Virus record (IMG/VR): IMGVR_UViG_3300033121_001335
Location: 1-64,000 of that record
From: a virus
Taxonomy: Duplodnaviria > Heunggongvirae > Uroviricota > Caudoviricetes
Length of the DNA stretch: 64,000 bases
Strand: one strand, 5' to 3'
The notes below the pieces were generated by a model, which was given only the letters and a program-made list of their open reading frames with translations, searched no databases and was not told where the DNA came from. This document shows, in pieces, positions 1-64,000 of the stretch (positions within the stretch are counted from its first letter, which is position 1; each line of letters starts with the position of its first letter). A program made the position numbers and the translations under genes.

Positions 1-398
1 ACTGTTGCAGCTAATATATCATCTCTTGTTGGATTGGCACCCAATGTAAGACATGGTGTTGCAACAGTGAATGTTGTTGATATTTCATCCTGTAAGTCTT
101 GTACCAGCGTTCTTAGTGTACAATTAGCAGTGATGAGCATCTGCATTAAATTGGCTAGATTTTTATCATCACCATTTAATATATCGGTGAGAAAATCACA
201 ACCTATAGTTACAGCAGACAGGTCCACTCCTGTTCCATCAGCAAGCTCTTGTAATTTTTCTAAAACAATAACCTCTATTTCATATAAGCTGTCTCCATTG
301 CATATTCCAAGAACTGGAATATCAACCCCTGTGTATTCCACACACTTATCACTTGTTCTTATTCCATTACAATTATTTAAACAATCAGTACATGCCAT
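1..398 (-). CDS. hypothetical protein, 5' partial in window (gene runs off the window start). N-terminus MACTDCLNNC..., paralogous to the next ORF.
   Basis: Hand translation of the minus strand gives an uninterrupted protein-like frame starting at the ATG at 396-398 and continuing beyond position 1. It shares an N-terminal C-T-D-C motif with ORF 416-946. Confidence 0.45.
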   Translation of the reverse strand, partial: MACTDCLNNCNGIRTSDKCVEYTGVDIPVLGICNGDSLYEIEVIVLEKLQELADGTGVDLSAVTIGCDFLTDILNGDDKNLANLMQMLITANCTLRTLVQDLQDEISTTFTVATPCLTLGANPTRDDILAAT

Positions 399-415
399 GT
401 TATTAATTAATTTTT

Positions 416-946
416 TTAGCTACAAAGACCCCCTTGTATTATGTTTATATTATCACCTGTTATATTGTCCTCTAAGACACATATAGTTAAAATCTCATTA
501 TCCTCTAATATGACACTATGCTCTTCTCCAGCACAGTCTGTATATTCAACCAATGGTTCAGCACTAGAACCCTGAGCAAACACTGTATATGTGTAACAGT
601 TTTCAGTAGGTAATATTGTAGTGGTTGTAGTGGTTGGGTCAGAGAAATCTTCACACGGACACTTCGGACAATCGTTATATTTATACAGCAATCTTGTGCC
701 TATTGTTATTATTTGCTGATTAGTTATACAGTCCTCAGGATATTTTTGATTGTAGAGTCTTTTAAATAAAATCCTTTTTAATCTGAGAAGTGTACTATAT
801 TGTACGTCATCAAAATATGCGTCTGTATTATATGTAGCACCAATCCACTTACTTTTAATTAGTTGATATATAGAACATTGCACCTGATTATACAGGCTCA
901 TCAGGGAACCACAATCTGTACATTGTTCTATTTGTGATGTTTGCAT
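416..946 (-). CDS. hypothetical Cys-rich protein (CTDC N-terminal motif, Thr run). Possibly a virion or tail-associated protein.
   Basis: 176-aa ORF co-oriented with the structural block. Its N-terminal QCTDCGS resembles the downstream paralog. Confidence 0.4.
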   Translation of the reverse strand: MQTSQIEQCTDCGSLMSLYNQVQCSIYQLIKSKWIGATYNTDAYFDDVQYSTLLRLKRILFKRLYNQKYPEDCITNQQIITIGTRLLYKYNDCPKCPCEDFSDPTTTTTTILPTENCYTYTVFAQGSSAEPLVEYTDCAGEEHSVILEDNEILTICVLEDNITGDNINIIQGGLCS

Positions 947-1049
947 TTATTTCTTTTTTCCAGCGCAGAGCTTACATTCACCATTTACAGTGTTGCATTT
1001 TTTTACCTTATTACCGCAAGTGATGCATCTGGTTTGTGAACAAGACATT

Positions 1050-1589
1050 TTAATTACATTTAGGATTAAATCTATTCAATAGTGTATTGGCCTTATTATA
1101 TAATTGAACAGCCAATTCTATTGAGCATCTGTTGGCCGCAGATATAGCTCCTTGTATATAATATTCTATCTCATCTAGAGTCATTTTTTGATTCCTTTTT
1201 AATTGCCCATCGCAAGAAAACATCTGAAGATTTAAAAACTTCTCATCGAATTTAGCGTAAATCCCATCCACCCTAAAAAACGTATTTGTCACATTCCATT
1301 TATATGCTGGGGAAATAGAATATTTTAATGTGTACACCCCATCTGGTATATCAACCAAATCACATGTATCTACATCACATGTAATTCCTAAATCATTAGA
1401 ATTATATATATTGATGGTACGCTCTGTAAACGTAAGAGTTTTTACACCATATCCGGGTATTGTTATCTGCACTGTTGGATTAACAATATTATACCCTGTG
1501 GGGTAAAAACTGGAATCTCCAATAACCAAAAGCTTCTTATTATGGCTATCAAATATAGTAAGATTGAGTATAGGAGTGGTTGCTGCCAT
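1050..1589 (-). CDS. hypothetical protein
   Basis: 179-aa ORF whose start overlaps the stop of the amidase gene (ATGA at 1589). Same strand as its neighbours. Confidence 0.4.
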   Translation of the reverse strand: MAATTPILNLTIFDSHNKKLLVIGDSSFYPTGYNIVNPTVQITIPGYGVKTLTFTERTINIYNSNDLGITCDVDTCDLVDIPDGVYTLKYSISPAYKWNVTNTFFRVDGIYAKFDEKFLNLQMFSCDGQLKRNQKMTLDEIEYYIQGAISAANRCSIELAVQLYNKANTLLNRFNPKCN

Positions 1590-2140
1590 TAAGGAATAAT
1601 TTGTTCATACTTAAGTAATACCAAAGCATGAGCTCTGGCTAATTCGTTCTTTTTAGCATTATATCTTTTTAAATCTTCATCATTAGTGATGAATCCGATT
1701 TCATGCAATACCACTATGCCCTTTTCACTCATTAATGCTAATTTTTTATGTCTGGTTTGGGCTTCTGAAAGCACCCCCCTGTTTCTAATACCAAGGATAG
1801 ATGCTGTAGTGGCTGAGAGTTCTTTAGCACAAGCTAAGTCAAGTCTGTCTGCATCCACTTCCACCAGAGTTTCTGTCCCTGTAGCTGTTGGCGGTCCGGC
1901 ATTAAAATGATATTCACAAACAACAGAACCATCCCCTGTTTGTATTCTGTTTACATATTGAGAGAGTGTTTCTGCATCACTGTCTAGTTTATGAGGCACT
2001 CCTAATAATGTTAATTGTCTGCTAACCAAGTCTCTAAACTCTATTGTTAAAATGCCCTCTTGAACTCCATCTTTATTTACTGCTCCGGGGTCTTTAGCTC
2101 CCGGATGTTTGGCGTGGTGTCCAGCTGATAGAAATATCAT
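1589..2140 (-). CDS. N-acetylmuramoyl-L-alanine amidase (Amidase_3-like endolysin)
   Basis: The N-terminal MIFLSAGHHAKHPGAKDPGAV matches the zinc-amidase signature (xDxGHGGxDPGA). It is adjacent to a small membrane protein. Confidence 0.7.
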   Translation of the reverse strand: MIFLSAGHHAKHPGAKDPGAVNKDGVQEGILTIEFRDLVSRQLTLLGVPHKLDSDAETLSQYVNRIQTGDGSVVCEYHFNAGPPTATGTETLVEVDADRLDLACAKELSATTASILGIRNRGVLSEAQTRHKKLALMSEKGIVVLHEIGFITNDEDLKRYNAKKNELARAHALVLLKYEQIIP

Positions 2141-2159
2141 ATTATTGATTTTTAATGGT

Positions 2160-2531
2160 TTATATATCTGTGCCTAGATTCTCACCCTCTTTATTAATTA
2201 TAGGATTGTTAGAGACTCCCGCATCTCCATATATAGAAGATACCTTGGTGTATTTCTGCACTACAATTTTGGTGAGGCCCTCAGCTGTAATAAAACCTAG
2301 TCCCCCCAACATCACCCATTTGTCTGTTTCTAATATATCAGATAATAAAGACACCAATAATGGATTTACAGAACCCTTAGGTGTAAATAATATTAAATAG
2401 AATACAAAAAAGGTTACTAAAAAGGCTGTTACAACAAAATGAAACACTAGAAATAGTGTTACAAACCTCTTAGCAGATGCGTCAGTGTTTGGATTTATTA
2501 TATCCTTTAAATATTGTTTTATAGTGGCCAT
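2160..2531 (-). CDS. putative holin or small membrane protein
   Basis: 123 aa with a strongly hydrophobic segment, FVTLFLVFHFVVTAFLVTFFVFYLILF. It lies immediately upstream of the amidase. Confidence 0.4.
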   Translation of the reverse strand: MATIKQYLKDIINPNTDASAKRFVTLFLVFHFVVTAFLVTFFVFYLILFTPKGSVNPLLVSLLSDILETDKWVMLGGLGFITAEGLTKIVVQKYTKVSSIYGDAGVSNNPIINKEGENLGTDI

Positions 2532-2540
2532 ATAATATTA

Positions 2541-2600
2541 ATCCAAAAAGAAACCCGAAAGGATTTGGAATAACATCCTTTCCTTTCGGGTTATTATTTT
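2541..2600 (-). terminator. hairpin terminator candidate for the minus-strand structural operon
   Basis: Inverted repeat cccgaaagg...cctttcggg followed, on the minus strand, by a T run (tttcttttt). It sits just after the 2616-3752 gene. Confidence 0.45.
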
Positions 2601-2615
2601 ATACTTTCTTCTTTT

Positions 2616-3752
2616 TTATGGAAGCAAAGTAGTTGTTGAAGTTGTGCTACTTGTTGAGCTGGTGCTAGTTGAAGTTGTGGTGGTATTTACCGGACCGCTT
2701 TCATCCACTGGAGCACCCAAATATGGTGTTAACACTGCTACTAATCCTGCTGTCAGAGACTGAGGTGTATATATAATCACCCTTTCATCTTGCTTTAGAT
2801 TGGCTGTAAAGCTATCATCCTGTTCAGCTTCATCAAATTGAAGAACTAGTTGGTCATATGTAGTACCATCTGTAACCCAATCTTCGAATTGTTGGTTGTA
2901 TTCAGACAGGCGGAATAGATGTTTGTAGGCAGCTTGATAACTGTAATAATTAACCTGCTCCTGATATACCTGTGCTGATGTGCCTCTTGGATATGTGCTT
3001 CTTTGTGTTAGAGTTGCTGTTGCAGCCTGCTCACACCTGTCGTACACCAAGAAATCTACTGAGGTGTCGGGATTTGCATAAACCCAGCCTCTGAAATAAA
3101 TCCTATCATATTCAAAAGGATTTAAAGCAATGTCACAGAACTTACCATATGCTGTAATAGGCTTGCTTTCTACCACCAGAATCGCATCATCACCAGTACC
3201 CTGCTTAGAGAAGGTGAAGAATGTACTTATAGTGAGAGAGTTTGGCTCATTCTGCACTGCTGCTTCTTGAGCAATTTTTTCTAGGAATAAATCAATCAAA
3301 TCCTCATTTGCAACAGCTGCACAAGGACTTTCTCCACAATCACAACATGGAGTTTGGATTGTTACACTTCTGGTGAAACCATTAAAAGAGATGGTGTCCA
3401 GATATTGAGAGTGACCCCTCAGTGTTAGAGTGATGGACTGGTCACACTGAGCCGTAAAATCTGAAAACTGCCAGATTTCATTGGCTGCTGTGGGAGCGCC
3501 TGTCACCTTATACCATTTTTTTACTTTAGAAGCTTTTATATAATCGGACTTCTTTGTACCCAAATACGAATCGGGCCTACCCTGTCCAAATTCTATAAAA
3601 CTTGCAGTGCTGATATTACCTGCTGTAGCGGCTGTCCAGCTCCTATCTTTAAATACACCAAATTGACCATTGGTAAGGTCTTCAGTAGAACCTGATGTAG
3701 GCAATGAGTTATCAACAGGAACGACAAACAAGGCGGTTAGAGAAAAATCCAT
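2616..3752 (-). CDS. putative virion structural protein with a Ser/Thr-rich C-terminal tail
   Basis: 378 aa ending TTTTSTSTSSTSSTTSTTTLLP. A hairpin terminator follows. It lies in the morphogenesis block. Confidence 0.4.
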   Translation of the reverse strand: MDFSLTALFVVPVDNSLPTSGSTEDLTNGQFGVFKDRSWTAATAGNISTASFIEFGQGRPDSYLGTKKSDYIKASKVKKWYKVTGAPTAANEIWQFSDFTAQCDQSITLTLRGHSQYLDTISFNGFTRSVTIQTPCCDCGESPCAAVANEDLIDLFLEKIAQEAAVQNEPNSLTISTFFTFSKQGTGDDAILVVESKPITAYGKFCDIALNPFEYDRIYFRGWVYANPDTSVDFLVYDRCEQAATATLTQRSTYPRGTSAQVYQEQVNYYSYQAAYKHLFRLSEYNQQFEDWVTDGTTYDQLVLQFDEAEQDDSFTANLKQDERVIIYTPQSLTAGLVAVLTPYLGAPVDESGPVNTTTTSTSTSSTSSTTSTTTLLP

Positions 3753-3772
3753 ATTACTTTATTATTTTTGTG

Positions 3773-4501
3773 TTATTCGTTATTTTTTGTTCTTTTATCA
3801 GCATAAACAACTGCTGAGTTATTTTCTGTATACATAGCTAGATTTTCTGTAGCTATATCTAATAGCTCGTCTTCTAAATATTCTTCTAGCTCACAATTGA
3901 CAGTGGTGCTATCTGTACCATCAAATTTTACATACCCCTCTAAATCTATCTCGATAGGATACCTTATATATGTTAGGTAGATGTTTTTCGGTGTAAATGT
4001 ACCATCTGTGTAATAATGCAATTCATCCGAAGCTATGTCTACTAACACCTCTTGGTATTCAAAAGAGGGTTTGTAATTATTATTGAGGAGAAGTGTAGTG
4101 ATGTCAGCATGTTTAACTAAATCACCATTTGAATATAAAATCCTATTCTTACAATCTCCTTTATCAGCTATCATGTAACTATCCAAATAAAACATAAATT
4201 TGGGGGATACACTTGTAATGTCTGTAGTCCACCTATTTAGATATTTATCGGATAATGTTAAGGATAATTTATGGTCTTCTGGATTTTCTACAAGAAACTG
4301 TAAATCTTGATACCTCTTTTTAAATCCATCTAAACCTATTTTATATAAATTATTCCCATCAACCTTTTGCTTTATCAGCTTTATCTGTGCTTCACATAGG
4401 GCCAGCACTTTGTCCTCCACCGGAATCTGTTGATGTTCGTTAGTAGAGAGTTTATTAAGTCTTTGGTCTAGTTTATATGACAGTCTCTCTGCTAATATCA
4501 T
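3773..4501 (-). CDS. hypothetical structural-module protein
   Basis: 242-aa ORF. Its stop and start overlap the upstream gene (ATGA at 4501). Confidence 0.4.
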   Translation of the reverse strand: MILAERLSYKLDQRLNKLSTNEHQQIPVEDKVLALCEAQIKLIKQKVDGNNLYKIGLDGFKKRYQDLQFLVENPEDHKLSLTLSDKYLNRWTTDITSVSPKFMFYLDSYMIADKGDCKNRILYSNGDLVKHADITTLLLNNNYKPSFEYQEVLVDIASDELHYYTDGTFTPKNIYLTYIRYPIEIDLEGYVKFDGTDSTTVNCELEEYLEDELLDIATENLAMYTENNSAVVYADKRTKNNE

Positions 4502-5451
4502 TATGCCATTGCTATTTTCTTCTGTTTAAGTCTGGATTTAAGGGCCAATAACTCTTTTTGATTATTATCGTCTAAAAGGAAATTAACTAAATCCTCCTTT
4601 GAGGCAGCCACTGTTTCTGTACCCTCTTGTATCTTATCACCAGCTCCCTTTCTGTATATGTTATGTCTTATAGCCTGTTCAATTAAATCCCTCACTTCAA
4701 GCCTATCATCTGTTAATTTAACTAAGTCGTTAAATACAGCCAGAGTTGAGAGGTTTTTATATTCACCAGACTCGAATTCTGGTTTTTTAAGTGTGCTATC
4801 CATCAAATTGTATACAGCTTCTTCTGTACTATCATCTGATATTGGAAGCCCCATCAGTCTTGCCACTTGCTTTTGTTTGCTCGGTGTGAGATTTTCAAAC
4901 GTAACAATGGCTTGGTTAATCTGTTTTTTCTTAGAGAAAAGAGCTTTGTTTTCAGCCTCTTCGTTTGCCAAATAATATTGGCATTCTGGACAACCACCAC
5001 GATTAAAGTCTTCTAAAGAACGGGCTATATCAGGATGAACTCTAAGCCAGCAATATGTTAAAAGAGCTAATGAGTCAGTTTCTGTGTGTAGAATAAAAGG
5101 CTCATTTCCTAAAGGAACGTGAGACACCTTAATATCACTGTCTGAGAAAGCATTCCACACCTTACTCCTTGGGCCAAAATCAGTGTCTGGAAACACCTCT
5201 TTGAGTTTTTTAAGAGTTTCGTCAATAAATTTAAACTCCGCATCTCTTTCCTCTTTTGTTAGCTTGGAGAGATAGGGTGCCGATTTATCCAGCCCTGTTC
5301 TATATCTACCGTCAGCTTCTACCTTAGGCATTAAATACCTTTTAGTACCCGGACTTCTTGCATATCCTTTATCAGATAGGGAACTTTCTAGAGTTTTAAA
5401 TCCCGCATTATAAGTTTTCCTAATTGGACTGATTTTGATGCTCTTGGCCAT
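4501..5451 (-). CDS. hypothetical structural-module protein
   Basis: 316-aa ORF between the putative capsid gene and downstream structural ORFs. Confidence 0.4.
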   Translation of the reverse strand: MAKSIKISPIRKTYNAGFKTLESSLSDKGYARSPGTKRYLMPKVEADGRYRTGLDKSAPYLSKLTKEERDAEFKFIDETLKKLKEVFPDTDFGPRSKVWNAFSDSDIKVSHVPLGNEPFILHTETDSLALLTYCWLRVHPDIARSLEDFNRGGCPECQYYLANEEAENKALFSKKKQINQAIVTFENLTPSKQKQVARLMGLPISDDSTEEAVYNLMDSTLKKPEFESGEYKNLSTLAVFNDLVKLTDDRLEVRDLIEQAIRHNIYRKGAGDKIQEGTETVAASKEDLVNFLLDDNNQKELLALKSRLKQKKIAMA

Positions 5452-5618
5452 AAGAATTATTTAGTTATTTATTGGTTTTAGAGAATAACTGCCATCGAAG
5501 GCCACGCCTAAAACGAATTATTCTTATTTAAATTTGGGGGCTAATGGCTAGGTAGGAACTTGCTTTTCGCCCCCGGTAGGTCTATTTAATATTCAGCAGT
5601 ACAATCCCGCTGACGCTA

Positions 5619-7178
5619 TTACCAGAACGGTATTTCTTCAATCAACACTGTACGAGACATATCTTCGATGAATACATCACACCTGTCATCCATAAATATG
5701 GTGTAAGCATCCATTTTGTTGGCGGCAGAGTGGCCCTGAGATGCCATAGCACCGAGGTGACTTCTACGACCATCAATATACCCCCATGTCATGTTAGGGC
5801 GGCCCTGTCTCCTCACCTCTCTGATGTTATTAACCAGCTGTCCATCGGAAGTTGGGCTTACATCAAATACGATGAAGATTGGAGTGGATTTTTTGTTTTG
5901 ACCAAACTCCAAATTAGTTTGAGGCAGGTCAAGCTCTGTCAGGTGAATCAGGCTTACAACACCAGTTTCACGGGTAACGAAGCTATCAAAAGCGTAGTCA
6001 AGACGTAAGTTTTGACCTTTTCCTGAAATGAATTTATCGTTATCGCCCACAGTGAAATTCAATCCTGAAGCCAAAGCATCAATTTTAACGGCTTGTTGGA
6101 AAGCATCAAAACCTGCTTCATTTGTATATAGTTTAACCTTGCGGTCTCCCATATTCACCCTACGATAGAACAGGTCTCCGAACACTGTACGCAATAGATT
6201 CACAGAGAATTCACCACGATTGTAAGGAACATAATTACCTGATTTTCTCATACGGTGTACGATACCAGCAGAGATTTTCTTCAGCTCTTGCTTAGAGCCA
6301 TTGGTACGACCAAAGCCCGGTTTAGCAAAGAACATACGATTCACTTTCAATTCCAACATCTCTTTACGCATGAGAAACTCAATAAATGGCTCCCATTTAA
6401 TGTCTGAACGAGATTGGATTTGACCATTACGCACATTAGCGTAATATATAATATCCATTGGGTTACCCCATATATCTTTCTTGCCGTTGGCGATACGCTT
6501 GTCATCAGCCCAACCTGTAATTGTGTGTTCTTTAGAATATCCAGAACCAAGAGTTTCGAACATTTCGAGTCTCTCAGCCAGTCTATCCAGACCCAATAAG
6601 TCTTGGTCAAATTCACCAATAGAGGCGTTAATCACTTCAACCTCTACACCCGGAACAAACCGAGAGCGGTCAACGCTATCCACTGTAGGATTAGCAGAAA
6701 CCAATGTGGCCCTATTCAACCAGCCTGAGTTATATGGAGTTGGGTCAGATGTTAAGAGGATTTGCTGACCATGAATCCTAGAACCCATACTAACGATGGC
6801 ATTCTTAGAGATTTTAGTATCAAACACCACCTCAAATTCTTTACCATCAATACCAATATTAGTTTGGTCAAGAGTGGATTGAGGAACATCTATAATCACC
6901 GGGAACATGTATGGTTTCTCAATCTCCCAACGCCATGTATCACTCATCCCATCCAAATAATAAGGAGTGGATTTGTCTAACATTTGCAGGAAGTCGTTTT
7001 TATACAATGATGTCTGGGTGTATAAAGATATGATTTTCTTATCATAATCCGAAGGAGTGTCCCTGTGGAAACTTTCTAAGTGATTACTATCAGTAAGTTT
7101 ACCGATAGCACGTTTATCCATTTGGGAAATTCTACCTGCGTATAAACCAGTAAATCCCGGTAAAAACTGTTGAGCCAT
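5619..7178 (-). CDS. putative major capsid protein (assigned by position only)
   Basis: 519-aa ORF directly downstream of the acidic scaffold-like gene, in the order terminase, portal, scaffold, capsid. A weak GC hairpin follows. No motif was recognised. Confidence 0.35.
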   Translation of the reverse strand: MAQQFLPGFTGLYAGRISQMDKRAIGKLTDSNHLESFHRDTPSDYDKKIISLYTQTSLYKNDFLQMLDKSTPYYLDGMSDTWRWEIEKPYMFPVIIDVPQSTLDQTNIGIDGKEFEVVFDTKISKNAIVSMGSRIHGQQILLTSDPTPYNSGWLNRATLVSANPTVDSVDRSRFVPGVEVEVINASIGEFDQDLLGLDRLAERLEMFETLGSGYSKEHTITGWADDKRIANGKKDIWGNPMDIIYYANVRNGQIQSRSDIKWEPFIEFLMRKEMLELKVNRMFFAKPGFGRTNGSKQELKKISAGIVHRMRKSGNYVPYNRGEFSVNLLRTVFGDLFYRRVNMGDRKVKLYTNEAGFDAFQQAVKIDALASGLNFTVGDNDKFISGKGQNLRLDYAFDSFVTRETGVVSLIHLTELDLPQTNLEFGQNKKSTPIFIVFDVSPTSDGQLVNNIREVRRQGRPNMTWGYIDGRRSHLGAMASQGHSAANKMDAYTIFMDDRCDVFIEDMSRTVLIEEIPFW

Positions 7179-7203
7179 ATTATTTGTAAATTTTTATTAA
7201 ATT

Positions 7204-8451
7204 TTATAGATTCCAAGGAGCAGGGGCTGCTTTTTGTTTTGTAGCCTGCTTAGTCTTTTTTGTAGCGAATTCTGAAAACAGCTCTGAAGATTCTTTACTC
7301 ACTGCTTTCTTTTGCACTTTTGACAGGTCTAAATTGTTTTGAAACAATAATCCTGCTTTTATCTTTAGTGCGTGGTTTTCTGGTTTATTCAGCTCTAAAA
7401 CGAATTTATCAAAATCCGTAAATTTTTTACCGTCCTTGCCTTGCCATTTCTTATTATATAGAAAGTCGAAGGCTTTCTGAGCCGTTTGTTCTGAGACGGG
7501 AATACCATCAAATTCTTTAGCCTGTATTTTTTCAGAAAGGATTTTAACTAAGGAGTTTTTATATTGTATGTCCTTTTGTTTCTCTCCTTCTATTTCTGCT
7601 GCTTTCCTATCCTCTTGGTCCTTCAAAGCTTTTTTATCCTGACTAATTAAAAGCGGAAGAGCTTCTTCTGCATCAGCCTGTAATTCTGAAATATCTTTTA
7701 ATTTCTGTATTCTTCCAGCAATCTTGTCTTCTGGAACCCCACTTCTTCTATACCACTCTGAAACTATTCGTTCTTGATTGGCTTCTGTATCTGTTGTAAG
7801 GGATTCGAAATCTTCTATCCTATTATACACTGGAAGATACTCTTTAGGGTCAACCCCCTTATTAAATATGGCATCGAATAGCTCTTGTCTGTCTTCACCA
7901 AATTTGGAAAGGTGATTGTCCAGCATAGCAAACATATCTCTCTGCTTCTGGTATTCGAAAAGCTTTTTAAATTCTTCTGGAGTTTTAGCTGTATGAACAA
8001 CCTCTTCCCCTGTTTCTGGGTCTACATCTGCTGTAAATACACCAGCTTGGTAAAGAGATTTTGAAAGAATTTCGAACTGAGACTTATCATCGTCAGTGCC
8101 TTCGTCATCATCTTCATTCTCCTCATTTTCTTCTTCCTCGTCTTCAGGCTTTTCTTCTTTTCCTCCTTCACCAACCTTCTTTTTTTCACCAAAGAGATGT
8201 TCAGAAGGGTCTGTTATTTCTTCTTCATCAGCCTTCTCTTCTGTTTTTGCTTTGGGAGGAGGGGTTTGAGTTTTGGCTTTGGCCTTGGCTTTTTCTTCTG
8301 CTAATTTGTTAGCAGCAGCCTCAGCATCAGCTTTTTCTTTTACCTTCTTTACATCCTCTAATTCATTTGGGTCAGTGTCTGCAAATAGTACATCATTAAC
8401 CCTATTGGATTCAGAGAATTCGTCCTCGATTCCGAAGAAATTATCCGCCAT
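7204..8451 (-). CDS. putative scaffolding protein
   Basis: 415 aa, highly acidic and Lys-rich with low-complexity runs (EEKAKAKAKTQTPPPKAK, EEEENEENEDDDEGTDDD). It sits between the portal and the putative capsid gene. Confidence 0.5.
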   Translation of the reverse strand: MADNFFGIEDEFSESNRVNDVLFADTDPNELEDVKKVKEKADAEAAANKLAEEKAKAKAKTQTPPPKAKTEEKADEEEITDPSEHLFGEKKKVGEGGKEEKPEDEEEENEENEDDDEGTDDDKSQFEILSKSLYQAGVFTADVDPETGEEVVHTAKTPEEFKKLFEYQKQRDMFAMLDNHLSKFGEDRQELFDAIFNKGVDPKEYLPVYNRIEDFESLTTDTEANQERIVSEWYRRSGVPEDKIAGRIQKLKDISELQADAEEALPLLISQDKKALKDQEDRKAAEIEGEKQKDIQYKNSLVKILSEKIQAKEFDGIPVSEQTAQKAFDFLYNKKWQGKDGKKFTDFDKFVLELNKPENHALKIKAGLLFQNNLDLSKVQKKAVSKESSELFSEFATKKTKQATKQKAAPAPWNL

Positions 8452-8556
8452 AAAAAATATTTAGTTTGATTGGTTTTTGTATTCTGGGTGTAAAATTATA
8501 TAGACAATTTCACAATTCCAAGAGAACAGCCCTCTATTTAATTGGTTGTTAAGCTA

Positions 8557-9105
8557 TTATAGCATTAAGTTAGATTTTTCCTTTTCATTAAAAAATTTAA
8601 ATGCTCTTGTTTTACATTTATCAGAGAAATCAAAGTCTTTTACAGTGACACCGAAATCTAAATATTTAGTGGCAAGGGCCCTCTTAATTGCATTCCTAGT
8701 CACCTTTTTCTTTATATCCTCCCAAGACACATCTTCTAAATGAGAAGATATTCTGGTTGACATACTATCCATCATATTAGATGGGGCATCATTATTATCT
8801 ACCAAAAATTTTTTCAGGTCATGTATTTCATACGTCACTACACCGGCGATGGAAATTGTTTCTCCATCTAATGTTGTGATTGTCAATGGTTTAGATTCCA
8901 TTGTCTCTTCTTTAACATTCCATGTTAATGGGTATTCTACAATTGGCCATTTAAGGTGGGTTCCGGCTTTTAGGGTGCGATGGTATACACCAAATCTTAA
9001 GACTATAGCCTCTGAGTAATGATTAACCACTACCCAAGGCTTAATGTAGTCTGATAATTGGTCTATAGTTTTTGTTATCCACTCTCCAAATCCCTCTAGT
9101 CCCAT
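8557..9105 (-). CDS. hypothetical head-morphogenesis protein
   Basis: 182-aa ORF between the portal and scaffold genes. Confidence 0.35.
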   Translation of the reverse strand: MGLEGFGEWITKTIDQLSDYIKPWVVVNHYSEAIVLRFGVYHRTLKAGTHLKWPIVEYPLTWNVKEETMESKPLTITTLDGETISIAGVVTYEIHDLKKFLVDNNDAPSNMMDSMSTRISSHLEDVSWEDIKKKVTRNAIKRALATKYLDFGVTVKDFDFSDKCKTRAFKFFNEKEKSNLML

Positions 9106-9108
9106 TGT

Positions 9109-11703
9109 TTATTTCTTTGGTTTAGCCCTAGCCTTTTGTTTAGAGGCCTTTATTTTTTCTCTGTCAATTTTCATTTTCTCCATATTCTGCTCGAATTCCA
9201 CCTTTTTATTCTTTTGCTCGGCCTGAAACTGCATCATGTCCAGATTGAGCTTTTTGTTCTCTAGGTCTCTTTTGGCTATAGATTCCTGAAGCTTAAGCTG
9301 GTGTCCTGCTATTTCCATTATATCAGGGGTGCCATCTCCATCGGCATCTGTTGATGGTGCTTGGAAATATGTTGATATTTCTGCCTTAGCTAAGTCTGTA
9401 TTAGCCTTAACATCTGTCTTATATTTCTCCATCCTCAAATTGTCCTGATGGTGCCTTTCGTTTTGTTCTAATTGAGCCTGAGCTATTTCTTGCTCTCCTT
9501 GTGTCTTAGCCTGCTCATTTTCCTGCATTTGAGCCTGCATTTGGTCTTGCTTATTCTTAAGGTCTTTAAACACCTTCTGCATCTCACGGATGGAATTGGT
9601 AGCATAAAGAGCCGACACCTCGTATATACTAGCTCCATTTTGAAGCATAGCTTGGCTAAGCTGACGGAATTCGTTAAAGAGTTGTTGGTCTTCTGCTTTA
9701 GATGTTACAAACACCTTGAGGTCTTTTAGTTTTATATCCTCCCCTGTCACCTGAACGAATGCCGACTCCCCCTGAGAGGTTATAAAATTAACAGTGGAAA
9801 CTGGTTTCCTGCTTTCTATGTATTGGGAGCAATCAAGCATTGCTTGATATAGCTGGTTAAGGACGTATGAGTGGGCTGCAAAATATGGTTCTGTTTGAGC
9901 AAACGATTGAACCAAAGCATTCTGGTTAGCAGTGGCTGTTTCAGTGGCCAGTGGTGAACCAAGCCTTTGCCTATTCATACCTATAAGCTCCCAACATTCT
10001 TGTTTAAGCTGTACGGCCAATCTATACCGTGATTCTATTTCTGATGTTCTCGTAAGGTCTATATTCTTAGCTACAGTGGTGTTCTGTATAGACCCCTTTG
10101 TATTTTCAGGGGAATCGTCATCAAATATAATACCTCTCTTCCTTGCCTCTTCTTCCCATACGTCTATGGCATCGTTAGCATCTCCATCCTTCGGCCTTGG
10201 TATACGCCTAATGTTTACATTGGCAACATTACCAATCTCTTTTTCTAGAATTTCGAACAGCTGATTCATACAGATGTTGTATAATGTTTGGTAGGGTTTC
10301 ATCATATCCACCAAACTTTTAGGCTCTGTATTTTTCACTTCATGAATGAGACCTATAATAGGGGCATAGTCTAGGAGTGTGTATGGTTTAATGAAATAGA
10401 TGTCAGGGCCAATTTTAACTCCCTGATACCATTGATTAACCCAGCCCCATTCTATAGAAAGTTCTCCGGGAGACCCCTCTTTATATGATTCGTCTACGAG
10501 TGTGGTTTGTTCATCTCCTGCCTCATCTATATATGTAAGCTGACCCACCTTCTTTTTGGAATTCCAATAAGCTCTTATAACAACATATTTATATCCAAAG
10601 GAAAAGGCATTATTAGAACCAAGCCAATGATTGAGGTCATCTCTAAACTCATTGCCCAGCTCACTTTGTAAAATCATCCTTTCCTGATATATCAGCCTGT
10701 TATATGTATCATATTGAATTGTATTAATACCTGTTTTGTCCGTAAATAAGTTGGACTCTCTTCCATCCATGAATATAGAGTTTTGCATGGATTTCTGAAG
10801 ATGTTTAATTTCTTCTTCTGTGAGCTCTGGAAACTCTTCTATAATTTCGGATATTTCCTTAACATACACCGTACCTATTGCATAGGGTACGTTTGGTTCC
10901 CCCGAAGCACCTGATGTATATTTATTATCTGGTGTTCCTTTATGCCATACGTTTTTAGGGTTTTCTGTTTTGACATTAAATCCTAATTTGGAATTATCTT
11001 CATATATATGGTAGAACTCTCTGGAGCATATGAGAAGGTCTCTGAAAGCATCTTCTGATTTTTCCTTTGTATTAAACTGGGCTTTAAGAGCTGTGAGGAT
11101 ATGATTGCCCCACCTTTCAGCCAGCGATGTATAGTCTGTTAACAAGTCTTTAACATCTTCCATTACTAGTTGCTGCATGTCCTCATCGGAAATTTGAGAA
11201 GCATCCTCACCCTTCATAGCCATCTTATTTATAATAGTCTGTCTGGCTTGCTGGAGAATGAGTTGCTGAACTATTTCTGTCTTATATTGCAGTTCTTCGT
11301 TTCTGCTGTCGTCATCAAAAGCTTTCACCTTATGTATATCAGGTCTTTTAGAAAGCTCTCCCACCATTGTATTAACAGGTGGGTTTATAATTGGATAGTG
11401 CTTTACATATGATGGCAGGTCTTCTTTTTGTGTAAGAGTTTCTAAGAAGTCTTTAACCTCAGGGTCTGCATCCTGATAAAAGTCACTGGGTTTCAGTATT
11501 CCTTTCATCAAATCATAGTTCTTAACGAATGTCTCCTTATTTGCTTTATATTGCGTATACGCCATATTAGCAAAATAGTCAAGAGTGTTCTTGATGTAAG
11601 ATTCATTGGTAAGTTTCTCCTCCTCGCTTTTAAACGGGTCGGGGTAATTATTTAGATAGGAATATCCTAAATTAACATCACTATCACTTCTGGTAATTAT
11701 CAT
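9109..11703 (-). CDS. putative portal protein
   Basis: 864-aa ORF immediately downstream of the large terminase, with overlapping stop and start (11700-11703). It has a Lys-rich coiled-coil C-terminus with a DADGDGTPD motif. Confidence 0.45.
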   Translation of the reverse strand: MIITRSDSDVNLGYSYLNNYPDPFKSEEEKLTNESYIKNTLDYFANMAYTQYKANKETFVKNYDLMKGILKPSDFYQDADPEVKDFLETLTQKEDLPSYVKHYPIINPPVNTMVGELSKRPDIHKVKAFDDDSRNEELQYKTEIVQQLILQQARQTIINKMAMKGEDASQISDEDMQQLVMEDVKDLLTDYTSLAERWGNHILTALKAQFNTKEKSEDAFRDLLICSREFYHIYEDNSKLGFNVKTENPKNVWHKGTPDNKYTSGASGEPNVPYAIGTVYVKEISEIIEEFPELTEEEIKHLQKSMQNSIFMDGRESNLFTDKTGINTIQYDTYNRLIYQERMILQSELGNEFRDDLNHWLGSNNAFSFGYKYVVIRAYWNSKKKVGQLTYIDEAGDEQTTLVDESYKEGSPGELSIEWGWVNQWYQGVKIGPDIYFIKPYTLLDYAPIIGLIHEVKNTEPKSLVDMMKPYQTLYNICMNQLFEILEKEIGNVANVNIRRIPRPKDGDANDAIDVWEEEARKRGIIFDDDSPENTKGSIQNTTVAKNIDLTRTSEIESRYRLAVQLKQECWELIGMNRQRLGSPLATETATANQNALVQSFAQTEPYFAAHSYVLNQLYQAMLDCSQYIESRKPVSTVNFITSQGESAFVQVTGEDIKLKDLKVFVTSKAEDQQLFNEFRQLSQAMLQNGASIYEVSALYATNSIREMQKVFKDLKNKQDQMQAQMQENEQAKTQGEQEIAQAQLEQNERHHQDNLRMEKYKTDVKANTDLAKAEISTYFQAPSTDADGDGTPDIMEIAGHQLKLQESIAKRDLENKKLNLDMMQFQAEQKNKKVEFEQNMEKMKIDREKIKASKQKARAKPKK

Positions 11704-13814
11704 CTGCTAAAGAGTTTTCTTTTCTTGCTTTTAAACATTTTTGATTCGAAGGTGAACAGTTTGTTCCCCTTTATTGGTTTCTTAAACAGAGACTGTATTC
11801 TTGGGTCAGCTTCTCCACCTATCTTACCTATAATTGGGTCTAGGTGATTGGATAGGGCTATTGCTAAGGAGAAGGCCACCTCTCTATCATAGTTGCCTTC
11901 TTCTTCATTAAAATTAATTATCTCCTCTAAAAGCATTGGGTCTGGTATGCGGGAAACCCCCAATGTTTCTTTTATTATAGAGCCTTGGTCGTCTCGTTCC
12001 TGCTTGATAACATCATCCAGATATTTCTTAGACCCGGCTCTTAGCATATCCCTGATTTTCTCAGAACTTCTATGTATACCCTTATCCCTTGTTACAGTGG
12101 TGTTTGGGACGTACAGCTTTAACCACTGAGGCTGGTCTTCTAAATAATGCCCATCGCCCTTACTAATCATATAATTAATGAAGGTCATGTCATCATTTTC
12201 ACAAAGTGTTCTGGCATTATACCATTTGATTAACATCCGGGCTTGCTCGTTCCATTTCTCAGGACTGTCAGGCCTTGACGCATAGGCCGCCACTATCATA
12301 TCCTGATATTTTTCAGAATGTATATCATGCATTCGCTTGAATATATACACAACGCCTAAAGAATCAGAATACTCTGCTTTTCCTTGCCTATAGTTATCCA
12401 CCCCCGCTACATATAGGCCAAATGGTGGGAGGTCATCAATGGGAAATTCCCACACCTGTATTGGAGCATCCTTATTTTGGGTCTTTACTGGAAACTCTGT
12501 AATAGGTAGTTTGTTTGAAGGCTTGTGGGTAATCCCCTCACCATTGTGGTATAATTCTACTAGTGAGCCCGTCACCCCATGAGCTCTTAATCTTTGTTGT
12601 TGAAACTTAGCCGCCTCAATATTATAGTCATTCTTTGTTAAAACTAAGAAGCTATCGGAGGCCTTTAAAGGCCAATAGGCTTTAAATTTCAGAACAGTTT
12701 TACTATTTCCTGATTTAAGGGCCTTCGCATATTCTGGTTTCCACCACTCTTCCAGAGCTCTCTCCTCATCACTAACAAGAATAGTTATATTATCAAAATC
12801 TGGATGTGGTTCTAATTTTCTCCCCAATTTTTCAGTGAGATAGCGATAGAGAGTCCAAGGCTGCTTATATTTCATTCTTGCTCTTAAGGCAGATATGAAT
12901 CTGCCCATCTTTCCGCCCGGAACCTCTGGATTATCAAAAGCTAAACTATTGTAAGAGAGTGGATTAAAGAACATTTCTCCTGCTTCTTTTCCCACTTCCA
13001 TATCCCCACCAGTTCCTGTTAGCATAACCAAGCACGATGGTTTATCCCCGCCGCCTGACCACCAACATCCATCTGAGTCTTTTACACATCCGATGAGGTT
13101 GGGTAATGTACCCTCTTCATCAATTACATGAAAACCGGGACGTGTACCATTGGCTGCCATTGTTTTATTACCATTCTCGTAATTCCTCACCTTTATAGAG
13201 GATTTAGAGGAAGCTGGGTCTGGCAGTCCTGTAGCCTTATCCTTCCACCCTGCTACGATTTCTTTTTTCCAATCTGAGGTGATGCGCTGTTTTCTAAACA
13301 TGGGATGTATGTTTAGAAGCCCATCCTCGATTTTATCTGTTACAAGCTTTATGTAGTTATAAGCCCCAGCAGATATTACAGCCTCACTTTGGTCATAGAA
13401 TGTGTATAAATGTCCAGCACATGAGCCGGCTATCACACTCTTACCAAAATCACGAGAGCCCACTAGGTTATATATCAATATACCCTCGTCTGTGCATTTT
13501 TCTAAATCGTCTACGAATATATCCCAATCTAAATCACGGAATAATGGAGTGATGATTTGACGAGATTTAACTGTCTTTCCTTTCACTTCCCTTTCTATAT
13601 ATGCTGCAATTTTCCAATATACAGTGTGAAAATATAGTCTTCCGGGAATTTTGAGCTGGCCATTTCCTATATAGAACCCATTCATACATCTGTCTTTCTC
13701 TCGTCTCCAATAATCACGAAAAACCTGCATAGCTTCCTCATCCTGAGGGTCGTATACGGGTTCACTCTGATTTGGAAACCAGATGTTAACGGTATTTAAT
13801 TGGTATTCTGGCAT
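11700..13814 (-). CDS. terL: terminase large subunit
   Basis: 704 aa. It carries an ATPase Walker A-like VGSRDFGKSV of the type found in large terminases. Its size and its position ahead of the portal support the call. Confidence 0.65.
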   Translation of the reverse strand: MPEYQLNTVNIWFPNQSEPVYDPQDEEAMQVFRDYWRREKDRCMNGFYIGNGQLKIPGRLYFHTVYWKIAAYIEREVKGKTVKSRQIITPLFRDLDWDIFVDDLEKCTDEGILIYNLVGSRDFGKSVIAGSCAGHLYTFYDQSEAVISAGAYNYIKLVTDKIEDGLLNIHPMFRKQRITSDWKKEIVAGWKDKATGLPDPASSKSSIKVRNYENGNKTMAANGTRPGFHVIDEEGTLPNLIGCVKDSDGCWWSGGGDKPSCLVMLTGTGGDMEVGKEAGEMFFNPLSYNSLAFDNPEVPGGKMGRFISALRARMKYKQPWTLYRYLTEKLGRKLEPHPDFDNITILVSDEERALEEWWKPEYAKALKSGNSKTVLKFKAYWPLKASDSFLVLTKNDYNIEAAKFQQQRLRAHGVTGSLVELYHNGEGITHKPSNKLPITEFPVKTQNKDAPIQVWEFPIDDLPPFGLYVAGVDNYRQGKAEYSDSLGVVYIFKRMHDIHSEKYQDMIVAAYASRPDSPEKWNEQARMLIKWYNARTLCENDDMTFINYMISKGDGHYLEDQPQWLKLYVPNTTVTRDKGIHRSSEKIRDMLRAGSKKYLDDVIKQERDDQGSIIKETLGVSRIPDPMLLEEIINFNEEEGNYDREVAFSLAIALSNHLDPIIGKIGGEADPRIQSLFKKPIKGNKLFTFESKMFKSKKRKLFSR

Positions 13815-14137
13815 TATATCATTCCAGACTCGGCTGGGGAAAGAGCTTGATGCCCTCTAACATTTTTCTGCTTTTCTTCTTCTTTTTGCCGCATTAAATC
13901 TATACGAGCTATTAAGTCAGCATAGTCCTTTAGAGCTTGGGTTAGTGATTTTAGTTGAGCCTCTATAGAAGCTGTCACCATAGGTATGGCTCCACCGCTT
14001 TTAGTTTCTTTCCAATGTATTCTGTCCTTTAGCTTATCAAATGGATTGGCTTCAACATATTGTTTTAGCTCCTCAGCCTTTTTCTCTAAAAACTCCAGCT
14101 CATACACTATGTAGTTATCTTTCTTTTTTGTTGCCAT
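13814..14137 (-). CDS. hypothetical protein (possible small terminase or accessory; no direct evidence)
   Basis: 107-aa ORF, charged, immediately upstream of terL with overlapping stop and start. Confidence 0.35.
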   Translation of the reverse strand: MATKKKDNYIVYELEFLEKKAEELKQYVEANPFDKLKDRIHWKETKSGGAIPMVTASIEAQLKSLTQALKDYADLIARIDLMRQKEEEKQKNVRGHQALSPAESGMI

Positions 14138-14138
14138 A

Positions 14139-14465
14139 TCATATATTAGTAAAAACTATATCCTCTAAATCTACATTTTGTCTAATTTCTAGGGCTTGTT
14201 CAGATAGTGTTGATTTATAAGCCTCATCATATGTAGTGTAAAGCAAGCTTCCATCAACACTCATATCCTCTGTTTTATCAAAAGACATGGATTTACCATT
14301 TTTGAATCTAATTATATAATTATTATAATAGAGTCTGTTTTGGCCTCCCCATTTAAGCGCACCATCAACACTACTAAAATCTTTCATCAACACTATAGCT
14401 TCCACTATATCCTTAGTGCCGGGGAGTATTGCAAACACCCTTTCATTTTTTACAAAATAATTCAT
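14139..14465 (-). CDS. hypothetical protein
   Basis: 108-aa ORF in the co-oriented array. Confidence 0.35.
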   Translation of the reverse strand: MNYFVKNERVFAILPGTKDIVEAIVLMKDFSSVDGALKWGGQNRLYYNNYIIRFKNGKSMSFDKTEDMSVDGSLLYTTYDEAYKSTLSEQALEIRQNVDLEDIVFTNI

Positions 14466-14474
14466 ATTTAATTA

Positions 14475-14762
14475 TTAATATTCCTCTTCTTCGTCCTCTG
14501 ATTTTTCATCAAAAAGATGTTTAGCATCCTCTTCAATCTTTTTTATATAATCATCTGGAACAAGTTGTTGTTCATCCAAGGCTAATTCTGCCTGATATTT
14601 TTCAATAGCAAAACAAAGTTCCTTATCTGAAATACCCCAAAAATCTCCGTAGTCTGAAAGGGCCATAGATAGGTGGCGCCCTATTCCAAATGTGGGGTAT
14701 TCTCTAGCCAACTGGTGCATCAGTTCTCCGAATTTCTTTTTGTAGTCTGGTGTTCTTCCCAT
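14475..14762 (-). CDS. hypothetical acidic protein
   Basis: 95-aa ORF with an acidic C-terminus, EDEEEEY. Confidence 0.35.
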   Translation of the reverse strand: MGRTPDYKKKFGELMHQLAREYPTFGIGRHLSMALSDYGDFWGISDKELCFAIEKYQAELALDEQQLVPDDYIKKIEEDAKHLFDEKSEDEEEEY

Positions 14763-14934
14763 GTTTAACCGTTTAAGAACTTAGAATTTTTTGCAATAAC
14801 AGCATCAATATCCGTCTGCATAAATCTCAATAATTTATTTATTATAGACTGAGCTTCCTCTTTTTGTGCGTCTGTAGTTGCTTCCAAAGCTAGCATATCT
14901 AGCATTAATTTAATAGTGTCCAATGTTATTGGGT

Positions 14935-15228
14935 TCATGATTCTTGGTTTAATTGTTTATTTATATTATCGTTTTCTTCTTTTGTAGCTATCGCCAACCA
15001 TTTCTTTTCCGGGCATTCGCAAGAAAGACAGGCACTCTTCTTCTTTAAGGGGCATCCGCAGCTCTTACAATAAGAGAACGATGTAACCCTTCCTTCTGAA
15101 CTATTAAAAGGACAATTAAGACACACTGCCAATCTTTGTGCTTGTGTTTCTCTTATCAGCTCCTTCATTTCCGTTGCTGGAAATATATCATTTTTCCAAC
15201 CCTCTAATATTTTTTTTAGACTGTCCAT
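14935..15228 (-). CDS. zinc-finger or zinc-ribbon protein
   Basis: CxxC pairs: CLNCP, CKSCGCP, CLSCECP. Confidence 0.45.
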   Translation of the reverse strand: MDSLKKILEGWKNDIFPATEMKELIRETQAQRLAVCLNCPFNSSEGRVTSFSYCKSCGCPLKKKSACLSCECPEKKWLAIATKEENDNINKQLNQES

Positions 15229-15544
15229 GTCCCTGCTTTGTGTTTAAATAGTTTATCTCTTCTTTAAGGCTCTGTATTTTCTTAGAGTTTCTCTCCCCCT
15301 CCGGAAGGCTTAGATGGTAGTCTAGAAGAGATTGTCTCCTCTCTAGTCTCCTGTTTAGCTTTCCTGCTGTCACTAAAAGCTTTCCAAACCCAGAAAGTTC
15401 CACAGAACTACATGTTTTTGTAGCTTCTTTAGCCTGTTCATAACTCCAAGAAATCACCCTATCACATATAGACTCTTCTATTTGCAAGTCCTCAGAAACA
15501 GAGGCCAGAATCCAGTCTTTCGTTGACATATTAGCTGGCTTCAT
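15188..15544 (-). CDS. hypothetical protein
   Basis: 118-aa ORF in the same array. Confidence 0.3.
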   Translation of the reverse strand: MKPANMSTKDWILASVSEDLQIEESICDRVISWSYEQAKEATKTCSSVELSGFGKLLVTAGKLNRRLERRQSLLDYHLSLPEGERNSKKIQSLKEEINYLNTKQGHGQSKKNIRGLEK

Positions 15545-15869
15545 TCTCTATTGATATGATTAAAGCAATGGGTTGTGTAAAATCCAGCTTATTTAAGGCT
15601 GGGTGTAGGCTTAATGTTGTTACGCCAGAGAGAATTCCCTTCTTCTTTAAGGGTCCAGATATATTCTCTAGCCTTTTATGGGTTGTGTTAAACTCTTTAA
15701 CATATTCGTCCCTGTCAGCGATGCCTCCACCTAAAGATATATTAGCTATCAGCTCTATTTGCTTTGGAGTGAGAAGCAGGTCGTTCAAAACAGACAATAA
15801 GCTGTAATAGACAATCGCCGTCTTTAGCCTGTCTTTATACACCTTCCTTATTTTCTGACTATTTTCCAA
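15531..15869 (-). CDS. hypothetical protein
   Basis: 112-aa ORF. Confidence 0.3.
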   Translation of the reverse strand: MENSQKIRKVYKDRLKTAIVYYSLLSVLNDLLLTPKQIELIANISLGGGIADRDEYVKEFNTTHKRLENISGPLKKKGILSGVTTLSLHPALNKLDFTQPIALIISIENEAS

Positions 15870-15956
15870 TATGTAGTTATTTTTACAAAGGTAGAATAGA
15901 ATTTCTTACTAAAAAAGTATCTGTCTAATTCATTTTCAGATGGAATGCTATTATAG

Positions 15957-16325
15957 CTAAGAATTATTTTGTTTTACGGTCAAATTTTCGATAAGCTCGT
16001 TGGCATAAGCCTCATATTTAGTCACATACTCATCTAGCTTCTGCTCAAACTTCCTTTTTTCCCATACACAAATGCAGCATCCCTCATGTTCTGTAGAAAC
16101 AAGGGTATATTTAAATCCCTCTTCTCTCACTCCATCCACTCCCTGAGTGCTATCGAAATAGTCACACCATGTAGTAATTTCATTATGTGGAATCTTTATC
16201 TTTCCAGCCGCCCAATCACCCTCCTGAGGAATGTCCTTCATTTTCTCTATTGTTTCAGCCTTTTCAGCTGTAAACCTATCGTATATCCTAATTGGGAATT
16301 CAAAAAATCTTTCTGTATATTTCAT
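15957..16325 (-). CDS. hypothetical protein
   Basis: 122-aa ORF. Confidence 0.35.
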   Translation of the reverse strand: MKYTERFFEFPIRIYDRFTAEKAETIEKMKDIPQEGDWAAGKIKIPHNEITTWCDYFDSTQGVDGVREEGFKYTLVSTEHEGCCICVWEKRKFEQKLDEYVTKYEAYANELIENLTVKQNNS

Positions 16326-16328
16326 AAT

Positions 16329-17006
16329 TTAGAATAATTTAAACTGTAATTTTTTATAATACCCTATTTTTAATCCGGGTTGCTTCAAAGGTAGGGAATA
16401 AGTTCCGGATAATGAAATAATATCCTCATTAGTTTTGTTTTTAAAAAGGAGTCCTAGGTCAATTTGCTGAATATTGGGCTTATTTAGAAGGCTTTCTACA
16501 CTCACCCCTATAAAAATCTGCCGCTTTAGGGGGGCATATTTTGTTATCGTAGTGGTGGTGTGTGGAAAATTAAGCTTATACGTTGGTTGTGTGCTTTTTA
16601 GTGTATTTTCTGCCACTATTTGGGTTAAATCCACTATTCCCACTTTCAGCCCAGAGGTGTCCTTAAGCTCAATAGAATCTTTATATGTCTTTACAGCTAG
16701 GTATTGTTTTACAAGCTCGTTATATTGCTCTGTAAGCTTCTGAATGTCTCCTGAAGCATTATATTGGGCTGGGATGTTTATTGGAAACACTGTGTTTCCC
16801 TGTTGCTGTGGTTGGTAGGGCGGCATTATGACAATTGGTTGAGGCACCTGAGTGGTGAAGGTTGTTGTATCAGATGTTCCGGGCTTTCCTTTTCCCTGTA
16901 GTATTTGTTTTCCCCCATTAAAGAAGAACACAAAGAACATAATTCCCACTAAAATAATGCCTAAATTTTTTTTTATTGCATCTGCAATTGTTATTTTTTC
17001 TGCCAT
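16329..17006 (-). CDS. membrane-anchored hypothetical protein
   Basis: 225 aa with an N-terminal transmembrane segment, ILVGIMFFVFFFNGG. Confidence 0.4.
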   Translation of the reverse strand: MAEKITIADAIKKNLGIILVGIMFFVFFFNGGKQILQGKGKPGTSDTTTFTTQVPQPIVIMPPYQPQQQGNTVFPINIPAQYNASGDIQKLTEQYNELVKQYLAVKTYKDSIELKDTSGLKVGIVDLTQIVAENTLKSTQPTYKLNFPHTTTTITKYAPLKRQIFIGVSVESLLNKPNIQQIDLGLLFKNKTNEDIISLSGTYSLPLKQPGLKIGYYKKLQFKLF

Positions 17007-17177
17007 TTTTCTAAAAATTTTTTAATGTGAGATTCCCATTCTGGGAAATTATTATATTTACCCCTATTGATTTCATAAATAATCACTTTAGCCAAAAGTT
17101 CCTGTTCTTCTTTCGGGGTGTTTATATGTACAAGCAAGCCACAAGAAGCAGGCCCAAAAAATATGAAATGTGTATCT

Positions 17178-17600
17178 TTAACCAATGTTTAATAATTTGC
17201 AAATATATCTAAATGTGTTTATATCCTTACATTCCCCCATAAAGAGTTGCTGACCATCTTTTACCCCATGCCATATTCTTATTGCTTGTTTTTCTTTATT
17301 TTTTCCTATCTCTTTATATATTTTTATAACATAGTCTTCTTTCCAGAACTCTATAGGATTATCCCAAGATGGGTCTGTTTCCCATCCCTCAGCTTCTATT
17401 TGTTCTTTAGTTAGATAGGGAACTCTTATAACTCCTTCCTCTATGTCATGCTTTAATTCAAACCTCCAACCTTCCATATCATAGAAAACAGGACTATCTG
17501 AATCAAAATTGTATTTTACCCAATTATCACCATCAAATCTCTCATATTCATACCCAACCCTAATGTCGGAAATATCTGGTACGAAATATTTATTTTCCAT
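17178..17600 (-). CDS. hypothetical protein
   Basis: 140-aa ORF. Confidence 0.35.
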   Translation of the reverse strand: MENKYFVPDISDIRVGYEYERFDGDNWVKYNFDSDSPVFYDMEGWRFELKHDIEEGVIRVPYLTKEQIEAEGWETDPSWDNPIEFWKEDYVIKIYKEIGKNKEKQAIRIWHGVKDGQQLFMGECKDINTFRYICKLLNIG

Positions 17601-17853
17601 TATTTAATGTTTTAAATCCTTGTTTTTGAAAAGTCTTATAAAATAATTCTAATCCAGCATCCCCACAATTTATAGTACCCGCTGTGCCACAATCAATTTT
17701 ATGGCTCCTATATTTCTTTCCATCCTGTTCCCACTCATGCGTTTGGACGTTGGGGAATCTAATACTGACTGTTTCCAACTCTTTTACATAATTTATTTTC
17801 TTATTTTTGCTCATCATTTGGTAGTTTATATTCCCATTTAAACTCTTTACCAT
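17590..17853 (-). CDS. hypothetical protein
   Basis: 87-aa ORF. Confidence 0.3.
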   Translation of the reverse strand: MVKSLNGNINYQMMSKNKKINYVKELETVSIRFPNVQTHEWEQDGKKYRSHKIDCGTAGTINCGDAGLELFYKTFQKQGFKTLNNGK

Positions 17854-18016
17854 CTAGTTTTATATTGGAATTTGGTATAGAAAGCTGCTCTAGTATTTTT
17901 ACATCTGGCATTAAACACTTAGCCACCATATCGGCTAATTTCTGTGCTACACCCCTGTTAAGCAGGATTTCTTTGTCTTTTTCCATTAAACGCATTTTAA
18001 GCCCTATTACAGGCAT
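17801..18016 (-). CDS. hypothetical protein
   Basis: 71-aa ORF. Confidence 0.3.
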   Translation of the reverse strand: MPVIGLKMRLMEKDKEILLNRGVAQKLADMVAKCLMPDVKILEQLSIPNSNIKLDGKEFKWEYKLPNDEQK

Positions 18017-18022
18017 TTCTAT

Positions 18023-18328
18023 TTAAAAATGAGGAATAGTGTTGTCTAAATTATTGGGCAAATCCGGGGCTTTAAACGATGTCTCATTAAATATAAGCAT
18101 TTCCTTGAACATCCTATCCTGTTCTTTCTCTATTTGAGGCTTATTTTTCTCTAATTCCTCCTTAGCCCATTGCTCTACTCTTGGGGGATTGTGTGTCTTC
18201 ACCCCTATTTGGGCCTGAGCCATTTTGAGCACACCCTCTAATTCATCCAGAACAGAGCTTTCAGCTGTTATTACATATGTCCTTGTTTCTAGGCTCATAA
18301 TTAAATTGTTGCTGCTTTTACAGCCCAT
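18023..18328 (-). CDS. hypothetical protein
   Basis: 101-aa ORF. Confidence 0.3.
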   Translation of the reverse strand: MGCKSSNNLIMSLETRTYVITAESSVLDELEGVLKMAQAQIGVKTHNPPRVEQWAKEELEKNKPQIEKEQDRMFKEMLIFNETSFKAPDLPNNLDNTIPHF

Positions 18329-18555
18329 GATGTCCCAGATTCAATTTCTGTCATAGCTAGAGCTTTAAGCCTTTTCCATTCCCCCAATGTCTCATCGTCC
18401 CAAGAAGGCCTATTAGTAGCCTCATTAATCAGGTCAATAAGTTCAGCCCCCTTAGTTTTAAGCTGAAATATGTAGTCCTCGTTTGAGGGATTGAATTCTA
18501 TTCTTGTTCTTTTTTCTCCTAATGTTTTTGCCATAATTCTGATTTTAGAACACAA
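18301..18555 (-). CDS. hypothetical protein (first gene of the minus-strand block)
   Basis: 84-aa ORF next to the divergent promoter region. Confidence 0.35.
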   Translation of the reverse strand: MCSKIRIMAKTLGEKRTRIEFNPSNEDYIFQLKTKGAELIDLINEATNRPSWDDETLGEWKRLKALAMTEIESGTSWAVKAATI

Positions 18556-18589
18556 ATGTAAGCCAAATGTTTTATTTCACCAAATTTTT

Positions 18590-18700
18590 TAAAAAATTTT
18601 TTTTTCGAAAAATGTGGGACGGGGGTGTCCACATCCCACTCACCACCCCCGCTTGAAAATACGGTAGGGGGTATTCCCCGCATTAAACATTTAAAAACGA
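18590..18700. promoter_or_regulatory. divergent intergenic control region with two GC-rich hairpins
   Basis: A GC-rich island in AT-rich DNA. It contains cgggggtg(16 nt)cacccccg and gggggtattcccc. Genes diverge from here: minus strand to the left, plus strand to the right. Confidence 0.4.
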
Positions 18701-18706
18701 TAAAAA

Positions 18707-19144
18707 ATGACAACTACAACAATTAACACTGCTACTGCTAAAACGACTCTTGCTGAGCATGTTAAAGAAGCAAGTGTAGGGATGAACCAAAGCGTAGTGA
18801 TTGACGCTAAAACCTTCGTAAAAGACCTCGCAGCCCTTGAGGTGAAGGAAGAGTTTGATTACTACACGAGAGAGAACAGGGGGCATTTCAGGTTTTTTAC
18901 AGAGGACGGTAAAAAGCTTTGTGTTAGCATTTCAGAGGCTGGATTGGCTTCTGCACCTGCTAAAATCAAGCTTAGCGAAGAGCCATCCGAAATCCTGATG
19001 TGGAGTTTGAAAAACCTTACATTACGGAGTGGTGTTAGCAACACTACAGGCAATGACTACCTTTCATTTGGTGTTACTGGTGAAGGCACACTTGTCACTG
19101 GTAAAATCAACCTTAAGGCTTTCATTAAGGCTTATGCTGGTTAA
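18707..19144 (+). CDS. hypothetical protein
   Basis: 145-aa ORF followed by a canonical terminator. Confidence 0.45.
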   Translation: MTTTTINTATAKTTLAEHVKEASVGMNQSVVIDAKTFVKDLAALEVKEEFDYYTRENRGHFRFFTEDGKKLCVSISEAGLASAPAKIKLSEEPSEILMWSLKNLTLRSGVSNTTGNDYLSFGVTGEGTLVTGKINLKAFIKAYAG

Positions 19145-19146
19145 TT

Positions 19147-19172
19147 AAAGGGGCTTCGGCCCTTTTATTTAT
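19147..19172 (+). terminator. rho-independent terminator
   Basis: aaaggggc-ttcg-gccccttt followed by tattt. Confidence 0.7.
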
Positions 19173-19419
19173 ATAAATAAGGGGAATATTATGAATGGAA
19201 TGGTTGTAATAGCCTAGTATTACAATATTCTCCTTATTCTATATATAGGGTGGGTAATAAGTGTATACGAAGGGTGGGAAATACCAAAAACGAGGACATT
19301 ATTTATTAATCAATTGATTATCAGAATGTTATGTGTCATACATTAACATTGCTGTGGGCATTCGATTGCCAATACATCACTAACTAAAACAAGCTGGGAA
19401 GCTTTATATCCATTAATTT

Positions 19420-19692
19420 ATGGCAAAGAGTCCTGTATTTGTATCATTAGACCTGTCCACAACAACTAATTCTGGTGATAAAGCTGTTGTTGACAAAAGA
19501 TTATTAACCTCTTTCTTTAAAAAGTTTGAGCCATCCAATTTGGAAGAGCTTAAAACCAGTTTAAAAACACTGATTGATAACAGCCAAACTATGGAGGAAA
19601 TGGCGGAAGTGGTGGATGAACACCTGTACATCACCCAAATAGCCACCAAATATCATGGAATCACTCAGTCTGAAGCTTTAGCTGGTGTCTAA
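19420..19692 (+). CDS. hypothetical small protein
   Basis: 90-aa ORF inside the ORF-poor hub. Uncertain. Confidence 0.25.
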   Translation: MAKSPVFVSLDLSTTTNSGDKAVVDKRLLTSFFKKFEPSNLEELKTSLKTLIDNSQTMEEMAEVVDEHLYITQIATKYHGITQSEALAGV

Positions 19693-19977
19693 TTCACATT
19701 AAATATGTTTTGGTTATGTCCAATACACGCTGCAATAGGTGGTGAGGACATAATTAAATGCATTGTTGTGACAATTGTGGCTATAAAATAGACAAATTTT
19801 GTCTTCAGCCTTGCTGGTGGCTTAATACAGAGGAATTATATGTACAATATATAGGGGATTTGGGCATCAGATGTGCTATTATTGCTGGCAGCATTGGTGT
19901 TCATTTCCCTATATATTAGTATGTAGTGTTTTCCCTATGGCAAAAAGTGACTAAATGGGCTATTTTTATCATAACTC

Positions 19978-19990
19978 ATTGATTATCAAT
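19978..19990. repeat. palindromic operator-like site (attgatTatcaat)
   Basis: A member of the repeated TTGATWATCAA palindrome family. Confidence 0.4.
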
Positions 19991-20087
19991 AAACATTTAA
20001 CGATGATTATTGGTAAATAACGATATTTTTATGATAAAATGGGTGATTTGGGGGGTGTGGACACATCCTTGGAACTTTGGTTTATAA

Positions 20088-20109
20088 CGTAAACTATTGA
20101 TAATCAATA
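20088..20109. repeat. gtaaacTATTGATAATCAATA, a 15-bp perfect palindrome with a conserved 5' flank
   Basis: Exact palindrome tattgat-a-atcaata. A second copy is at 20827-20848. Confidence 0.5.
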
Positions 20110-20826
20110 TTTGGGGCAAGCTATAATGGCATTAAAACTTAATAACTATGAGCAAAATAGTTAGGTCTTATATGGTATTAATACGCCATTTTATTGCTCT
20201 TCTGAGCCATTAAGCATAAGGTGAACAACAATGCACATTTGGGGAATGTATAAATCCAGCCAAGCTATAATAGATGCAAGTATCCTTAACATTAAATCGG
20301 AGGAGAAAACTGGACGACTATTATAGAGAATACGTCTTGGGACAAACGGTAACCATTATAAGTCCTTTTTACTTATAACACAATCTGCAAACCAAATAAG
20401 CACATAATCCAGTTGTTTGCTTATTTTAAGGGGTTGTGTTCAGGATATTGAACTAAAAGCACCAAATGGAAGGATTGCCTACACTTGTTCTGCTTTTGTT
20501 AATAAAAAGTAATTACGAAACATTCCAGTTTTGGGTGTATTAGACGAAGGTGAGATTATATTCACTATTACTTTTAAAATACACTGCATTGTATTTATTT
20601 TCATTTACCACTTATTATTATGATGCAAACTATTGTTTTTTAATTGTTCAAAAAGAACAAAAATAAGTTCTGGGTCATCACTATGTCATGACATATGTGA
20701 GAAAACCTCAATAACTGGGTTTTGTATGCCATTTGAAAAAATAAATGGTAGACTTTCCCTAATATTGTAAGAGGTGATAATGGTCGTATTGGTACAGGCA
20801 TGTAAGAATATACGACACACTATTAT

Positions 20827-20848
20827 GTAAACTATTGATTATCAATAA
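20827..20848. repeat. gtaaacTATTGATTATCAATA, a second copy of the 15-bp palindrome
   Basis: Identical to the 20088 copy except for the central base. Confidence 0.5.
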
Positions 20849-21779
20849 GTACATTTAGTGTCTGGTTCCCAGTAAGGATTTTAATAAGCTGTAAATCAAT
20901 TAGTTATTTCTATAACTTTGAGATAATTCAGTAATAAGTCCTCTTCCAGAGAGTGGAAAAGAAATCAAGACTCTCCTAAGGTTGTGAGTAGGCTGGTGTT
21001 ACCTGCAACTCTCCTTAAAGAATACAGAATTATGCAGAGTTCTGTATTCTTTATTGTTACCAAAGACAAACTGGTTGTTTAATATGGTTCGATTCCATAC
21101 TTTTGGTCTAAATTGTATTATTATGAGAAATTATACATTTCATTGGCAGTATAAATATCAAATAACTGTTTATAATGCCAATAATGATTCTAAAAGGACA
21201 CATTCATCTGATAATATTAAGGATATTATTGATATATATCTTGATAAGAAAAGTGAAGGTGTATATTTTAGATTTTTGAAAAATAAATAAAATCACCATG
21301 TGGAAGAAAATATATTTTATAGACTATGATAAAGTCAAAAAATATATTTGGGTTTATACATACAAACAATTTAAACACCTCTGGATTAGCCTTTTACGAA
21401 CTAAAGGTGAGATGTTTATAAAAATCTCCAGTCCTGAGTGTGGACACCAATTATTATGGAAAGACTCTATCCAATAGAAGACACTAAATATTCAGCTGAT
21501 TTCTCTTCTATGAGTCCGTTTATATATAAAGACTTTCCCTTTGGAAGATTAGTTTTTAAATGTAAAGAGGCGGGGGCTGTAATCATAGTTACTGATAACA
21601 ATTCTGTTATGGCTGCAAGATTTTCCAGAGATAATATGAGGCATGGAGTAAAATATGCATTTAGACCAAAATTTACTAATTAATATAATTCTCTTCCTTA
21701 ATAATAAGCACAGCTTTATTGTATATAGTATTTGTATATTTTAAAGTTTTATTAGGGAAGAGAATTATAATTGTTGCAA

Positions 21780-22900
21780 TAAAGAGTGAGAGAAGGGAAA
21801 CATATGAGAGCTTGACTCATCCTTTCGAAGAGCATCACTCTTTAAAATTGCACTAAAAGCTACGAAAAACCTGTAAGGTTTCTAGAGAAATAAGATGAAA
21901 ACAAATTCACCTTATTGGTTATAAGTGGCTAATTGATTATTAATAAAAAATTTCTTAATAGTGGAAGTATGAATAAGTGCTAACATAGATTAGCAGCTTG
22001 CACTATTAATAGAATGGTAACAACTATTTCTTCTGCACAACTCATGTAGATATACTTCTTAGGACTTGAGATACAAAAGACAGCCTTGCTTGATAGAAAG
22101 GTGTAGGGAATATGTATCGTTGGATAGACTATCATCGAATCCCTAACTAAGATGTGAAACTACCTGATTAATAGGGTCTATGGATGTGTTCATAGTTTAC
22201 GAAGTGCGAACCATTAATCAGCTCCCAAGGGTGAGACAGTTGTAATAGGACAAGTCGTAGTACCTGTAAGTGTGTTAAACCTACCACTATTACAACTGAG
22301 TGCAGAAGAAACCTCTTTAAGAACTCTCTGGCTCTTGTGCATACATAAAAGTTACCGCTTTAGCGTTGATAGCCTAACAGCTATTTACAGATGGCTGGTG
22401 TATGTGGAGAGAGTAGAATAGCTGATACCGAACTACCTATCTGGTGAAGGTTTGAAAGCTTTGACTTCTACTGGCTGTAACCCAAGAGAGTTCTTATTTT
22501 AAAAATATTAAAGCTTAAAGCTGTCTTCGGCACTCAGAAGACCCACAGCAATAAGCTTTAACTTCTTTATGACAAAATAGGGTAGTGGTAAGATAAAAGT
22601 AAAGATATTGAACCAAGGAGTATTCCAACTGTCAATTATGACCATGTTTGTGCACTAAGCAGAAAGCCAGTATACATGACGAGAGCTTCCTTAGGGGCAT
22701 CTTTTAAACTTACTGCTGCTCTATTTTTAACAGCAATATTTATTACATATAAAATAAAATAGCTCATTGTGATATGTTGGATTGAGCAATCTGACATAAG
22801 ATATAAGGATAACCTAAGAGAAGGGGGACACAGCAGGCTTATTGCTTGGTACTTATATCACCCGAAAGGGTTATTTATTAACATTTAAATTTATAAACAT
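21780..22900. ncRNA. candidate large structured non-coding RNA or other non-coding element. Strand and boundaries unknown.
   Basis: About 1.1 kb with no ORF of 60 aa or more on any strand. Base composition is visibly more GC-balanced than the flanks. Several local stem-loops are present, for example cagttgtaatag...ctattacaactg and gtcttcggcactcagaagac. Confidence 0.2.
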
Positions 22901-23027
22901 GAAAAAGCAAACTTTTACGCCTGATAAGGCAGTTATTGAACATATATCAAAATTAATCAAATCTGGGAGATGATTTTGATGTATTAACAAAATTATCAAA
23001 AAGTCTTAAAAATAAAAGCATTAAGCT

Positions 23028-23750
23028 ATGTTTAAAAGAGCAAAAGTGGTTATGTTACCCACTAATCAAAAAGCACCTGAAGGTACATTATATCTTCAAC
23101 ACAACCAGCTTAGAATATCCCAAGGAGGTATTACTAATGCAATTAATCAAAACAAAAATAATAAAAGTGTAAATCATCAACATCTTTATATTTTATCAGA
23201 TGAAGAAATAAAAGCTGGATATTTAGCAATGAATATGTACAATAATACAAATACCATATTCAAGATAACTAAAGTTTTAGCAGATGGTTACGAAGGTCAA
23301 AAACTTAATGAGCCCAATATATTTTATGGTTTATCTAAAACTCTTAAAAAAATTATTGCTACAACTGATAGTTCTTTAAAAGTTTTTATTGATAAAGCAT
23401 ATATGAATTTTGGAGAAACAGAGTGTTTACCTCAACCATCTCAATCATTCATTGAAAAATATGTTGAGAAGTATAATAAAGGTGAACAGATTACTGATAT
23501 ATTAGTTGAATACGAATTTGATGTAAGTAGAAAACCATTTGCTATTGGTAGTAATCCTGAACATTATAATCTTAAAGTAAATCTTAAAGACAACACTATT
23601 ACAATTAAGCCTGTAAAAGAGAATTGGAACAGAAGTGAAGTGCTTCATTTTCTTGGCGAAGCTTTCAGATTGGGCAAACAGGTTCAAAGGAGTCCTGATT
23701 ATTATTCTTTATGTGACCCATTAGCTGATTTAGCTAAAAAATTATTATAA
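23028..23750 (+). CDS. hypothetical protein
   Basis: 240-aa ORF, the first long plus-strand ORF after the hub. Confidence 0.4.
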   Translation: MFKRAKVVMLPTNQKAPEGTLYLQHNQLRISQGGITNAINQNKNNKSVNHQHLYILSDEEIKAGYLAMNMYNNTNTIFKITKVLADGYEGQKLNEPNIFYGLSKTLKKIIATTDSSLKVFIDKAYMNFGETECLPQPSQSFIEKYVEKYNKGEQITDILVEYEFDVSRKPFAIGSNPEHYNLKVNLKDNTITIKPVKENWNRSEVLHFLGEAFRLGKQVQRSPDYYSLCDPLADLAKKLL

Positions 23751-24210
23751 AAAGCGGCAAGGTGTTAAGAGTTTGTATTTTCTCAAGAAAGGTGTAAGCA
23801 TACAAAATCTACAGATTTGGGTAGCATAGAAAGATTCAAAGAATTAACTCCAGAACAATTAAACCTATGGAAAACAGCTATAGGAGAACCTATAGACCAT
23901 GAGCCATTATTATATAATTAAAAAGCTTGTTCAACATACAGTGCAATAGAATGGTGAGGACATAAACGGCCTGTTATTGGGTTAATGGGCTGTTTTTATT
24001 AACAAATTAAAATTTATTTGTATATGAGAAAAATATTTTTTATTATATTTATAATACTATATTTATTATATAATACACCAACTATGACACTATTTGGTTT
24101 AATGTCAATATGGTATTGGGATGCAAAATACATTGATGGATTTTTTGATGGTATGGTGGAAGCATTTGACAGTATTAACCCGTTATAAACACAATTAAAA
24201 TTAAATTATT

Positions 24211-24471
24211 ATGAAAAAATTAACATTATTTCTATTCCAATTGGCGTTTCTTATTGGATTTTTCTTCTTTCTGTTTTCTGCTGTAGATTTAGTGGATGCC
24301 AAACACATGAAATTGGATAAAACCCCCTTTCTTAACTTGCCTTCTACAAGCTCTGTAATGGCTTTGGCGTTAATATTTATGATATTAAGCCTACTAGCCT
24401 TTTTTGTCACTTCAGGGGCTAATTCAGCCTCTAATGAGCTTGAGGAGGATTATGATAGATTAACACAGTAA
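24211..24471 (+). CDS. small membrane protein (two predicted transmembrane helices)
   Basis: Hydrophobic segments LTLFLFQLAFLIGFFFFLF and VMALALIFMILSLLAFFV. Confidence 0.4.
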   Translation: MKKLTLFLFQLAFLIGFFFFLFSAVDLVDAKHMKLDKTPFLNLPSTSSVMALALIFMILSLLAFFVTSGANSASNELEEDYDRLTQ

Positions 24472-24544
24472 ATTAAAAAATGATTTAAAAAAGCTGGTAT
24501 TGCCCCCGAAGGGTTTTGAATGATTAAAATTTAAATTAATAAGT

Positions 24545-24913
24545 ATGAATAATTCAATTTGGAACACCTGCATAGGTGAAGCGATTAGGAAAGCAAAACT
24601 TTCGGGTACGCTTATACCATCAAACGAAGTGGATGAGATTATAAGTGAACTTGAAAAGTTGAAGCGGACAACCCCAAAAGAGCCTGAGACCGTTCAGGGC
24701 AATGATGAAAAGGGAGTTGACAATTTTATCCCTCCAGACCACGGGGATGTGTGTTGGCAAATAGGCGCAAAGAATTTCAGTAGAAAAGAAGTTGCATATC
24801 TGTTATACACACAAAGAGCAATGATAGGCAATGATTTGAAAGCCCATTGTGGTAATGAAATGACTGATGAAATGTTTAAGATATTGAGCAACCCCCGAAC
24901 CCCCAATTATTAA
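24545..24913 (+). CDS. hypothetical protein
   Basis: 122-aa ORF. Confidence 0.4.
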   Translation: MNNSIWNTCIGEAIRKAKLSGTLIPSNEVDEIISELEKLKRTTPKEPETVQGNDEKGVDNFIPPDHGDVCWQIGAKNFSRKEVAYLLYTQRAMIGNDLKAHCGNEMTDEMFKILSNPRTPNY

Positions 24914-24962
24914 CCGTCCTTCCCTGCCCATGTAAGGAGTAGGGAGGGGGAAAAAGAAAAAC

Positions 24963-25196
24963 ATGGAACTTAAAGATAAAAAATTTGCAGTAGTTTACAA
25001 AGACTTCTCATTCTCAACTGAAAATGAAGATATGATTGAACAGTATAAGGCCAAATCAAATTTTTTAGCAGTGTTACCTTATGACTTCTACTGGAATCTT
25101 GATAAAGATGAAATGACGACAAATCACAACGAGAGAATGTACGCTAAGGTTTTGGGATGGATAGATGGATACAAGTTCGCTAATAATGTCCGGTAG
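24963..25196 (+). CDS. hypothetical protein
   Basis: 77-aa ORF preceded by a purine-rich stretch, aaggagtagggaggggg. Confidence 0.4.
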   Translation: MELKDKKFAVVYKDFSFSTENEDMIEQYKAKSNFLAVLPYDFYWNLDKDEMTTNHNERMYAKVLGWIDGYKFANNVR

Positions 25197-25481
25197 CCTT
25201 TCCCCTTAGTCAGATAGCTGCAAATAGTAAATAACAAAACAAAAAAATTAATCTATAAAAGCTAATAGAATTACTTATGAATTGGGATGAACTTATACAA
25301 ATTATTGGGGATAATACAGAAACTCCAGAGCAGTTAAAAGCTATCCGTGATGCAGCTTTGCGAAGGCAGGGAATTGAAGTACTACTGCTGAATTTCGCAC
25401 TAAAGTTTAATAAATGTACTTCTGTTGGTTTAAGCACATCAGCCCTGCTTTTGCCAATATAATGTTGGGCGTAGTTACATT

Positions 25482-25733
25482 ATGGAAAGAGTTAAAAATG
25501 ATATGGAAGATTTTGTCATTAACGGCAAACTTACCATTAAGGAGTTGTACGAATTAGCAAAGAAAGATGGGTTTGAAGATAGATACCTTTTCTTTTCCGT
25601 TAAGAACAAAACAACAGGGCAACATTTTAGCACCGATACAGTTGTTGATTTTGGGAAAGGATGGAGTAAAGATAGTGCTATTATGCACTTGACTTGGGAA
25701 GATTTGCCACATCAGGATGCGTGTGCCGGGTAA
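25482..25733 (+). CDS. hypothetical protein
   Basis: 83-aa ORF. Confidence 0.35.
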   Translation: MERVKNDMEDFVINGKLTIKELYELAKKDGFEDRYLFFSVKNKTTGQHFSTDTVVDFGKGWSKDSAIMHLTWEDLPHQDACAG

Positions 25734-25749
25734 TTACGCCCAACGGTTG

Positions 25750-25818
25750 CGTATATAAGAGGTACGCCACCGAGATTATGAACTGAAAAAATATGCTTCT
25801 GCGTATCTCTTATATACG
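25750..25818. promoter_or_regulatory. 18-bp inverted repeat (cgtatataagagRtacgc) with a 33-bp spacer
   Basis: Left arm 25750-25767 and right arm 25801-25818 are reverse complements with one mismatch. The element is intergenic, upstream of 25858. Confidence 0.35.
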
Positions 25819-25857
25819 TTGTTAGCAGAAGTACGAATTTTTAAAACAAAATAACTT

Positions 25858-26139
25858 ATGGAAAAAGAATTTATTTTATGTGCTGCATTAAATTTTAACG
25901 GAAATATAATTTGCGGACATAGGCATTCAGATTGTTATGCAACTTTACAAGATGTTGTAAAAGTAAAAGATGAAGATATGCCGCAAAGAGAAAATCAAGG
26001 ATTCTTAACTTCTTTAAATCGATACGTTGATAGAAAAGAAGGGTGGAAAATCGCAAAAGAAAACAATCAAATACAATGGGGATTAAGTGCTTCTGAAATA
26101 GGCGAAGATTCACAGTTAATTAGCGAAAATCTCTATTAG
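25858..26139 (+). CDS. hypothetical protein
   Basis: 93-aa ORF. Confidence 0.35.
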   Translation: MEKEFILCAALNFNGNIICGHRHSDCYATLQDVVKVKDEDMPQRENQGFLTSLNRYVDRKEGWKIAKENNQIQWGLSASEIGEDSQLISENLY

Positions 26140-26215
26140 AAACGAAAACGCAGTATTTCTGCTAACATACAATATGTGAGAACGGGTTATAAACTATTGA
26201 TTTAAAACAAATAGT

Positions 26216-27046
26216 ATGAATATTTCTGAACACACGGGTAATTTCATTCAGGAAATGAAACGTAGAAATTATAGCCAAAACACTATTGATAACTATTCTT
26301 CCTGCATTAAATATTTTTTCGCCCAATCAGCCAAAGACCATCCAAAAAATATTAACGAACAGGATATAAAAGATTTTTTAGGCAAGTTCACAGAGGTAAA
26401 TACTCAACGCAACTACCATAGTGCAATAAAGAAATTCTACGATGTTTGTTTAGGACAAAAGGAAAAGTTCAAATATATTCCTTACGCACAAAAGAATAGC
26501 AAACTGCCAATAGTTTTATCTGTTGAAGAAATACAAAAAATGTTCTCTGTTTGCGAAAACACTAAGCACAAAGTTATACTTGCCTTACTATACTCATGCG
26601 GATTGAGGGTATCGGAATTAATAAATTTGAAGTGGGCTGATATTGACCGAAGCAGAATGATTATAAATATCATTCAGGCAAAGGGCAAAAAAGATAGACA
26701 GGTTATGCTTACGCCTCAATTAATCCCGTTACTGGAAAAGTATTACAAAGAATATAAAAGTAAAACGTATGTGCTGAATGGATGGAAGAACGAATTGCAA
26801 TATTCAGATAGAAGTGTAGGCGAAGTGGTTAAGCAATTAGCAACTAAAGCAGGTATCAGCAAAAGAGTTTATACTCATTTACTTCGTCATTGCAGCTTTA
26901 CTCACATGGTAGAAAATGGAACGGACATAAATTTAATACAGAAATTAGCAGGACATAGTAATGTTAAAACGACATCTATCTATACCCATATTTCACATAA
27001 CTTGATTTCAAAGATACACTCCCCTTTAGCAAATATTAATCTTTAA
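26216..27046 (+). CDS. int: tyrosine-type site-specific recombinase or integrase
   Basis: The C-terminal catalytic region HLLRHCSFTHMVENGTDINLIQKLAGHSNVKTTSIYTH carries the R..H-x-x-R..Y signature of phage integrase and Xer recombinases. The N-terminal SAM-like domain is also typical. Confidence 0.8.
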   Translation: MNISEHTGNFIQEMKRRNYSQNTIDNYSSCIKYFFAQSAKDHPKNINEQDIKDFLGKFTEVNTQRNYHSAIKKFYDVCLGQKEKFKYIPYAQKNSKLPIVLSVEEIQKMFSVCENTKHKVILALLYSCGLRVSELINLKWADIDRSRMIINIIQAKGKKDRQVMLTPQLIPLLEKYYKEYKSKTYVLNGWKNELQYSDRSVGEVVKQLATKAGISKRVYTHLLRHCSFTHMVENGTDINLIQKLAGHSNVKTTSIYTHISHNLISKIHSPLANINL

Positions 27047-27089
27047 CCTCACTTCACCACAGCCAGATAAATAGCTAAAAATCATTAAT

Positions 27090-27219
27090 ATAACAGCCCC
27101 TATAGTGTTAAAGCCTGTTTCTACAATAGGACTGAAACTACGAATTCTTTAAGTGTACATTACATACCTATTAATTTAATGTGCTTAATTGTTCTAGGCT
27201 GAGCTATGGGGGCTGTTAT
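27090..27219. repeat. 16-bp inverted repeats (ataacagcccctatag and ctatgggggctgttat) flanking a 98-bp spacer
   Basis: The arms at 27090-27105 and 27204-27219 are reverse complements with one mismatch. They lie between the int stop and the next start codon. Confidence 0.4.
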
Positions 27220-27235
27220 TATAAAATAATTTAAT

Positions 27236-27442
27236 ATGGAACCATTTTGGATGACTTCTGATGGTGTTTTTATAACACCGAGTAGTATGGATAATGAACA
27301 CATAAAAAATACAATTAAATGCTTAAAGGGAGAAGGAAAATCAATAATTCCTGATAAATACCTTGGTTTAAAAAAAGAACGTTGGTTAGAAATATTTAAT
27401 AATGAAGTCTTAAAAAGGAATATTCCTTTAATATTTAATTAA
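27236..27442 (+). CDS. small protein, C-terminal PLIFN family member
   Basis: 68 aa ending NIPLIFN-stop. Confidence 0.5.
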   Translation: MEPFWMTSDGVFITPSSMDNEHIKNTIKCLKGEGKSIIPDKYLGLKKERWLEIFNNEVLKRNIPLIFN

Positions 27443-27452
27443 ATATATTATT

Positions 27453-27713
27453 ATGAAACTGAAAAAGCTTAAAAGTAAATTGCCATCGGAACAGTCAACT
27501 GCTCTTTTAAACGTTAAATATCCTCATATTAATTATATTTCTGGGGAAAATCTCAATTTACATGATGCTTTTCTTACAATGCTTAAAGGCATGTGGGTTG
27601 ACAAAATTAAATACCCCAGCATTAAGCACATGGAAAAAAGACTGAATATGACAGAAAGAGGCATTATCAGAGTGGCTAAACTGAATAATTTAGGAGAAAG
27701 AAAACATATTTAA
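27453..27713 (+). CDS. hypothetical small protein, possible HTH regulator or excisionase
   Basis: 86 aa. The C-terminal segment LNMTERGIIRVAKLNNLG looks like a helix-turn-helix. It is adjacent to int and the attP-like site. Confidence 0.3.
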   Translation: MKLKKLKSKLPSEQSTALLNVKYPHINYISGENLNLHDAFLTMLKGMWVDKIKYPSIKHMEKRLNMTERGIIRVAKLNNLGERKHI

Positions 27714-27932
27714 AACTTGAGTTATGACAATATTAACATTTCCCGTAGAAATGCAAGAAGATGTGTATAAAGTAACAGGGCAGCCAGCTCCGGATGAAGT
27801 TATTGATGTCACAGTAAAATTTAAAGAAACACTTTCCGATGAAGTGTTAGGATTATTAAAAGCTTTAGGTGTTCAAATCAGATTTATGACACCTGTAAAA
27901 TAAATGAATGGTTGTTTGACACTTATTTGACT

Positions 27933-27972
27933 ATATGTAAGACACGGGTTCGACTCCCGTCTGCTCCACCGG
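27933..27972 (+). mobile_element. attP-like core: a tRNA 3'-end fragment (T-arm plus acceptor 3' strand) with no matching 5' half
   Basis: acggg-TTCGACT-cccgt followed by ctgctcc-a-cc, which is a canonical T-stem, T-loop and acceptor 3' strand. No complementary ggagcag acceptor 5' strand or D-arm lies upstream. About 900 bp downstream of int in a 280-bp ORF-free stretch. Confidence 0.5.
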
Positions 27973-28127
27973 ATTAATATTGACCATTTATAGGCCGGGT
28001 AATTCCGGTGGGGCAGCTTGGCTTTGATTGCATATCAGTGGATAGGAATAGACTATTCAGTGTAATAAACGGCAAGAGAATTGCTATTGGTAGAACTGCA
28101 ATGAGAATTGCGGCCTAACAACGTATT

Positions 28128-28166
28128 GCCCCCCTGTATTTATACAGCGAAAAGGGGGCTTTTTTA
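28128..28166 (+). terminator. rho-independent terminator candidate
   Basis: gccccc(c)...gggggc stem with an internal palindrome ctgtatttatacag, followed by tttttt. Confidence 0.5.
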
Positions 28167-28185
28167 ATTATTTAAACTAAATTTT

Positions 28186-28449
28186 ATGAGTGATAATAAA
28201 TACATTGTAGAATGTTCTGATGAAGAAGAATGGGAAGCTGTTAAGGCTAAGGGAAATGTTGATTTGGGGAGCTATGAGGTGTATCAATATAGCTATCCAG
28301 AAGAACCTATAGCTATTGATGTTAATAATGGAGAATGAAGTAGGCTGAGTTATTACACTAACAAAAGGGGAGGAGAATATAGCGACTATAAGTTTATAAC
28401 AGCTCAAGAATATTTAAACCCTGTTTCTGAGCCTCTTCTATTTAATTAA
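28186..28449 (+). pseudogene. PLIFN-family member interrupted by an in-frame TGA (28336-28338). Either a pseudogene or a stop-codon readthrough/recoding candidate.
   Basis: The ATG at 28186 opens a frame that stops at TGA after 50 codons. The same frame then continues for 36 codons to ...SEPLLFN-stop, the family's C-terminal signature. Confidence 0.4.
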
Positions 28450-28611
28450 ATATAAAAACCATCTATAAACTAAATTTATGAAAAAGTTAAAAGCGGCACT
28501 ACTTATTACACTAGTTGTAACATTATTAACATTTCTTCATTCTTCGTGCAGTCCTTCTAGAAAAGATTGTAAGAATACGAAATATTACAAGCAAGGGGAG
28601 GGCTTATATTT

Positions 28612-28842
28612 ATGAAAACAGGTGATGTAGTTATAAGAACAGCAGATGAATTTATGGGAATGAAAAAAGGAGATTTAGCCACTGTAGTGTCATACAATCT
28701 AGAACTAAGTGGGTTAGCTGACATTACTCTTGAAGAATTTGCTGGTCAACATTCAAATAGTAGTTTAAGACTAGCAACACCTGAAGAAATACAAGCTAAG
28801 GGATTTGTGTTAAAAATAGCGGAACCATTGATGTTTAACTAA
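28612..28842 (+). CDS. small protein, C-terminal xP[LQ][IL]FN family (ends AEPLMFN). N-terminal KTGDVVI barrel-like module.
   Basis: 76-aa ORF. The terminal codons are ttg atg ttt aac taa. Confidence 0.5.
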   Translation: MKTGDVVIRTADEFMGMKKGDLATVVSYNLELSGLADITLEEFAGQHSNSSLRLATPEEIQAKGFVLKIAEPLMFN

Positions 28843-29136
28843 TTAAATATTCCCTGCCGTATTTAATAATTATTAAATAACATGATAATTTCATGGGGTG
28901 AATATGCAGGCCACAAGGCTATTTCTATAGCTCTTGTCTTTTTTTAACATTTAAAATTAAAAATTATGAAAAAAGCAATGTTTACGGATAAAATGGCCAG
29001 AGAATCATTTATATTTTCTCCTCCAGAAAAAAAGGATAAGAGATGTAGTAATAATAAAATATATTCTACACCAAAAATTAATGTAAAATCTGTTGCTAAA
29101 AAACAATCTTTAGGACTCAATTAAAAACACATTGCT

Positions 29137-29334
29137 ATGACAAATGGAAAAATTGATTCTTTTGTAGAGCAGCTGATAGAATTCGATAGTGCGTATACAC
29201 CTATACATTTATTAGAAATATGTTCTAATAAAGAAATCCTCAGAAAAACAGAAGATGAAAATCATAAAAAGAAGGATTGGGCTTTAATACAGGCATTTGG
29301 CACTATGGAATATTTTATATTTTGTAACAATTAA
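29137..29334 (+). CDS. hypothetical small protein
   Basis: 65-aa ORF ending FIFCNN, which is not the canonical family tail. Confidence 0.3.
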   Translation: MTNGKIDSFVEQLIEFDSAYTPIHLLEICSNKEILRKTEDENHKKKDWALIQAFGTMEYFIFCNN

Positions 29335-29361
29335 AATTAAATAAAAATTAAAAACAAAGTT

Positions 29362-29619
29362 ATGGGTACAACAACTAATGGAGTTTATGTAGGAGGGCGC
29401 TCTGAGAGGCGTTCTAAAGCTCGTCAGCAGCTTGAAAAACAATTAGAGCTTGGCACTAAACCAAGAAAAACTGGCGTTAAATGGTCTGATTATAAGCCTG
29501 AGGAGCTTATTTGGACAGTGCCGGAAAAACCAGATGAAAAGCCTAAACCAATCGCTGTTAAATTAACAGAATCAGACAAAAAAAGAATAAACAAAGAGTT
29601 GGAGGCTCTTTCAAAATGA
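29362..29619 (+). CDS. hypothetical basic protein
   Basis: 85-aa Lys/Arg-rich ORF followed by a terminator. Confidence 0.4.
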   Translation: MGTTTNGVYVGGRSERRSKARQQLEKQLELGTKPRKTGVKWSDYKPEELIWTVPEKPDEKPKPIAVKLTESDKKRINKELEALSK

Positions 29620-29675
29620 GAAAAATAGTCATATTAGGTTTTTAAATAAACATTTGTTGCAATATATAAACAAAA

Positions 29676-29702
29676 GCCTCTCTTTAATTAGAGGGGCTTT
29701 TT
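29676..29702 (+). terminator. rho-independent terminator
   Basis: gcctctct-ttaatt-agaggggc followed by ttttt. Confidence 0.6.
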
Positions 29703-29714
29703 AAATTTTAAAAC

Positions 29715-29954
29715 ATGAAAGCAAAAAATTTAAAAAAAGGACTTAATTATAGAATAACTAGGAGTAATCATTTAACAAGTCATTTTAAAAATAACACTGA
29801 AATCACGGTGAGTAATATAAAAAATGGTAGAATTTATTGGGAAGCAAAAAATGGTGATGAAGATGATTTTGATATGGGTTCTCAGGTGGATTACGAAACA
29901 GAATTTGAACTAATAACATCAAATTCTGAACAACATCCATTAATATTCAATTAA
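29715..29954 (+). CDS. small protein, PLIFN family (ends QHPLIFN)
   Basis: 79 aa. Terminal codons cca tta ata ttc aat taa. Confidence 0.5.
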   Translation: MKAKNLKKGLNYRITRSNHLTSHFKNNTEITVSNIKNGRIYWEAKNGDEDDFDMGSQVDYETEFELITSNSEQHPLIFN

Positions 29955-29959
29955 AAAAT

Positions 29960-30196
29960 ATGAAACAAAGCACTACACCCCTGTTCTTTAATTACGGCTC
30001 TACAGCTAAAATAAGAATAAAAAAGGAAAATTGTTATGAAAATCCTGATTATCCTTGCTTATATGGAATTGTAACTAAAAAGCTTTGTTTCACCCTTCCC
30101 AAAGCTGCTGTAATAATGACAAAAACTCATGTATATATTCCTAATGAAATATACAGACAAGCATTAACAAAATATTATCAAAATGTAAAACTATGA
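29960..30196 (+). CDS. hypothetical small protein
   Basis: 78-aa ORF without the family tail. Confidence 0.35.
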   Translation: MKQSTTPLFFNYGSTAKIRIKKENCYENPDYPCLYGIVTKKLCFTLPKAAVIMTKTHVYIPNEIYRQALTKYYQNVKL

Positions 30197-30453
30197 GCTA
30201 TGAATTAATAAGGAATCTTCCTAATAGCGGAATATTTTGGAAACTTACTAAAGAACAAGAGGATTGTCTAATAAGAATTCTTAAAAATAAGGGGTTAAGA
30301 ATAGGCTCAAAACAAGAAAAATCAACCGATTCCAATATAGCTTGGTATCCTAGTGGATATTGTAATTACATAAAGAACAAAACTTCTCTTTCCACTTATA
30401 AATTCACTGATTATTTCAGAGAGAGTATTTTTACACCCTTAATATTTAACTAA
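30193..30453 (+). CDS. small protein, PLIFN family (ends FTPLIFN)
   Basis: 86 aa. Terminal codons ccc tta ata ttt aac taa. Confidence 0.5.
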   Translation: MSYELIRNLPNSGIFWKLTKEQEDCLIRILKNKGLRIGSKQEKSTDSNIAWYPSGYCNYIKNKTSLSTYKFTDYFRESIFTPLIFN

Positions 30454-30696
30454 ATGAATATAAACAATTTACCAGAGGAACTGAGAGCTTTGGCTTTATT
30501 AAGAGCTGAAAAACCCTCACGTTATAAAAATTTTAATAAACATGATGAGAGGCTGAATTATATGTTTGATTGGCAGGGTAGCCTCGAAGGATACGGATTT
30601 TGGATGAGGGCTTATGACAGTAACTACACAACAGAAGACATTAATTATGCTGCTCATATTTTAAATATTGAATCATTCCCTCAAATCTTTAATTAA
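30454..30696 (+). CDS. small protein, PQIFN family (ends SFPQIFN)
   Basis: 80 aa. Its start abuts the previous stop. Confidence 0.5.
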   Translation: MNINNLPEELRALALLRAEKPSRYKNFNKHDERLNYMFDWQGSLEGYGFWMRAYDSNYTTEDINYAAHILNIESFPQIFN

Positions 30697-31037
30697 TGGA
30701 ATATAATAAGTTAACAGAAAAAGATGTAGGCAGATGTATATGTGTTTCCGATTCCACTGACTTTTTTATGATAGGATATGTTCATCCAGAATTTCATGTG
30801 GAAAATGATTCCGACACCACTGAATTTAGAGGAAAATTCACATATTATATATCGGCAGACAAAAAGTTTAGCAAAGATGCAATTTGGTGTTATGTGGCAA
30901 GTAGAAGGGGTTATAGAGAGGCCACTGAAAAACAGAAATATTGGCTTGATGTGTGTATTGCGGCTAATAAATATATACCCGAAAAAGAAGCTCTAAAAAA
31001 CTATAATTTAATTTCTGAACCACAAATTTTTAATTAA
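30696..31037 (+). CDS. small protein, PQIFN family (ends SEPQIFN)
   Basis: 113 aa. TAATG stop/start overlap at both ends. Confidence 0.5.
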   Translation: MEYNKLTEKDVGRCICVSDSTDFFMIGYVHPEFHVENDSDTTEFRGKFTYYISADKKFSKDAIWCYVASRRGYREATEKQKYWLDVCIAANKYIPEKEALKNYNLISEPQIFN

Positions 31038-31312
31038 TGGATTTAGCAGACATACAAATAGGGCAGTGGTATGCATCTAATAATAAAGAACAGCCTAATT
31101 ATCATTTTAAAGCATCAGAAATATATGTTAAGAGCAAAAAGGCTAAAGTGTTAAAAGTGGGACGTTGGAAACACCAGCCTGCTGGCTATGGCGAAATGTC
31201 AAATCCTGATTATTGGAGAAATGCCACCCCTGTAAACTATTTAAACATAGAACATCTCATACCAGATGAATTTAAAGAAAATAGAGAAACAGAGCCACTA
31301 TTATTTAATTAA
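31037..31312 (+). CDS. small protein, PLLFN family (ends TEPLLFN)
   Basis: 91 aa. Confidence 0.5.
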   Translation: MDLADIQIGQWYASNNKEQPNYHFKASEIYVKSKKAKVLKVGRWKHQPAGYGEMSNPDYWRNATPVNYLNIEHLIPDEFKENRETEPLLFN

Positions 31313-31323
31313 AACTATATAAT

Positions 31324-31608
31324 ATGAAACATAAATTACCATTTTATGTAGTGATAAGTCGGTCAGGACCTAATAATAGCGGCCATCCAAATTATAAAAC
31401 ATCAGCTATATATAAGGATGGACAACAATATTTTAAGGTGGTGGATATTTCTACAAATAAAGAACATGGTAACACTGAGAATCATGTAACATACATCACG
31501 GAGGATGGTTACCACTTGTGGAGTATGTGTGTTAATGAAGTGTCAGAACAAGAGTATATAACAAATAGGGGGCTTGAATTAATTCATGAACCTCAAATAT
31601 TCAATTAA
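31324..31608 (+). CDS. small protein, PQIFN family (ends HEPQIFN)
   Basis: 94 aa. Terminal codons cct caa ata ttc aat taa. Confidence 0.5.
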   Translation: MKHKLPFYVVISRSGPNNSGHPNYKTSAIYKDGQQYFKVVDISTNKEHGNTENHVTYITEDGYHLWSMCVNEVSEQEYITNRGLELIHEPQIFN

Positions 31609-31654
31609 GGAATCAATTTTTAATTATAAACAAACAAATCAAAAAACAAACAAA

Positions 31655-32119
31655 ATGGCAACAAAAAAGCAAGAAACAATCACAGCATTGACAGTACAAT
31701 CATCAGTTCCAGATGCTTTACAAGCAATTAATGCACGCATCGCAGCAATGAAACACATTCAGGAATGTGTGTATTTAACATCTGGTAAAATCACTACAGG
31801 CAGTGGTGGACAAAAGGATATTAAAGAAGAAAAGAATGTTACAGAATTAGTGAAGGCTTTTTCTGGTATTCTCTTCCGTGCCAAAGCCATCGAAGAAGCC
31901 TATGACGAATTAGGTATTGATTCATATCCAGCTGTAAAGGTGGATGGTGGTACAGTGGAAGAGTGGAAAAAAGACATTCTTCTCCGTATTGAAATCATCA
32001 ATCAAAAAGACACTCTGGATGAATTAAACAGCTTAAAGAAAGAGTGGGAAGATTTGATGGACAAAGAAGATAAGAAAGCAATGCTTGTGAAAAAAATGGA
32101 AAAATTCGCCAACGGCTGA
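31655..32119 (+). CDS. hypothetical protein. Start chosen at the internal ATG (MATKKQ...), because the 5' extension of the tracked ORF overlaps the previous gene.
   Basis: The ORF-track entry 31586-32119 overlaps the end of 31324-31608 in another frame. The in-frame ATG at 31655 follows an A-rich leader. Confidence 0.4.
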   Translation: MATKKQETITALTVQSSVPDALQAINARIAAMKHIQECVYLTSGKITTGSGGQKDIKEEKNVTELVKAFSGILFRAKAIEEAYDELGIDSYPAVKVDGGTVEEWKKDILLRIEIINQKDTLDELNSLKKEWEDLMDKEDKKAMLVKKMEKFANG

Positions 32120-32143
32120 TTTTTTTGTTGATTATTAAACTAA

Positions 32144-32179
32144 AGGGTGTGTAGTTTTTATAGCTGCACACCCTTTTTA
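32144..32179 (+). terminator. rho-independent terminator
   Basis: agggtgtg...cacaccct followed by ttttt. Confidence 0.6.
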
Positions 32180-32190
32180 AATTTTATTTT

Positions 32191-32451
32191 ATGAGAAATA
32201 TAATGGATTTTGATGGAAACAGAGAGCAAATAGCAGTTAATAACAATGAAGAGTTTAAAAAATTAATTCCAATTTTAAACCTAAGATTTAAAGGCTGGAA
32301 AGAAGGAATGGGAAGTGGGGATTATCCACTTTATATTATACTGGAGGGAGCATGGGATGGACATACAAACATTAAACAAATTCATAAAGCCGTAATACAA
32401 GCCTCAGAATATTATACAGAACAAGAATGTATTTCTAATATATTTAATTAA
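32191..32451 (+). CDS. small protein, family variant (ends CISNIFN)
   Basis: 86 aa. Confidence 0.45.
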   Translation: MRNIMDFDGNREQIAVNNNEEFKKLIPILNLRFKGWKEGMGSGDYPLYIILEGAWDGHTNIKQIHKAVIQASEYYTEQECISNIFN

Positions 32452-32464
32452 AACTCAGTGTTTT

Positions 32465-32734
32465 ATGGAAAAATGGTGTATTTTAAGAACCAAAGAAAAT
32501 TATATAGAACTTAACGATTGGTTTAATAAAAAGTATGGTTTAGAACTTTCAGACTGTAAAGGATATTTGCATTCTTATGTGGTGTCTCCTAATTGTGTTG
32601 TACCCTATTTAATGAGTATTTATAGCGATGGTCAAAGAGACAAAGAGGCCACAATAATAACAATAGAACAATTCAGAGAGCTAACGAAAGCTCCTGTTGA
32701 TAATAAAACTTTTGAGCCACAAATATTTAATTAA
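32465..32734 (+). CDS. small protein, PQIFN family (ends FEPQIFN)
   Basis: 89 aa. Confidence 0.5.
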   Translation: MEKWCILRTKENYIELNDWFNKKYGLELSDCKGYLHSYVVSPNCVVPYLMSIYSDGQRDKEATIITIEQFRELTKAPVDNKTFEPQIFN

Positions 32735-32740
32735 TGTATT

Positions 32741-33043
32741 ATGAGAATGAATGAATTAGAAATAGGAAATTATTATAAATCCATATGGGGTAGTGGAGAA
32801 CAATATGGTATTATAAGATATGACAATATGTTCACGGACATTAAGAGTAGTAATTATGTACATGATAATTATGTTTATTTAGGTTACAATAAAACCATAA
32901 CTGCTAAGGGGGATGGCAGCGGTGCCAGTAATGAATGGAAACCATGCACTGAAGAGGAAATAAGGATATTTGAAGACCAATTTGAAAAGCAGTTTGGCAA
33001 TAAAAAGAATAAAAAAGCATTTACGCCCTTAATATTTAACTAA
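32741..33043 (+). CDS. small protein, PLIFN family (ends FTPLIFN)
   Basis: 100 aa. Confidence 0.5.
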   Translation: MRMNELEIGNYYKSIWGSGEQYGIIRYDNMFTDIKSSNYVHDNYVYLGYNKTITAKGDGSGASNEWKPCTEEEIRIFEDQFEKQFGNKKNKKAFTPLIFN

Positions 33044-33199
33044 TTAAGGCCAATTATAGCACTCGTTTGAAATAAAACGTGAGGAAATAATAATCCAAGA
33101 TGCGTCCATAAATGCATTTGGACAAGGGTGCTTTTCATCATCCTATTTGGCCTGTGGTGCTATAAATTGGTTTTTTAATAAATTAAAAAATAAATTAAT

Positions 33200-33472
33200 A
33201 TGATAACAGAATTACCTAAAAAATGGGCAATAAGATGCACTCCAGAGAGTTCTAATTTTATAAATAAATTTTATCAAGACCATTTAAAAGAATATGAAGG
33301 TTGTAAGGGGAGATTTCCAGTAGTAATAGATGCATATTTACATTATCCTCAACATACATCAGCTTGTCATTCTAGAATGAATGGACCTGCTGAAAATTAT
33401 ACAGTGATTTCTTTTTTAGAATTTTGTACATTCGTGCTAAATCATTCAGACGAACCACAACTATTTAATTAA
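33200..33472 (+). CDS. small protein, PQLFN family (ends DEPQLFN). N-terminal LPKKWAI module.
   Basis: 90 aa. Confidence 0.5.
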   Translation: MITELPKKWAIRCTPESSNFINKFYQDHLKEYEGCKGRFPVVIDAYLHYPQHTSACHSRMNGPAENYTVISFLEFCTFVLNHSDEPQLFN

Positions 33473-33490
33473 CAAATAAAAACAAACAAA

Positions 33491-33718
33491 ATGAATCAGC
33501 AATTGACAAATTCCTATGCTCCAACACTATTTGGAAGTCCTAACATTATGGTTAAAACAGACTATAGTGTTTTTAAACAAACAGATGAGCAAAAGTCTGA
33601 TGCTATAGCAGCTAAATGGCAACATAAAATTTTTATGAATAAAAATGGCATTAATCCTAAAAAGCATCTAAACATCCCTATTTACAGACTTGAGCAATCT
33701 ATTAAATTTAGTACATAA
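33491..33718 (+). CDS. hypothetical small protein
   Basis: 75-aa ORF without the family tail. Confidence 0.35.
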   Translation: MNQQLTNSYAPTLFGSPNIMVKTDYSVFKQTDEQKSDAIAAKWQHKIFMNKNGINPKKHLNIPIYRLEQSIKFST

Positions 33719-33800
33719 TGACACCACACCATAAAAGAAAAATACATCCCATAGAACTGGTTGTTTCTATTATAGAGTTTGTGGGATTTTTATATTTATA

Positions 33801-34670
33801 TTGCTTATTAAAAACTATTTAAAAATGGAAAAAACTAATTATTTAGAAACGAAATATCAGGGGATTATTCCCTATCAAATAGAAGAAGGAAAAAAACATA
33901 TTACGTTAGCCCCCGGTGTATATCAACTTGGCTATTATGAAATTGCTCCTATGTGTATTGTTGACCACTTTATGCCATTAAAAGAGCAAGACAGTCTTAT
34001 AAGATTTAAAGATAGTGTTGTTGACGATGTAGTGAATAAGGTGGATAAATTCTTTTCTCAGAATAGTGTAGATGCCTATAAAGAATTAAAATTAGTGCAT
34101 AAAATGGGCATGATTATACATGGTCCTCATGGAACAGGTAAAACAAGTTCTGCTATGTTAGCCCTAAGAGCTATAGCTAAAAAATATGATGCTATATGTC
34201 TTGATTGTACGCCCAGAACTTTAAATAACTGTATAAACACTATAAAAAATATCAGACAGCACCAAAAAAATCCCATTATAATGTTTATGGATGAATTTGA
34301 GGTGGAAATGAGAGAAAGAGAGGAGCAGTGGCTGCCATTTTTAGATGGGACAGGAAGTTTTGAGAATTTTGTTTTTATAGCTTGCACCAATTATATAGAC
34401 AAAATTCCTGATAGGATAAAAGATAGAAAATCCAGAATTAAACACATTGTGGAAATTAAGGGACTGCCAATGGCTGTATATTCTGAATATATTAAAGACA
34501 GACTTCCAAATTTAAAATCTGAAGAGTTAGCCGAATTTGCTTTTAAAGCTGAAAATGAAAAATTGACTATTGACCAAGTGAAAAATGCTCTTATAGATTA
34601 CAGAATTGAGGGCTGGTCTATAGACAAGGCTATAAAGGTGGCAGCTTCTATAAAGGACGAATCTATTTAA
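33801..34670 (+). CDS. AAA+ ATPase
   Basis: Walker A (IIHGPHGTGKTSSAM), Walker B (IIMFMDEFE) and a sensor-like C-terminal region. Confidence 0.65.
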   Translation: MLIKNYLKMEKTNYLETKYQGIIPYQIEEGKKHITLAPGVYQLGYYEIAPMCIVDHFMPLKEQDSLIRFKDSVVDDVVNKVDKFFSQNSVDAYKELKLVHKMGMIIHGPHGTGKTSSAMLALRAIAKKYDAICLDCTPRTLNNCINTIKNIRQHQKNPIIMFMDEFEVEMREREEQWLPFLDGTGSFENFVFIACTNYIDKIPDRIKDRKSRIKHIVEIKGLPMAVYSEYIKDRLPNLKSEELAEFAFKAENEKLTIDQVKNALIDYRIEGWSIDKAIKVAASIKDESI

Positions 34671-34693
34671 TCAAAATTTGAAACTAAATTATT

Positions 34694-34990
34694 ATGAGTT
34701 TATTTCCAATTCGAAAATTAAGATATGTAAAAGTGGAATCTCCATTCTTGCCTGTAAAACCCGAAAATAAGCCAGAATTTGTCTATCATGGAAGAAAAGC
34801 TTTTAGAAACCCGCCAGAGCTATTACAAGCCTATTTAAAAGGGGGTAGAAGATTTTCTGAGAAAAGGAGAGAAGAAATAAAAGAGCTCTATCCTGCCCAA
34901 ATAAAGGCTAAACCAAGGCAGAGCTTGTGGCCCAATTGTAAAACAGTGTTGGATGCTGTATTTAGTCCATTTTTAAAACCTGTAATATGA
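34694..34990 (+). CDS. hypothetical basic protein
   Basis: 98-aa ORF. Confidence 0.35.
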   Translation: MSLFPIRKLRYVKVESPFLPVKPENKPEFVYHGRKAFRNPPELLQAYLKGGRRFSEKRREEIKELYPAQIKAKPRQSLWPNCKTVLDAVFSPFLKPVI

Positions 34991-35171
34991 AATACACTGA
35001 ACAAGGATGGCATATTGAATATGACCCCTCTATAACTGAAGAAATGTTTAATGAGTTTGTAAAAACCCTTTCTAATGATGGTATTACTTTCTTTAAAAAG
35101 CTTCAACTGGAGAATAACGAAGAAGTGGAATCAGAAGCTTAATTATTTTATTAGCTTAATTATTTTAAAAA

Positions 35172-35203
35172 CAGGGGGAAGGACAAATTCTCCCTGTTTT
35201 TTA
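35172..35203 (+). terminator. rho-independent terminator
   Basis: cagggggaagg...ctccctg followed by tttttt. Confidence 0.55.
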
Positions 35204-35228
35204 TAACATTTAATTAAAAACATCAGTT

Positions 35229-35483
35229 ATGGACGAATTATTAGAACAAGCACAAAAAGACTATCCTATAGGAACTAAATTTAAAGTGGCTCATATAGAC
35301 CACAATCCTTCTGAATATATTGTAGCTGGTGGTTGGAGGTGGGAAGATAATGAAAAAAGAGTCATTCTTTGTGATGTCGTTGGAAGCGCAACGGGCTATG
35401 CCCCCTGTCTTAAATACAAGAACACATGGGCTCCTATAATAGAATTAGGAAACATTATTTTCGAACCATTAATATTTAATTAA
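35229..35483 (+). CDS. small protein, PLIFN family (ends FEPLIFN)
   Basis: 84 aa. Confidence 0.5.
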   Translation: MDELLEQAQKDYPIGTKFKVAHIDHNPSEYIVAGGWRWEDNEKRVILCDVVGSATGYAPCLKYKNTWAPIIELGNIIFEPLIFN

Positions 35484-35484
35484 T

Positions 35485-35745
35485 ATGAAACATGAAAACT
35501 TTATAGTGCAAGTGAAGACTGAAGAAGAGTTTTTAAGTGTTCTCAAATCTATGGAACACTCGCTTCCAATTTTAACATATAGTTCACACAAAGATAGTTA
35601 TAAACAGTTTGTTCCACCCACTGGTGTGTATTATATAGGTGTTCATAATAATTCTGGGTGGTATAATGGCAGCTGTTCCTATCCCTTTATAACTTTTGAA
35701 GAATTTTTACAGAAAGAAAAATCCGAGTGTATAATATTTAATTAA
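35485..35745 (+). CDS. small protein, family variant (ends SECIIFN)
   Basis: 86 aa. Confidence 0.45.
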   Translation: MKHENFIVQVKTEEEFLSVLKSMEHSLPILTYSSHKDSYKQFVPPTGVYYIGVHNNSGWYNGSCSYPFITFEEFLQKEKSECIIFN

Positions 35746-35917
35746 ATTCTTTTATGAATATATGTACGAAAATCAAGCAGAGATTTAATGAGCTAAGGAT
35801 AAAAGGTAAAAAGAGTATAAAATTTGATAAAAAGGAAACAACAGAAAAGCAACTGGAAGAACTCAGAGAATGTGGATATACAGTAAAAGAAATTAATAAT
35901 AATATAATTATATCAGA

Positions 35918-36208
35918 ATGAAAACAATAGATTATGCTGCGGGAGACATAGTAGTGTGTTTGCGGGCTATAAAAGATAGGGGCGGTAAGCATAAACAGTC
36001 TAAATCGGTTATAAAAGACTATTTTTACAAATGCATTGGTGTATATAATCCCACTGTATATAATCCAAAAGAGGGTATCACTTGTGGATTAGACGGCTTT
36101 ACATTTATTCTTACAGCTTCTAGGTTTAGAAAGGCCACAGAAGAGGAGCTGTTATTATATAATTCAGGAGCTAAATCTATTAATGTACAATATATAATTT
36201 TTAATTAA
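35918..36208 (+). CDS. small protein, family variant (ends VQYIIFN)
   Basis: 96 aa. Confidence 0.45.
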   Translation: MKTIDYAAGDIVVCLRAIKDRGGKHKQSKSVIKDYFYKCIGVYNPTVYNPKEGITCGLDGFTFILTASRFRKATEEELLLYNSGAKSINVQYIIFN

Positions 36209-36474
36209 TGAATCAACATATAATGGAAAATCTAAAAAACGCTTTTATTCCCGGTGTAAAATTTAAAAGACACCCTAATCATGTAACTTGTCTTAAAGAC
36301 AAAATATACACTGTAGCTTCTCCACTTAGGATAGTCAGCGGGAACACTACAGAAGATTTAATGGTGTGTACAGTTGAAGAAGCTTATGTACATATATGCA
36401 ATAATGGAAAAGATTGGGCTACTATTCTAGAATCTAATCCTGTAATAAATGATAATCCCTTAATATTTAACTAA
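36208..36474 (+). CDS. small protein, PLIFN family (ends NDNPLIFN)
   Basis: 88 aa. Confidence 0.5.
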   Translation: MNQHIMENLKNAFIPGVKFKRHPNHVTCLKDKIYTVASPLRIVSGNTTEDLMVCTVEEAYVHICNNGKDWATILESNPVINDNPLIFN

Positions 36475-36863
36475 TGAGTAGTATAAAATTTAATCCAATA
36501 GAAAGATTTATAATAATAGAGCCTGTAATAGATGAAGTGTATTGGCTTCAGTTTTATGATGATAGGTCTAAAACTCAACCCACTGATTATTTATGGCTCA
36601 CTAGATGGGGAAAAGACGGAAACAATAAATTTTCAATATGTACATATCATAATGAAAAATATAAAAACAGTTGGTATTCTGAAGATGTTGCAATTTTTAC
36701 ATCTTCTATATCTGGTAATAGACATAATTTATATTTACCAAGAACAGAAGAACTAGTTTGGCACAGAGCAATGGAACTCATTGGAAAAACCAGTCCCGTT
36801 TCAAATATAGAAGAGTGGCTTAAAAAAACTACAATTAATAATGATATTTTAATATTTAATTAA
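36474..36863 (+). CDS. small protein, family variant (ends NNDILIFN)
   Basis: 129 aa. Confidence 0.45.
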   Translation: MSSIKFNPIERFIIIEPVIDEVYWLQFYDDRSKTQPTDYLWLTRWGKDGNNKFSICTYHNEKYKNSWYSEDVAIFTSSISGNRHNLYLPRTEELVWHRAMELIGKTSPVSNIEEWLKKTTINNDILIFN

Positions 36864-37093
36864 TGGGAAATAAGGCAGATGAGGCTAAAGATGCCATAGA
36901 TGAGCTTCTTAAAGAAAAAGAAAGCGAAATAGAAGATTTACAATCAGAACTAGATGATATGACATCAGAAAAAGATGATTTACAAGAGCAATTGGATGAA
37001 TATAAAGAAGAAAATAAGAATCTAAAAGATATTATAGAAGCATTAGAAAACAAAATTAAACAATTAACAGCTATTCCTCATATATTTAATTAA
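36863..37093 (+). CDS. small acidic coiled-coil protein, family member (ends AIPHIFN)
   Basis: 76 aa. Confidence 0.5.
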   Translation: MGNKADEAKDAIDELLKEKESEIEDLQSELDDMTSEKDDLQEQLDEYKEENKNLKDIIEALENKIKQLTAIPHIFN

Positions 37094-37095
37094 TT

Positions 37096-37299
37096 ATGAA
37101 ACAATCAAAAGGCGTATTAATAACAGAATTAATAGTGACACTATTTCTGATGATAAGTTATATATGGTTGTGTTTATCAGATGAAGCCTCTGGGGGAATA
37201 TCCACAATGGTAGTTTGGTTTGTAGGATATATAACAATATTAGATAAAATTACTAAATTTGTAACATGGAATTTTGACCCCCAAAATTATAAAATATGA
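37096..37299 (+). CDS. small membrane protein (two transmembrane helices)
   Basis: Hydrophobic segments LITELIVTLFLMISYIWLCL and MVVWFVGYITIL. Confidence 0.35.
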   Translation: MKQSKGVLITELIVTLFLMISYIWLCLSDEASGGISTMVVWFVGYITILDKITKFVTWNFDPQNYKI

Positions 37300-37874
37300 A
37301 TAAATTTAACTGGTTGAAAAGCTTTTTTAGTCCTTTTAAAAGACCCAAAATTAAATTATATATAGGAAAGACGACTATAGGCACTCCCTATTTTCTTCCT
37401 AGAAAATGGGTTAAAATACCAAAAGAAGAAGTTATAAAACAAGCCAAAGAAAAATATGATAAGTGTCCTAAAGAATATCAAACTTTGCATCATTATAACA
37501 GTTTATTAAATTGTTGTAAAGGGATGAAACAGCCTATTTCAAAGAAAATAGGATTTGATTTTGTGGGGTTGGGGTGGAAAACTAAATTTGGCGATTACAG
37601 ACACGAGTGGAATCCTGTATGGAGCTTTGTCTTTTTTAGGTGGCAAATAGCCATACAATTTATCCCTATTCATGATATGCATTATTGGGAAGCTTGGCTA
37701 TATTATGAATTAGACACAGACAAAAGATGTAATAAAATGGAGAGGATTGATATGTGTTTAAAAAAGGCCCCCCAAATTTGGACTAGCTATAATAAAGATG
37801 GTAGTAAAACCACCACTAATTATTACACTAAAATACTGAAAAAGAAATATTTAAAACTGATAAAAAATGAGTGA
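37296..37874 (+). CDS. hypothetical protein
   Basis: 192-aa ORF. Confidence 0.4.
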   Translation: MNKFNWLKSFFSPFKRPKIKLYIGKTTIGTPYFLPRKWVKIPKEEVIKQAKEKYDKCPKEYQTLHHYNSLLNCCKGMKQPISKKIGFDFVGLGWKTKFGDYRHEWNPVWSFVFFRWQIAIQFIPIHDMHYWEAWLYYELDTDKRCNKMERIDMCLKKAPQIWTSYNKDGSKTTTNYYTKILKKKYLKLIKNE

Positions 37875-38607
37875 AATAATAGCAATCGGTGATACACATG
37901 GCAGGGCTCTTTGGAAAGATGTTGTTGAAAAGCATAAAAATGCAGATAAAATAGTGTTGATTGGAGATTATTTTGATACACATGACGACATTTCTCCAGA
38001 ACTTCAAATGATAAATTTTAGGGAAATTTGTCAGTATAAAGAAGCTCATAAAGAACAAATTGTTCTGCTTATAGGTAATCATGATGAGCACTATTTTCCA
38101 TTTATGGGAAATTCTGGTACATCTGGATTTAATGCAGGAGCTGCTCCAGCAATAGGACACTTATTAATGACATACAAAGACCTGTTACAAATGGCTCATT
38201 ATGAGGATAATATATTATTTACCCATGCTGGTGTAGGAGAAACATGGTTTAATGCTAATATTCCCGAAATAAAAGAAGAATGGAGCGCTAAATATATGTC
38301 AGACAGCATTAATGATGTATGGAAATATAAACCTCTTTCTTTTAAATTTAACGGTTGGAGAGATTCATCGGGGGACGAAATAGGACAAACACCAATATGG
38401 ATAAGACCCAGAGCTTTATTACAAGACACTAAAAATATGAGAAAAGCTGGAATTATTCAAATAGTTGGACATACGCAGGTGACTAAAATTGATGTAGAGG
38501 GTAGTAAGAAAAATACAGGAGGGAAACTGTTTATGATAGATGCTCTGGGTACATCCGGAGAATATTTAGTTATTAAAGATGGAGAATTTATTGTTAAAAA
38601 ATGCTAA
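37867..38607 (+). CDS. Ser/Thr protein phosphatase, calcineurin-like metallophosphoesterase (PP-lambda type)
   Basis: Motifs GDTHGR, GDYFD and GNHDEHY. Confidence 0.7.
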   Translation: MSEIIAIGDTHGRALWKDVVEKHKNADKIVLIGDYFDTHDDISPELQMINFREICQYKEAHKEQIVLLIGNHDEHYFPFMGNSGTSGFNAGAAPAIGHLLMTYKDLLQMAHYEDNILFTHAGVGETWFNANIPEIKEEWSAKYMSDSINDVWKYKPLSFKFNGWRDSSGDEIGQTPIWIRPRALLQDTKNMRKAGIIQIVGHTQVTKIDVEGSKKNTGGKLFMIDALGTSGEYLVIKDGEFIVKKC

Positions 38608-38610
38608 AAT

Positions 38611-38907
38611 ATGAAATATAGTAAAGAATTAAATGGTGTGTACCACGCTAAAAATCATACATATACATATCTGGTAGAATTTAATAATGGAATTAGTGGA
38701 TGTGGATTAAAGAATGGCAATAATGCTAGAGATAATAATTTTGATGTATTTTTTACCACTTCTGATTTTAATAAAAATTCAGATGGTTATGACTACGTTT
38801 TAGCAGATGAACGCCATACAAATTGGCTGAAATCATGTAAGAAAATAGGAAAATTTACATTAGAAATAAAACAAATAGAATTGGTGGAACCATTATTATT
38901 TAATTAA
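38611..38907 (+). CDS. small protein, PLLFN family (ends VEPLLFN)
   Basis: 98 aa. Confidence 0.5.
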   Translation: MKYSKELNGVYHAKNHTYTYLVEFNNGISGCGLKNGNNARDNNFDVFFTTSDFNKNSDGYDYVLADERHTNWLKSCKKIGKFTLEIKQIELVEPLLFN

Positions 38908-38920
38908 AACAAGAAAAATT

Positions 38921-39283
38921 ATGAAAGAAGAAAAAATTATTGATAAAACAAAAAATTCAATAAACACCTTACATCCCTACAGATTAGCAAATGACTTATG
39001 GGTTTATGATGATGAAGATTTGGGGGTTTATAGCGAAGCCTTCGTTATGGGTAGTTCTGAGGTAATAAATCATCTGGTAGGTATGGAATGTGATAAATTT
39101 ACTATGTTTATATCTGCACAACCTATACCAGAATATGATGCACATTTAGTAAAAATTAAGGGGGATGGCAGTGAGGGCTGGTATCAATTACAAGGTACTG
39201 GAATGGAGCATTGGCTATGTGGGCAGGTGCTGGCTTATTTCCCAGATTATCCTTCAGACATATATGTGAAGTTGAAAAAATAA
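38921..39283 (+). CDS. hypothetical protein
   Basis: 120-aa ORF. Confidence 0.4.
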   Translation: MKEEKIIDKTKNSINTLHPYRLANDLWVYDDEDLGVYSEAFVMGSSEVINHLVGMECDKFTMFISAQPIPEYDAHLVKIKGDGSEGWYQLQGTGMEHWLCGQVLAYFPDYPSDIYVKLKK

Positions 39284-39332
39284 ATTTGGATAAAAGTAAT
39301 AAAATATACGCATTAATTAAAGTTTAATAAAT

Positions 39333-40202
39333 ATGGCAAAATTTAAAAAGGGTGACATAGTAGTTCTTAAAAAAGACTCTGAATATTATATCCCCAAAGC
39401 CCCAAAATATAGTAGTAATCCAATTCATACAGAAGGAGTTATTACTTCAGTAAGTTCAGGAGAATTTGGCATTCAAGTAAAATGGAATAACAACACTACA
39501 AATGGTTATTCTTTTAAAGATTTAGAATTATTCAATCAAAAAACAGAAAAAATGGCAACAAGAAAAACAACAACAAAACAATTTCAATTAGAAGCCGGAC
39601 AGTATTTTACAGCTACTTATGGCAAGAAAAAGGTGAGAGGAGTGGTGGCGGACGCACCAGATGATTACGATAATTTTGTATTATATGGAAAAGATTTTGA
39701 TGATGATGCCGAAGATGATGACGCAGAATTTAGCACACAATTATACATCGATATGTATGGGAGGGAGGACCAAAGTCACACAGATGTGTTAAAAGACTAC
39801 GGAATTACTAATTTTGTTTTATTAACAGATAAGAGACAAAAGGCTATTGTTGATGGAGATAAATGCCTAACTGTAGCGGGACATAAAGTGCATATTAAGG
39901 GTAATTTCGTAAATTTTGGGTGTGGCGCTGTTAGCACCACTAAAAAAGAAATAAAAGACTTTTATGCAGTGTATAAGGATGTAGATGTAAATGAGCATAT
40001 GCGTTATAAAGAGTTGATAGACGAAATAGGCGAAACAGCATTTGAAGAGGCTGTAGCTTTTTATAATCAATTCAAAATGTACACTACAGCTCAGCAAAAG
40101 GCATTTAATAATCTTGTAAAAGAAATGGATAATGCTGACAATGTACTCTTAGAAGATTTGAATAGGAAAGAAGTGGATGAATTAATGAAGAAATTAGACT
40201 AA
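39333..40202 (+). CDS. hypothetical protein with the N-terminal FKKGDIVVL small-barrel-like module
   Basis: 289-aa ORF followed by a terminator. Confidence 0.45.
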   Translation: MAKFKKGDIVVLKKDSEYYIPKAPKYSSNPIHTEGVITSVSSGEFGIQVKWNNNTTNGYSFKDLELFNQKTEKMATRKTTTKQFQLEAGQYFTATYGKKKVRGVVADAPDDYDNFVLYGKDFDDDAEDDDAEFSTQLYIDMYGREDQSHTDVLKDYGITNFVLLTDKRQKAIVDGDKCLTVAGHKVHIKGNFVNFGCGAVSTTKKEIKDFYAVYKDVDVNEHMRYKELIDEIGETAFEEAVAFYNQFKMYTTAQQKAFNNLVKEMDNADNVLLEDLNRKEVDELMKKLD

Positions 40203-40212
40203 AAATAAAAAA

Positions 40213-40238
40213 AGAGGGGAGAAATTCCCTCTTTTTTC
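40213..40238 (+). terminator. rho-independent terminator
   Basis: agaggggagaaattccctct followed by tttttc. Confidence 0.55.
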
Positions 40239-40246
40239 TTAAATTT

Positions 40247-42181
40247 GTGCCTATGTTAGAAAATAATGTATATATATTTGATATTGAAGGTGATGGTTTG
40301 CTTTCTACTATTACGAAAATTCATTGCGTTTGTGCATATAACATAAAAACCAGAGAAGCTGTACAATTGACTAATTATCAAGAAATTGAACAATTTTTTT
40401 CTGACGAAAAAGCCACTTTTATAGGACATAATATTATACGTTTTGACATTCCGGCATTAAAAAAGATAATAAAGGTAGAAATAAGGGGTGATGTAATTGA
40501 TACACTAGCAATATCGTGGGTGTTAGAAGAAAACAGAAAAAATCATGGATTGGGGAGCTACGGAGAGGAGTTTAATATAAAAAAACCAGAAATAAAAGAT
40601 TGGAACAGCCTTACAGTAGAGGAATACATTCATAGGTGCTCCGAAGATGTAAAAATAAACACCACTTTATGGAACAGGCAAATAAAATATTTAAAACAAG
40701 TTTATTATCAAGATGATAAGAATTTATATAGGTGGTTTAAATATCTGAGATTTAAACTAGAGTGTGTGTATGAACAAGAAACTGAGGGGCTGAGATTAGA
40801 TGTTAATAAAGCTAAAAAGCACTTTAATGAGCTCTCTATTCTTAAAGAGGAAAAAATCAAAGAATTAGAAGCTGCTATGCCTAGAGTAGCCATTAAAAAA
40901 AAGAGGGTGTATAAAGATGCTGTAAAAGATAGTAATGGTAATGTTTTTGAAAAGGGTGACCTGTTTTATAATTCTCAACCTATTAGCAGGAAAAAAGAAG
41001 AAATAATAGAAGAAAAAATCATAGGTTGGAAAGAGCCTAATGCTAATAGTCATGTTCAGATAAAGAATTGGTTATACAATTTAGGTTGGATACCACAAAA
41101 TATACAGCATAAAAGAAATAAAAAAACTGGTGAGATAAAACTTATTCCTCAAATAAAAAGCCAATTTGAAATAGGAGAAATATGTGATAGTGTTAAATTA
41201 CTATTTAAAAAAGAACCAAAATTAGAGGCTTTAGGAGGATTGTCGGTGCTTACCCATCGTATTAGTATATTTGAAGGATTCATATCCGATGAGGAAAATG
41301 GACGCATATATCCCTCTATGAATGGTTTAACTAACACCCTGCGTCTTAAACATAGGGTAATTGTCAATCTACCTAGGGCTGGGAGGGCGTATGGGGAGGA
41401 CATTAGGGGGTGTTTAATAGCTGATGAAGGATGCATTTTATGTGGAAGTGATTTAAGCGGTATAGAGGATAGCACTAAAAGACATTTTATATATGATTAT
41501 GACCCTGAATATGTAAAAAGTATGGACACTCCGGGGTATGACCCCCATTTAGAGCTCGCTGTATTGGCAAAATTTATGACCAAAGAGGATGCTGATTGGT
41601 ATAAGGAAGAATCCAAAAAACGTAAAGATGAAGCCTATAAAGCCTCTACAGAAGACAATCAGAGGTTTACAGCTTTAACAGCTAAAAGGTATGTGGCTAA
41701 AACTACTAACTTTGCAGCAACATATAAAGTAGGAGCTAAGGCCTTAAGTGTATATCCCGGTATTAATTTAGGAATGAAGGAAGCAAAGAGGGTAATAGAT
41801 ACATATTGGAAAAGAAATAAGGCTATTTTGGACGTAGAAAATAGTTTAAATGTCAAAGAGGTATATGGGCAAAAATGGCTTTTTAATCCTGTTAGTAGAT
41901 TTTGGTATACATTAAGGGCTGATAAAGATAGATTTAGTACATTAAATCAGAGTACGGCTGTATTTGTATTTGATAAGTGGCTTACAGAAATTAAAAAAGC
42001 TGGTGTTAAAATACCATTCCAATACCATGATGAAATAGGATTTAATGTTAAAAAAGAGAAAAAAAGAGAAAATACAGCGATTATTAAACAAGCCATACAA
42101 ACTGTTAACGACAAATTAAAACTAAATATAACAATAGGATGCAGTGTTGATTATGGTAAAAAATATAGTGATATACATTAA
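40247..42181 (+). CDS. DNA polymerase, family A (Pol I-like), with an N-terminal 3'-5' exonuclease domain
   Basis: Exo I-like YIFDIEGDGL at the N-terminus. Pol A motif B-like RYVAKTTNFAATYKVGAKAL and motif C QYHDE. Confidence 0.65.
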   Translation: MPMLENNVYIFDIEGDGLLSTITKIHCVCAYNIKTREAVQLTNYQEIEQFFSDEKATFIGHNIIRFDIPALKKIIKVEIRGDVIDTLAISWVLEENRKNHGLGSYGEEFNIKKPEIKDWNSLTVEEYIHRCSEDVKINTTLWNRQIKYLKQVYYQDDKNLYRWFKYLRFKLECVYEQETEGLRLDVNKAKKHFNELSILKEEKIKELEAAMPRVAIKKKRVYKDAVKDSNGNVFEKGDLFYNSQPISRKKEEIIEEKIIGWKEPNANSHVQIKNWLYNLGWIPQNIQHKRNKKTGEIKLIPQIKSQFEIGEICDSVKLLFKKEPKLEALGGLSVLTHRISIFEGFISDEENGRIYPSMNGLTNTLRLKHRVIVNLPRAGRAYGEDIRGCLIADEGCILCGSDLSGIEDSTKRHFIYDYDPEYVKSMDTPGYDPHLELAVLAKFMTKEDADWYKEESKKRKDEAYKASTEDNQRFTALTAKRYVAKTTNFAATYKVGAKALSVYPGINLGMKEAKRVIDTYWKRNKAILDVENSLNVKEVYGQKWLFNPVSRFWYTLRADKDRFSTLNQSTAVFVFDKWLTEIKKAGVKIPFQYHDEIGFNVKKEKKRENTAIIKQAIQTVNDKLKLNITIGCSVDYGKKYSDIH

Positions 42182-42183
42182 TT

Positions 42184-42375
42184 ATGGAAAACTTAAAATT
42201 AGACATATTCAAAAAACAAGAAAGCGCCTACTATCCTATACATTCAAAGAACTATTGTTGGAAGGGAATATTTGAATATTTAATGTGGTATAAGGTGGAA
42301 GAAAAAACAACATTAATTAGTGTGGGAACTAAAGGACTTTTAGCCTTTAATATTCCTGCTTTTTGTTTAAATTAA
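42184..42375 (+). CDS. hypothetical small protein
   Basis: 63-aa ORF. Confidence 0.3.
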   Translation: MENLKLDIFKKQESAYYPIHSKNYCWKGIFEYLMWYKVEEKTTLISVGTKGLLAFNIPAFCLN

Positions 42376-42381
42376 TAAATT

Positions 42382-42618
42382 ATGGAAAAGAAAATAGCAG
42401 TGTATTGTCCCACCCCAGAAATATTTGAATTAGTTGCTAGCAAAATTAATTGGCCTCATGGGAATATTTGGTCTAACTACCAAGAACGTACTGTAGTAGA
42501 CATTTCTCTTAAACAATATTGTAATAGAGAATATTATGAAAATAAAAAAGAAAAATATAATATACTCACCTATAGTGAATGGATTGGTGAGGATGGGGAT
42601 GTATTAATTTTTAATTAA
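42382..42618 (+). CDS. small protein, family variant (ends GDVLIFN)
   Basis: 78 aa. Confidence 0.45.
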   Translation: MEKKIAVYCPTPEIFELVASKINWPHGNIWSNYQERTVVDISLKQYCNREYYENKKEKYNILTYSEWIGEDGDVLIFN

Positions 42619-42624
42619 AAAATT

Positions 42625-42909
42625 ATGGAAAAATTACCAGAAAAATGGTTTATTAACCCAACCAATGAAAATGAGAGCATGGCTGTATCAAATTGGTTTG
42701 CCCAATATAGAAAATACTCAAAAGGATGTGAAGAATCATATAATTGGTATTTTCCGGCTTATGAAAATAGTGGAGAATTACAATTTTGTTATACACACGG
42801 AAAAGTAAAAGGCAATTTAATGGATGGCTACGAACAAATAACGTTTTCTCAATTTAAACAATACGTTCTAGAAGAAAATGATATTTTTACTCCCTTAATA
42901 TTTAATTAA
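42625..42909 (+). CDS. small protein, PLIFN family (ends IFTPLIFN). N-terminal LPEKWFI module.
   Basis: 94 aa. Confidence 0.5.
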   Translation: MEKLPEKWFINPTNENESMAVSNWFAQYRKYSKGCEESYNWYFPAYENSGELQFCYTHGKVKGNLMDGYEQITFSQFKQYVLEENDIFTPLIFN

Positions 42910-43050
42910 TATGCTTAAAATCAATTCAGAAAAATATATTGAAATATTTAAAGACTGGCCCAACAGAGAAATGATTTTGTCAGGATGGGAATGGATAGTG
43001 AAATATTATTTCTACATTCCTGTTATTATATACACTAAAAAATTATACAA

Positions 43051-43350
43051 ATGAGTGAACTAGAAATACTGAAAAAATTAGAAAGAAAATATAGTAGATG
43101 GATAAACAGATGGAGTTGGGGTAGAACTTGGAACGACACTTGTTTTGGATTGTGTCGTGCCCTCTCTCAAATTGTTGGATTTAATGGACTTGATTATAAA
43201 TTAGTGTATTTAAGATTGTATTCTGAATCTATTAATTTTGGAAATACGAGAGATGGTGTATATTGGTGGAAAGAAGGCTTAATAAAGCCAAGACTACAAA
43301 CTATCAGAGCAGCAATTAAAACCCTTAAAAATGAACAGAAAAATATTTGA
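43051..43350 (+). CDS. hypothetical protein
   Basis: 99-aa ORF. Confidence 0.35.
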   Translation: MSELEILKKLERKYSRWINRWSWGRTWNDTCFGLCRALSQIVGFNGLDYKLVYLRLYSESINFGNTRDGVYWWKEGLIKPRLQTIRAAIKTLKNEQKNI

Positions 43351-43552
43351 GGAACAATTAGAGGAGGAATATCATCAGGATGTGCTTGATTATCAACAAG
43401 AACAAAAAGAGCAAGAGTCAGAACTGTTTAACATATATACAGGAAAGCCAATAAAAAACATTAATTTACATAAATTACATTTTAAAAATAGGAGAAATCA
43501 TTATAGATTTGCAAAGAAACATCCTGTTTTTAATCAAAAACTCCCTTTCTAA
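43331..43552 (+). CDS. hypothetical protein
   Basis: 73-aa ORF. Confidence 0.3.
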   Translation: MNRKIFEEQLEEEYHQDVLDYQQEQKEQESELFNIYTGKPIKNINLHKLHFKNRRNHYRFAKKHPVFNQKLPF

Positions 43553-43715
43553 TGATGCTAGAAGAACTTTTTAGAACAAAAAAATCAAATAGTATTAAAA
43601 TATATGAAGTTCATATGTATGCTTGGAATAAAGCTATGATGTCTGGACATTCAATTTTTGGGGAATCGTGGAATTATGTATGGCTTAAAAGCTATAATGA
43701 AAAAATAAAAGAATT

Positions 43716-44315
43716 ATGAGTAAATTATTTAATTTTACGGAAAACCATTTCCTATCCCTTATTAAACAGAAGATTCCTCTGGATTGCATATTCTTGTTAG
43801 AATTAATAGTTTTAGGAGAAAATGTAGATTCAGAGGAATATCTTCCATTTATTCAAAGACTACAAAGAAAGGGATATATAGATGGGAAACAGGAGCTTAC
43901 AGAATATGGAACAGCTTTATATAAAAGTTTGTTTGAAGAAGTGGTGGCTGTTAAGCCTAAAACAATAGTTCAGAAGAATGATTTATTTGAAAAATGGTGG
44001 GAGACATACCCTGCCACTAATGATTTTACAATAAATGGACGACATTTTCAGGGTTCACAAACAAAAAGAATCCAAAAAGATGAATGTAGAAAAATGTTTA
44101 CTATTATGTGTAATTCTTTTAAAGGGGAGGATATAATAGCTGCTACAGCTTATCATATTAACAACGCTAAAGAAGTGAGCTTTAAAAGAAAGGATAATCA
44201 GCTCACATATGTTACTAATTCTCTTAGATATTTAAGAGAGAAATATTTTGAACCATTTATATCAAAGGTTAAGGAGAAGGAACAAATAGCAGCATCAAAA
44301 GAATTTGAAATATGA
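43716..44315 (+). CDS. hypothetical protein (possible helicase loader or replication accessory; by position only)
   Basis: 199-aa ORF whose stop overlaps the helicase start. Confidence 0.35.
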   Translation: MSKLFNFTENHFLSLIKQKIPLDCIFLLELIVLGENVDSEEYLPFIQRLQRKGYIDGKQELTEYGTALYKSLFEEVVAVKPKTIVQKNDLFEKWWETYPATNDFTINGRHFQGSQTKRIQKDECRKMFTIMCNSFKGEDIIAATAYHINNAKEVSFKRKDNQLTYVTNSLRYLREKYFEPFISKVKEKEQIAASKEFEI

Positions 44316-45397
44316 GTTTTTTTAAGGATTTAAAACAGACGATATTAGACGGACAGGAAGGAAAAAACAAGGGACATTCATTAGGAATGTCTCGGTTGGA
44401 TAGGTATATAAGCCTTAGAAAGAAAATGTTCTATGTAATCATGGGGAGTACGGGCTCTGGAAAGAGCTCTTTATTACATGATACATTCATCCTTAACCCC
44501 TTGGAAGCTCTATTACTAAATAAAGAAACAGATAAGAAATTGAAATATAAGCTTTTAAGCATGGAAAGGAGCAAAAGCTATATTCATGCTAAATGGCTTA
44601 TAAGAAGGATATTTTTGGATACGGGACAGCTTATTCCTATGCACACCCTATTAAATTGGTATGGAGATAAACTTAAAGCAGATGCTTTAGAACTTATTGA
44701 CACATATGAAGACTATTTTATTAGACTGGAAGAGCATATAGACATATATGAAGGAGGAAGAAGTCCAAATGATATATTTAGAATAGCCAGAGAATATGCA
44801 GAAACTCACGGAGAAGAAAAGAAAATAAGTGAATATAAAAAGGTGTACATTCCTGCAAATGAACATGAGGAAGTGGTATTTTGTGCTGACCACTTGGGTC
44901 TTTGTAAAACCACTAAGGATGCCGTCACTAAAAAACAGGCTATTGATAAAACCGTGGAAAATCTCCAATATATGAGAGACTATTTAGGATGGAGTGTTAT
45001 AGCTGTTAATCAACTTAATAGGGATTTGAGTAGTTCTATATACAGTAAGCTGGATTCGTTTGAGCCTCATATAGATAATGCTAAAGAAACAGGTAATACA
45101 GCTGAGGCAGCTGATGTTGTTATTAGTTTATTTGACCCTATGAGGTTTAATACAAACGATAAATTTTACGGGAATGTTGAGGTGTTTAGAAGTCCTGAAA
45201 CAGGGCAGAAATTCTTTAGGAATATTAAAATTCTTAAAAATTCATACGGAGCCGATGATATTGGCATTGGGGCCGTATTTCATGGCGAAACAGGGCATTT
45301 TGCTGAGCTTCCAAAGAGTAAATTTATAAAAGACAATTGGAAACAAGAGGATTATGATTCAATTTTTAATGGGTCTTATTTTCTACAAAAACAATAA
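44312..45397 (+). CDS. DnaB-like replicative helicase (RecA-fold C-terminal domain type)
   Basis: Walker A VIMGSTGSGKSSLL. SVIAVNQLNRDLSS resembles the DnaB H3 motif (LSQLNR). Confidence 0.55.
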   Translation: MSFFKDLKQTILDGQEGKNKGHSLGMSRLDRYISLRKKMFYVIMGSTGSGKSSLLHDTFILNPLEALLLNKETDKKLKYKLLSMERSKSYIHAKWLIRRIFLDTGQLIPMHTLLNWYGDKLKADALELIDTYEDYFIRLEEHIDIYEGGRSPNDIFRIAREYAETHGEEKKISEYKKVYIPANEHEEVVFCADHLGLCKTTKDAVTKKQAIDKTVENLQYMRDYLGWSVIAVNQLNRDLSSSIYSKLDSFEPHIDNAKETGNTAEAADVVISLFDPMRFNTNDKFYGNVEVFRSPETGQKFFRNIKILKNSYGADDIGIGAVFHGETGHFAELPKSKFIKDNWKQEDYDSIFNGSYFLQKQ

Positions 45398-45400
45398 AAA

Positions 45401-46609
45401 ATGAAACAATTTAAAAGAGGTGATAAAATAAAAATAATAAAAGACTTTAAAGATGGTAGGTCTGGTATGGATGGAAAAATTGGTGTGTTTTGGGATTATA
45501 CAAGCAGAGAACAACAAAGGGATGGTTATTGTTATATAGTTAAAACACAAGAAATTCATGGACTGGTTTGTGCTGATATTGAATTAGTGGAGGAATTTAA
45601 AAGTGGTGATAGGGTTAGAATAATTAAAGAGTGGAAAGACCAAGAAGGGGGACCATTTGAAGGACAAACAGCTATATTCAGTGCTTATTTAGCTCCCGAC
45701 AGCTATTATGGCAGGCAGGGTTATAAATATCTTGTGGATAAACCATCTTTAGTAGTTTGGGATATTGAACTTGTAAAAGAGAAAGAATTTGAAGTTCCAA
45801 AAAAATGGTGTATAAATGTTTCAGATTTTTCAGTGGGTGAATATTTAGTTAATAATTTTGTTCCGGCTCAGGATTGGTATTTAAAAATGCCAAACAATGT
45901 TAATTATTTTCATTTTAAAAAAAATAATTTTCATTTTTGGAGAGAAATAAAAGATGAAGAATACACAGAAATTACATTTGAACAATTTAAAAAATACATA
46001 TTAAAACAAAAAACAATGGAAAAAGAATTAATTGGCTATCGGCTAAAAGATGAAAAATATAGAAATGCTGTAAATGCATTAATTATTGAATGTGGAGTGT
46101 TTTCAAACAAAATATTAAGTTTAAATAGTCCAAAAACTATAGCCGCTTTAAGAGAAGCTAATGTCTTGGATGTGTGGTTTGAAGCTGTTTATAAAGAAGA
46201 GTCCCTACTAAAAGTGGGGGATTGGATATATTTTCTAGAATCATATGATGACAAACCAATAGGAGCTGTTAGAAAAATCTCTGGCGTACAGCCTGATTCT
46301 TACAATGGACTACAATGGGTGAATTATAGAGATGGTGGTTTTAGAGTGGGTGGAAACGGATATTTTGAAAACGAACATTATAGAAGAGCTACACAAAAGG
46401 AAATAGATGAGGTTACAAAGGTAGAAATTGGTGGATACACTGCAACAATTGAGAATGGAAAAATAGCTTTTGGTTGCCAGTGTTTTAGCAAAGAAGAGCT
46501 TTTAACTATTAAAAGACTGTTTACTCTTGAAATAAATGCCACTATATCTATTCATGGTGTGAGTATAACAAGAGAAATAATAGATAGGTTATTAGAGTTA
46601 TTTGATTAA
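45401..46609 (+). CDS. hypothetical protein carrying a tandemly duplicated ~60-aa N-terminal module plus a PKKWCI module
   Basis: Residues 1-65 and 66-128 align: FKRGDKIKIIKDFKD...DIELVEE against FKSGDRVRIIKEWKD...DIELVKE. Confidence 0.45.
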   Translation: MKQFKRGDKIKIIKDFKDGRSGMDGKIGVFWDYTSREQQRDGYCYIVKTQEIHGLVCADIELVEEFKSGDRVRIIKEWKDQEGGPFEGQTAIFSAYLAPDSYYGRQGYKYLVDKPSLVVWDIELVKEKEFEVPKKWCINVSDFSVGEYLVNNFVPAQDWYLKMPNNVNYFHFKKNNFHFWREIKDEEYTEITFEQFKKYILKQKTMEKELIGYRLKDEKYRNAVNALIIECGVFSNKILSLNSPKTIAALREANVLDVWFEAVYKEESLLKVGDWIYFLESYDDKPIGAVRKISGVQPDSYNGLQWVNYRDGGFRVGGNGYFENEHYRRATQKEIDEVTKVEIGGYTATIENGKIAFGCQCFSKEELLTIKRLFTLEINATISIHGVSITREIIDRLLELFD

Positions 46610-46611
46610 TA

Positions 46612-47688
46612 TTGTATATGACAAAAGATGAGATTCAGGCGAAGGCTGTAGAACTATTTAAAAAACAGCCTTCGCTTTTAATTGAATGGCCTACGGGATG
46701 TGGGAAGGGGTTGGCTGTAATGAAATGTATTTTAGCCTCTGGAAATGGGCCAAAATGGCTCATTGTGGTGCCGGAAATCGTCCAAATAAGTAATTGGTGG
46801 CGAGATTGCGAAAAATGGGGCCTTAGAAACAAAATAAGCCCCTTTATTGAGGATGTAATATGTTATGCTAGCTTAAAAAATTGGGCCGGAAAACGGCTTA
46901 GAATCGCTTTAAATGAGTGTCACCACTTGTCAGAAGAAAGGGCTAATATTTTAGCTTCAATAGAATACACCCAAATTATAATGGACAGCGCCACAATACC
47001 CACAGACGTAAAGGAAAGACTTCCCGCTCATATCAGCTATAAAATAAGCATGAAAGAGGCGGTAGAATGGGGAATTTTGCCAGCACCGGGGGTAAATATT
47101 CATTATATAGAGCTTGACGATTGGCAAAAACTATGGCCTAAAAAGCTCAAATCAGGCAAAATATTAATGGTGACGGCAAAATCCTATTATAGTGATTTAA
47201 CAGCTAATTTTAAATATTGGCAAAATAGACACAGAATGGAGGGGGAGCCTTGGCAACAAAAAAGGATGTTTATGTCTGCTATATCCAGAAAGAGGTGGAT
47301 GTCTGAATATAAGACAAAAAAGGCCAAAGAGGTGATAGAGCTTATAAAGAATAAGAGATATGTCGTATTTTGTGGGTCTGTTAAACAAGCTAAAGAATTG
47401 GGGGGTAAACAGGCTATTCACAGTGGGAATAGGCATAATCAAGAACTTATTGATGAATTTAACATGTTGATAACCAATAATTTATATGCTTGTTCTATGA
47501 TGAAGGAGGGTATGAATTTAGAGGGCATAGAAGCCGGACTTATTACACAACTGGATGCTGGAGATTTGGGTAATATTCAAAGGTTGGGTAGATTGTTAAG
47601 AAGTGATTTTCCTGAACTTCATTTAATATGTTTAAAGGATACAAAAGATGAAGAATATTTAGAAAACTTTTTAAAAGCAATAAAATGA
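46612..47688 (+). CDS. SF2 helicase (DEAH-box-like)
   Basis: Motif I WPTGCGKG, motif II NECHH and motif VI QRLGRLLR. Confidence 0.6.
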   Translation: MYMTKDEIQAKAVELFKKQPSLLIEWPTGCGKGLAVMKCILASGNGPKWLIVVPEIVQISNWWRDCEKWGLRNKISPFIEDVICYASLKNWAGKRLRIALNECHHLSEERANILASIEYTQIIMDSATIPTDVKERLPAHISYKISMKEAVEWGILPAPGVNIHYIELDDWQKLWPKKLKSGKILMVTAKSYYSDLTANFKYWQNRHRMEGEPWQQKRMFMSAISRKRWMSEYKTKKAKEVIELIKNKRYVVFCGSVKQAKELGGKQAIHSGNRHNQELIDEFNMLITNNLYACSMMKEGMNLEGIEAGLITQLDAGDLGNIQRLGRLLRSDFPELHLICLKDTKDEEYLENFLKAIK

Positions 47689-47924
47689 TGAATAAAATAG
47701 AGAGAGCCAGAATTCGAAACTGGACTAAGGCTAGAATAATGGGGTTAATTGTTGGAATGAATAATCCTATAGTACTTACAGACAGAGAATTAGAAATAAT
47801 ATCTGAAATAGAAGAATTAAAAAACTTATTATTGAAAGAATGGGATGATAATTCAGTGACATTGGGTATGAAAGTAAAAAAACCCAAAAAAGAATTATTT
47901 CAAAATATCGAAAAAGACTTGTAA
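47685..47924 (+). CDS. hypothetical small protein
   Basis: 79-aa ORF. Confidence 0.3.
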   Translation: MMNKIERARIRNWTKARIMGLIVGMNNPIVLTDRELEIISEIEELKNLLLKEWDDNSVTLGMKVKKPKKELFQNIEKDL

Positions 47925-47951
47925 ATTTGTAAAAATAAAAAAGAATAAAAT

Positions 47952-48614
47952 ATGGCAAAATTAGTGGGAATTGTTGGGGATACGGGAAGCGGAAAAAGTA
48001 GCTCTATCACTCATTTAAATCCTAAAGAAACCTACATTATTAATGTAGCAGGAAAAGAGCTTCCTTTTAGAGGGAGTGAAAAACTCTATAACGAAGCTAA
48101 TAAAAATTATGCTGTTATAGAAACACCAAAAGAGGTGTTAGAAAAAATAGAGAAAATAGCTGAAAAAGCACCTCATATTAAGACAATTGTTATAGAGGAT
48201 GCTAATTATTTGTTTGGGTTCACTATGGTGGATAAGGCGACAGAAACTGGATATACAAAATTCAGTGTTATGGCTCAACAAATGAAGAATTTAGTTCAAG
48301 GGGTGAAGAAATTGAGGGATGATTTGTTAGTGGTGTATATGAGCCATTATGAGGAAGTGATGGATACAGGAGAAATTGTTACGTATAAAATGAAAACAGC
48401 TGGGCAGCTTGTGGATAAAGAATTAAAGCTCGATGGCCTATTTACAACCGTACTATATGCAATAGTGGAGGGTAAAAATAATGATGAACATATATTCCTT
48501 ACTAACAGATATAAAAAATATCCAGCCAAAACTCCAATGGGTATGTTTTCAGAGTTAAAAATAGAAAATAATTTACAAGCGGTGAGAGATATTGTAATGG
48601 AATATTATACATAA
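47952..48614 (+). CDS. P-loop NTPase of unknown specificity
   Basis: Walker A GIVGDTGSGKSS at the N-terminus. Confidence 0.45.
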   Translation: MAKLVGIVGDTGSGKSSSITHLNPKETYIINVAGKELPFRGSEKLYNEANKNYAVIETPKEVLEKIEKIAEKAPHIKTIVIEDANYLFGFTMVDKATETGYTKFSVMAQQMKNLVQGVKKLRDDLLVVYMSHYEEVMDTGEIVTYKMKTAGQLVDKELKLDGLFTTVLYAIVEGKNNDEHIFLTNRYKKYPAKTPMGMFSELKIENNLQAVRDIVMEYYT

Positions 48615-48630
48615 TTAAAAAATTTAAAAC

Positions 48631-48897
48631 ATGTTTAAAAATTGGAACTGGATTAATATATGGTTATCATTTTTGTTACTAATTGCAACTACAGCAATAA
48701 CAGGCCTTGTTCTATGGATTAGCTCAGATAAATCTACTATTAGATATTCTATAGGTGGGAATAACAAAGAAGTGAGGTTGATAAGAGAAATTGATAATTA
48801 TGAAGATGATTACATTATGGTAGATAGGGCTATCTCATTAGATAGTTTAACAAATATTGTCGAAAAATTAAATAAAGCTTTAAAAACTAAAAATTAA
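48631..48897 (+). CDS. small membrane protein (single transmembrane helix)
   Basis: Hydrophobic segment IWLSFLLLIATTAITGLVLWI. Confidence 0.35.
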   Translation: MFKNWNWINIWLSFLLLIATTAITGLVLWISSDKSTIRYSIGGNNKEVRLIREIDNYEDDYIMVDRAISLDSLTNIVEKLNKALKTKN

Positions 48898-48900
48898 GAA

Positions 48901-49848
48901 ATGGCAGCGAAAGGAGAAAAAAGAACAGAAAAAACAGGTGGAGAAGGAATTCAGCTAGTGTGTGGACTAGGATTAGTGGAAGAAATAGTGTGCATTAATC
49001 CCACAAATGCTGAAAAAGCAAAAATGTATGGGTATGAACTGGATGAAGACAGGGAGGAAACAGAATATGTAGGAGAGAATGAAGAGGGAAAAGCTAAACT
49101 AGCTTTAGACATTTATTATCGTTTACAGGGTGTAGAAGCTCCTAGAAAACAGAGGTTTTTCCTAGAAAATGAGGCGATTACATTTGAGGATGAGAATGAT
49201 GATAATAAGGTTAAATTTAAATTTGTCAATCAGGTGGGACAAATTGCTACGGCTGAAAGTGAAGATGATTTAGGTGATTGGTTTACGGAGTTTCAGGAAT
49301 GGGATAAGGATGAAAAGAAGTTCGTAAAAATTGGAGAAAAGAAAACATTTAGAAAGTGTTTAAGGGGTGAGGACACTCTCATGAGATTTTTAAGAGAGGC
49401 TCTCTCTATTAATTATGAGCTTCCATCGGCTGATTTAAGTTATAATTATAAAAAACTTTTCACTGGAAACACTAAAGAACTTCTAACAGATTTGCAAGGA
49501 GATTTATTCAGGAAATTTGTTGTTATGACTCAAGTGACCACTAAAGAAGGTGATGATGGTGTAAATCATTATGAGAAATTGTGGCTCCCTAACAATAATT
49601 TTGGTGTTCCGACACTACCAGAAGAGGCTATGAAGCATATTAACAACGGTTGTAAATTTCCTACAGGATGGATGGGTAAAAAGTGGAAAAAATACAAGGA
49701 AACATACGAAAAATATGCTCCTAGTGGATTTGCTCCACTAGAGCCCGTACGTCCATATGATGATTCAGAGGATGTTTCAGCAGGAACAACGGCTAAGAAA
49801 GAGCCTAAGAAGATTGTAGCTGGAAGTGATTCGGATGACGATTATTAA
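48901..49848 (+). CDS. hypothetical acidic protein
   Basis: 315-aa ORF followed by a GC-rich structured spacer. Confidence 0.4.
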   Translation: MAAKGEKRTEKTGGEGIQLVCGLGLVEEIVCINPTNAEKAKMYGYELDEDREETEYVGENEEGKAKLALDIYYRLQGVEAPRKQRFFLENEAITFEDENDDNKVKFKFVNQVGQIATAESEDDLGDWFTEFQEWDKDEKKFVKIGEKKTFRKCLRGEDTLMRFLREALSINYELPSADLSYNYKKLFTGNTKELLTDLQGDLFRKFVVMTQVTTKEGDDGVNHYEKLWLPNNNFGVPTLPEEAMKHINNGCKFPTGWMGKKWKKYKETYEKYAPSGFAPLEPVRPYDDSEDVSAGTTAKKEPKKIVAGSDSDDDY

Positions 49849-49963
49849 AATATAAGATATAAGGGTGACTCCCTCAACCTGCTCCAGCCCTTTTGGGGTC
49901 GGTAGGCAGAGTCGCCAAGGCGTACCTTGGGCATCCTATTACAGGGGGTGAAATTATACTCTA

Positions 49964-49995
49964 AGCCTTGAGAAGAAATTCTCAGGGCTTTTTTA
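49964..49995 (+). terminator. rho-independent terminator
   Basis: agccttgaga-agaaat-tctcagggct followed by tttttt. Confidence 0.55.
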
Positions 49996-50008
49996 TTATA
50001 TTTGTAAT

Positions 50009-51005
50009 TATGGGAGCAACAGGAGTTATAAAAAAGAAGAGAATATCAGTAGAAGAAATATTAGCTATTACACAAGGGGGTTGGGACGTATTTATTAAAG
50101 AAATAGGAAGATTTCCTGTATGTAAATCATTTAAACACCCATTAAAAAGAGATAAATCTCCTTCTGGTGCTATATTTAATCGAGAAGGAATATGGTTTTT
50201 AAAGGATTTTGCAGGAAAATTCCCCACCATGACGGCTATTCAATTTGTACAGAGGAAATATTCTTTAGATTTTAAAGAAGCTATGGATAAGATATGTCAG
50301 GATATGGGTATTAACCCTTCCACAAAAGAATATAAACCTATACAAATATTTGAAAAAGCCCCTATTTATGAACAAAGTGATATTCATATTGGATTTTCTG
50401 ATATGAAGTGGAAAAAAGAACATCATTTATTCTGGAAAAACACAGAAGTGACGGAAGCACATTGTAGAAAATATGATGCTTATGCTGTAAAAGAGTGTTC
50501 TATAAATAGAAAAAAAGTGAGAATGGGTTTAAATGAGGTGGTGTGGGCTTATTATGTAGAGGAAATAGATAGGGTTAAACTTTATTTTCCAGAAAGGGAA
50601 AAAAAATTAAGACATAGGGGAAATGTTCCTAACAATCATATATGGAATCTTCATAATATAGGAGAATGTGATAAACTTATCGCCCAGAAATCATTTAAAG
50701 ATTTATTAGTAACCACCATACTCACTCCTTGTGTTGTAGCTCTTCAAAATGAAGACGCTAAATTATTTGTTAATGCAGAAACTGGACCTAAGCTTGAAAA
50801 ATGCGGAAAAGAGATATTTTTAGCCTTTGGGAGTGATGAGCATGGGGTGGAAAATAGTAAAATCCTTACAGATGAATATGGATATAAATGGGTAAATCCC
50901 CCTAATAAATATTTAAAAGAGGATATTAATGATGCCTATTCTTTAGCTCATAAATATGGACTAAAAGCTTGGGAAGAATGTTTAAAAAAGAAAAAAATAA
51001 TATAA
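50009..51005 (+). CDS. hypothetical replication-module protein, possibly primase or Toprim-like (weak)
   Basis: The start was moved to the ATG at 50009, downstream of the terminator; the tracked ORF starts at 49968 inside the hairpin. A weak Toprim-like acidic patch FLAFGSDEHG is present. Confidence 0.3.
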
Positions 51006-51009
51006 AACC

Positions 51010-51390
51010 ATGAGATTACAAAAAGAGGAACTAGCGGCAGTGGCTGGACACATATTAGAACAAATAAAAGAAAAGAACAAAGTGGAAGTTTCAAAAAAAG
51101 ATAAGGCTTTAATAGCGGCTTTTTTCAAGTTAAAGACTAAAACCTATGAACAAATTGATGTCTTAAATAAATCCATAACAAATGCTCGTGGGGAGTTAAA
51201 TAAAACCTTGGGGACTAACCTTCCTATTTATGGAGAGTCTCAAGAAAGTTATGAAAAACAACTATCTAAATCAAAGGAAAAAAGTATTCCAACATTAGAT
51301 GAAATAAAAAAACAAGTGATTCTTAAGAGTTTATTTTCAGGCGAAAAGGAGTTGAAAGAGTTTATTAAAGAATTAGTGGCTAAATATTAA
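51010..51390 (+). CDS. hypothetical protein
   Basis: 126-aa ORF. Confidence 0.35.
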   Translation: MRLQKEELAAVAGHILEQIKEKNKVEVSKKDKALIAAFFKLKTKTYEQIDVLNKSITNARGELNKTLGTNLPIYGESQESYEKQLSKSKEKSIPTLDEIKKQVILKSLFSGEKELKEFIKELVAKY

Positions 51391-51392
51391 TA

Positions 51393-52130
51393 ATGAGTAA
51401 GCTTAATTGGGAGAAATTTAAAGAAAAATTCGATGAGAGTTGGCATTTAAAAATGAAGCCCTTTATTGAATCTAAAGAATGTTATGACATATACCAAGTG
51501 TTAAAAAGCCGGGGGAATGAAATATTACCATATTCTAAAGCTTTATGGAAGGCATTTAGATGGTGTAATTTGGATAATTTAAAATGTATTGTTGTAGGAC
51601 AGAGTCCATATCATACATTAGATAATGGAATACCCTTAGCAGATGGCATAGCCTTTAGTTGTAGCAACACTAAAAAAGAAAGTCCCAGTTTAAAAATTCT
51701 ATTTGACGCAATAGCTTATGATTTAGATAGGAGAACTATAGAAAGAAACCCAAACCTTGATTATTTATGTTTTCAAGACATTTTGATGTTAAATCTAAGC
51801 TTGACAATTAAAAGGGGCGACAAGAATAGTTTTGGAGAACATGAATTGTTGTGGAGACCGTTTATAGAATATCTGTTTAAAGAGGTGTTGAATACAATGA
51901 CGGGAATTCCTATTATATTATTTGGCAGTCCGGCTAAAGAACAAATAGTGCCTTTATTACATGATAGTCAGCCTTATAAGTGTGTTAAACATCCAGCTTG
52001 GTATGCTAGAGATAAGAGTCCTATGTTTACTGATTGTTTTAGTTGGGCTTCTAAAATGAGTTTTGACAATAATGGAGAGGAAATATATTGGGACTATAAT
52101 GACTATTTAGTAAAAGGTTTACCGTTTTAA
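51393..52130 (+). CDS. ung: uracil-DNA glycosylase (family 1)
   Basis: GQSPYH water-activating motif (consensus GQDPYH). N-terminal W..KPF region. Size about 245 aa. Confidence 0.7.
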   Translation: MSKLNWEKFKEKFDESWHLKMKPFIESKECYDIYQVLKSRGNEILPYSKALWKAFRWCNLDNLKCIVVGQSPYHTLDNGIPLADGIAFSCSNTKKESPSLKILFDAIAYDLDRRTIERNPNLDYLCFQDILMLNLSLTIKRGDKNSFGEHELLWRPFIEYLFKEVLNTMTGIPIILFGSPAKEQIVPLLHDSQPYKCVKHPAWYARDKSPMFTDCFSWASKMSFDNNGEEIYWDYNDYLVKGLPF

Positions 52131-52141
52131 TTAAAATAATT

Positions 52142-52477
52142 ATGAAAAAGAGATTATATTTCCAAGTGTGTAGCGCTTGTGGTTCAAAAGAAGTGGCAAG
52201 ATGTAAATGGGTAAATGTAAATGATGACACTATATATGACCAAGATTCAGGAACAACCCTAGAATGGTGCATGGAATGTGAAGATGAAACAAGTATAATT
52301 GAAGAAAATGAGTTTAAAGAATCATTTTTAGAAGAAATTCCCGGAAATGAATCTAAACCCTCTTGTGAAAATTGCGGAAGTCCAAACATAGAATGGCATC
52401 ATTATGATAAGAAAAGTGGGGAGCATTTTATAAAATGCTACAAATGTAACCACATTTTTGATGCTTCTTTAAGATAG
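52142..52477 (+). CDS. double zinc-ribbon protein
   Basis: Four CxxC pairs: CSACGS, CMECED, CENCGS, CYKCNH. Confidence 0.45.
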   Translation: MKKRLYFQVCSACGSKEVARCKWVNVNDDTIYDQDSGTTLEWCMECEDETSIIEENEFKESFLEEIPGNESKPSCENCGSPNIEWHHYDKKSGEHFIKCYKCNHIFDASLR

Positions 52478-52604
52478 TGGCTTGAACAACCATAGTTCAA
52501 CTAGAGTTTATAGGGTGATAGAACTAACTGGTCTGTCGTACAAATGTATTCGCTCATGATGACGTAAAATACAGCCCTATAAATTTCTTTTTTAAAATTA
52601 TAAG

Positions 52605-52814
52605 ATGACAAGAGAAGAGGAGGTAAATAAAGCCAAATTAGCCGTTTTTGATGTCAGGGGCTTTTGGTGGGTGATGCAGGATTTAGCGGATTTAAAGGGT
52701 CCGGAATGTGAAATAAAGCAGTTTTTAGCGGAATTACAAAAGAGATATGAGTTTATAGCTCAATCTTCTTTAGAAAAGCCTAAATATAGTCAGGCTAAAA
52801 TAGACTATTTGTAA
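52605..52814 (+). CDS. hypothetical small protein
   Basis: 69-aa ORF. Confidence 0.3.
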   Translation: MTREEEVNKAKLAVFDVRGFWWVMQDLADLKGPECEIKQFLAELQKRYEFIAQSSLEKPKYSQAKIDYL

Positions 52815-52884
52815 ATTATTTTTTAAAAACAAAATATTGTGTATATTTGCACAATGATTAATCAAACGTTTAAATTTAAACAAA

Positions 52885-53325
52885 ATGGCACAGACAAAGA
52901 GAAACGCAGTGGTAGCTTCGCCAGCTTCTAATCAGGCAAAAAAGTATGAAACAAACGCAACAACATGGGGCGAATTTAAGAAAGAAATTTCTGATTTGAT
53001 GGTGGGTAATGTTGAGGCTATTCTTAATCCGGGAAATGTCACTCTGAACAGAGATGATGCAGCTCTTCCCACAGGAGACTTCAGGGTGTTTTTGATTCCT
53101 ACAAAAAATAAAGCAGGAGTTATGAGTCCATCACAAGCACAAGGACTGGCTAAAGAAATCGGTGATGCTATTGTAGCTGCGGCTTCAAAGGCTTCAGATG
53201 ATGATGTACAAGAACTGAGAAACCAGCTTCGTGAAACTATCGAAGACTTTTTCGGAGTGAGTTTGGATAATGATTGCCCAGAATGCGATGAGGCACTAAA
53301 AGAGGCCAAAGCTTATTTAAGCTAA
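52885..53325 (+). CDS. hypothetical protein
   Basis: 146-aa ORF followed by a terminator. Confidence 0.4.
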   Translation: MAQTKRNAVVASPASNQAKKYETNATTWGEFKKEISDLMVGNVEAILNPGNVTLNRDDAALPTGDFRVFLIPTKNKAGVMSPSQAQGLAKEIGDAIVAAASKASDDDVQELRNQLRETIEDFFGVSLDNDCPECDEALKEAKAYLS

Positions 53326-53345
53326 TTTTTTTTTGATTGTTTAAA

Positions 53346-53372
53346 AAGGGGGTGTAAAAGCCCCCTTTTTAT
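53346..53372 (+). terminator. rho-independent terminator
   Basis: ggggg-tgtaaaag-ccccc followed by ttttt. Confidence 0.6.
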
Positions 53373-53387
53373 TTTAATTTATTTATT

Positions 53388-54566
53388 ATGGCAGAAACAT
53401 ATAAAATAGGTGATTATGTAGTGCTTTCTTCTACAAGACCTAGAGGTTGGACCACTTTTATGGACGAGTATTTAGGAAAAATTGTAGAAATAACTTATGT
53501 AGGGGGGAGAACATTTAATTGGCTAGGAAATGTTCGGGGATATACATTTGAATTAACTGATATTGTAAGAAAGGCTACTGATGAGGAAATAAAAGAGGTA
53601 ATAAGGAAGGAAGAAATAAAAAAACAGGAATTTAAAGAAAAATATAAACATTATATATTCGAAACAGATAAATTGGAGAAATTAGCTATAAGTGTATTTG
53701 GAAATGATAGGGTGTATATTGAAGATAAAAATGACCATATATATTTATATATACATTTTCCTGAAATAAACATCACCAATAGTTTAGAGCAAAAACATTT
53801 AATAAAAGACCTATATACAAGATTTAGTTTTACTGTAAGAAAAAACAATTTTGAAACGTCTGGTTATAAACTAAATTTAAGTTTTGCTGGTAGAAGGAGT
53901 TCTCTTTCTTTAAAAGAATATGAAAGTAGCTATAGACATAGTCATTTACAAAGTGGTCAAAATACATTCACTGAGTTTTGTTTAGGAAGCAGCGATTATT
54001 CTTTATTATTACAGAGTTTACAAATAGAGCCTATAGAGGATAATTGGATGATGGTGTTATTAGGATTGGAAAATTATTTAACTTGGGAAAGTTTAGAGGG
54101 TGGCCCATATATGACAATAGATAGTTTAAAATATAACAATAACAGGAGTGGTAGTGAGCTTGCAGCAGAAGCTAAAAGACTGGCAGGAGGCATACCAAAT
54201 GTTTGTTGGGAATTTATAAGTTCTAAATTTGGGCTAATTCCTAATCACCCATTATTATATAATTATTTTGATAAGAATTCTATAATAAGAAATCTCCATG
54301 CTTATTCCAAAGAGGAAGCTAAAGCAGCTGCTAAAAAAGCCACCAGTGAGCTCAATGGATATAGTTTAAATTGGAAGGGGAAGGATATAAATATGAGGGT
54401 GTATGCAGAGGATGAGACGGATGGAGATAACACCCTGAGCAGGGAAGTGGTGATAAAATATTGTGAAATATTATCAGATGAGAGTGTCAAATTTTTAAAA
54501 AATAGTCAATATGAAAGAGGAAAAGAAAGAAACGAAAAAAGAGTCTTTGGAAAAATTAGAGCTTAG
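53388..54566 (+). CDS. hypothetical protein upstream of the JAB and E1 genes. Candidate E2-like (UBC-fold) partner, weakly supported.
   Basis: 392 aa. It has the N-terminal YKIGDYVVL barrel-like module. HSHLQSGQNTFTEFCLGSSDY loosely resembles the UBC HPN...C-L active-site region. Its end overlaps the JAB start. Confidence 0.25.
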   Translation: MAETYKIGDYVVLSSTRPRGWTTFMDEYLGKIVEITYVGGRTFNWLGNVRGYTFELTDIVRKATDEEIKEVIRKEEIKKQEFKEKYKHYIFETDKLEKLAISVFGNDRVYIEDKNDHIYLYIHFPEINITNSLEQKHLIKDLYTRFSFTVRKNNFETSGYKLNLSFAGRRSSLSLKEYESSYRHSHLQSGQNTFTEFCLGSSDYSLLLQSLQIEPIEDNWMMVLLGLENYLTWESLEGGPYMTIDSLKYNNNRSGSELAAEAKRLAGGIPNVCWEFISSKFGLIPNHPLLYNYFDKNSIIRNLHAYSKEEAKAAAKKATSELNGYSLNWKGKDINMRVYAEDETDGDNTLSREVVIKYCEILSDESVKFLKNSQYERGKERNEKRVFGKIRA

Positions 54567-55791
54567 TAACAAGCCTACATTGGTTATAACTAAGGAATTA
54601 TGTGATAAAATAGCTTTTTTGCATAGCAAAGAAGATGTAGAATGGAGTGGGGAACTTATAGTGAGGGAAGAGGGTACAATAAATGATTTAGACGAATGGA
54701 AGCTTATAGCTGAAGATGTATTCCTCGTGGATATAGGTTCTTCTTCTTATACAGCCTATGAAGTGGGTAAGGGGAGTTTTCAAACAGACGATATAATGGA
54801 AATGTACGAAAAACATCCGGGATTATTAGAGGGCACACATAAACAACATCATATTCATTCACATAATAGTATGGGCTGTTTCTTTAGTGGAACAGACTGG
54901 GACCAAATGAATGACAGATGTTTAGTGAGTAACTATCTTCTTATGTTAATTGTAAATTTTGATGGAAAATGGTGCGCAAAGGTAGGATTTAAAGCCAAAA
55001 AAGAAGGAAATTCAGGAACTACACTCAATTTTGCTAATAATGCAGATGGTTTAAAACCACTAGTGCTAAAGGGAGATAAATCTGATGACGTATTGGTGGT
55101 TATGGATTGTAAAATTGTTAAAGAAAATAGTGTGACAGTGCCAGATGATTTTGTAAAAAGGTATGACACTGTTAAAAAGGTAAAAGAAGAGGCCAAAAAG
55201 AAAGAAGAAAAAGCAAGGCAATTTAGTGGTGGTGCTTACAACCGAGTGGGGCCTAAAAAAGATTGGAAACAACCTGTTCTAGGAGGCAGAGAAGATTGGA
55301 TGAGAGATGCTTGGGATGGTGTTGAAGAAGAGGATAGTGTGGATGATTACGAAAAAATAAATGGTGTTTGGAAGAAAACTAAAAATAAGCAGAAAAGAAT
55401 CAGTGAAATGACAGAAAAAGAATGGAATGAGAGTCAAAGCACTGGTGTAGGAAGTTTTACCATAGCTCATGCCAAAGCTCTTTTAAATTCCATTTTAGAT
55501 GGGACATATATGGCTTATGATTACTCAGACCCAATGAAGAAAATAGAAGAACAAGAGTCTAAACTAGTGAGGGGCACTGATGATTATGAAAAATATGTTG
55601 ATGAGTTTGCAGAGCTCCTTCAAGAACATTTTGATGTAATATTTTTATATAAAAATCAAAATGACTATATAGAACTTATGAATCAAGTGTTAGAATATTT
55701 AATTCCATACACATTTAGGAGTGATTTAGTGTCTATGATGATAGAAGCAGTAAAAATTGAAATTGAACTATATAAAGAACCTGTAATATGA
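54511..55791 (+). CDS. JAB/MPN+ (JAMM) metallopeptidase, deubiquitinase-like
   Basis: HSHNSMGCFFSGTD fits the JAMM signature HxH-x7-S-x2-D exactly, with an upstream acidic EWSGE. The C-terminal half is Lys/Glu-rich. Confidence 0.65.
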   Translation: MKEEKKETKKESLEKLELSNKPTLVITKELCDKIAFLHSKEDVEWSGELIVREEGTINDLDEWKLIAEDVFLVDIGSSSYTAYEVGKGSFQTDDIMEMYEKHPGLLEGTHKQHHIHSHNSMGCFFSGTDWDQMNDRCLVSNYLLMLIVNFDGKWCAKVGFKAKKEGNSGTTLNFANNADGLKPLVLKGDKSDDVLVVMDCKIVKENSVTVPDDFVKRYDTVKKVKEEAKKKEEKARQFSGGAYNRVGPKKDWKQPVLGGREDWMRDAWDGVEEEDSVDDYEKINGVWKKTKNKQKRISEMTEKEWNESQSTGVGSFTIAHAKALLNSILDGTYMAYDYSDPMKKIEEQESKLVRGTDDYEKYVDEFAELLQEHFDVIFLYKNQNDYIELMNQVLEYLIPYTFRSDLVSMMIEAVKIEIELYKEPVI

Positions 55792-56516
55792 GAGAACAAA
55801 CAACAAGAACAACAAGATTTAGTGGGGCTGATTGGTCAGACCAACTAAAAACCATCTATCTTATAGGACTGGGTGGAATAGGCAGCTATGTTGCTTATAA
55901 TTTAGCCAGAATAGGACATCAATTGATTTTAATTGATGGTGATATTGTTGATGAAACAAATGTAAATGGAGGACAGCTCTATCGTGTAGCAGATGTTGGT
56001 AAATATAAGGTGGACGTTATGCAAGAAATATGCAGACAATTTGGTGGAATAGGTGGAATTAGTGCTTACAGTACAAATTATGAAGAAGAGAATTTTGGTG
56101 CTAATGATATTACAATATGTGGACTGGATAATATGGCGGCCAGAAAACAAGTGTTTGAGGCCTGGGTTGATGGATTTTATGGGGACAAAGATGCTCTTTA
56201 TATTGATGGCAGACTTTTAATGGAAAGTATGGAAATATTTGCTATAAAAGGTGATGATGAAGAAGCTATTAGTAAATATAGGGAGGAACATTTATTTGAT
56301 GATAGTGAAGTGGCTGATTTAGACTGTACATCCAAACAAAGCTCATTTGCAGGGATGATTATAGCTGGTATGATGACAGCAATATTGTGTAATCATTTAA
56401 CCAACCGAAAAATGGGAATGGATTTTAGAACTGTACCATTTTATCAAAGGCTTCACCTGCCCATATTTAAACATGATGTTATAGAATCAACTATAGAAAA
56501 GGAGGCTTTGGTGTAA
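55788..56516 (+). CDS. E1-like ThiF/MoeB-family adenylyltransferase (ubiquitin-activating-like)
   Basis: Rossmann YLIGLGGIGSYVAYNLA followed by IDGDIVDETNVNGQ (consensus VDxDxVxxSNLxRQ) and VGKYKVDV. Size about 240 aa. Confidence 0.7.
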   Translation: MREQTTRTTRFSGADWSDQLKTIYLIGLGGIGSYVAYNLARIGHQLILIDGDIVDETNVNGGQLYRVADVGKYKVDVMQEICRQFGGIGGISAYSTNYEEENFGANDITICGLDNMAARKQVFEAWVDGFYGDKDALYIDGRLLMESMEIFAIKGDDEEAISKYREEHLFDDSEVADLDCTSKQSSFAGMIIAGMMTAILCNHLTNRKMGMDFRTVPFYQRLHLPIFKHDVIESTIEKEALV

Positions 56517-56517
56517 T

Positions 56518-57603
56518 ATGGCTAGAAAAGAAAAACCTATATACGAAAAAATACCCACCACAGGAGAACTAGTGGAATTAGACGGAACAAGTGAATATTT
56601 AAGGAATCATAATGGTTTTTATGCGCCGGAAAGGAATAATTTAACAATGAGCGTATATAGTGATTTTATTCCTTTATTGTATTTGACATCCGGGTTAAGA
56701 GCTCCTAGAATGAGGGTGAGTCAAAATTCTTATTTAAATATAGTGGGAATAGAGAAAGAAAAATATGTTGAAGAAGACTATCATAAATGGAAAGAAAAAT
56801 ATTTGCGTGGAGTGATTAGTGGATATTACGATAGTTCTTTTTCTTTTGATAAAAATCAGAATATTATAGGATTACATTACGAGCTTAAAAGATGGATTGA
56901 AATGGATTCTAAGATGGATGTAGAAAGCTTGATTCCATACCCATCGCATTCTTGGAGTGTTTGTGATAGAACTGCCGTATTAAATAGAATGGGCAGATTT
57001 CAAATTGGAAGCAGTTGTCAACGAACTTACAGGGTGGGGACAAGTGCTTTTTCTTTATATTTAGCAAACAATCAACAATGGACTCCGCATGTTTTAGCTG
57101 TAGTGCTCCCGGAAAACTACATCTATTTGAAATATAAACTATTAACACAGAATGTGTTAGACCTTAGTAAGGTGATTATACTAATAGATAGGGAATTGGA
57201 TACAACAACCTTTCCAAAGCAGCCCTTTAGAAAGCTTTATAGGGAAGGTATGATGCCACGCATAATGAAAAGCGCTTGTGATGTTTGGAGAGTGCCTCAA
57301 AGTTTTATAAAGGAAAAATGTTTTGTAGAACCGTTTAGTTTAAGAGGAATCGGACCTTTAGAGAGAAAAAGGGTGTTAGACCAACTTATCGAAGGATTTG
57401 TAAGTTTTTTAGATGAGAAAAAAGAAGAAGATAAGTATAAAGCCCTTCTTACTTCTTCATTGACTGAAGCTTTTCAACAAATAACTGCTACAAGTGGACT
57501 TTATAACATTTCTACAAATCAACAAGGACAATCTAGTGCTGATGCCATATATGTGGGAGGAGTAGACCCAATAGATATAGTTTATGAAGAAAATAGAAAT
57601 TAA
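56518..57603 (+). CDS. hypothetical protein downstream of E1. Candidate partner or target in the Ubl-like module.
   Basis: 361-aa ORF whose start abuts the E1 stop. A terminator follows. Confidence 0.35.
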   Translation: MARKEKPIYEKIPTTGELVELDGTSEYLRNHNGFYAPERNNLTMSVYSDFIPLLYLTSGLRAPRMRVSQNSYLNIVGIEKEKYVEEDYHKWKEKYLRGVISGYYDSSFSFDKNQNIIGLHYELKRWIEMDSKMDVESLIPYPSHSWSVCDRTAVLNRMGRFQIGSSCQRTYRVGTSAFSLYLANNQQWTPHVLAVVLPENYIYLKYKLLTQNVLDLSKVIILIDRELDTTTFPKQPFRKLYREGMMPRIMKSACDVWRVPQSFIKEKCFVEPFSLRGIGPLERKRVLDQLIEGFVSFLDEKKEEDKYKALLTSSLTEAFQQITATSGLYNISTNQQGQSSADAIYVGGVDPIDIVYEENRN

Positions 57604-57621
57604 AAAATAAATATTAAAAAT

Positions 57622-57652
57622 AAGCAGGAATTAAATATTTCTGCTTATTTTT
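57622..57652 (+). terminator. rho-independent terminator
   Basis: aagcag...ctgctt followed by attttt. Confidence 0.5.
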
Positions 57653-57658
57653 GTATGT

Positions 57659-58111
57659 ATGAGAAGAAAAAAAGGAAAAAAGCCTATAAAGGCTAGAACA
57701 GACACATCATCTAAGAAACGCAAGGCTGTAAAGAAGAAAATAGCATCAAAAAGAAAGGCTGCCCCAAAAACCAGAAATGCTGGCAGATGGTCAGAAGGAG
57801 AGTTCTGGCAATCAATTCGTTCGGCTTTGAGAAATCGAACCAGATTTTGGGTTCCTAAATTGGAAGCTTTAAAGAAGGCTAGAAGGCCGTCTCAGAGTGT
57901 TAATAAGCGACTTAAATGGGAGTTTATGTGTGCTGAATGTAAAAACTGGTTTCCTCAGAAGGGTGTACAAGTGCATCATGATGTAGAGGCTGGAAAGCTT
58001 AATTCAGCAGAAGATTTAGCTGGATTTGTAGAGAGACTTTTTGCTGAAGAGGGTTGGACAGTTATGTGTCGGGGATGTCATTCTGAACATCATAAAAAAT
58101 TAAAACAATAA
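57659..58111 (+). CDS. HNH endonuclease
   Basis: Basic N-terminus, then VQVHHDVEAGKLN...CRGCHSEHH (HNH plus zinc-binding Cys and His residues). Confidence 0.5.
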   Translation: MRRKKGKKPIKARTDTSSKKRKAVKKKIASKRKAAPKTRNAGRWSEGEFWQSIRSALRNRTRFWVPKLEALKKARRPSQSVNKRLKWEFMCAECKNWFPQKGVQVHHDVEAGKLNSAEDLAGFVERLFAEEGWTVMCRGCHSEHHKKLKQ

Positions 58112-58113
58112 CA

Positions 58114-59238
58114 ATGGGAGCAAAAGGAACATTAGTAAACAAGCCTATAGAAACACCTGATGTTGTTTATAGGAAATTAGAAGGATTAAATTATAGTGCT
58201 ATCAAAACCTTTGATAAATCGCCTGTACAATTTTTTAGCGAGTTTATAATGGGTAATCCAAAAGAGGAGGAGGACACCGTTAATACACTAATAGGAAACA
58301 TAGTGGATGATGCTATATTGACGTATTTGGGTGATTTTGAAGAATTTGAACAACATTTCGATGAAAGCTATGCTTTATTTCAGGGAGAGCCGGGGAGTGG
58401 GCAGGGGTTTTTATTAGCTGACGAATTGTTTAAAATAACAATGAGGAGTGTAGTGGATGGCCACATCACCCGTAGTTTTGAAGAAAGGTTCAGAGAAGCT
58501 TTTGAAATAGTGCAGGGGGAAGGAAAATATAAAGGAAAAACAGTGGAACAGGGATTAGAAGACTTTAAAAAGCCTAACAAAGCCGGAACCACCCCTGAGA
58601 GCTATTTTCAGGCGAAATTAGACAATATGGGGAAAAAGGTGGTGTCTGCCAGCATTAAAGCAAAAGGGCTTCAAATAGCCGCTAATGCGCTTATAGACCC
58701 ATTTACGAAAGACTACTTTGATTTTGAGGAGCACAAGGGTGTGGAAAGACTACCCAAATTCCCTATTACATTCATGTATAAAGGGGAAGAGGGGGAAATT
58801 GAAGGAAAGGTGGAAGTGGACGAAATAGAAATCAACCACAAAAATAAAACTATTCAACCTATAGACCTTAAAACCACTTATGATAACACCCAATTTACAT
58901 ATGGGTATTTAAAGAATGGATATTATATTCAGGCTGTATGGTATTCTATAGCCATAATTTGGTGGGCTAAAAACAATGGGTTGGAAGACTACACAGTGCT
59001 TCCCTATAAATTTATTGTTCTGGACACCAGTGTTAACAATAGAAGACCTATTATAAGAACGCTTTCTGAAAAACATATGAACGATGGATATGAAGGATTT
59101 TGGGCCAGAGGAAGGTGGTATAGAGGAGTGAAAGAGCTTGTAGAAGCTATTATATGGGGAAATAATACATGTATATGGAATGTTTCTAGAGAGGCATTTG
59201 AAAACAACGGAGAAATAAAAATGGAGGAACATTACTAA
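58114..59238 (+). CDS. PD-(D/E)XK nuclease (RecB/Cas4-like exonuclease)
   Basis: N-terminal LNYSAIKTF. Core motifs IDLKTT followed by QAVWY (D...ELK...Q..Y arrangement). Confidence 0.5.
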   Translation: MGAKGTLVNKPIETPDVVYRKLEGLNYSAIKTFDKSPVQFFSEFIMGNPKEEEDTVNTLIGNIVDDAILTYLGDFEEFEQHFDESYALFQGEPGSGQGFLLADELFKITMRSVVDGHITRSFEERFREAFEIVQGEGKYKGKTVEQGLEDFKKPNKAGTTPESYFQAKLDNMGKKVVSASIKAKGLQIAANALIDPFTKDYFDFEEHKGVERLPKFPITFMYKGEEGEIEGKVEVDEIEINHKNKTIQPIDLKTTYDNTQFTYGYLKNGYYIQAVWYSIAIIWWAKNNGLEDYTVLPYKFIVLDTSVNNRRPIIRTLSEKHMNDGYEGFWARGRWYRGVKELVEAIIWGNNTCIWNVSREAFENNGEIKMEEHY

Positions 59239-59822
59239 TGATAGGAGAGCTTTTTAAATACAACTGCTCAACATTATTTATATTAAAACCTGTTGTGGGA
59301 GTTAATTGGGGAATTCTTGGAGAAGAATTTGGCCTTATTAACTCCTATTTACGGGATAGGGCCAGAGAAGATTTGACGGGAGAATTGTTATTTGTCCTAT
59401 TTAAACCTATAGATTTTGATTATTTTGAGATGTTCTTAGAAGAACAAAGTGAAAGTGAGCATTTTTTAGAAGATTATGATTATGCTGGTGGATATGTAGT
59501 GATGGTGTATAAAATTCCAGAGTGGCTTAAGCCAGATTTTGAGCTGTTTAAACAGGGAAAATATTCTAAATTCTCTAATTTGTTAAAGAATTGTTATGAT
59601 AAGGAGGTGAAGGCGTTTCTTAAGCCTATTCCTACATTTCAGTGGGAAGTGTTTAATAAGTCAAAAAGCCTAAGAGAAGAATTAGAAGAATATATAGGAA
59701 GCGCCATTGATAAAAACAGCGAAATATGGGAACTTCCAGACCAAGAAAAGAAGGAAGTGCTTGATATTCAACAATTTATAAAACCAGAGTTAACACAAAT
59801 TTTAAAAACTGAGGAATTATGA
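59238..59822 (+). CDS. hypothetical protein
   Basis: 194-aa ORF. Confidence 0.35.
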   Translation: MIGELFKYNCSTLFILKPVVGVNWGILGEEFGLINSYLRDRAREDLTGELLFVLFKPIDFDYFEMFLEEQSESEHFLEDYDYAGGYVVMVYKIPEWLKPDFELFKQGKYSKFSNLLKNCYDKEVKAFLKPIPTFQWEVFNKSKSLREELEEYIGSAIDKNSEIWELPDQEKKEVLDIQQFIKPELTQILKTEEL

Positions 59823-60199
59823 TAGACATAAAAGAAATAAAGAAAAATCAGCCTAAAGCTTATGAACTTTTAAGGAAGTTTATAGAAAACGGGCTTAAAG
59901 AAATGCAAAATAGAATGACTCAGAATATTGGGTCTGTTAAAATAGAAGAAATCCCCCCTGTTGATGACAGAATAGTGGAGGGGGTGTTATATTGGAATAT
60001 TAGGAGTTTATACGATTTTCTAGACCAGAATAATCAAGAAATCGGTATTGGGTTTTCTACATTAGAGGGAGAAAAGAGATATGAATATTCTATAGGAGAT
60101 GATGGTGTGTCTATAGGAGAGTTTAAAACAAGACCAGAAGCCGAACAAGCTGCTTTTGAAGAGGCTTTTAAATTTTTAGAAAATAAATTAAATAAATAA
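59819..60199 (+). CDS. hypothetical protein
   Basis: 126-aa ORF. Confidence 0.35.
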   Translation: MIDIKEIKKNQPKAYELLRKFIENGLKEMQNRMTQNIGSVKIEEIPPVDDRIVEGVLYWNIRSLYDFLDQNNQEIGIGFSTLEGEKRYEYSIGDDGVSIGEFKTRPEAEQAAFEEAFKFLENKLNK

Positions 60200-60201
60200 C
60201 T

Positions 60202-60885
60202 ATGGCAACAGTAACAATGGATATAGCCGAATTAGATAAATTGCGGCAGGAGTTAAAAGAACAAAAAGAAAAACAAGAAGCTCTTTCAAAAGAAATGAAC
60301 GATGTAAAGAGTGATAAAAGGGTGATAGTAAAAACAAAACCAGCTACCAAAGCAGATTTTACTTATAGTTTTGACATGCAAAGATATACTAAGTATCATC
60401 AACAACTTACCTCTAGATTGGGTTATAGTAGTCATACGGTGTTTTCAGAAAATGATGCTATAAGAAAGTGTCTTACTATATATCCTCTTCATAATATAGA
60501 GGGGCAATTTAAAGAATTTATAAATTTTGAGGATGCTAAAGAGGAACTTAAAGCTAAGCTTGAGGAAAAATATAAAGATGAATTAGCTAATTTAAGAGCC
60601 TCTGAAAAATACTCTGATGATAGACTTAGAGATAAACAAAAAGAATTTGAGGAAGCTAAGAGAGTGTTAATACAGCAACATGAAGAAAGAGAGGCGCTTA
60701 AGCAAAAAGACATTGATGCTCTCCAAAAGAAATACGATGAGTTAGAATCTGGTAAGAGGGAACTTTCTAAAATACAAAAATTACAAGAAACTATACAAAA
60801 ATTACAAGAAACTATACAAAAACTGGAAAAAGAGCTAATTAAAGAAAAATCCAAGTCTTGGTGGCAAAAATTATTAGGAAAATGA
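60202..60885 (+). CDS. coiled-coil protein
   Basis: 227 aa, rich in Lys, Glu and Gln, with heptad repeats IQKLQET encoded by a DNA tandem repeat. Confidence 0.4.
   Translation: MATVTMDIAELDKLRQELKEQKEKQEALSKEMNDVKSDKRVIVKTKPATKADFTYSFDMQRYTKYHQQLTSRLGYSSHTVFSENDAIRKCLTIYPLHNIEGQFKEFINFEDAKEELKAKLEEKYKDELANLRASEKYSDDRLRDKQKEFEEAKRVLIQQHEEREALKQKDIDALQKKYDELESGKRELSKIQKLQETIQKLQETIQKLEKELIKEKSKSWWQKLLGK
60772..60824 (+). repeat. 21-bp tandem repeat (atacaaaaattacaagaaact), about 2.5 copies
   Basis: Seen directly in the sequence. It lies in-frame within the coiled-coil gene. Confidence 0.6.
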
Positions 60886-61367
60886 AAATATTGTATATAG
60901 ATATGGATGGGGTTGTAGCAGATTTTGATAAGTTTGTCCAGCCCCTAATACCAGATATAGAATTAGGTGATGGTGACCCATCTACATACGTAGAGAGAAG
61001 TAAAAGAGTGGATGAGTTAATGATAGCTAATCCTACAATGTTTGAAAAGCTACCACTTATACCGAGGGCTTCTTGGGCTATCTATAAGCTTAAAGATAGC
61101 GGATTATACGATATATATTTTCTTTCTACTCCTGTTTGTCATGTTCCAGAAAGCTATAGTGGAAAAAGAATATGGTTAAAAGAGAATTTTGGAGAATGGG
61201 TGGATAAAAGGCTTATCCTTACACATAGAAAAGATTTAGCTATAGGAGACTATTTAATAGATGATAGATTTAAAAATGGTGCTGCTGAATTTAAAGGAGA
61301 ACACATACATTTTAAAGGAGAAAAATTTCCTAATTGGGAATCAGTTATAAAATATTTATTACCATGA
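60858..61367 (+). CDS. 5'(3')-deoxyribonucleotidase (HAD superfamily, NT5C-like)
   Basis: N-terminal KILYIDMDGVVADFD matches the HAD motif I of the deoxyribonucleotidase family (DMDGVLADF). Confidence 0.55.
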   Translation: MVAKIIRKMKILYIDMDGVVADFDKFVQPLIPDIELGDGDPSTYVERSKRVDELMIANPTMFEKLPLIPRASWAIYKLKDSGLYDIYFLSTPVCHVPESYSGKRIWLKENFGEWVDKRLILTHRKDLAIGDYLIDDRFKNGAAEFKGEHIHFKGEKFPNWESVIKYLLP

Positions 61368-61687
61368 CACCAGAAAAACAATTAGAAATATACAAGGAAA
61401 TAGATGCTGAAATCTTAGAAATTACCAAATCTAAAAGACATGATTACGCTGATGCAGATGTATTAAGTAATTTTAAGAGTGTTAGTATGGCAGCTAAGAG
61501 TTTAGGAATAGATATAGGAAAATCAGAACAATATGCTATGTTTATGGTGTTGTTAAAAATTGCTAGACTAACAAATCTTTTGAATTCTGGTAAAACACCA
61601 TCAAACGAAGCTATAGGAGATAGTTTTAAAGATGCTATAAATTACATGAAATTATCTTATTGTTGTTACATTGATGAAACTATATAG
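61334..61687 (+). CDS. hypothetical protein
   Basis: 117-aa ORF. Confidence 0.3.
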   Translation: MGISYKIFITMTPEKQLEIYKEIDAEILEITKSKRHDYADADVLSNFKSVSMAAKSLGIDIGKSEQYAMFMVLLKIARLTNLLNSGKTPSNEAIGDSFKDAINYMKLSYCCYIDETI

Positions 61688-62165
61688 AGCTAAAGACAGG
61701 GCTGATTTATACCATAAAATATATGTATACAAACAAAGAAGAGACAAAATTAGAGAAACCTATGGATGGAAAAATGGGGTAAAGGCTGTGGACGAATACA
61801 AACACGCTGTGTTCAATATAAATGAAAAAATAAAACATTGGGAAAAAATGATAGATGTTATAGATAAGAATAATATAAAACTAATAGCTATTTCAAACGC
61901 AATAATATATTTTTTTGGTGTGGATATTAAAAAATCCATATTAAATATGTCTCCTAGATGGAAAGAAGCTAAAAATGTATTTTATAAATATTGCTTAGAA
62001 AATAACATATCTGCTACATTAGTGGCTGAATATGTTGGGGCTAGTAGGGGAGATGTGGTAGCAAGAGCTAGGCTTAAATTTACTAAAAGTTTTGAAAAAA
62101 TCCCCAAAAATAAAGAAATTTATATGAATTTTTGTTCATATATAAAAGAATTGTCAGGACAATAA
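61671..62165 (+). CDS. hypothetical protein
   Basis: 164-aa ORF followed by a strong terminator. Confidence 0.35.
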   Translation: MMKLYRAKDRADLYHKIYVYKQRRDKIRETYGWKNGVKAVDEYKHAVFNINEKIKHWEKMIDVIDKNNIKLIAISNAIIYFFGVDIKKSILNMSPRWKEAKNVFYKYCLENNISATLVAEYVGASRGDVVARARLKFTKSFEKIPKNKEIYMNFCSYIKELSGQ

Positions 62166-62238
62166 TTTATAATTTAAACAGGGGCTTTAAAGGAGCTCCT
62201 CTACGGGTTAAATAATTGAGTAACTATTCCTGATAATA

Positions 62239-62275
62239 GGCCGGATATTCTCTATATCTGGCCTTTATTTTTTTG
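62239..62275 (+). terminator. rho-independent terminator
   Basis: ggccggatat-tctct-atatctggcc followed by tttatttttttg. Confidence 0.65.
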
Positions 62276-62322
62276 TTTATTTAGAGAAATATGTGTATAT
62301 TTGTAAAAAATAATGACACATT

Positions 62323-63387
62323 ATGGCAAAAGCAAAAAAAGCAGAAAAAATATTAGAAAAGAAAAATGATGGATTTGCCTCTATGGAGGAAAAATTTGGA
62401 AAAGGGATAATGATAAAGGCCTCTACTAAGAAATTAGAAGAAGTGAAAGAGTGGGGGAGTACGGGCAGTTTAACTTTGGATAACGCTGTCGGGGGGCTAG
62501 GAATACCTAAAGGCTTATGCACCTGCATATTGGGGAAAGAAAGTAGCTCTAAAACCACTCTGGCTTTACATATTATCAAAGAAGACCAGAAAAAGGGTAA
62601 TGTATGCTGTTTTTTAGATGCTGAGGATAGTTTAGACCTAAAATATGCTGAAGCTATCGGAGTTGACTTAGATATGCTCCATATAGTGGATAGAGAAGGC
62701 TTATTAAAGAGTTTGGGAGTGAAAGATAGAGAAATACTATCAGGAGAGGAATGGCTGGAATTCGCTTGCAAGGTGCTTAAAAGCAATATATACGGCACTG
62801 TAGTGTTTGATAGTGTAGCTTGTTTAATTCCTATGGCTGAAATTATGCAGGGTATTCAAGGAGGAAGACTGGCTGGAGTGGCTTCTATGATGGCTAAAGC
62901 TTACAGAGCTGTAAATGCAGCTATGACTGTTAGTAAAAGTGCTTTTGTTTATTTAAATCAATATCGAATGAATCCGGGGGGATATGTACCCCTTGTTGAG
63001 CCGGGCGGCGAAGCTTGGAAATATCTACAAGCTCTGAAAATAGAGATTAGTAAAAGTGTTGATAAAGATGCCAATGGAGCTTACGGTATTATGGTAAAGG
63101 GCAAAATCACTAAATCCAAGGTGTGCATACCATATAAAACCTTTGAATACTATGTCGAATTTGGTAAGGGTATTGTACGGGAAAAAGAAGTGTTAGATTT
63201 AGCTCTTCAAATGGGTTATATAAAGAAAAGTGGTAGTTGGTATAGCGATGATAATGGAGAAAAATTAGGACAGGGTGAAGATTCTGTACTGAAATTGTTT
63301 AATGATAATCCTGAATATTATAAAGAATTGGAAGACAGGGTGTTATCAAATTTAGGAAATATAAAAATAACAGAAAATGGAGAATAA
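62323..63387 (+). CDS. RecA/UvsX-like recombinase
   Basis: WGSTGSLTLDNAVGGLGIPKGLCTCILGKESSSKTTLALHII matches the RecA N-terminal core and Walker A (GPESSGKTT). Confidence 0.7.
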   Translation: MAKAKKAEKILEKKNDGFASMEEKFGKGIMIKASTKKLEEVKEWGSTGSLTLDNAVGGLGIPKGLCTCILGKESSSKTTLALHIIKEDQKKGNVCCFLDAEDSLDLKYAEAIGVDLDMLHIVDREGLLKSLGVKDREILSGEEWLEFACKVLKSNIYGTVVFDSVACLIPMAEIMQGIQGGRLAGVASMMAKAYRAVNAAMTVSKSAFVYLNQYRMNPGGYVPLVEPGGEAWKYLQALKIEISKSVDKDANGAYGIMVKGKITKSKVCIPYKTFEYYVEFGKGIVREKEVLDLALQMGYIKKSGSWYSDDNGEKLGQGEDSVLKLFNDNPEYYKELEDRVLSNLGNIKITENGE

Positions 63388-63751
63388 TATAAAAGCTGAT
63401 GTAACACTAAAATCTCTAAAGACCAGACTAGAGAAAGAAAAAGCTGAGAGTAGTGCTATAACTAAGCAAATAAACCAATTAAAAGAGGACCAAAAAGTGC
63501 ATAATAGCAGGATTAGTTCTTTAATGTATCAGATAAAGGAATTGACAAAAGAAGATTTAATTGTTTCAGAACATGCTCTTTTGCAATTTTTAAGACGGGT
63601 GGAATTGGTAAATATAGAAGAAGCAGAAAAGAAAATACTAACACCGGAAGTGATAAGAATTTGGAAGGTGTTGGGAGATACATCTATACCAATAGGTATA
63701 GGGGAACATGTGGCTGTTATTAAGAATGGAGTTGTGACAACGATTATTTAA
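63377..63751 (+). CDS. hypothetical protein
   Basis: 124-aa ORF. Confidence 0.35.
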   Translation: MENNIKADVTLKSLKTRLEKEKAESSAITKQINQLKEDQKVHNSRISSLMYQIKELTKEDLIVSEHALLQFLRRVELVNIEEAEKKILTPEVIRIWKVLGDTSIPIGIGEHVAVIKNGVVTTII

Positions 63752-63764
63752 TTAAATATAAACT

Positions 63765-63962
63765 ATGAGTTTACAAGAAGATGTTTCGAGAGAATTGAAT
63801 GGAAATAGCATAGAGGATTTAGAAAATTTAGCAGAATGGTGGCTATCCCATGAATATAATCCTAATATGTGGGAGGATGTAGATACATACAATAAAAGAA
63901 AGGATATGGTGATACCGATGATAATGGAAGCTAAATTAAATAAATATGAAGAGGACTATTGA
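63765..63962 (+). CDS. hypothetical small protein
   Basis: 65-aa ORF. Confidence 0.3.
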   Translation: MSLQEDVSRELNGNSIEDLENLAEWWLSHEYNPNMWEDVDTYNKRKDMVIPMIMEAKLNKYEEDY

Positions 63963-64000
63963 ACAAAAACAAGCAACAACGGAGCTACACGAGTGGCTCC

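Follow-up and report, generated by a model that had tools for sequence, protein, structure and literature searches.

Small genes, gene remnants and a twister-like structured RNA in an ORF-poor region of a phage genome

The window analysed here is a stretch of 64,000 nucleotides from a Caudoviricetes virus (positions 1 to 64,000 of the IMG/VR record IMGVR_UViG_3300033121_001335). Its region 19145-23027 had been described, in the original prediction, as poor in ORFs despite the tight packing of genes elsewhere, and this was confirmed: its coverage by ORFs of 60 aa or longer is 19.6%, compared to a median of 94% over all 3883-nt segments, which is the minimum of the whole 64 kb. An alternative-code test of the region, with readthrough of TGA, TAG or TAA, restored no long ORF. 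All ORFs present are on the + strand, and four or five of them, besides a gene remnant, are small candidate genes. The earlier wording that almost no credible ORF is present was therefore slightly too strong, since a 90-aa ORF is conserved and the ORF 21438-21683 has a diverged homologue.

The region starts with the intrinsic terminator (19146-19167, + strand) of a 145-aa gene located at 18707-19144, detected by the terminator scan as a 9-bp stem with a GGGGCTTCGGCCCC core and a T-run. The 90-aa gene (19420-19692, +) is without known family, as neither Pfam nor PHROG gave a match. It is identical in loci L001 and L002, and 67% identical over 81 aa in L192, a distant relative; L001 is too similar to the window for a coding test of the small ORFs. 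A Cys-rich ORF of 53 aa (19758-19919, +) lies within an indel absent from L001, the alignment skipping exactly these positions. Further along, a 27-codon segment (20429-20509, +) is the remnant of a longer gene intact in L192, where tblastn aligned it to residues 105-131 of a 185-codon open frame, at 67% identity. Two ORFs of 78 aa (21054-21290, +; 55 aa from the ATG at 21125) and 59 aa (21298-21477, +) are both called as genes in L003; the former has no family match, and a Bacteroidota −7 box, TAnnTTTG, is located at 21098. For the last one, of 81 aa (21438-21683, +; 75 aa from the ATG at 21456), a search of 5.8 billion proteins gave a single diverged homologue, at 69% identity. It had been anticipated that homologous phages might carry genes masked here by frameshifts or by the 60-aa threshold, and this is partly so: L192 has a gene of 160+ aa of which 27 codons survive in the window, and the length of several ORFs is close to the cut-off or under it.

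At the other end, a conserved non-coding block (22754-22890, +) matches L192 4411-4277 by nhmmer (E = 1.4e-14). It stands just upstream of the ATG at 22900, and its L192 counterpart likewise precedes a gene start, so that it is probably the promoter or leader of the rightward genes. As to the type of host, Bacteroidota are indicated by TAnnTTTG boxes upstream of many + strand genes of the window, and by Bacteroides and Flavobacteriales MAG loci that carry the neighbouring gene family. No tRNA gene was found in 19145-23027, and a blastn search of the region against annotated phage records gave no match; among 50,697 such records, the phage has one distant relative only.

Repeated palindromes and direct repeats had been noticed in the region, and they turned out to be clustered. 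The 13-bp palindrome ATTGATWATCAAT is present in five copies. TTGATWATCAA occurs 5 times within 19314-21943, and with at most one mismatch it matches 14 times in the whole window, where 5.3 matches are expected; the palindrome is embedded in a direct-repeat motif of about 27 nt. Copy 1 (ATTGATTATCAG, 19296-19326) is located approximately 100 nt upstream of the 90-aa gene, an arrangement conserved in L192. Copies 2 and 3, in 27-nt repeats, are found at 19965-20109 together with a conserved non-coding block that is common with L192 (window positions ∼19926-20073 match L192 5505-5358, nhmmer). Copy 4 is also in a 27-nt repeat (20821-20847), a degenerate copy of the repeat lies at 20619-20644, and copy 5 (21929-21952) is placed some 90 nt upstream of the structured RNA described below. 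Each of the five or six motif copies stands ahead of a gene, a remnant or the RNA. In L001, 6 copies of the motif are present in 4.4 kb. Homology between the window and L001 ends at 19991 and 21945, right after palindrome copies 2 and 5, and the two sequences differ by indels at 19758-19919, 19992-20160 and 21291-21363.

This organisation recalls the promoter-early stem-loop (PeSL) regulatory cassettes reportedly found in T4-type phages. As in these cassettes, a hyperplastic region has its small early genes flanked by short repeated motifs, at which modules are exchanged: in the window, the repeated motif precedes small genes and the homology breakpoints fall on it, which suggests PeSL-like cassettes with a putative promoter role. 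The motif itself differs from PeSL, being a 13-bp palindrome without recognisable promoter hexamers or −7 box, and a sigma-70 promoter scan showed no enrichment in the region. The palindromes are most likely operator- or promoter-associated sites.

The several hairpins mentioned previously were located as four strong ones, at 19168-19250, 21016-21053, 21684-21769 and 22500-22569. The first is a long hairpin (z = −4.4 for 19100-19249) whose tip (UUGUAAUAG / UAUUACAA) is like helix P5 of the RNA family presented below, and L192 contains a complete element of this family at the equivalent place. The hairpin 21684-21769 (21-nt arms, 95% complementary, z = −5.3) comes directly after the ORF 21438-21683. 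The one at 22500-22569 (+ strand; 25-nt arms, 80% complementary) follows the RNA and is a candidate for its 3′ end or terminator; a terminator-like site was also found by the terminator scan at 22685-22698.

A GC-balanced segment had been reported as well, and the GC content is indeed 0.40-0.43 at 22100-22500, compared to ∼0.30 on either side. It coincides with a structured, + strand RNA of about 470 nt (22025-22496) supported by covariation, in agreement with the proposal that the region might carry non-coding RNA genes. The proposed Rfam search found nothing, as the RNA family is not in Rfam: a permissive scan of 19000-23200 gave only chance matches, and a scan of the window at gathering thresholds detected a permuted tmRNA elsewhere and otherwise none. 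Local folding z-scores do not single out the RNA, unlike the fold of the whole segment (z = −5.1), and no promoter for it was recognisable.

The core of this RNA (22025-22311, +) is twister-like and belongs to what we call the extended subtype. Its elements are a fused P1/P2 helix (22028-22038 with 22300-22310), P4 (22041-22045 with 22231-22235), Pz (22046-22049 with 22160-22163), the Px hairpin (22054-22155), the Py hairpin (22164-22221), the L4 loop CUCCCAAGG (22222-22230) and the P5 hairpin (22237-22298). Model R1 gave a sole match on the window, with 29.2 bits and E = 6e-5, a score typical of the extended subtype. A lineage-specific 3′ domain of 180 nt follows (22318-22496, +; RNAalifold), closed by a 14-bp helix (22318-22331 with 22481-22496) and restricted to the window, L004, L005 and L006. 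At the site of the cleavage loop, UUCUUCUGCAC pairs with GUGCAGAAGAA to form a perfect 11-bp helix with no loop, and the same holds for L004, L005 and L006. The window copy lacks UAA and GAGGG, and its P4 loop is kept while the GGG partner is gone. This copy, which retains all helices, is a rare derivative: besides the three-helix insertion, it has a perfect helix in place of the cleavage loop and an additional 3′ domain of 180 nt. It is therefore expected not to cleave, and is most likely a non-cleaving, ribozyme-derived structured RNA.

The family to which this RNA belongs was found in more than 170 viral contigs, and is absent from the Rfam catalogue. Of two independent motifs, one matched at least 119 viral contigs and the other at least 120, and in 100 loci the model yielded 95 matches with E ≤ 0.001. 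IMG/VR scans seeded with the proteins of the two flanking genes, as well as exact-motif scans derived from the window-specific core, found nothing; the diverged copies were found by nhmmer in metagenome loci fetched through the neighbouring 240-aa gene. In the core, pairing is 100% for P2, where 3 of 5 pairs covary, 99.4% for P4 (5 of 5) and 95.6% for P5 (9 of 10), the percentages being inflated because the sequences of alignment A4 were chosen for partial pairing, which does not apply to the compensatory changes. None of 500 shuffles reached the observed values. P1 is weak (58% paired). Many members, those of the extended subtype, carry three additional helices inserted in the P4 loop, on its 5′ side; in this extended domain the long-range P4 is 98.4% paired, Pz 100% (GUAG/CUAC versus GUGG/CCAC) and Py 94.5%. 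Among 36 diverse members, conservation is 90% or more for UAA and complete, or almost, for GAGGG, and the tail after P5 reads ...AGTGCAGAGGG at the large majority of the 131 listed sites.

Co-orientation with local coding was observed for 132 of 148 elements, and 39% of them, compared to 20% of controls, are followed at 20-60 nt by the start of an ATG-ORF. The 51 nt upstream of the elements fold at −9.7 kcal/mol, versus −6.0 in controls (p about 1e-16), and are also more T-rich. On the coding strand, canonical members follow a terminator-like hairpin and precede the next start codon.

On its conserved nucleotides, the family core closely resembles the self-cleaving twister ribozyme of type P1 (Rfam RF03160; Roth et al. 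2014). The order from 5′ to 3′ is the same: P1, U-AA, P2, P4 with loop UUCCCAAGG, a P5 or A-rich segment, the 3′ strand of P2, GAGGG and the 3′ strand of P1, and UAA, UCCCAAG and GAGGG follow the Rfam twister-P1 consensus in both order and sequence. Canonical members have the L1 loop of twister (N-AA opposite GAGGG), which the window copy does not. A P2 of 4-5 bp is also a shared trait, with UGCA both in the family and in a sub-threshold twister of L157, and the CCC of the UCCCAAG-containing P4 loop is complementary to GGG, as in pseudoknot T1. These candidate T1 partners are complementary in all of 36 members (35 C-G, and 1 U-G at one position), and being invariant they provide no covariation. 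In variants that lack CCC in the loop (L220, L242 and L244), GAGGG is paired locally with a 5′ CCC or CCU, which supports T1 indirectly. Optional P3 and P5 stems have been described for twister (PMC6154101), P3 being present in L096 and P5 in the family.

The differences are also clear. P5 is found in essentially all family members, compared to about 1% of twisters (PMC6154101). P2 and P4 are 5 bp long in the family, and many members have the three-helix insertion. L2 is CAYWW and not GCC, and the loop ends with GG instead of GCC, so that T2 would have at best one pair: only one C-G pair is possible (A4 columns 16 and 34), without covariation, and the pseudoknot is not evident. The Rfam models twister-P1, -P3 and -P5 gave no match at E ≤ 10, for compact members or for the window, and twister and twister-sister gave none even for compact members in a search space of 141-171 nt.

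Taken together, we favour the following explanation of the region, with a probability of roughly 0.62. It would be the plastic, cassette-like head of the rightward (+) transcription block of a Bacteroidota phage, with small genes, remnants and a twister-like RNA. It would look empty for three reasons: its genes are tiny (∼55-90 aa), some cassettes have decayed, and the GC-richer part encodes an RNA. Canonical members of the family would cut the transcript at U|AA, leaving an upstream RNA that ends in a hairpin and a downstream mRNA that starts with a 5′-OH and a compact fold; such cutting would serve the natural processing and insulation of gene cassettes. What is observed in this picture is the lack of ORFs, the fold of the RNA, its place in the family and the likeness to twister; transcription, self-cleavage, the role of the palindromes and the function of the closed copy are presumed.

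Four other explanations were weighed against this one. The family might be a non-catalytic cis-regulatory leader, riboswitch-like or put-like antiterminator, with a convergent likeness to twister, which we consider unlikely. Its location on the coding strand, 20-60 nt ahead of start codons and with terminator-like hairpins on the flanks, would fit a leader, as would the persistence of closed-loop variants and the absence of a match to any Rfam ribozyme model. In a few members (L158, L194), the GAGGG strand can moreover pair into a downstream terminator stem, and nucleotides are conserved at the junctions of the inserted three-helix domain, a trait expected of an aptamer. Yet the elements precede unrelated genes and occur several per contig, which is unusual for a metabolite sensor, their conserved unpaired nucleotides are the catalytic and tertiary ones of twister in the same order, and other self-cleaving ribozymes co-occur in the same contigs. 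A somewhat less probable idea is that the region is mostly decaying coding sequence, made of pseudogenes and ORFs under the threshold, and the RNA a conserved relic without present function. The 27-codon remnant, the three indels relative to L001, the ORFs carried by relatives in equivalent positions and the lack of the family UAA/GAGGG loop in the window RNA go in this direction. Against it, no reading frame was restored under any code, and all helices of the extended subtype are intact in the window copy. Between the window and L005, identity is 99.5% over 22215-22415 and patchy elsewhere, compared to 90.5% for the adjacent 240-aa gene, a contrast very unlikely under neutral drift, although the closed-loop lineage comprises only three distinct sequences, so that the high identity could reflect recent exchange and not constraint. 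The helix-enclosed variable blocks are filled with unrelated sequence in the two copies, with closing helices kept, and in L005 the variable hairpin of the 3′ domain is replaced with compensating changes (for instance pair 462:514, GC to AU).

Still less probable is the replication origin and/or lambda-like lysis-lysogeny switch of the original prediction, with palindromes binding an initiator or a repressor. The clustering of the palindromes, the AT-rich stretch at 21100-21400 (GC 0.22) and an integrase 3 kb downstream are compatible with it, and the cumulative GC skew turns near 18.6-19 kb. But this turn coincides exactly with the switch of coding strand at 18556-18706, which is the true divergent intergenic gap and lies outside the region. 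DnaA-box-like sites (TTATNCACA at ≤1 mismatch) occur at background density, without cluster and with no exact box in the region; iterons and tandem arrays are absent from it, and no domain of the HTH, repressor or initiator type was detected by Pfam and PHROG searches of the 20 flanking ORFs (16.3 to 26.1 kb). Two small ORFs account for the position of the AT-rich stretch, the palindromes extend over 2.6 kb with a cassette after each, and L007, a syntenic relative, has four genes in the equivalent gap. Neither the ensemble of a bacterial-type origin (DnaA boxes or iterons, AT-rich element, adjacent initiator gene) nor the divergent repressor and Cro of a lambda-like switch, flanking operator palindromes, was found, the palindromes alone being present; some part of the region may, on sequence alone, have origin function. 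Finally, we give very little credit to the possibility that the element acts as DNA, as a recombination or cassette-boundary site folded as single strand, like an integron attC. It does have inverted repeats with a variable centre, variable genes between copies and modules shuffled between variants. Its orientation is nevertheless biased to the coding strand (132 to 16), its pairs include G-U types, which on the opposite strand would become A-C, it has conserved single-stranded motifs that are asymmetric, and no integron-type integrase is linked to it. The order of the GTT...AAC boxes is also the reverse of that of attC.

A more far-reaching proposal can be made tentatively, with less than even confidence. 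The family would be a new and abundant branch of twister-type self-cleaving ribozymes in Bacteroidota phages, with obligatory P5, reduced T2 and, in one subtype, a three-helix insertion that could be a sensor; it would cut polycistronic transcripts into mRNAs of cassette size. The window copy would be a ribozyme scaffold reused as a non-cleaving RNA of ∼470 nt, which has its catalytic loop closed into a helix and has gained a 3′ domain. To our knowledge, no biological role has yet been established for the twister ribozymes of bacteria and phages, and hundreds of family copies at defined positions would make this question directly testable. Members with the inserted domain, the closed loop or no P4 loop would be natural experiments on the needs of the twister fold. 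For annotation, apparently empty GC-richer segments of AT-rich phages can be RNA genes missed by Rfam pipelines, and compact self-cleaving insulators from these phages could serve as parts for Bacteroides engineering.

Other known RNA and DNA elements were compared to the family. Hammerhead, attC, group I intron, retron and ToxI-type repeats were dropped, as the order of their motifs, or the partner genes that they require, did not agree with the sequence. GOLLD and ROOL are phage-borne structured RNAs of several hundred nt, in ORF-free segments, sometimes near tRNA or tmRNA genes. The window RNA shares with them its size and its ORF-free location in a phage, and differs by the absence of any sequence or model match and by a core clearly derived from a small twister-like motif. 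With twister-sister (RF02681) the family has in common a multi-stem junction after P2 and a P4 loop, related to that of twister, contacting the internal loop L1 (PMC5660989). Twister-sister was rejected on its published conserved nucleotides and for want of a covariance model match: its L1 has GCAAG on one strand opposite GCUCAU on the other, its SL4 loop GUGCAAGUC and its cleavage C-A on the 3′ strand (PMC5660989), unlike the UAA opposite GAGGG and the loop UUCCCAAGG of the family. Theta ribozymes, HDV-like, are found next to tRNAs in gut phages (PMC10879173). Like them, the RNAs of the family are small, numerous in phages and in transcript-processing positions, and would cut at their own 5′ edge. 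The HDV-like fold of theta is different, and theta ribozymes are tied to tRNA 3′ ends, whereas only few members of the family precede tRNAs. A general association with tRNAs was rejected, ARAGORN detecting a downstream tRNA for 1 of 155 elements. Twister has been observed in phage DNA near other ribozymes (PMC10085705), and the same is true of the family: in contigs that bear it, Hatchet scores above its gathering threshold, and Pistol and twister-P1 just below theirs.

The genome of the window phage is AT-rich (~33% GC), with the structural genes on the minus strand (416-18555) and plus-strand genes from 18707 on. From the terminator (19146-19167) to the start of the 240-aa gene (23028), only 19.6% of the sequence lies in ORFs of at least 60 aa, compared to a median of 94% in same-size windows, and no position in the window gives a lower value. 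Reading through any single stop codon did not create long ORFs in the region. The original prediction, which singled out 19145-23027 as ORF-poor, is confirmed on this point, and the several hairpins that it described are present and strong, as is the GC-richer segment (up to 0.40-0.43 at 22100-22500). Its statement that genes are almost absent holds for the overall ORF poverty, but small ORFs were found at 19420-19692, 21054-21290, 21298-21477 and 21438-21683, none of which matched a Pfam or PHROG family. Two other contigs carry the 90-aa ORF 19420-19692 unchanged, and L192, a more distant relative, has it at 67% identity. ORFs 21054-21290 and 21298-21477 correspond to gene calls in related contigs, and a single diverged homologue of ORF 21438-21683 was detected among 5.8 billion proteins. 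At 20429-20509 lies a 27-codon remnant, whose counterpart gene in L192 is much longer. Relative to the near-identical contig L001, indels occur at 19758-19919, 19992-20160 and 21291-21363, and the homology stops at 21945. In L007, a syntenic but distant relative, the equivalent gap holds four genes.

The repeated palindromes and direct repeats were also recovered: five copies of TTGATWATCAA (form ATTGATWATCAAT) are clustered within 19314-21943, embedded in a ~27-nt direct repeat. Exact copies number 36 in the 2.16 Mb of fetched loci, where ~6 are expected, and are concentrated in L001, L192 and the contig L255; by this distribution the palindromes are lineage-specific. Two homology breakpoints of the window fall directly after palindrome copies. 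Copy 1 precedes the 90-aa gene by ~100 nt, and copy 5 the RNA described below by ~90 nt. Palindromes and breakpoints together resemble the regulatory cassettes of T4-type phages. Two other repeats were noted. The direct repeat TATAnnnAGGGTGGGnAATA occurs twice, 24 nt apart, at 19240-19283, after the first hairpin and ahead of palindrome 1. An inverted repeat (18625-18648 and 20041-20064, arms GTGTCCACA...CCC and GGG...TGTGGACAC) connects the divergent promoter gap with a conserved non-coding block after palindrome 2, and its second arm is kept in L192 too.

A replication origin or a lysis-lysogeny switch had been proposed for this region, together with the remark that it might carry non-coding RNA genes. 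GC skew, suggested as a check, does turn nearby, in coincidence with the coding-strand switch at 18556-18706; DnaA-box-like sites are at background density, no iterons were found, and no initiator domain was detected in the ORFs scanned between 16.3 and 26.1 kb. The origin reading is therefore not supported. Neither is the switch, as the same ORFs contain no repressor or Cro-like domain. The remark on non-coding RNA is the one that was borne out, by a ribozyme-like RNA belonging to a large uncurated phage family. We conclude that the window RNA (22025-22496, plus strand) is a derived, probably non-cleaving form of this family.

The covariance-model scan with Rfam, also suggested at the outset, matched nothing in the region, nor did the annotated-phage database. 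The RNA was reached through contigs fetched with the hundreds of homologues of the flanking 240-aa protein. In two of them, L005 and L006, the 240-aa gene has 90.5% DNA identity with the window, and the ORF-free gap upstream matches in patches: 22215-22415 at 99.5%, and shorter blocks at 22014-22061, 22148-22171 and 22469-22496, separated by unrelated sequence. In the RNAalifold structure, the conserved blocks form helices that enclose the unrelated ones, and the fold of the whole segment beats shuffles on the plus strand (z = -5.1). With nhmmer, diverged copies were detected ahead of further genes homologous to the 240-aa one (in L042, L028, L032 and L025), and from these a minimal form, far shorter, became apparent. 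When IMG/VR was scanned with two motifs, one matched at least 119 contigs and the other at least 120. Among 51 loci picked solely by the 240-aa gene, 6 had a same-strand element, upstream of the gene in 5 cases, the nearest at 39 nt (L060).

The minimal form begins with an AU-rich flank and U-AA, followed by UGCAC (helix P2), a CAYWW linker, P4 (5 bp, loop UUCCCAAGG), P5 (CAGUUGUAAU...AUUACAACUG, with an interior of 15-400 nt), an A, the P2 return strand GUGCA, and GAGGG. Across 36 diverse members, pairing reaches 100% in P2 (three pairs covary), 99.4% in P4 (5 of 5 covary) and 95.6% in P5 (9 of 10 covary); extraction of these members demanded partial pairing, which inflates the percentages but not the compensatory changes. 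None of 500 shuffles reached the observed values, and slid controls were only 31-50% paired. P2 occurs as UGCAC, UGUAC, UGCAU, UGCGU or UGUGU, each time with the matching complement, and P4 stems are of at least 7 different kinds, seen also without any selection on P4. In an extended subtype (~28 distinct sequences, chosen by sequence motifs alone), the 5′ side of the P4 loop is enlarged by an insert made of a helix Pz and two hairpins, Px and Py. Here the pairing is 98.4% for the long-range P4, 100% for Pz (GUAG/CUAC versus GUGG/CCAC) and 94.5% for Py, and every pair covaries. L192 has an extended member at 6420-5990 (minus strand). The covariance model of the minimal form has a single match in the window, 22195-22317 on the plus strand (29.2 bits, E = 6e-5), a score typical for extended members.

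The Rfam twister-P1 consensus, ccuuUAAcgCcGCC...cCGGUCCCAAGCCCGgUAAA...gGcgGAGGGaagg, shares with the family, in the same order, the UAA, a GC-containing P2, UCCCAAG in the P4 loop, the A, the P2 return and GAGGG. Twister cleaves at U|A; base pairing of its L4 with L1 and with L2 gives T1 and T2, the stems P3 and P5 may be missing, and P1 is not essential (PMC6154101). In the 36 diverse members of the new family the loop CCC and the GGG of GAGGG are always complementary; in variants without the loop CCC (L220, L242, L244), a local CCC or CCU pairs with GAGGG instead, which fits the idea that this GGG always needs a partner. Unlike in twister, P5 is obligatory, and L2 and the end of the loop differ, leaving at most one pair for T2. 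The Rfam twister and twister-sister models did not match, even when 85-nt members were searched singly. For these reasons we treat the architecture as twister-like, rather than the family as a demonstrated member of the class. The L1 and SL4 nucleotides published for twister-sister rule out that class. In a few members (L158, L194), the 3′ end GAGGG(G) can also pair into a downstream terminator stem, e.g. GAGGGGAGUAAUCCCCUUUUUU, which hints at mutually exclusive folds.

Known ribozymes were found on the same contigs and same strand as elements of the family: a Hatchet in L219 (6387-6553, 79.3 bits for a gathering score of 51), a Pistol in L125 (1398-1457, 33.9 bits, just below 34.5), and a twister-P1 in L157 (855-923, 48.5 bits, below 67.2). 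Ribozyme classes cluster near phage genes (PMC10085705), and such neighbours support a ribozyme identity. A second conserved motif, UACUCUCAUCCAAGCAGG, a variable hairpin and UCAAGGGUUGCAACCUUGUGAGAGUAC, with complementary ends, was found in L117 (~880-1010), L140, L256 and 33 other sites in viral loci; it matches nothing in Rfam and is absent from the window. The copies in L140 and L256 are immediately adjacent to the twister-like element.

Of 148 elements of the family, 132 share the strand of the local genes, and in 39% the start of an ATG-ORF follows at 20-60 nt, versus 20% of controls. Compared to controls, the 51-nt stretch preceding an element is more structured (-9.7 versus -6.0 kcal/mol, p ~1e-16) and more often T-rich (34% versus 10%). 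Canonical members (for example L117 1087-1223, L125 2719-2834 and L131 4764-4844) are proposed to cleave at U|AA within read-through or polycistronic transcripts, leaving an upstream RNA capped by a hairpin, and a downstream mRNA that would start with a 5′-OH and a compact fold. Right after the L032 element, a tRNA-like sequence is present (4345-4415, acceptor stem GGTTTAC/GTAAACC, T arm GGGTTCGAGTCCC), which ARAGORN did not call as a tRNA. A tRNA or tRNA-like sequence occupies the same place in L115, L199 and L208, with an ARAGORN call for L208 only.

The window RNA consists of a twister-like core (22025-22311), with all helices of the extended subtype, and an extra domain of 180 nt (22318-22496) with a 14-bp closing helix. 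At the UAA/GAGGG position, UUCUUCUGCAC pairs with GUGCAGAAGAA in an unbroken 11-bp helix; as the cleavage loop is missing, the canonical site is not expected to be cut. This closed helix and the 3′ domain are common to the window, L004 and L005/L006 only, and in L005 one hairpin tip of the domain is replaced, with compensating changes. A near-identical core next to a gene diverged by 10% argues for constraint, although with n = 3 sequences recent exchange may also account for it. Downstream come a long hairpin (22500-22569), a terminator-like site (22685-22698), and a conserved non-coding block of ~135 nt (22754-22890; L192 4411-4277, E = 1.4e-14). The block holds a GAAA-capped hairpin, CACCCGAAAGGGU, lies just upstream of an ATG in both phages (the window ORF there has only 24 codons), and may serve as a leader or promoter. 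Given palindrome 5 upstream, the hairpin and terminator-like site downstream, and a separate block before the next ATG, the RNA may be its own transcription unit.

The Bacteroidota-type -7 box TAnnTTTG is found 13-52 nt upstream of many plus-strand gene starts (37254, 39281, 47922, 52842, 57646, 62296 and others), and inside the region at 20913, 21098 and 21343 only. MAG loci carrying the neighbouring gene are labelled Bacteroides or Flavobacteriales. These boxes and labels make a host from the Bacteroidota probable. Adjoining the divergent promoter gap, the 84-aa protein encoded at 18301-18555 (minus strand) has a Pfam hit to the Acb2/Tad1 hairpin domain (E = 6.7e-9), and may act as a sponge of cyclic-nucleotide immune signals. 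Finally, a two-piece (permuted) tmRNA is found at 27879-28209, 0.9 kb after the tyrosine integrase gene (26216-27046), with 53.7 bits for Rfam tmRNA_permuted (gathering score 47) and the ARAGORN tag GKRIAIGRTAMRIAA; among relatives, L007 has a tRNA-Met and a permuted tmRNA, and L142 a standard tmRNA.

Follow-up and report, generated by a model that had tools for sequence, protein, structure and literature searches.

Small proteins of a distantly crAss-like phage share a C-terminal peptide that may act as a lineage-specific docking tag

A common tail on small proteins

Why should many small phage proteins with seemingly unrelated bodies end in the same few residues? This question is raised by a stretch of 64,000 nucleotides (the window) from an uncultured, distantly crAss-like phage, for which a common C-terminal tail had been predicted on small proteins encoded between 27.2 and 42.9 kb. 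Our analysis confirmed this array. On the plus strand, 21 ORFs of at least 40 aa terminate in ..FN, all of them within 27236-42909 and all 21 with TAA directly behind the tail, as predicted. The intact tail ORFs are 68-129 aa long, and the rest of the plus strand of the 64-kb window contains no comparable FN-ending ORF. With 0.48 FN endings expected by chance among 161 ORFs, the probability of at least 21 is 8e-28. A 22nd tail closes an ORF that is broken by an in-frame stop codon. The original prediction had counted 22 intact ORFs and one interrupted ORF, so that its intact count was one too high. An extra TTTAATTAA at 35209 is probably a chance occurrence, because only 20 open codons precede it, and two FN-ending ORFs on the minus strand (35738-35992 and 23502-23687) were also judged to be chance. 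The features of the array and its setting are as follows (L numbers denote related loci).

0.4-17.6 kb, minus strand: structural module
26216-27046: tyrosine recombinase, directly upstream of the array
27236-27442, plus: tail ORF, 68 aa, NIPLIFN-TAA; L024 orthologue NFLLIFN, dN/dS 0.23
28186-28449, plus: tail ORF broken by TGG to TGA at 28336-28338, SEPLLFN-TAA (stop 28447-28449); orthologue intact, 87 aa, in L024 (3629-3892) and L025
28612-28842, plus: tail ORF, 76 aa, AEPLMFN; homologous bodies L030_7428 and L030_7690 (LIFN), L031_8335 (FYQIY)
29715-29954, plus: tail ORF, 79 aa, QHPLIFN, F codon TTC
30193-30453, plus: tail ORF, 86 aa, FTPLIFN; in L014 and L026, slot filled by non-homologous tail genes
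30454-30696, plus: tail ORF, 80 aa, SFPQIFN; L014 orthologue with 51% aa identity, tail CPPLLFN
30696-31037, plus: tail ORF, 113 aa, SEPQIFN; homologous bodies with LLIFN (L030), NYQIY (L031), DDYSLTF (L034)
31037-31312, plus: tail ORF, 91 aa, TEPLLFN; L024 variant EIEALLFN
31324-31608, plus: tail ORF, 94 aa, HEPQIFN
31655-32119, plus: conserved tail-less 154-aa protein inside the array, candidate partner or hub
32142-32176: terminator-like hairpin, 3' of the preceding gene
32191-32451, plus: tail ORF, 86 aa, CISNIFN; L030 homologue PEVLIFN
32465-32734, plus: tail ORF, 89 aa, FEPQIFN; homologues L031_9289 and L031_9533, YQIY
32741-33043, plus: tail ORF, 100 aa, FTPLIFN; orthologues with synonymous TTA/CTA and ACA/ACG
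33200-33472, plus: tail ORF, 90 aa, DEPQLFN, paralogue of 42625
35229-35483, plus: tail ORF, 84 aa, FEPLIFN; L024/L025 orthologue CCG CTA ... TAG; homologues in L034 (DDYELYN) and L035 (DDYSLY)
35485-35745, plus: tail ORF, 86 aa, SECIIFN
35918-36208, plus: tail ORF, 96 aa, VQYIIFN; dN/dS 0.09
36208-36474, plus: tail ORF, 88 aa, NDNPLIFN
36474-36863, plus: tail ORF, 129 aa, NDILIFN
36863-37093, plus: tail ORF, 76 aa, coiled-coil body, AIPHIFN
38611-38907, plus: tail ORF, 98 aa, VEPLLFN; found in L026 but not in L024 or L025
42382-42618, plus: tail ORF, 78 aa, GDVLIFN; homologue L035_939, DDYELTF
42625-42909, plus: tail ORF, 94 aa, FTPLIFN
55788-56516: ThiF-family protein, 242 aa, Pfam match at residues 22-153, 13 kb from the array; a scan for relatives found none

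The window consensus is hydrophobic-x-[E/T]-P-[L/Q]-I-F-N-COOH with Asn always as the last residue; P[LQ][IL]FN is found at 14 C-termini and nowhere inside a protein. When the last 7 aa were removed, blastp of the bodies returned a single similar pair (33200/42625, E 7e-6), and no Pfam or PHROG family was common to them. By these comparisons the bodies are mostly unrelated, which agrees with the predicted dissimilarity upstream of the tail. The tail ORFs are under purifying selection (dN/dS mostly 0.1-0.45). They are interleaved with replication genes in a plus-strand region of small genes, on the strand opposite to the structural module; judged only by this position, they would be 'early' genes. 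The tail stop overlaps the next start as TAATG in some cases only, where frequent overlap had been predicted; the gap between the two is -1 to 156 nt.

A clade-wide tail with lineage-specific versions

The new result came from related phages: the tag is clade-wide and at the same time lineage-specific. A large group of uncultured crAss-like phages encodes 5-25 otherwise unrelated small tagged proteins per genome (median length 89 aa), with the following tail types.

LIFN: L030, L036
P[EL]F[LI]N: L037
YQIY: L031
ETYKIF: L040
NNYEIY: L041
DDYxLTF: L034, L035
INNYxI[YF], FPIY, FYIR (NFYIR), FIFNI, LFNIDDL: L045-L074

With the last 8 aa cut beforehand, bodies were homologous between genomes (E 1e-9 to 1e-16), yet each carries the tail version of its own genome. 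Conversely, non-homologous genes that share one slot in relatives are all tailed. The C-terminal Asn is missing in most sister lineages, where Y, F, R, I or L is the last residue and the rest of the motif is kept. Across lineages, 1-6 residues follow the [Y/P]-x-[I/L] core and the distance to the carboxyl end is thus not fixed. In the INNYxIY type, positions -1, -3 and -5, which form one face of an extended strand, are conserved together with the terminal aromatic residue.

A proposed docking tag and its candidate partner

A shared recognition tag, as put forward originally, is still the best reading and is strengthened by the homologous bodies that carry different, genome-specific tails in related phages. 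Our leading, though tentative, explanation is that the proteins dock through this tail on one common, co-evolving partner, possibly the 31655-32119 protein. The tail would be a short linear tag on small single-domain proteins of different families, and in each genome a single partner would recognise them all, its binding site drifting along with the tag. An address tag with one reader is suggested because the peptide changes in step between lineages, and docking of the tail strand onto the partner surface would fit the conservation of one strand face and the terminal aromatic residue. The tail-coding DNA would also offer an in-frame microhomology of about 18 nt for the apparent swapping of bodies with retention of the tag; such swapping would be a by-product of the conserved tag.

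Among phage-encoded proteins, the best candidate partner is the 31655-32119 protein ('MAK'), which might serve the tagged proteins as hub, holder or chaperone. This conserved protein of about 150 aa is helical with a small sheet, and its family comprises 840 clusters. Fold comparison yielded no informative match, and SecB matched neither by family nor by fold. It qualifies as a candidate because it lies within the arrays and, in the sampled loci, is present only together with tails; tails, in turn, were seen there only alongside a homologue. For a blind sample, loci were fetched via the AAA ATPase of the array, regardless of whether they encode the candidate. In this small sample, a homologue was found inside the array in 4/4 tail-positive and 0/4 tail-negative loci, and the AAA tree showed both types of lineages interspersed. 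Most of the longer loci that were fetched via the candidate itself have tails, but such loci cannot test its absence. The co-occurrence could also reflect shared ancestry of one module.

Some observations speak against a docking tag: the variable distance from core to carboxyl end is unusual for carboxylate-anchored motifs, and the tails of L063 and L064 differ at two positions (FPIY vs FYIR) despite near-identical candidate proteins.

Degradation or self-association

Rather than docking, the tails could direct the proteins as C-terminal degrons to a host or phage AAA+ protease (ClpXP, Lon, FtsH), so that the whole set would be equally short-lived or would bring the host targets that it binds to degradation. 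The tails suit degrons in that they are exposed, hydrophobic or aromatic ends of small proteins with a flexible distance between core and carboxyl end. In addition, the common tail type ..N-N-Y-x-I-Y resembles the end of bacterial ssrA tags (..N-Y-A-L-A-A), and ..L-I-F-N that of SulA (..N-L-Y-H), which is recognised by Lon. We nevertheless consider this rather unlikely: a precise motif of 7-9 residues with conserved polar positions (I-N-x-Y-x-I-Y), uniform inside a genome and different between related phages, exceeds the specificity that known protease degrons need, and no tail has the terminal Ala-Ala that defines ssrA/ClpX recognition. Moreover, in the translation of the sole AAA protein of the array (Walker A GPHGTGKT, Walker B IIMFMDEFE), an aromatic pore loop was not found between the two Walker motifs, and this protein is also present in 4 tail-less relatives.

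Association of the tails with each other via short beta-strand zippers, by which tagged proteins would co-assemble with no separate receptor, appears improbable. Self-recognition does predict uniformity within genomes, divergence between them and change in step, and the residue make-up (N, Q, Y, I, F; hydrophobic residues alternate) favours strands and is similar to that of known zipper hexapeptides. However, a length of 5-9 residues is very short for assembly to be specific, the core is preceded by Pro and by acidic or polar residues, and the strict co-occurrence with a conserved extra protein is not predicted.

Selection on peptide or DNA

The peptide could also be the passenger of a DNA or RNA element at gene boundaries, either a cassette-exchange junction or a context signal for translation or termination. 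In line with this, homology after gene replacement in relatives picks up again precisely where the tail codons begin, at window 30434 vs L026 961 and at window 30440 vs L015 1001; these breakpoints had been missed in the original prediction. The FTPLIFN-coding stretch of about 28 nt is nearly identical in three unrelated genes, TAA can be read in each of the three frames of TTAATATTTAATTAA, which usually also includes the TTAATTAA palindrome, and the recombinase gene lies directly upstream of the array.

The tails also show a nucleotide bias, which had likewise been overlooked and which counts against a docking tag as well: TTA makes up 81% of Leu codons (50% over the final six codons of genes without the tail), TAA 91% of stops (59% elsewhere), and the AT content of the final 18 nt is 0.80 vs 0.73.

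The frame, codon-position and orthologue data nevertheless show that the element is under selection as a peptide, beyond a mere DNA motif, as had been claimed. The reading frame is identical in all 22 window tails, and no further copy of the motif turned up inside proteins, in other frames or in non-coding sequence. Information at codon positions 1/2/3 was 1.17/1.40/0.90 bits (n=45) and, in a second set, 1.23/1.31/0.92 bits (n=93), position 3 being lowest in both; just past the stop it drops to 0.34-0.5 bits. The predicted synonymous variation within tails is present: P, I, F, N and E codons track genome codon usage, and in the DDYSLTF lineage Ser is encoded by AGT, TCA or TCC and Leu by TTA, CTC or CTG within one genome. 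Orthologous tails differ by synonymous changes and by stop swaps from TAA to TAG or TGA. Furthermore, the distance from a tail to the next start varies, promoter-like sites show no enrichment, and terminator-like hairpins are located elsewhere. Tail DNA of sister lineages (TAT CAA ATT TAT TAA; GAT GAT TAT GAA TTA ACA TTT TAA) has the peptide pattern in common, but not the palindrome, and the recombinase is absent from the near-identical relative L024 and from the other tail-bearing loci compared. A boundary element with a passenger peptide is therefore quite improbable.

The suggestion that the tail is a substrate end for the E1-like ThiF protein, whose action on the last Asn, by adenylation or conjugation, would parallel that of the MccB-type enzymes (MccB on the C-terminal Asn of MccA), has very little probability left: this protein is encoded in the window, where Asn is invariably last, but it is short and distant from the array, and sister-lineage tails mostly end in Y, F or R.

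Comparison with known systems

We did not find a prior description of the tail set in the literature, and the tails miss defining features of every known family compared here. The SSB C-terminal tip (D-D-D-I-P-F), the beta-clamp-binding motif (Q-L-[S/D]-L-F) and the acidic, Phe-ending tails of T7 gp2.5 and gp4 are likewise short and exposed peptides, mostly at the C-terminus, in which acidic residues stand ahead of a hydrophobic or aromatic end. With such a peptide several unrelated proteins dock on a common partner, as is proposed for the tails, whose genes also stand among replication genes. In contrast to these motifs, which are almost constant across bacteria and occur on few enzymes with known roles, the tails are found on 5-25 small proteins per genome, differ between related phages and do not match in sequence. 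The tails are unlikely to be a sliding-clamp motif: in genomes of this kind, classical QxxLF-type ends (NQLTLF, NQIKLF, NQTSLF, NQISLF) are distinct from the tails and belong to other, large proteins.

The capsid targeting sequence of T4 internal proteins (N-terminal, cleaved) and encapsulin cargo-loading peptides (C-terminal) also place one terminal peptide on unrelated proteins of a genome for one receptor surface, as proposed for the tails. They are restricted to few proteins encoded with the shell genes, whereas the tail genes lie among replication genes on the strand opposite to the structural module, and the motif is unrelated. With ssrA and other C-terminal degrons the tails have an exposed C-terminal peptide, a proposed common reader and a partial resemblance (N-Y-x-[L/I]) in common; unlike ssrA, they lack Ala-Ala, are gene-encoded rather than added and are lineage-specific.

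Repeated boundary DNA is known from T4-type promoter/stem-loop cassettes, lambdoid linker sequences and integron attC arrays. The likeness consists in a row of small genes on one strand, unrelated to each other and with a conserved sequence behind each, where bodies are apparently exchanged. In the tails, however, the conserved part is coding, in frame, 15-27 nt long, synonymously variable and ends at the stop codon, with no intergenic promoter, hairpin or inverted-repeat site and no recombinase as constant neighbour.

In toxin-antitoxin-chaperone systems, a short extension, the chaperone-addiction (ChAD) element, is reported to be read by a dedicated SecB-like chaperone (bioRxiv 10.1101/2024.02.24.581848). 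These systems have one client each, not 20, and a SecB-like protein, to which the candidate in the array showed no match in family or fold. As in ChAD, an extension on a small protein would create dependence on a co-encoded small binding protein, which matches the holder role proposed for the 31655-32119 protein.

A common C-terminal tail on small proteins of the window

In the plus-strand ORF listing of the window, 21 ORFs (68-129 aa) have the ending ..FN and a TAA stop. They lie within 27236-42909, and no ORF of this kind was found elsewhere on the plus strand. From the amino-acid composition of the window ORFs, 0.48 FN endings were expected (P(>=21) ~ 8e-28), and the motif P[LQ][IL]FN occurred 14 times at the C-terminus and never internally. 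SEPLLFN, the 22nd tail, is the end of an ORF (28186-28449) that is broken by an in-frame change of TGG to TGA at 28336-28338. This ORF is intact in two close relatives, L024 and L025 (L014-L079 designate related phage contigs or loci), where it has TGG (Trp) at this position and encodes 87 aa. As TGA is an ordinary stop for many other genes of the window, the change is more in keeping with a nonsense mutation or a polymorphism than with recoding. Aligned at the C-terminus, the 22 tails gave the profile N(-9, 9/22) ... hydrophobic(-7) x E/T(-5) P(-4, 17/22) L/Q(-3) I/L(-2) F(-1) N(0).

The protein bodies upstream of the tail had been described as not obviously similar. Accordingly, blastp of the 21 bodies without their last seven residues resulted in a single similar pair, and Pfam and PHROG scans revealed no family shared among them. 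The predicted structure of one tail protein (30696-31037) was uninformative (pLDDT 48). Because the ORF listing, blastp and the domain scans agree, the original prediction was right in its description of the pattern and wrong only in the count, as it listed 22 intact ORFs and one interrupted ORF where 21 plus one were found. The tail observation is real and far broader than the window.

The tail genes sit in a plus-strand block (27-43 kb) together with replication genes, and the structural genes occupy the minus strand to ~18 kb. Annotated products of the window include:

5619-7178, minus strand, major capsid protein, distant crAss-type (PF23898)
26216-27046, tyrosine recombinase
33801-34670, AAA ATPase
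40247-42181, family A DNA polymerase
55788-56516, ThiF-family protein

Further products are a metallophosphatase, a DnaB-like helicase, a DEAD helicase, a primase-like protein and RecA. A nucleotide search of GenBank phages with the window gave no match and no cultured phage is close; for the PolA, AAA and capsid proteins, cultured relatives were distant or none. A genome scan for the host returned one contig only, probably mis-binned, in an archaeal metagenome-assembled genome.

Several additional features were observed. The tyrosine recombinase gene, directly upstream of the array, was found in the window and L025; in L024, otherwise 94-98% identical to the window, an unrelated 220-aa gene (L024 1866-2528) replaces it. 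Three strong terminator-like hairpins (29672-29701, 32142-32176 and 40208-40237; 12-15 bp stems, then a T run) divide the small-gene region into blocks, and one of them lies directly 3' of the gene for a conserved tail-less protein of 154 aa. The ThiF/E1-family gene is flanked by three 360-430-aa proteins without Pfam/NCBIfam match (neighbours 53388-57603), and the JAB protein named in the original prediction was not seen among the window proteins scanned. Beside an AAA_24 (Sak4-like) gene, a 315-aa protein (48901-49848) ends in the acidic run SDSDDDY and its L035 homologue in ENADY; it may be SSB-like with an acidic docking tail.

The tail is conserved as a peptide

Selection had been proposed to act on the peptide rather than only on a DNA motif, and the coding-phase evidence agrees with this, nucleotide bias notwithstanding. 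Two patterns had been named beforehand as speaking against it: the motif at equal frequency in non-coding contexts, and DNA that is kept while amino acids change. In the window, no tail copy occurred in other frames or away from ORF ends, and the reading frame was identical in all tails, though TTAATATTTAATTAA has TAA in all three frames. Orthologous tails showed synonymous changes (CCA TTA to CCG CTA, TTG to CTC) and exchanged stops (TAA to TAG or TGA) instead. Information at codon positions 1/2/3 was 1.17/1.40/0.90 bits for 45 distinct tails and 1.23/1.31/0.92 bits for 93, and conservation drops to 0.34-0.5 bits over the 12 nt past the stop. The tails encode P, I, F, N and E with the codon usage of the genome, and within one genome of the DDYSLTF lineage Ser is encoded by AGT, TCA or TCC and Leu by TTA, CTC or CTG. 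Purifying selection acts on the tail genes (dN/dS mostly 0.1-0.45).

The nucleotide bias itself was analyzed in the tails of the window, L030, L031, L034-L037, L040 and L041. TTA accounted for 81% of the Leu codons in tails; its share was 50% among the final six codons of other genes and 37% within gene bodies. TAA was the stop of 91% of tail genes vs 59% of others. In the L030 tails, AAC made up 11/23 Asn codons vs 19% genome-wide. The TTA/TAA bias may come from AT-rich unstructured junctions in tightly packed operons or from a recent origin of Leu codons out of neighbouring Ile, Phe or Val codons. The motif was rejected as a promoter or terminator, since sigma-70-like promoter matches were not enriched and the terminator-like hairpins (29672, 32142, 40208) lie away from the tails; the distance from tail stop to next start ranged from -1 to 156 nt. 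Systems of the DNA level, namely promoter/stem-loop cassettes and attC sites, are excluded by the coding-phase evidence.

Each lineage carries its own tail

Distant relatives were fetched in two ways, via the AAA ATPase (41-51% identity) and via the 154-aa protein (31655-32119). Each genome was found to have its own uniform tail on small ORFs.

Tails in related loci and number of ORFs carrying them
L030: x-[P/Y]-L-I-F-N, 19 ORFs
L036: [Y/F]-I-P-[L/Q/I]-I-F-N, 5 ORFs
L037: P-[E/L]-F-[L/I]-N, 8 ORFs
L031: [N/G]-Y-Q-I-Y, 11 ORFs
L040: E-[T/N/S]-Y-[K/Q/T]-I-F, 7 ORFs
L041: N-N-Y-E-I-Y, 2 ORFs
L034, L035: N-x-D-D-Y-[S/E/Q]-L-T-F (also DDYELYN, DDYSLY), 9 and 7 ORFs
Many metagenome contigs: [E/Q]-[I/V]-I-N-x-Y-x-I-[Y/F]
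L063: N-D-[L/M]-F-P-I-Y, 3 ORFs
L064: N-F-Y-I-R, 6 ORFs
L045: P-E-F-I-F-N-I, 3 ORFs
L074: L-F-N-I-[D/E]-D-L, 3 ORFs

The core common to the lineages is [Y/P]-x-[I/L/F], followed by one to six residues, and the tailed proteins have a median size of 89 aa (5th-95th percentile 71-126 aa). Families that are homologous without their last eight residues (E 1e-9 to 1e-16) bear the tail of their own genome, so that a single family ends in EPQIFN in the window (30696), LLIFN in L030 (L030_8633), NYQIY in L031 (L031_7274) and DDYSLTF in L034 (L034_272). Tail-less families stay tail-less in every lineage seen. If all tails of a genome are under one shared constraint, such a change in step over many unrelated proteins is to be expected. 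Scanning IMG/VR for the DNA pattern of EP[LQ]IFN plus stop resulted in 12 single matches and no tail arrays.

Some tail proteins are single-domain versions of domains of larger proteins: a tail-less 289-aa protein of the window (39333-40202) has an N-terminal domain of ~75 aa (MAKFKKGDIVV..) that is homologous to free-standing tail proteins of L030 (4975-5211, 5223-5444) and L031 (7575-7802). Among the tail-less relatives, we also observed an intein-containing DnaB-like gene (L078 16435-18030, PF14890) and, at L079 6329-6967, a fragment that resembles a class II (His) tRNA synthetase.

Near relatives were obtained by exact-sequence look-ups and comprise a near-identical group of contigs (L024-L029) and a lineage (L014-L023) with about 50-90% amino acid identity. 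All of them retain the tails, with occasional P to A, P to L, Q to L and I to L changes. Where genes in the same slot are replaced among these close relatives, the bodies are unrelated and the tail is present on all. Homology restarts exactly at the first tail codons (window 30434 vs L026, window 30440 vs L015), and FTPLIFN is encoded by an almost identical stretch of ~28 nt in three unrelated window genes. On the basis of these junctions, gene bodies seem to be swapped in front of a retained tail.

A conserved 154-aa protein accompanies the tails

The 154-aa protein at 31655-32119 (the ORF listing places its start at 31586) is encoded mid-array and is the best conserved gene product of the region, with 54-75% identity among 17 aligned homologues. 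Loci reached via the AAA ATPase were sampled regardless of this protein. Among them, it was present in 4/4 loci with tails and enough sequence (window, L030, L031, L034) and absent within 10 kb in 4/4 tail-less ones (L032, L033, L078, L079). In a star-like, weakly resolved neighbour-joining tree of the AAA protein, tail-bearing and tail-less lineages are interspersed. In L063 and L064, the copies of the 154-aa protein are nearly identical and the tails differ somewhat (FPIY vs FYIR).

No Pfam or PHROG match was obtained for the protein. Its AlphaFold model (pLDDT 78) consists of three helices, of which the last is ~50 residues long, plus a small sheet; against solved structures it gave no convincing match, generic helical ones only, and the only database matches of the fold were uncharacterised Bacillus phage proteins. 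The representative search also yielded a 240-aa protein (P0086) in which a tail gene end (..VIVNNYQI) is fused to the upstream side of the 150-aa protein, probably because a stop was lost or as an artefact of gene calling. The adjacency of the two genes is thereby confirmed in one more lineage.

Since it lies mid-array, is best conserved, and is present with tails and absent without them, the 154-aa protein is the best phage-encoded candidate for a tail partner; the link is correlative, and we consider it rather unlikely that this protein is the actual partner. The AAA ATPase is unlikely to read the tails and was rejected as receptor or unfoldase, because it lacks an aromatic pore loop and also occurs in four relatives without tails.

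Discussion

Many unrelated small proteins share a peptide-level C-terminal motif that is uniform within a genome, variable between lineages and co-occurs with one conserved gene. The tail might be a docking tag, which a common partner would read and co-evolve with; this reading is tentative, possible and slightly short of probable. In the commonest tail type, positions -1, -3, -5 and the last residue are conserved and -2 and -4 are variable, and this alternation suggests one face of an extended strand on a surface. Set against the docking tag are tail-to-tail zippering, a degron, a substrate end for an E1-like enzyme and a primary DNA role.

A more far-reaching form of the docking reading, which we regard as doubtful, would be a private protein-addressing system. 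A genome-specific tag would mark a changing set of 5-25 small accessory proteins for one dedicated phage receptor, the 150-aa protein, which would gather, hold or hand them over during host takeover, and recombination ahead of an existing tail would suffice for a new gene to join. If true, phage genes without known function would show a new class of modular organisation, and the peptide would be a handle by which the whole set could be pulled from infected cells together with its hub.

Small genes without assigned function make up a large share of phage genomes and rarely come with any handle. Here, one short peptide ties ~20 such proteins of each genome to a common step, and over all sampled loci more than 150 different proteins. 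Environmental crAss-like phages probably carry the system widely, as the family of the 154-aa protein comprises 840 clusters (50% identity, E <= 1e-3) among 1.84 billion representatives from public metagenomes; source habitats are groundwater and freshwater. The tails offer a clean natural case of a short linear motif that changes in step across a whole protein set, and they suggest a simple recruitment route, in which new genes enter the functional set by in-frame exchange before the conserved tail. A synthetic tail peptide (such as KNYNLISEPQIFN-COOH) or a tail swap between lineages should reveal the partner and whether specificity is private to each genome.

Comparison with known systems

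The beta-clamp-binding motif (QL[S/D]LF type), which docks into the hydrophobic cleft of the host sliding clamp, is a penta- or hexapeptide that starts with Gln and has Leu-Phe or Leu-x-Leu in positions 4-5, whereas the window tails read [E/T]-P-[L/Q]-I-F-N, with Q in 5/22 and directly before I-F. Ends of the sliding-clamp type were observed on large homologous proteins (661-686 aa) encoded downstream of the AAA gene in four loci:

L033 15636-17663, NQTSLF
L034 11454-13439, NQLTLF
L035 5223-7283, NQIKLF
L078 11016-13043, NQISLF

These NQxxLF ends have the form of a bacterial sliding-clamp-binding motif at the extreme C-terminus and differ from the tails that small proteins of these genomes carry. 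In the SSB tip, an Asp run precedes a free C-terminal [I/L]-P-F; the window tails lack such an acidic stretch and have Asn as their last residue, and the N-x-D-D-Y-x-L-T-F type of L034/L035 is the only one loosely similar. As to a degron, those of the ssrA type confer rapid proteolysis and end in ..Y-A-L-A-A, with Ala-Ala-COOH required by ClpX, and no tail of any lineage has an AA end.

The E1 reading recalls substrates of the MccA/MccB type, on whose invariant C-terminal Asn a co-encoded E1-like enzyme acts that contains a peptide-binding domain. The window encodes a ThiF-family protein and its tails invariably end in Asn, but this residue is missing in most sister lineages, and a search for relatives with the ThiF protein gave none. 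T4 capsid targeting sequences and encapsulin cargo peptides are terminal and found on shell-interior proteins encoded with or near the shell genes; the tail genes lie on the plus strand at 27-43 kb among replication genes, in contrast to the capsid module on the minus strand at 0.4-17.6 kb. TAC chaperone-addiction involves a dedicated SecB-like chaperone encoded alongside, and the 154-aa protein showed neither a Pfam/PHROG match nor a SecB-like fold match.

PeSL-like cassettes are intergenic repeats of promoter and stem-loop whose DNA is conserved irrespective of frame; conservation of the tails runs inside the ORF to the stop, with a fixed frame and hairpins elsewhere. In integron arrays, each cassette is followed by an attC site (an imperfect inverted repeat of 55-140 nt), and an IntI-type integrase gene lies next to the array. 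An integron-like model was rejected, as there is no conserved sequence past the stop and the tyrosine recombinase is replaced in the near-identical L024.

No earlier description of such tails was found in the literature searched, which covers part of the journals. Their general likeness is to hub-docking tails (SSB tip, clamp motif, T7 gp2.5/gp4), T4/encapsulin address peptides, chaperone-addiction elements and C-terminal degrons, and, judged by sequence and context, they have the defining features of none of these families.

Follow-up and report, generated by a model that had tools for sequence, protein, structure and literature searches.

In region 52885-57603 of the window (the whole stretch of 64,000 nucleotides that was analysed), a crAss-like phage has a cassette of five genes that probably encodes a self-contained pathway for the activation and conjugation of a ubiquitin-like protein (Ubl). 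Directly seen for the cassette are the families and folds to which its proteins can be assigned, catalytic residues that do not vary, and a conserved order of the genes; we infer its biochemistry as a whole, including cleavage at Gly78 of the Ubl, thioester transfer, conjugation and the choice of targets. The first-pass annotation had proposed a phage Ubl-like conjugation module with an E1-like enzyme, a JAB peptidase and a candidate E2, and this core reading holds: its four ORFs, all on the + strand, are confirmed at 53388-54566, 54511-55791, 55788-56516 and 56518-57603, and the motifs quoted in three of them are found, DGDIVDETNVNGGQ with one G that the earlier version lacked. The same annotation saw no Ubl nearby, which was wrong; the ORF 52885-53325, directly upstream, is a beta-grasp protein with a conserved Gly, and because this ORF is the ubiquitin-like protein, the start of the feature should move to 52885.

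The window is of phage origin: its – strand encodes the major head protein, the portal and the large terminase, its + strand a polymerase, helicases and a primase, and the cassette lies within this replication block. The genes follow one another in the order Ubl (U), E2-like (A), JAB (B), E1 (C) and a fifth gene (D in the window), an order that is kept, within the replication block, in 80 of 84 crAss-like loci. Packing is tight: the overlap is 56 nt between A and B and 4 nt (ATGA) between B and C, and a single nt separates C from D. The E1 is encoded on 363 IMG/VR contigs, and in cellular genome records its full-length relatives are confined to five crAss-like MAG contigs; both these relatives and the complete cassette were found on crAss-like phage contigs only and on no other bacterial or archaeal contigs. 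Relative to the known Ubl/E1/E2/JAB operons, the cassette is a new, phage-borne form, and no existing Pfam model matches its Ubl or E2-like family.

The E1-like adenylating enzyme C (55788-56516, + strand, 242 aa) consists of a minimal ThiF/MoeB-type domain alone, which matches Pfam ThiF (PF00899) with 68.6 bits (E 6e-19; gathering cut-off 28.1) and carries GLGGIGS, DGDIVDETNVNGGQ and VGKYKVDV. When the C profile is compared with the PDB, the matches are MccB (2.7e-10), PaaA (4.4e-9), UBA3, UBA5, TcdA, ThiF, Cap2 and BubCD, every one an adenylating enzyme of the E1 superfamily, with no dehydrogenase among them, which bears out the E1 adenylation signature read in this ORF. Enzymes of the E1 superfamily have a GxGxxG nucleotide loop, a ribose-binding Asp, a phosphate-binding Lys, a Mg-binding Asp (in DN...R) and an Arg finger near the N-terminus; those that conjugate also require a catalytic Cys in the crossover loop to form the thioester. 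Invariant in 79 C sequences are the Arg finger R10, G27, G29 and G30 of the P-loop (G27-L-G-G-I-G-S33, 55866-55886), D50, K74, D114-N115-x3-R119 and the candidate catalytic residue Cys180 (56325-56327), which its motif places just ahead of the helix after the crossover loop; the Arg of the N-x-x-R-Q motif is missing in all 79, which have Gly in its stead, as [SG]-G-Q, (N-G-G-Q in the window). The quoted motifs exceed chance because of the ThiF score and because the motif residues are all invariant across 76-79 distinct homologues with just 20-40% overall identity.

B (54511-55791, + strand, 426 aa) is a JAMM/JAB metallopeptidase, in which the JAB domain (residues ~24-165, 54580-55005) precedes a long, mostly helical C-terminal region. 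The JAMM motif is complete, with E44 (54640-54642) and H116-S-H118-x7-S126-x2-D129 (54856-54897), the latter in the stretch HSHNSMGCFFSGTD confirmed in this ORF, and 76 of 77 B-family sequences retain all of E44, H116, H118, S126 and D129. Searched alone against Pfam (E<=1), the window protein gives no match, Prok-JAB (PF14464) and JAB (PF01398) included; Prok-JAB is matched by 14 of 16 of its relatives (best E 6.8e-6), and the three best PDB matches of the family profile, at weak E values of 0.065-0.37, are JAMM proteins (CSN5b, archaeal JAMM1) aligned at the motif. The complete motif and the family-wide Prok-JAB matches together place the ORF in the JAMM family.

For U and A, structure predictions were made. 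U (52885-53325, + strand) is a ubiquitin-like precursor of 146 aa, in which residues 1-72 are predicted to form a beta-grasp domain, the fold expected of ubiquitin-like modifiers, residues 73-78 (TKNKAG) a flexible tail ending in Gly78 (codon 53116-53118), and residues 79-146, the 68 residues encoded after Gly78, a C-terminal helical extension that carries a conserved DCPEC motif. Gly78 stands six residues past the strand 66-72 and is kept in 314 of 315 U sequences; two loci hint that it is, or becomes, the free C-terminus, L080, where the U gene is split, and L098, where a free-standing Ubl ends in G-A-L. By sequence, none of 29 members of the U family matches the Pfam Ubl families (ThiS, MoaD, ubiquitin, Prok_Ub), and no Ubl family is matched among PDB sequences. 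In the gap that separates the Ubl gene from the enzyme genes, a terminator scan detected a terminator-like hairpin (53342-53371, + strand), made of a 12-bp stem with a GGGGG/CCCCC core and followed by a T-run. Of 12 diverse related loci, 10 have a hairpin and T-run at this intergenic site, their stem sequences being unrelated. The element may act as an attenuator that lifts Ubl expression over enzyme expression.

A (53388-54566, + strand, 392 aa) begins with an SH3/KOW-like beta-barrel (residues 1-62) specific to the window's clade and ends with an alpha/beta domain; in the model, its core (residues ~93-232, 53664-54083) is UBC/UEV/RWD-like, with the helix, four-stranded antiparallel sheet and helices of a UBC-type fold. 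H184-S185-H186 (53937-53945) and Cys198 (53979-53981) are invariant; the Cys lies 12 residues past H184-S-H186, in the loop from strand 4 to the next helix, and HPN is absent. According to the model, this loop with His-Ser-His and Cys198 would correspond to the one that carries HPN and the catalytic Cys in E2 enzymes. Sequence comparison of A and 17 relatives gives no match to the Pfam UQ_con and Prok-E2 families, A does not match PDB E2 sequences, and hhalign with UBE2D2 returns a probability of 0.6%. The UBC-like H-x-H...C-L region that had been faintly perceived in this ORF is present, as HSH...FC-L, and the fold together with the active-site position gives the assignment of A as E2-like a moderate strength.

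The fifth gene, D (56518-57603, + strand), encodes 361 aa, of which residues ~190-300 form a conserved core (PHVLAVVLPENY...CDVWKVP...KCF), in which Cys254 and Cys268 are invariant; its homologues form 119 clusters, and neither Pfam nor the PDB yields a match. A D-family gene lies directly 3' of the E1 in L084, L085, L086 and L088, the four related loci where both are detected. In the gut clade the fifth position is taken by an unrelated family, and in Flavobacterium phage Fpv3 and in L005 by other proteins. Its earlier description as a cassette partner is thus valid within the window's own clade and fails in the gut clade, Fpv3 and L005. D is unrelated to protein X, its positional counterpart in the crAss-like phages of the gut (hhalign probability 0.2%). 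D is a candidate specificity factor or target.

In the pathway that we propose, the Ubl would be overproduced as its 146-aa precursor, with the hairpin 3' of its gene attenuating read-through to the enzyme genes. The JAB peptidase would cut the precursor after Gly78, between K-N-K-A-G and V-M, freeing the 68-residue extension in the manner of BilC and BilA; the E1 would then adenylate the exposed Gly carboxylate, possibly with formation of a thioester on Cys180, and the Ubl would move to Cys198 of the E2-like protein and from there to lysine residues on target proteins of the phage or the host. The protein in fifth position, which is D in the window and differs in other clades, may act as specificity factor or substrate, and the same JAB could undo the modification. 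Since the cassette is situated in the block of replication genes of a lytic phage, its likeliest roles are host takeover, replication-phase control or the countering of host Ubl-based immunity.

Among the known systems, Bil (BilABCD), a ubiquitination-like anti-phage system of bacteria, resembles the cassette in having four separate proteins, a Ubl, an E2, a JAB deubiquitinase and an E1. The Bil JAB first trims the Ubl right after a Gly (between Gly97 and Ala98), and E1/E2-dependent conjugation follows (PMC10557695); the phage motif, [SA]-G followed by [AIV], is of the same form as this cut site. However, Bil resides in a bacterial defence island and the cassette on a lytic phage, the phage Ubl extension counts 66-206 residues as opposed to the single residue of BilA as characterised from E. 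aridi, the 392-aa E2-like protein bears HSH where the usual motif would stand, along with additional domains, the E1 is a minimal 242-aa domain, and a fifth gene is present. The Bil profiles of PADLOC give just a weak match of BilD to the E1 (32.5 bits, in the Rossmann part) and none for U, A or B. The operons of Iyer, Burroughs and Aravind 2006 (Table 1, rows 6a-6d) share the domain repertoire and operon logic of the cassette, and some of their E2-like families depart from the classical HPN and they tend toward mobile elements (PMC1779556), but they come from bacterial chromosomes, ICEs and plasmids, whereas the cassette is in a crAss-like phage replication module. A Ubl with an extension next to a JAB is also found in phages lambda and T1, where the tail assembly protein TAPI combines a Ubl, a conserved Gly ending the beta-grasp, a linker and a C-terminal domain, and the adjoining JAB (TAPK, fused to NlpC/P60) is predicted to cut there (PMC1779556); TAPI and TAPK, however, are encoded in the tail module without E1 or E2, both of which the cassette has, in the replication module. 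Similarities to Bub (BubA/BubB/BubCD) are both weak, and the Bub E1 lies in the larger, fused BubCD. Type II CBASS has E1, E2 and JAB chemistry in a mobile, immunity-related locus, and Cap2 is among the E1 matches; by contrast, Cap2 fuses E2 and E1 and conjugates the C-terminus of a CD-NTase without any Ubl, while the cassette genes are separate, and CD-NTase or effector families are absent at 50-61 kb of the window. With the PRTRC system there is no match either: against TIGR03736 (PRTRC_ThiF) the E1 scores 45.1 bits with a cut-off of 144.75, and no other PRTRC model matched.

A rather unlikely alternative, and a biological role layered on the chemistry of the preferred reading, is that the cassette mainly serves to neutralise Bil-type or type II CBASS defence. 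The JAB would remove the Ubl or CD-NTase conjugates of the host, and the Ubl, E1 and E2 of the phage would compete with or mis-direct the host machinery. Host Bil conjugates its Ubl so as to disturb phage assembly, and Bil JAB enzymes reverse this; the PADLOC E1-E2 and BilD profiles weakly match the phage E1, and the confinement of the complete cassette and the full-length E1 relatives to crAss-like phages would fit as well. However, a deconjugase alone would be enough for this purpose, yet about 80 loci conserve the Ubl, the E2-like protein and the E1 together, their catalytic residues intact, and the BilA, BilB, BilC and Cap3 profiles give no match.

A little less probable still is that U is a sulfur carrier of the ThiS/MoaD type, trimmed by the JAB (compare CysO/Mec+ and QbsE/QbsD) and then turned into a thiocarboxylate after adenylation by the E1, with the sulfur going to phage DNA, nucleotides or tRNA; A would then be a sulfur-transfer or modification enzyme acting through H184, H186 and C198, and not an E2. 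The location in a replication and nucleotide-metabolism block would fit, and ThiS-ThiF and MoaD-MoeB likewise pair a beta-grasp protein bearing a reactive Gly with a minimal E1-like enzyme of ~240 aa. Nonetheless, the cassette contains no rhodanese, cysteine desulfurase or other sulfurtransferase domain, CxxC zinc motifs are absent, and the E1 falls far under every ThiF and MoeB equivalog cut-off of NCBIfam (best 59.6 bits against 159 for NF006395, others far lower). The core of A appears UBC/UEV/RWD-like, a fold that known sulfur-carrier pathways do not have, and these pathways offer no counterpart to the large, variable extension of U or to the fifth gene. E2-like and Ubl partners accompany the E1/JAB pair, which is thus no bare sulfur-carrier fragment.

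That the proteins form a non-conjugating scaffold is improbable, since the E1 and JAB catalytic residues are all kept, together with H184, H186 and C198 in A and Gly78 in U, across clades sharing just 20-40% identity, which argues for retained chemistry. MccB acts on the C-terminal Asn of MccA, and the earlier speculation on FN-COOH tails, read as an MccB/PaaA-like adenylation by the phage E1 of the C-terminal Asn of the many small phage proteins ending in ...P-[LQ]-[IL]-F-N, for which speak the rank of MccB and PaaA as best PDB sequence matches of the E1 profile (2.7e-10 and 4.4e-9) and the FN ends of 21 of 122 window ORFs, with synonymously varying tail codons, is very improbable, because Fpv3 has the whole cassette and zero FN-tailed ORFs, an [IL]FN end occurs in 1 of 5902 ORFs over all fetched loci, the MccB similarity is limited to the Rossmann core (residues 19-103), the 242-aa E1 starts ~20 residues ahead of its P-loop (residue 27) with no room for an N-terminal peptide-clamp domain, and the co-inherited Ubl with its conserved Gly is a better substrate candidate.

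Extending the conjugation pathway beyond the window, we tentatively suggest that one crAss-like lineage (Steigviridae-type gut phages, Fipvunavirus and aquatic relatives) may run its own ubiquitination-like cascade while it infects, in which clade-specific fifth genes would pick the targets. If true, bacteria would harbour a protein-tagging system that belongs to a virus, a mirror of the host Bil defence and perhaps opposed to it. In public records, the cassette genes are labelled merely as “thiamine biosynthesis,” “metalloprotease” or “hypothetical”; for the E1, the label of thiamine biosynthesis protein is unfounded, given the scores far under the cut-offs, the missing CxxC zinc motifs and sulfurtransferase, and the presence of E2-like and JAB genes.

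Four open reading frames that the first-pass annotation had taken for a ubiquitin-like (Ubl) conjugation module are all present on the + strand and carry the motifs quoted for them: a candidate E2-like protein (53388-54566, 392 aa), a JAMM/JAB metallopeptidase (54511-55791, 426 aa), an E1-like enzyme (55788-56516, 242 aa) and a partner ORF, here called the fifth gene (56518-57603, 361 aa). The first two overlap by 56 nt, the second and third by 4 nt, and a gap of 1 nt separates the third from the fourth. Immediately 5' of the E2-like gene, on the same strand, lies an ORF of 146 aa (52885-53325) that reads like a ThiS/MoaD-type beta-grasp protein and is regarded here as the Ubl precursor. The window is a phage genome, with the major head protein, portal and large terminase encoded on the - strand and DNA polymerase, helicases, primase, UDG and a PD-(D/E)XK exonuclease on the + strand; an HNH endonuclease ORF (57659-58111; phrog_1985, E 5e-19) is found directly 3' of the fifth gene, ahead of the exonuclease gene. 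Between the Ubl precursor and E2-like genes, a terminator scan detects a terminator-like hairpin with a T-run (53342-53371). Such a hairpin recurs in 10 of 12 diverse loci, each time with a stem of unrelated sequence, and would make the Ubl more abundant than the enzymes, as expected for a substrate. Matches in a sigma-70-type promoter scan are no more frequent than chance. In two related loci (L027 and L034) a 179-aa ORF sits between the Ubl and E2-like genes.

With E1, JAB, E2-like and Ubl genes in conserved order, a conjugation module is still the best reading of the locus, and on balance the cassette probably encodes a cascade of Ubl activation and conjugation. In such a cascade the JAB would cut the precursor after Gly78, the E1 would adenylate the exposed Gly, perhaps with a thioester on Cys180, and the Ubl would pass to Cys198 of the E2-like protein and be conjugated to targets, a step that the JAB would be able to undo. 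Bacterial Ubl conjugation (Bil, CBASS type II) has recently been shown to act against phages, and, if phages own a complete cascade, protein tagging would serve both sides of the phage-host conflict. A role chiefly in counter-defence, which would leave the chemistry unchanged, is a lesser possibility.

The E1-like enzyme scores 68.6 bits against Pfam ThiF (cut-off 28.1), and a PDB profile search with this protein and three relatives matches exclusively adenylating enzymes of the E1 superfamily (MccB, PaaA, UBA3, UBA5, TcdA, ThiF, Cap2 and BubCD), in agreement with the original assignment. Invariant in 79 of 79 distinct E1 sequences are R10 (the Arg finger), the P-loop G27-x-G-G, D50, K74, D114-N-x3-R119 and Cys180, the last of these the candidate for the catalytic cysteine. 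The canonical N-x-x-R-Q motif (residues 58-63) has its Arg replaced by Gly in all 79 sequences, and reads N-V-N-G-G-Q in the window and N-M-S-G-Q in most relatives. In the E1s of gut crAss-like phages the N-terminus is extended by 60-200 poorly conserved residues, as seen in L001 (7185-8336) and most gut-clade loci; the window E1 is without this extension. That the cassette works in a sulfur-carrier pathway is unlikely, since the enzyme scores far under the cut-off of every ThiF, MoeB or PRTRC equivalog, and for the same reason the public label "thiamine biosynthesis protein" is without specific support. The cassette corrects this systematic mis-annotation ("thiamine biosynthesis protein ThiF").

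The JAMM/JAB claim is borne out by a complete signature (E44...H116-x-H118-x7-S126-x2-D129), which 76 of 77 relatives keep unchanged; Pfam Prok-JAB is matched by 14 of 16 diverse relatives (best E 6.8e-6), while a search with just the window protein finds no Pfam match. When the family profile is compared with the PDB, the top three matches are JAMM proteins, aligned at the motif with weak E-values. The C-terminal 260 residues are helical and conserved across the family. Set beside the invariant JAMM and E1 residues, a non-catalytic scaffold appears a quite improbable function for the cassette.

The first-pass annotation had found no obvious Ubl nearby, a statement now overturned by the ORF directly upstream of the E2-like gene. 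Its family adjoins that of the E2-like protein in 80 of 84 loci (HMM iteration), has 5461 database relatives with a broad profile and 491 with a narrower one, and keeps Gly78 in 314 of 315 distinct sequences, as the last residue of the motif K-[KQ]-x-[KR]-[SA]-G, with A, I or V coming next. No sequence match to Ubl families is obtained with Pfam on all family members or with a PDB profile search. The segment after Gly78 is 66 to 206 residues long and can be aligned only within clades: in the window clade, residues 120-146 conserve ...EDFFGV.L..DCPEC..AL.EAK.YM, and in the gut clade a helix-extension-helix-like stretch (weak Pfam HeH matches in three members) is accompanied by a C-terminal ...S..EID.MF. 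In one locus (L080:2946-4247) the gene is interrupted two codons past the Gly by an ORF for an HNH-type homing endonuclease, so that the Ubl is encoded by a 91-aa ORF and the extension by another. An uncultured-bacterium contig (L098:5920-9449) carries a distant cassette, partially copied on a contig of a Woesearchaeota MAG (L097:695-2638), in which the Ubl is a free-standing 75-aa Pfam-ThiS protein ending ...PKVAG-AL. BilC, the JAB of the Bil system, cleaves BilA between Gly97 and Ala98 ahead of conjugation (PMC10557695). Each of these three cases is consistent with release of the Ubl at the Gly.

For the E2-like protein, the original suggestion is retained with moderate confidence. No sequence method connects it to E2 families (Pfam on all family members; PDB profile search), and a comparison of its core with UBE2D2 by hhalign is insignificant; the E2 call thus draws on fold and context. 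An AlphaFold model from 22 sequences is confident (pLDDT 82, pTM 0.65), and shows three parts, among them a core that runs from one helix through four antiparallel strands to two helices, and a C-terminal domain. Y182, H184, S185, H186, C198, G200, E234, S235, G238 and P240 are invariant in the family, to which crAss001 gp78 and Fpv3 gp54 belong, a homology seen only with pairwise BLASTP and HMM searches; tblastn against phage records gives no match. Broad alignments of this family and of the fifth-gene family contain no segment well enough conserved to serve as a scan query. The distant L098/L097 cassette encodes a related E1 (223 aa, 28-29% identity) and a 311-aa protein with a C-terminal NHPHVDAQGKPCLG (HPH-x8-C-L-G), in which HP-x and the eight-residue spacing to the Cys are as in classical E2s. 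When the core of the window E2-like protein is aligned with this protein by hhalign, the HxH...C...PY-R-[LI]-E motifs line up at a probability of only 7-9%, no more than a hint. Next in L098 come a Prok-JAB bearing a zinc ribbon and a 326-aa ORF, and the neighbours of the cassette include a HerA/VirB4-like ATPase and a DUF2958 protein.

The fifth gene, proposed earlier as a partner, has homologues in 119 clusters, and in each of the four related loci that yielded both genes a member of its family (25-49% identity to the window protein) immediately follows the E1. The protein matches no Pfam or PDB entry and no phage record by tblastn, shows no BLASTP similarity to crAss001 gp75 or Fpv3 gp51, and is unrelated by hhalign to the conserved protein of ~256 aa that takes its position in gut-clade phages, so that a single conserved fifth gene is rejected. 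One possibility is that it serves as a target or, within its clade, as a specificity factor.

The gene order from primase through the Ubl precursor, E2-like, JAB, E1 and fifth genes to UDG/exonuclease is kept in crAss001 (gp79-gp75), Fpv3 (gp55-gp51) and Kolpuevirus, as well as in 80 fetched IMG/VR loci. Only protein comparison reveals these relatives; the window DNA has no match among known phages by blastn in distant mode. An IMG/VR scan with a single E1 protein gives no match, and an alignment is needed to recover 363 E1-encoding contigs; in metagenomes, Ubl homologues number in the thousands. Among the matches listed, of 74 phage records matching the E1, Steigviridae-type crAss-like phages and Fipvunavirus are found and prototypical crAssphage is absent. 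In a cellular scan of one genome per species over 185,579 bacterial and archaeal species, the only full-length E1 relatives come from five MAG contigs that are themselves crAss-like, and the cassette is complete on all three of these whose flanks are long enough. Cultured carriers (crAss001, DAC15/17, crAssBcn isolates and Flavobacterium psychrophilum phages) make the cassette directly testable.

The cassette works in a similar way to Bil and to the operons of Ubl, E2, E1 and JAB genes that Iyer et al. 2006 (PMC1779556) catalogued; it falls outside Bil, CBASS type II, PRTRC and the ThiF/MoeB equivalogs. The Ubl precursor and E2-like protein are new sequence families of their folds, and roles are proposed here for both of these "hypothetical" proteins. 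Within the literature that could be searched (crAss plus ThiF, JAB or ubiquitin), no paper describes the cassette; the one related text there, from 2026, mentions in passing a UBA5-like protein family of gut phages.

The ...FN-COOH tails, on which the first-pass annotation had speculated as E1 targets, occur in 21 of 122 window ORFs (68-129 aa; 27236-42909, + strand) ending ...[ET]-P-[LQ]-[IL]-F-N-stop. Their MccB-like modification by the cassette is very improbable, and the E1 link is rejected, because Fpv3 has the cassette without any such tail and only 1 of 5902 ORFs across all fetched loci bears one. The tails are a striking but separate finding; sequence 3' of their stop codons is not conserved, and their codons are mostly ATA TTT AAT TAA, with some synonymous variants (AAC, TTC, CCN). 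Two genes upstream of the Ubl precursor, a 111-aa ORF (52142-52477) contains four Cys pairs (CSAC, CMEC, CENC and CYKC), which suggest a double zinc ribbon.
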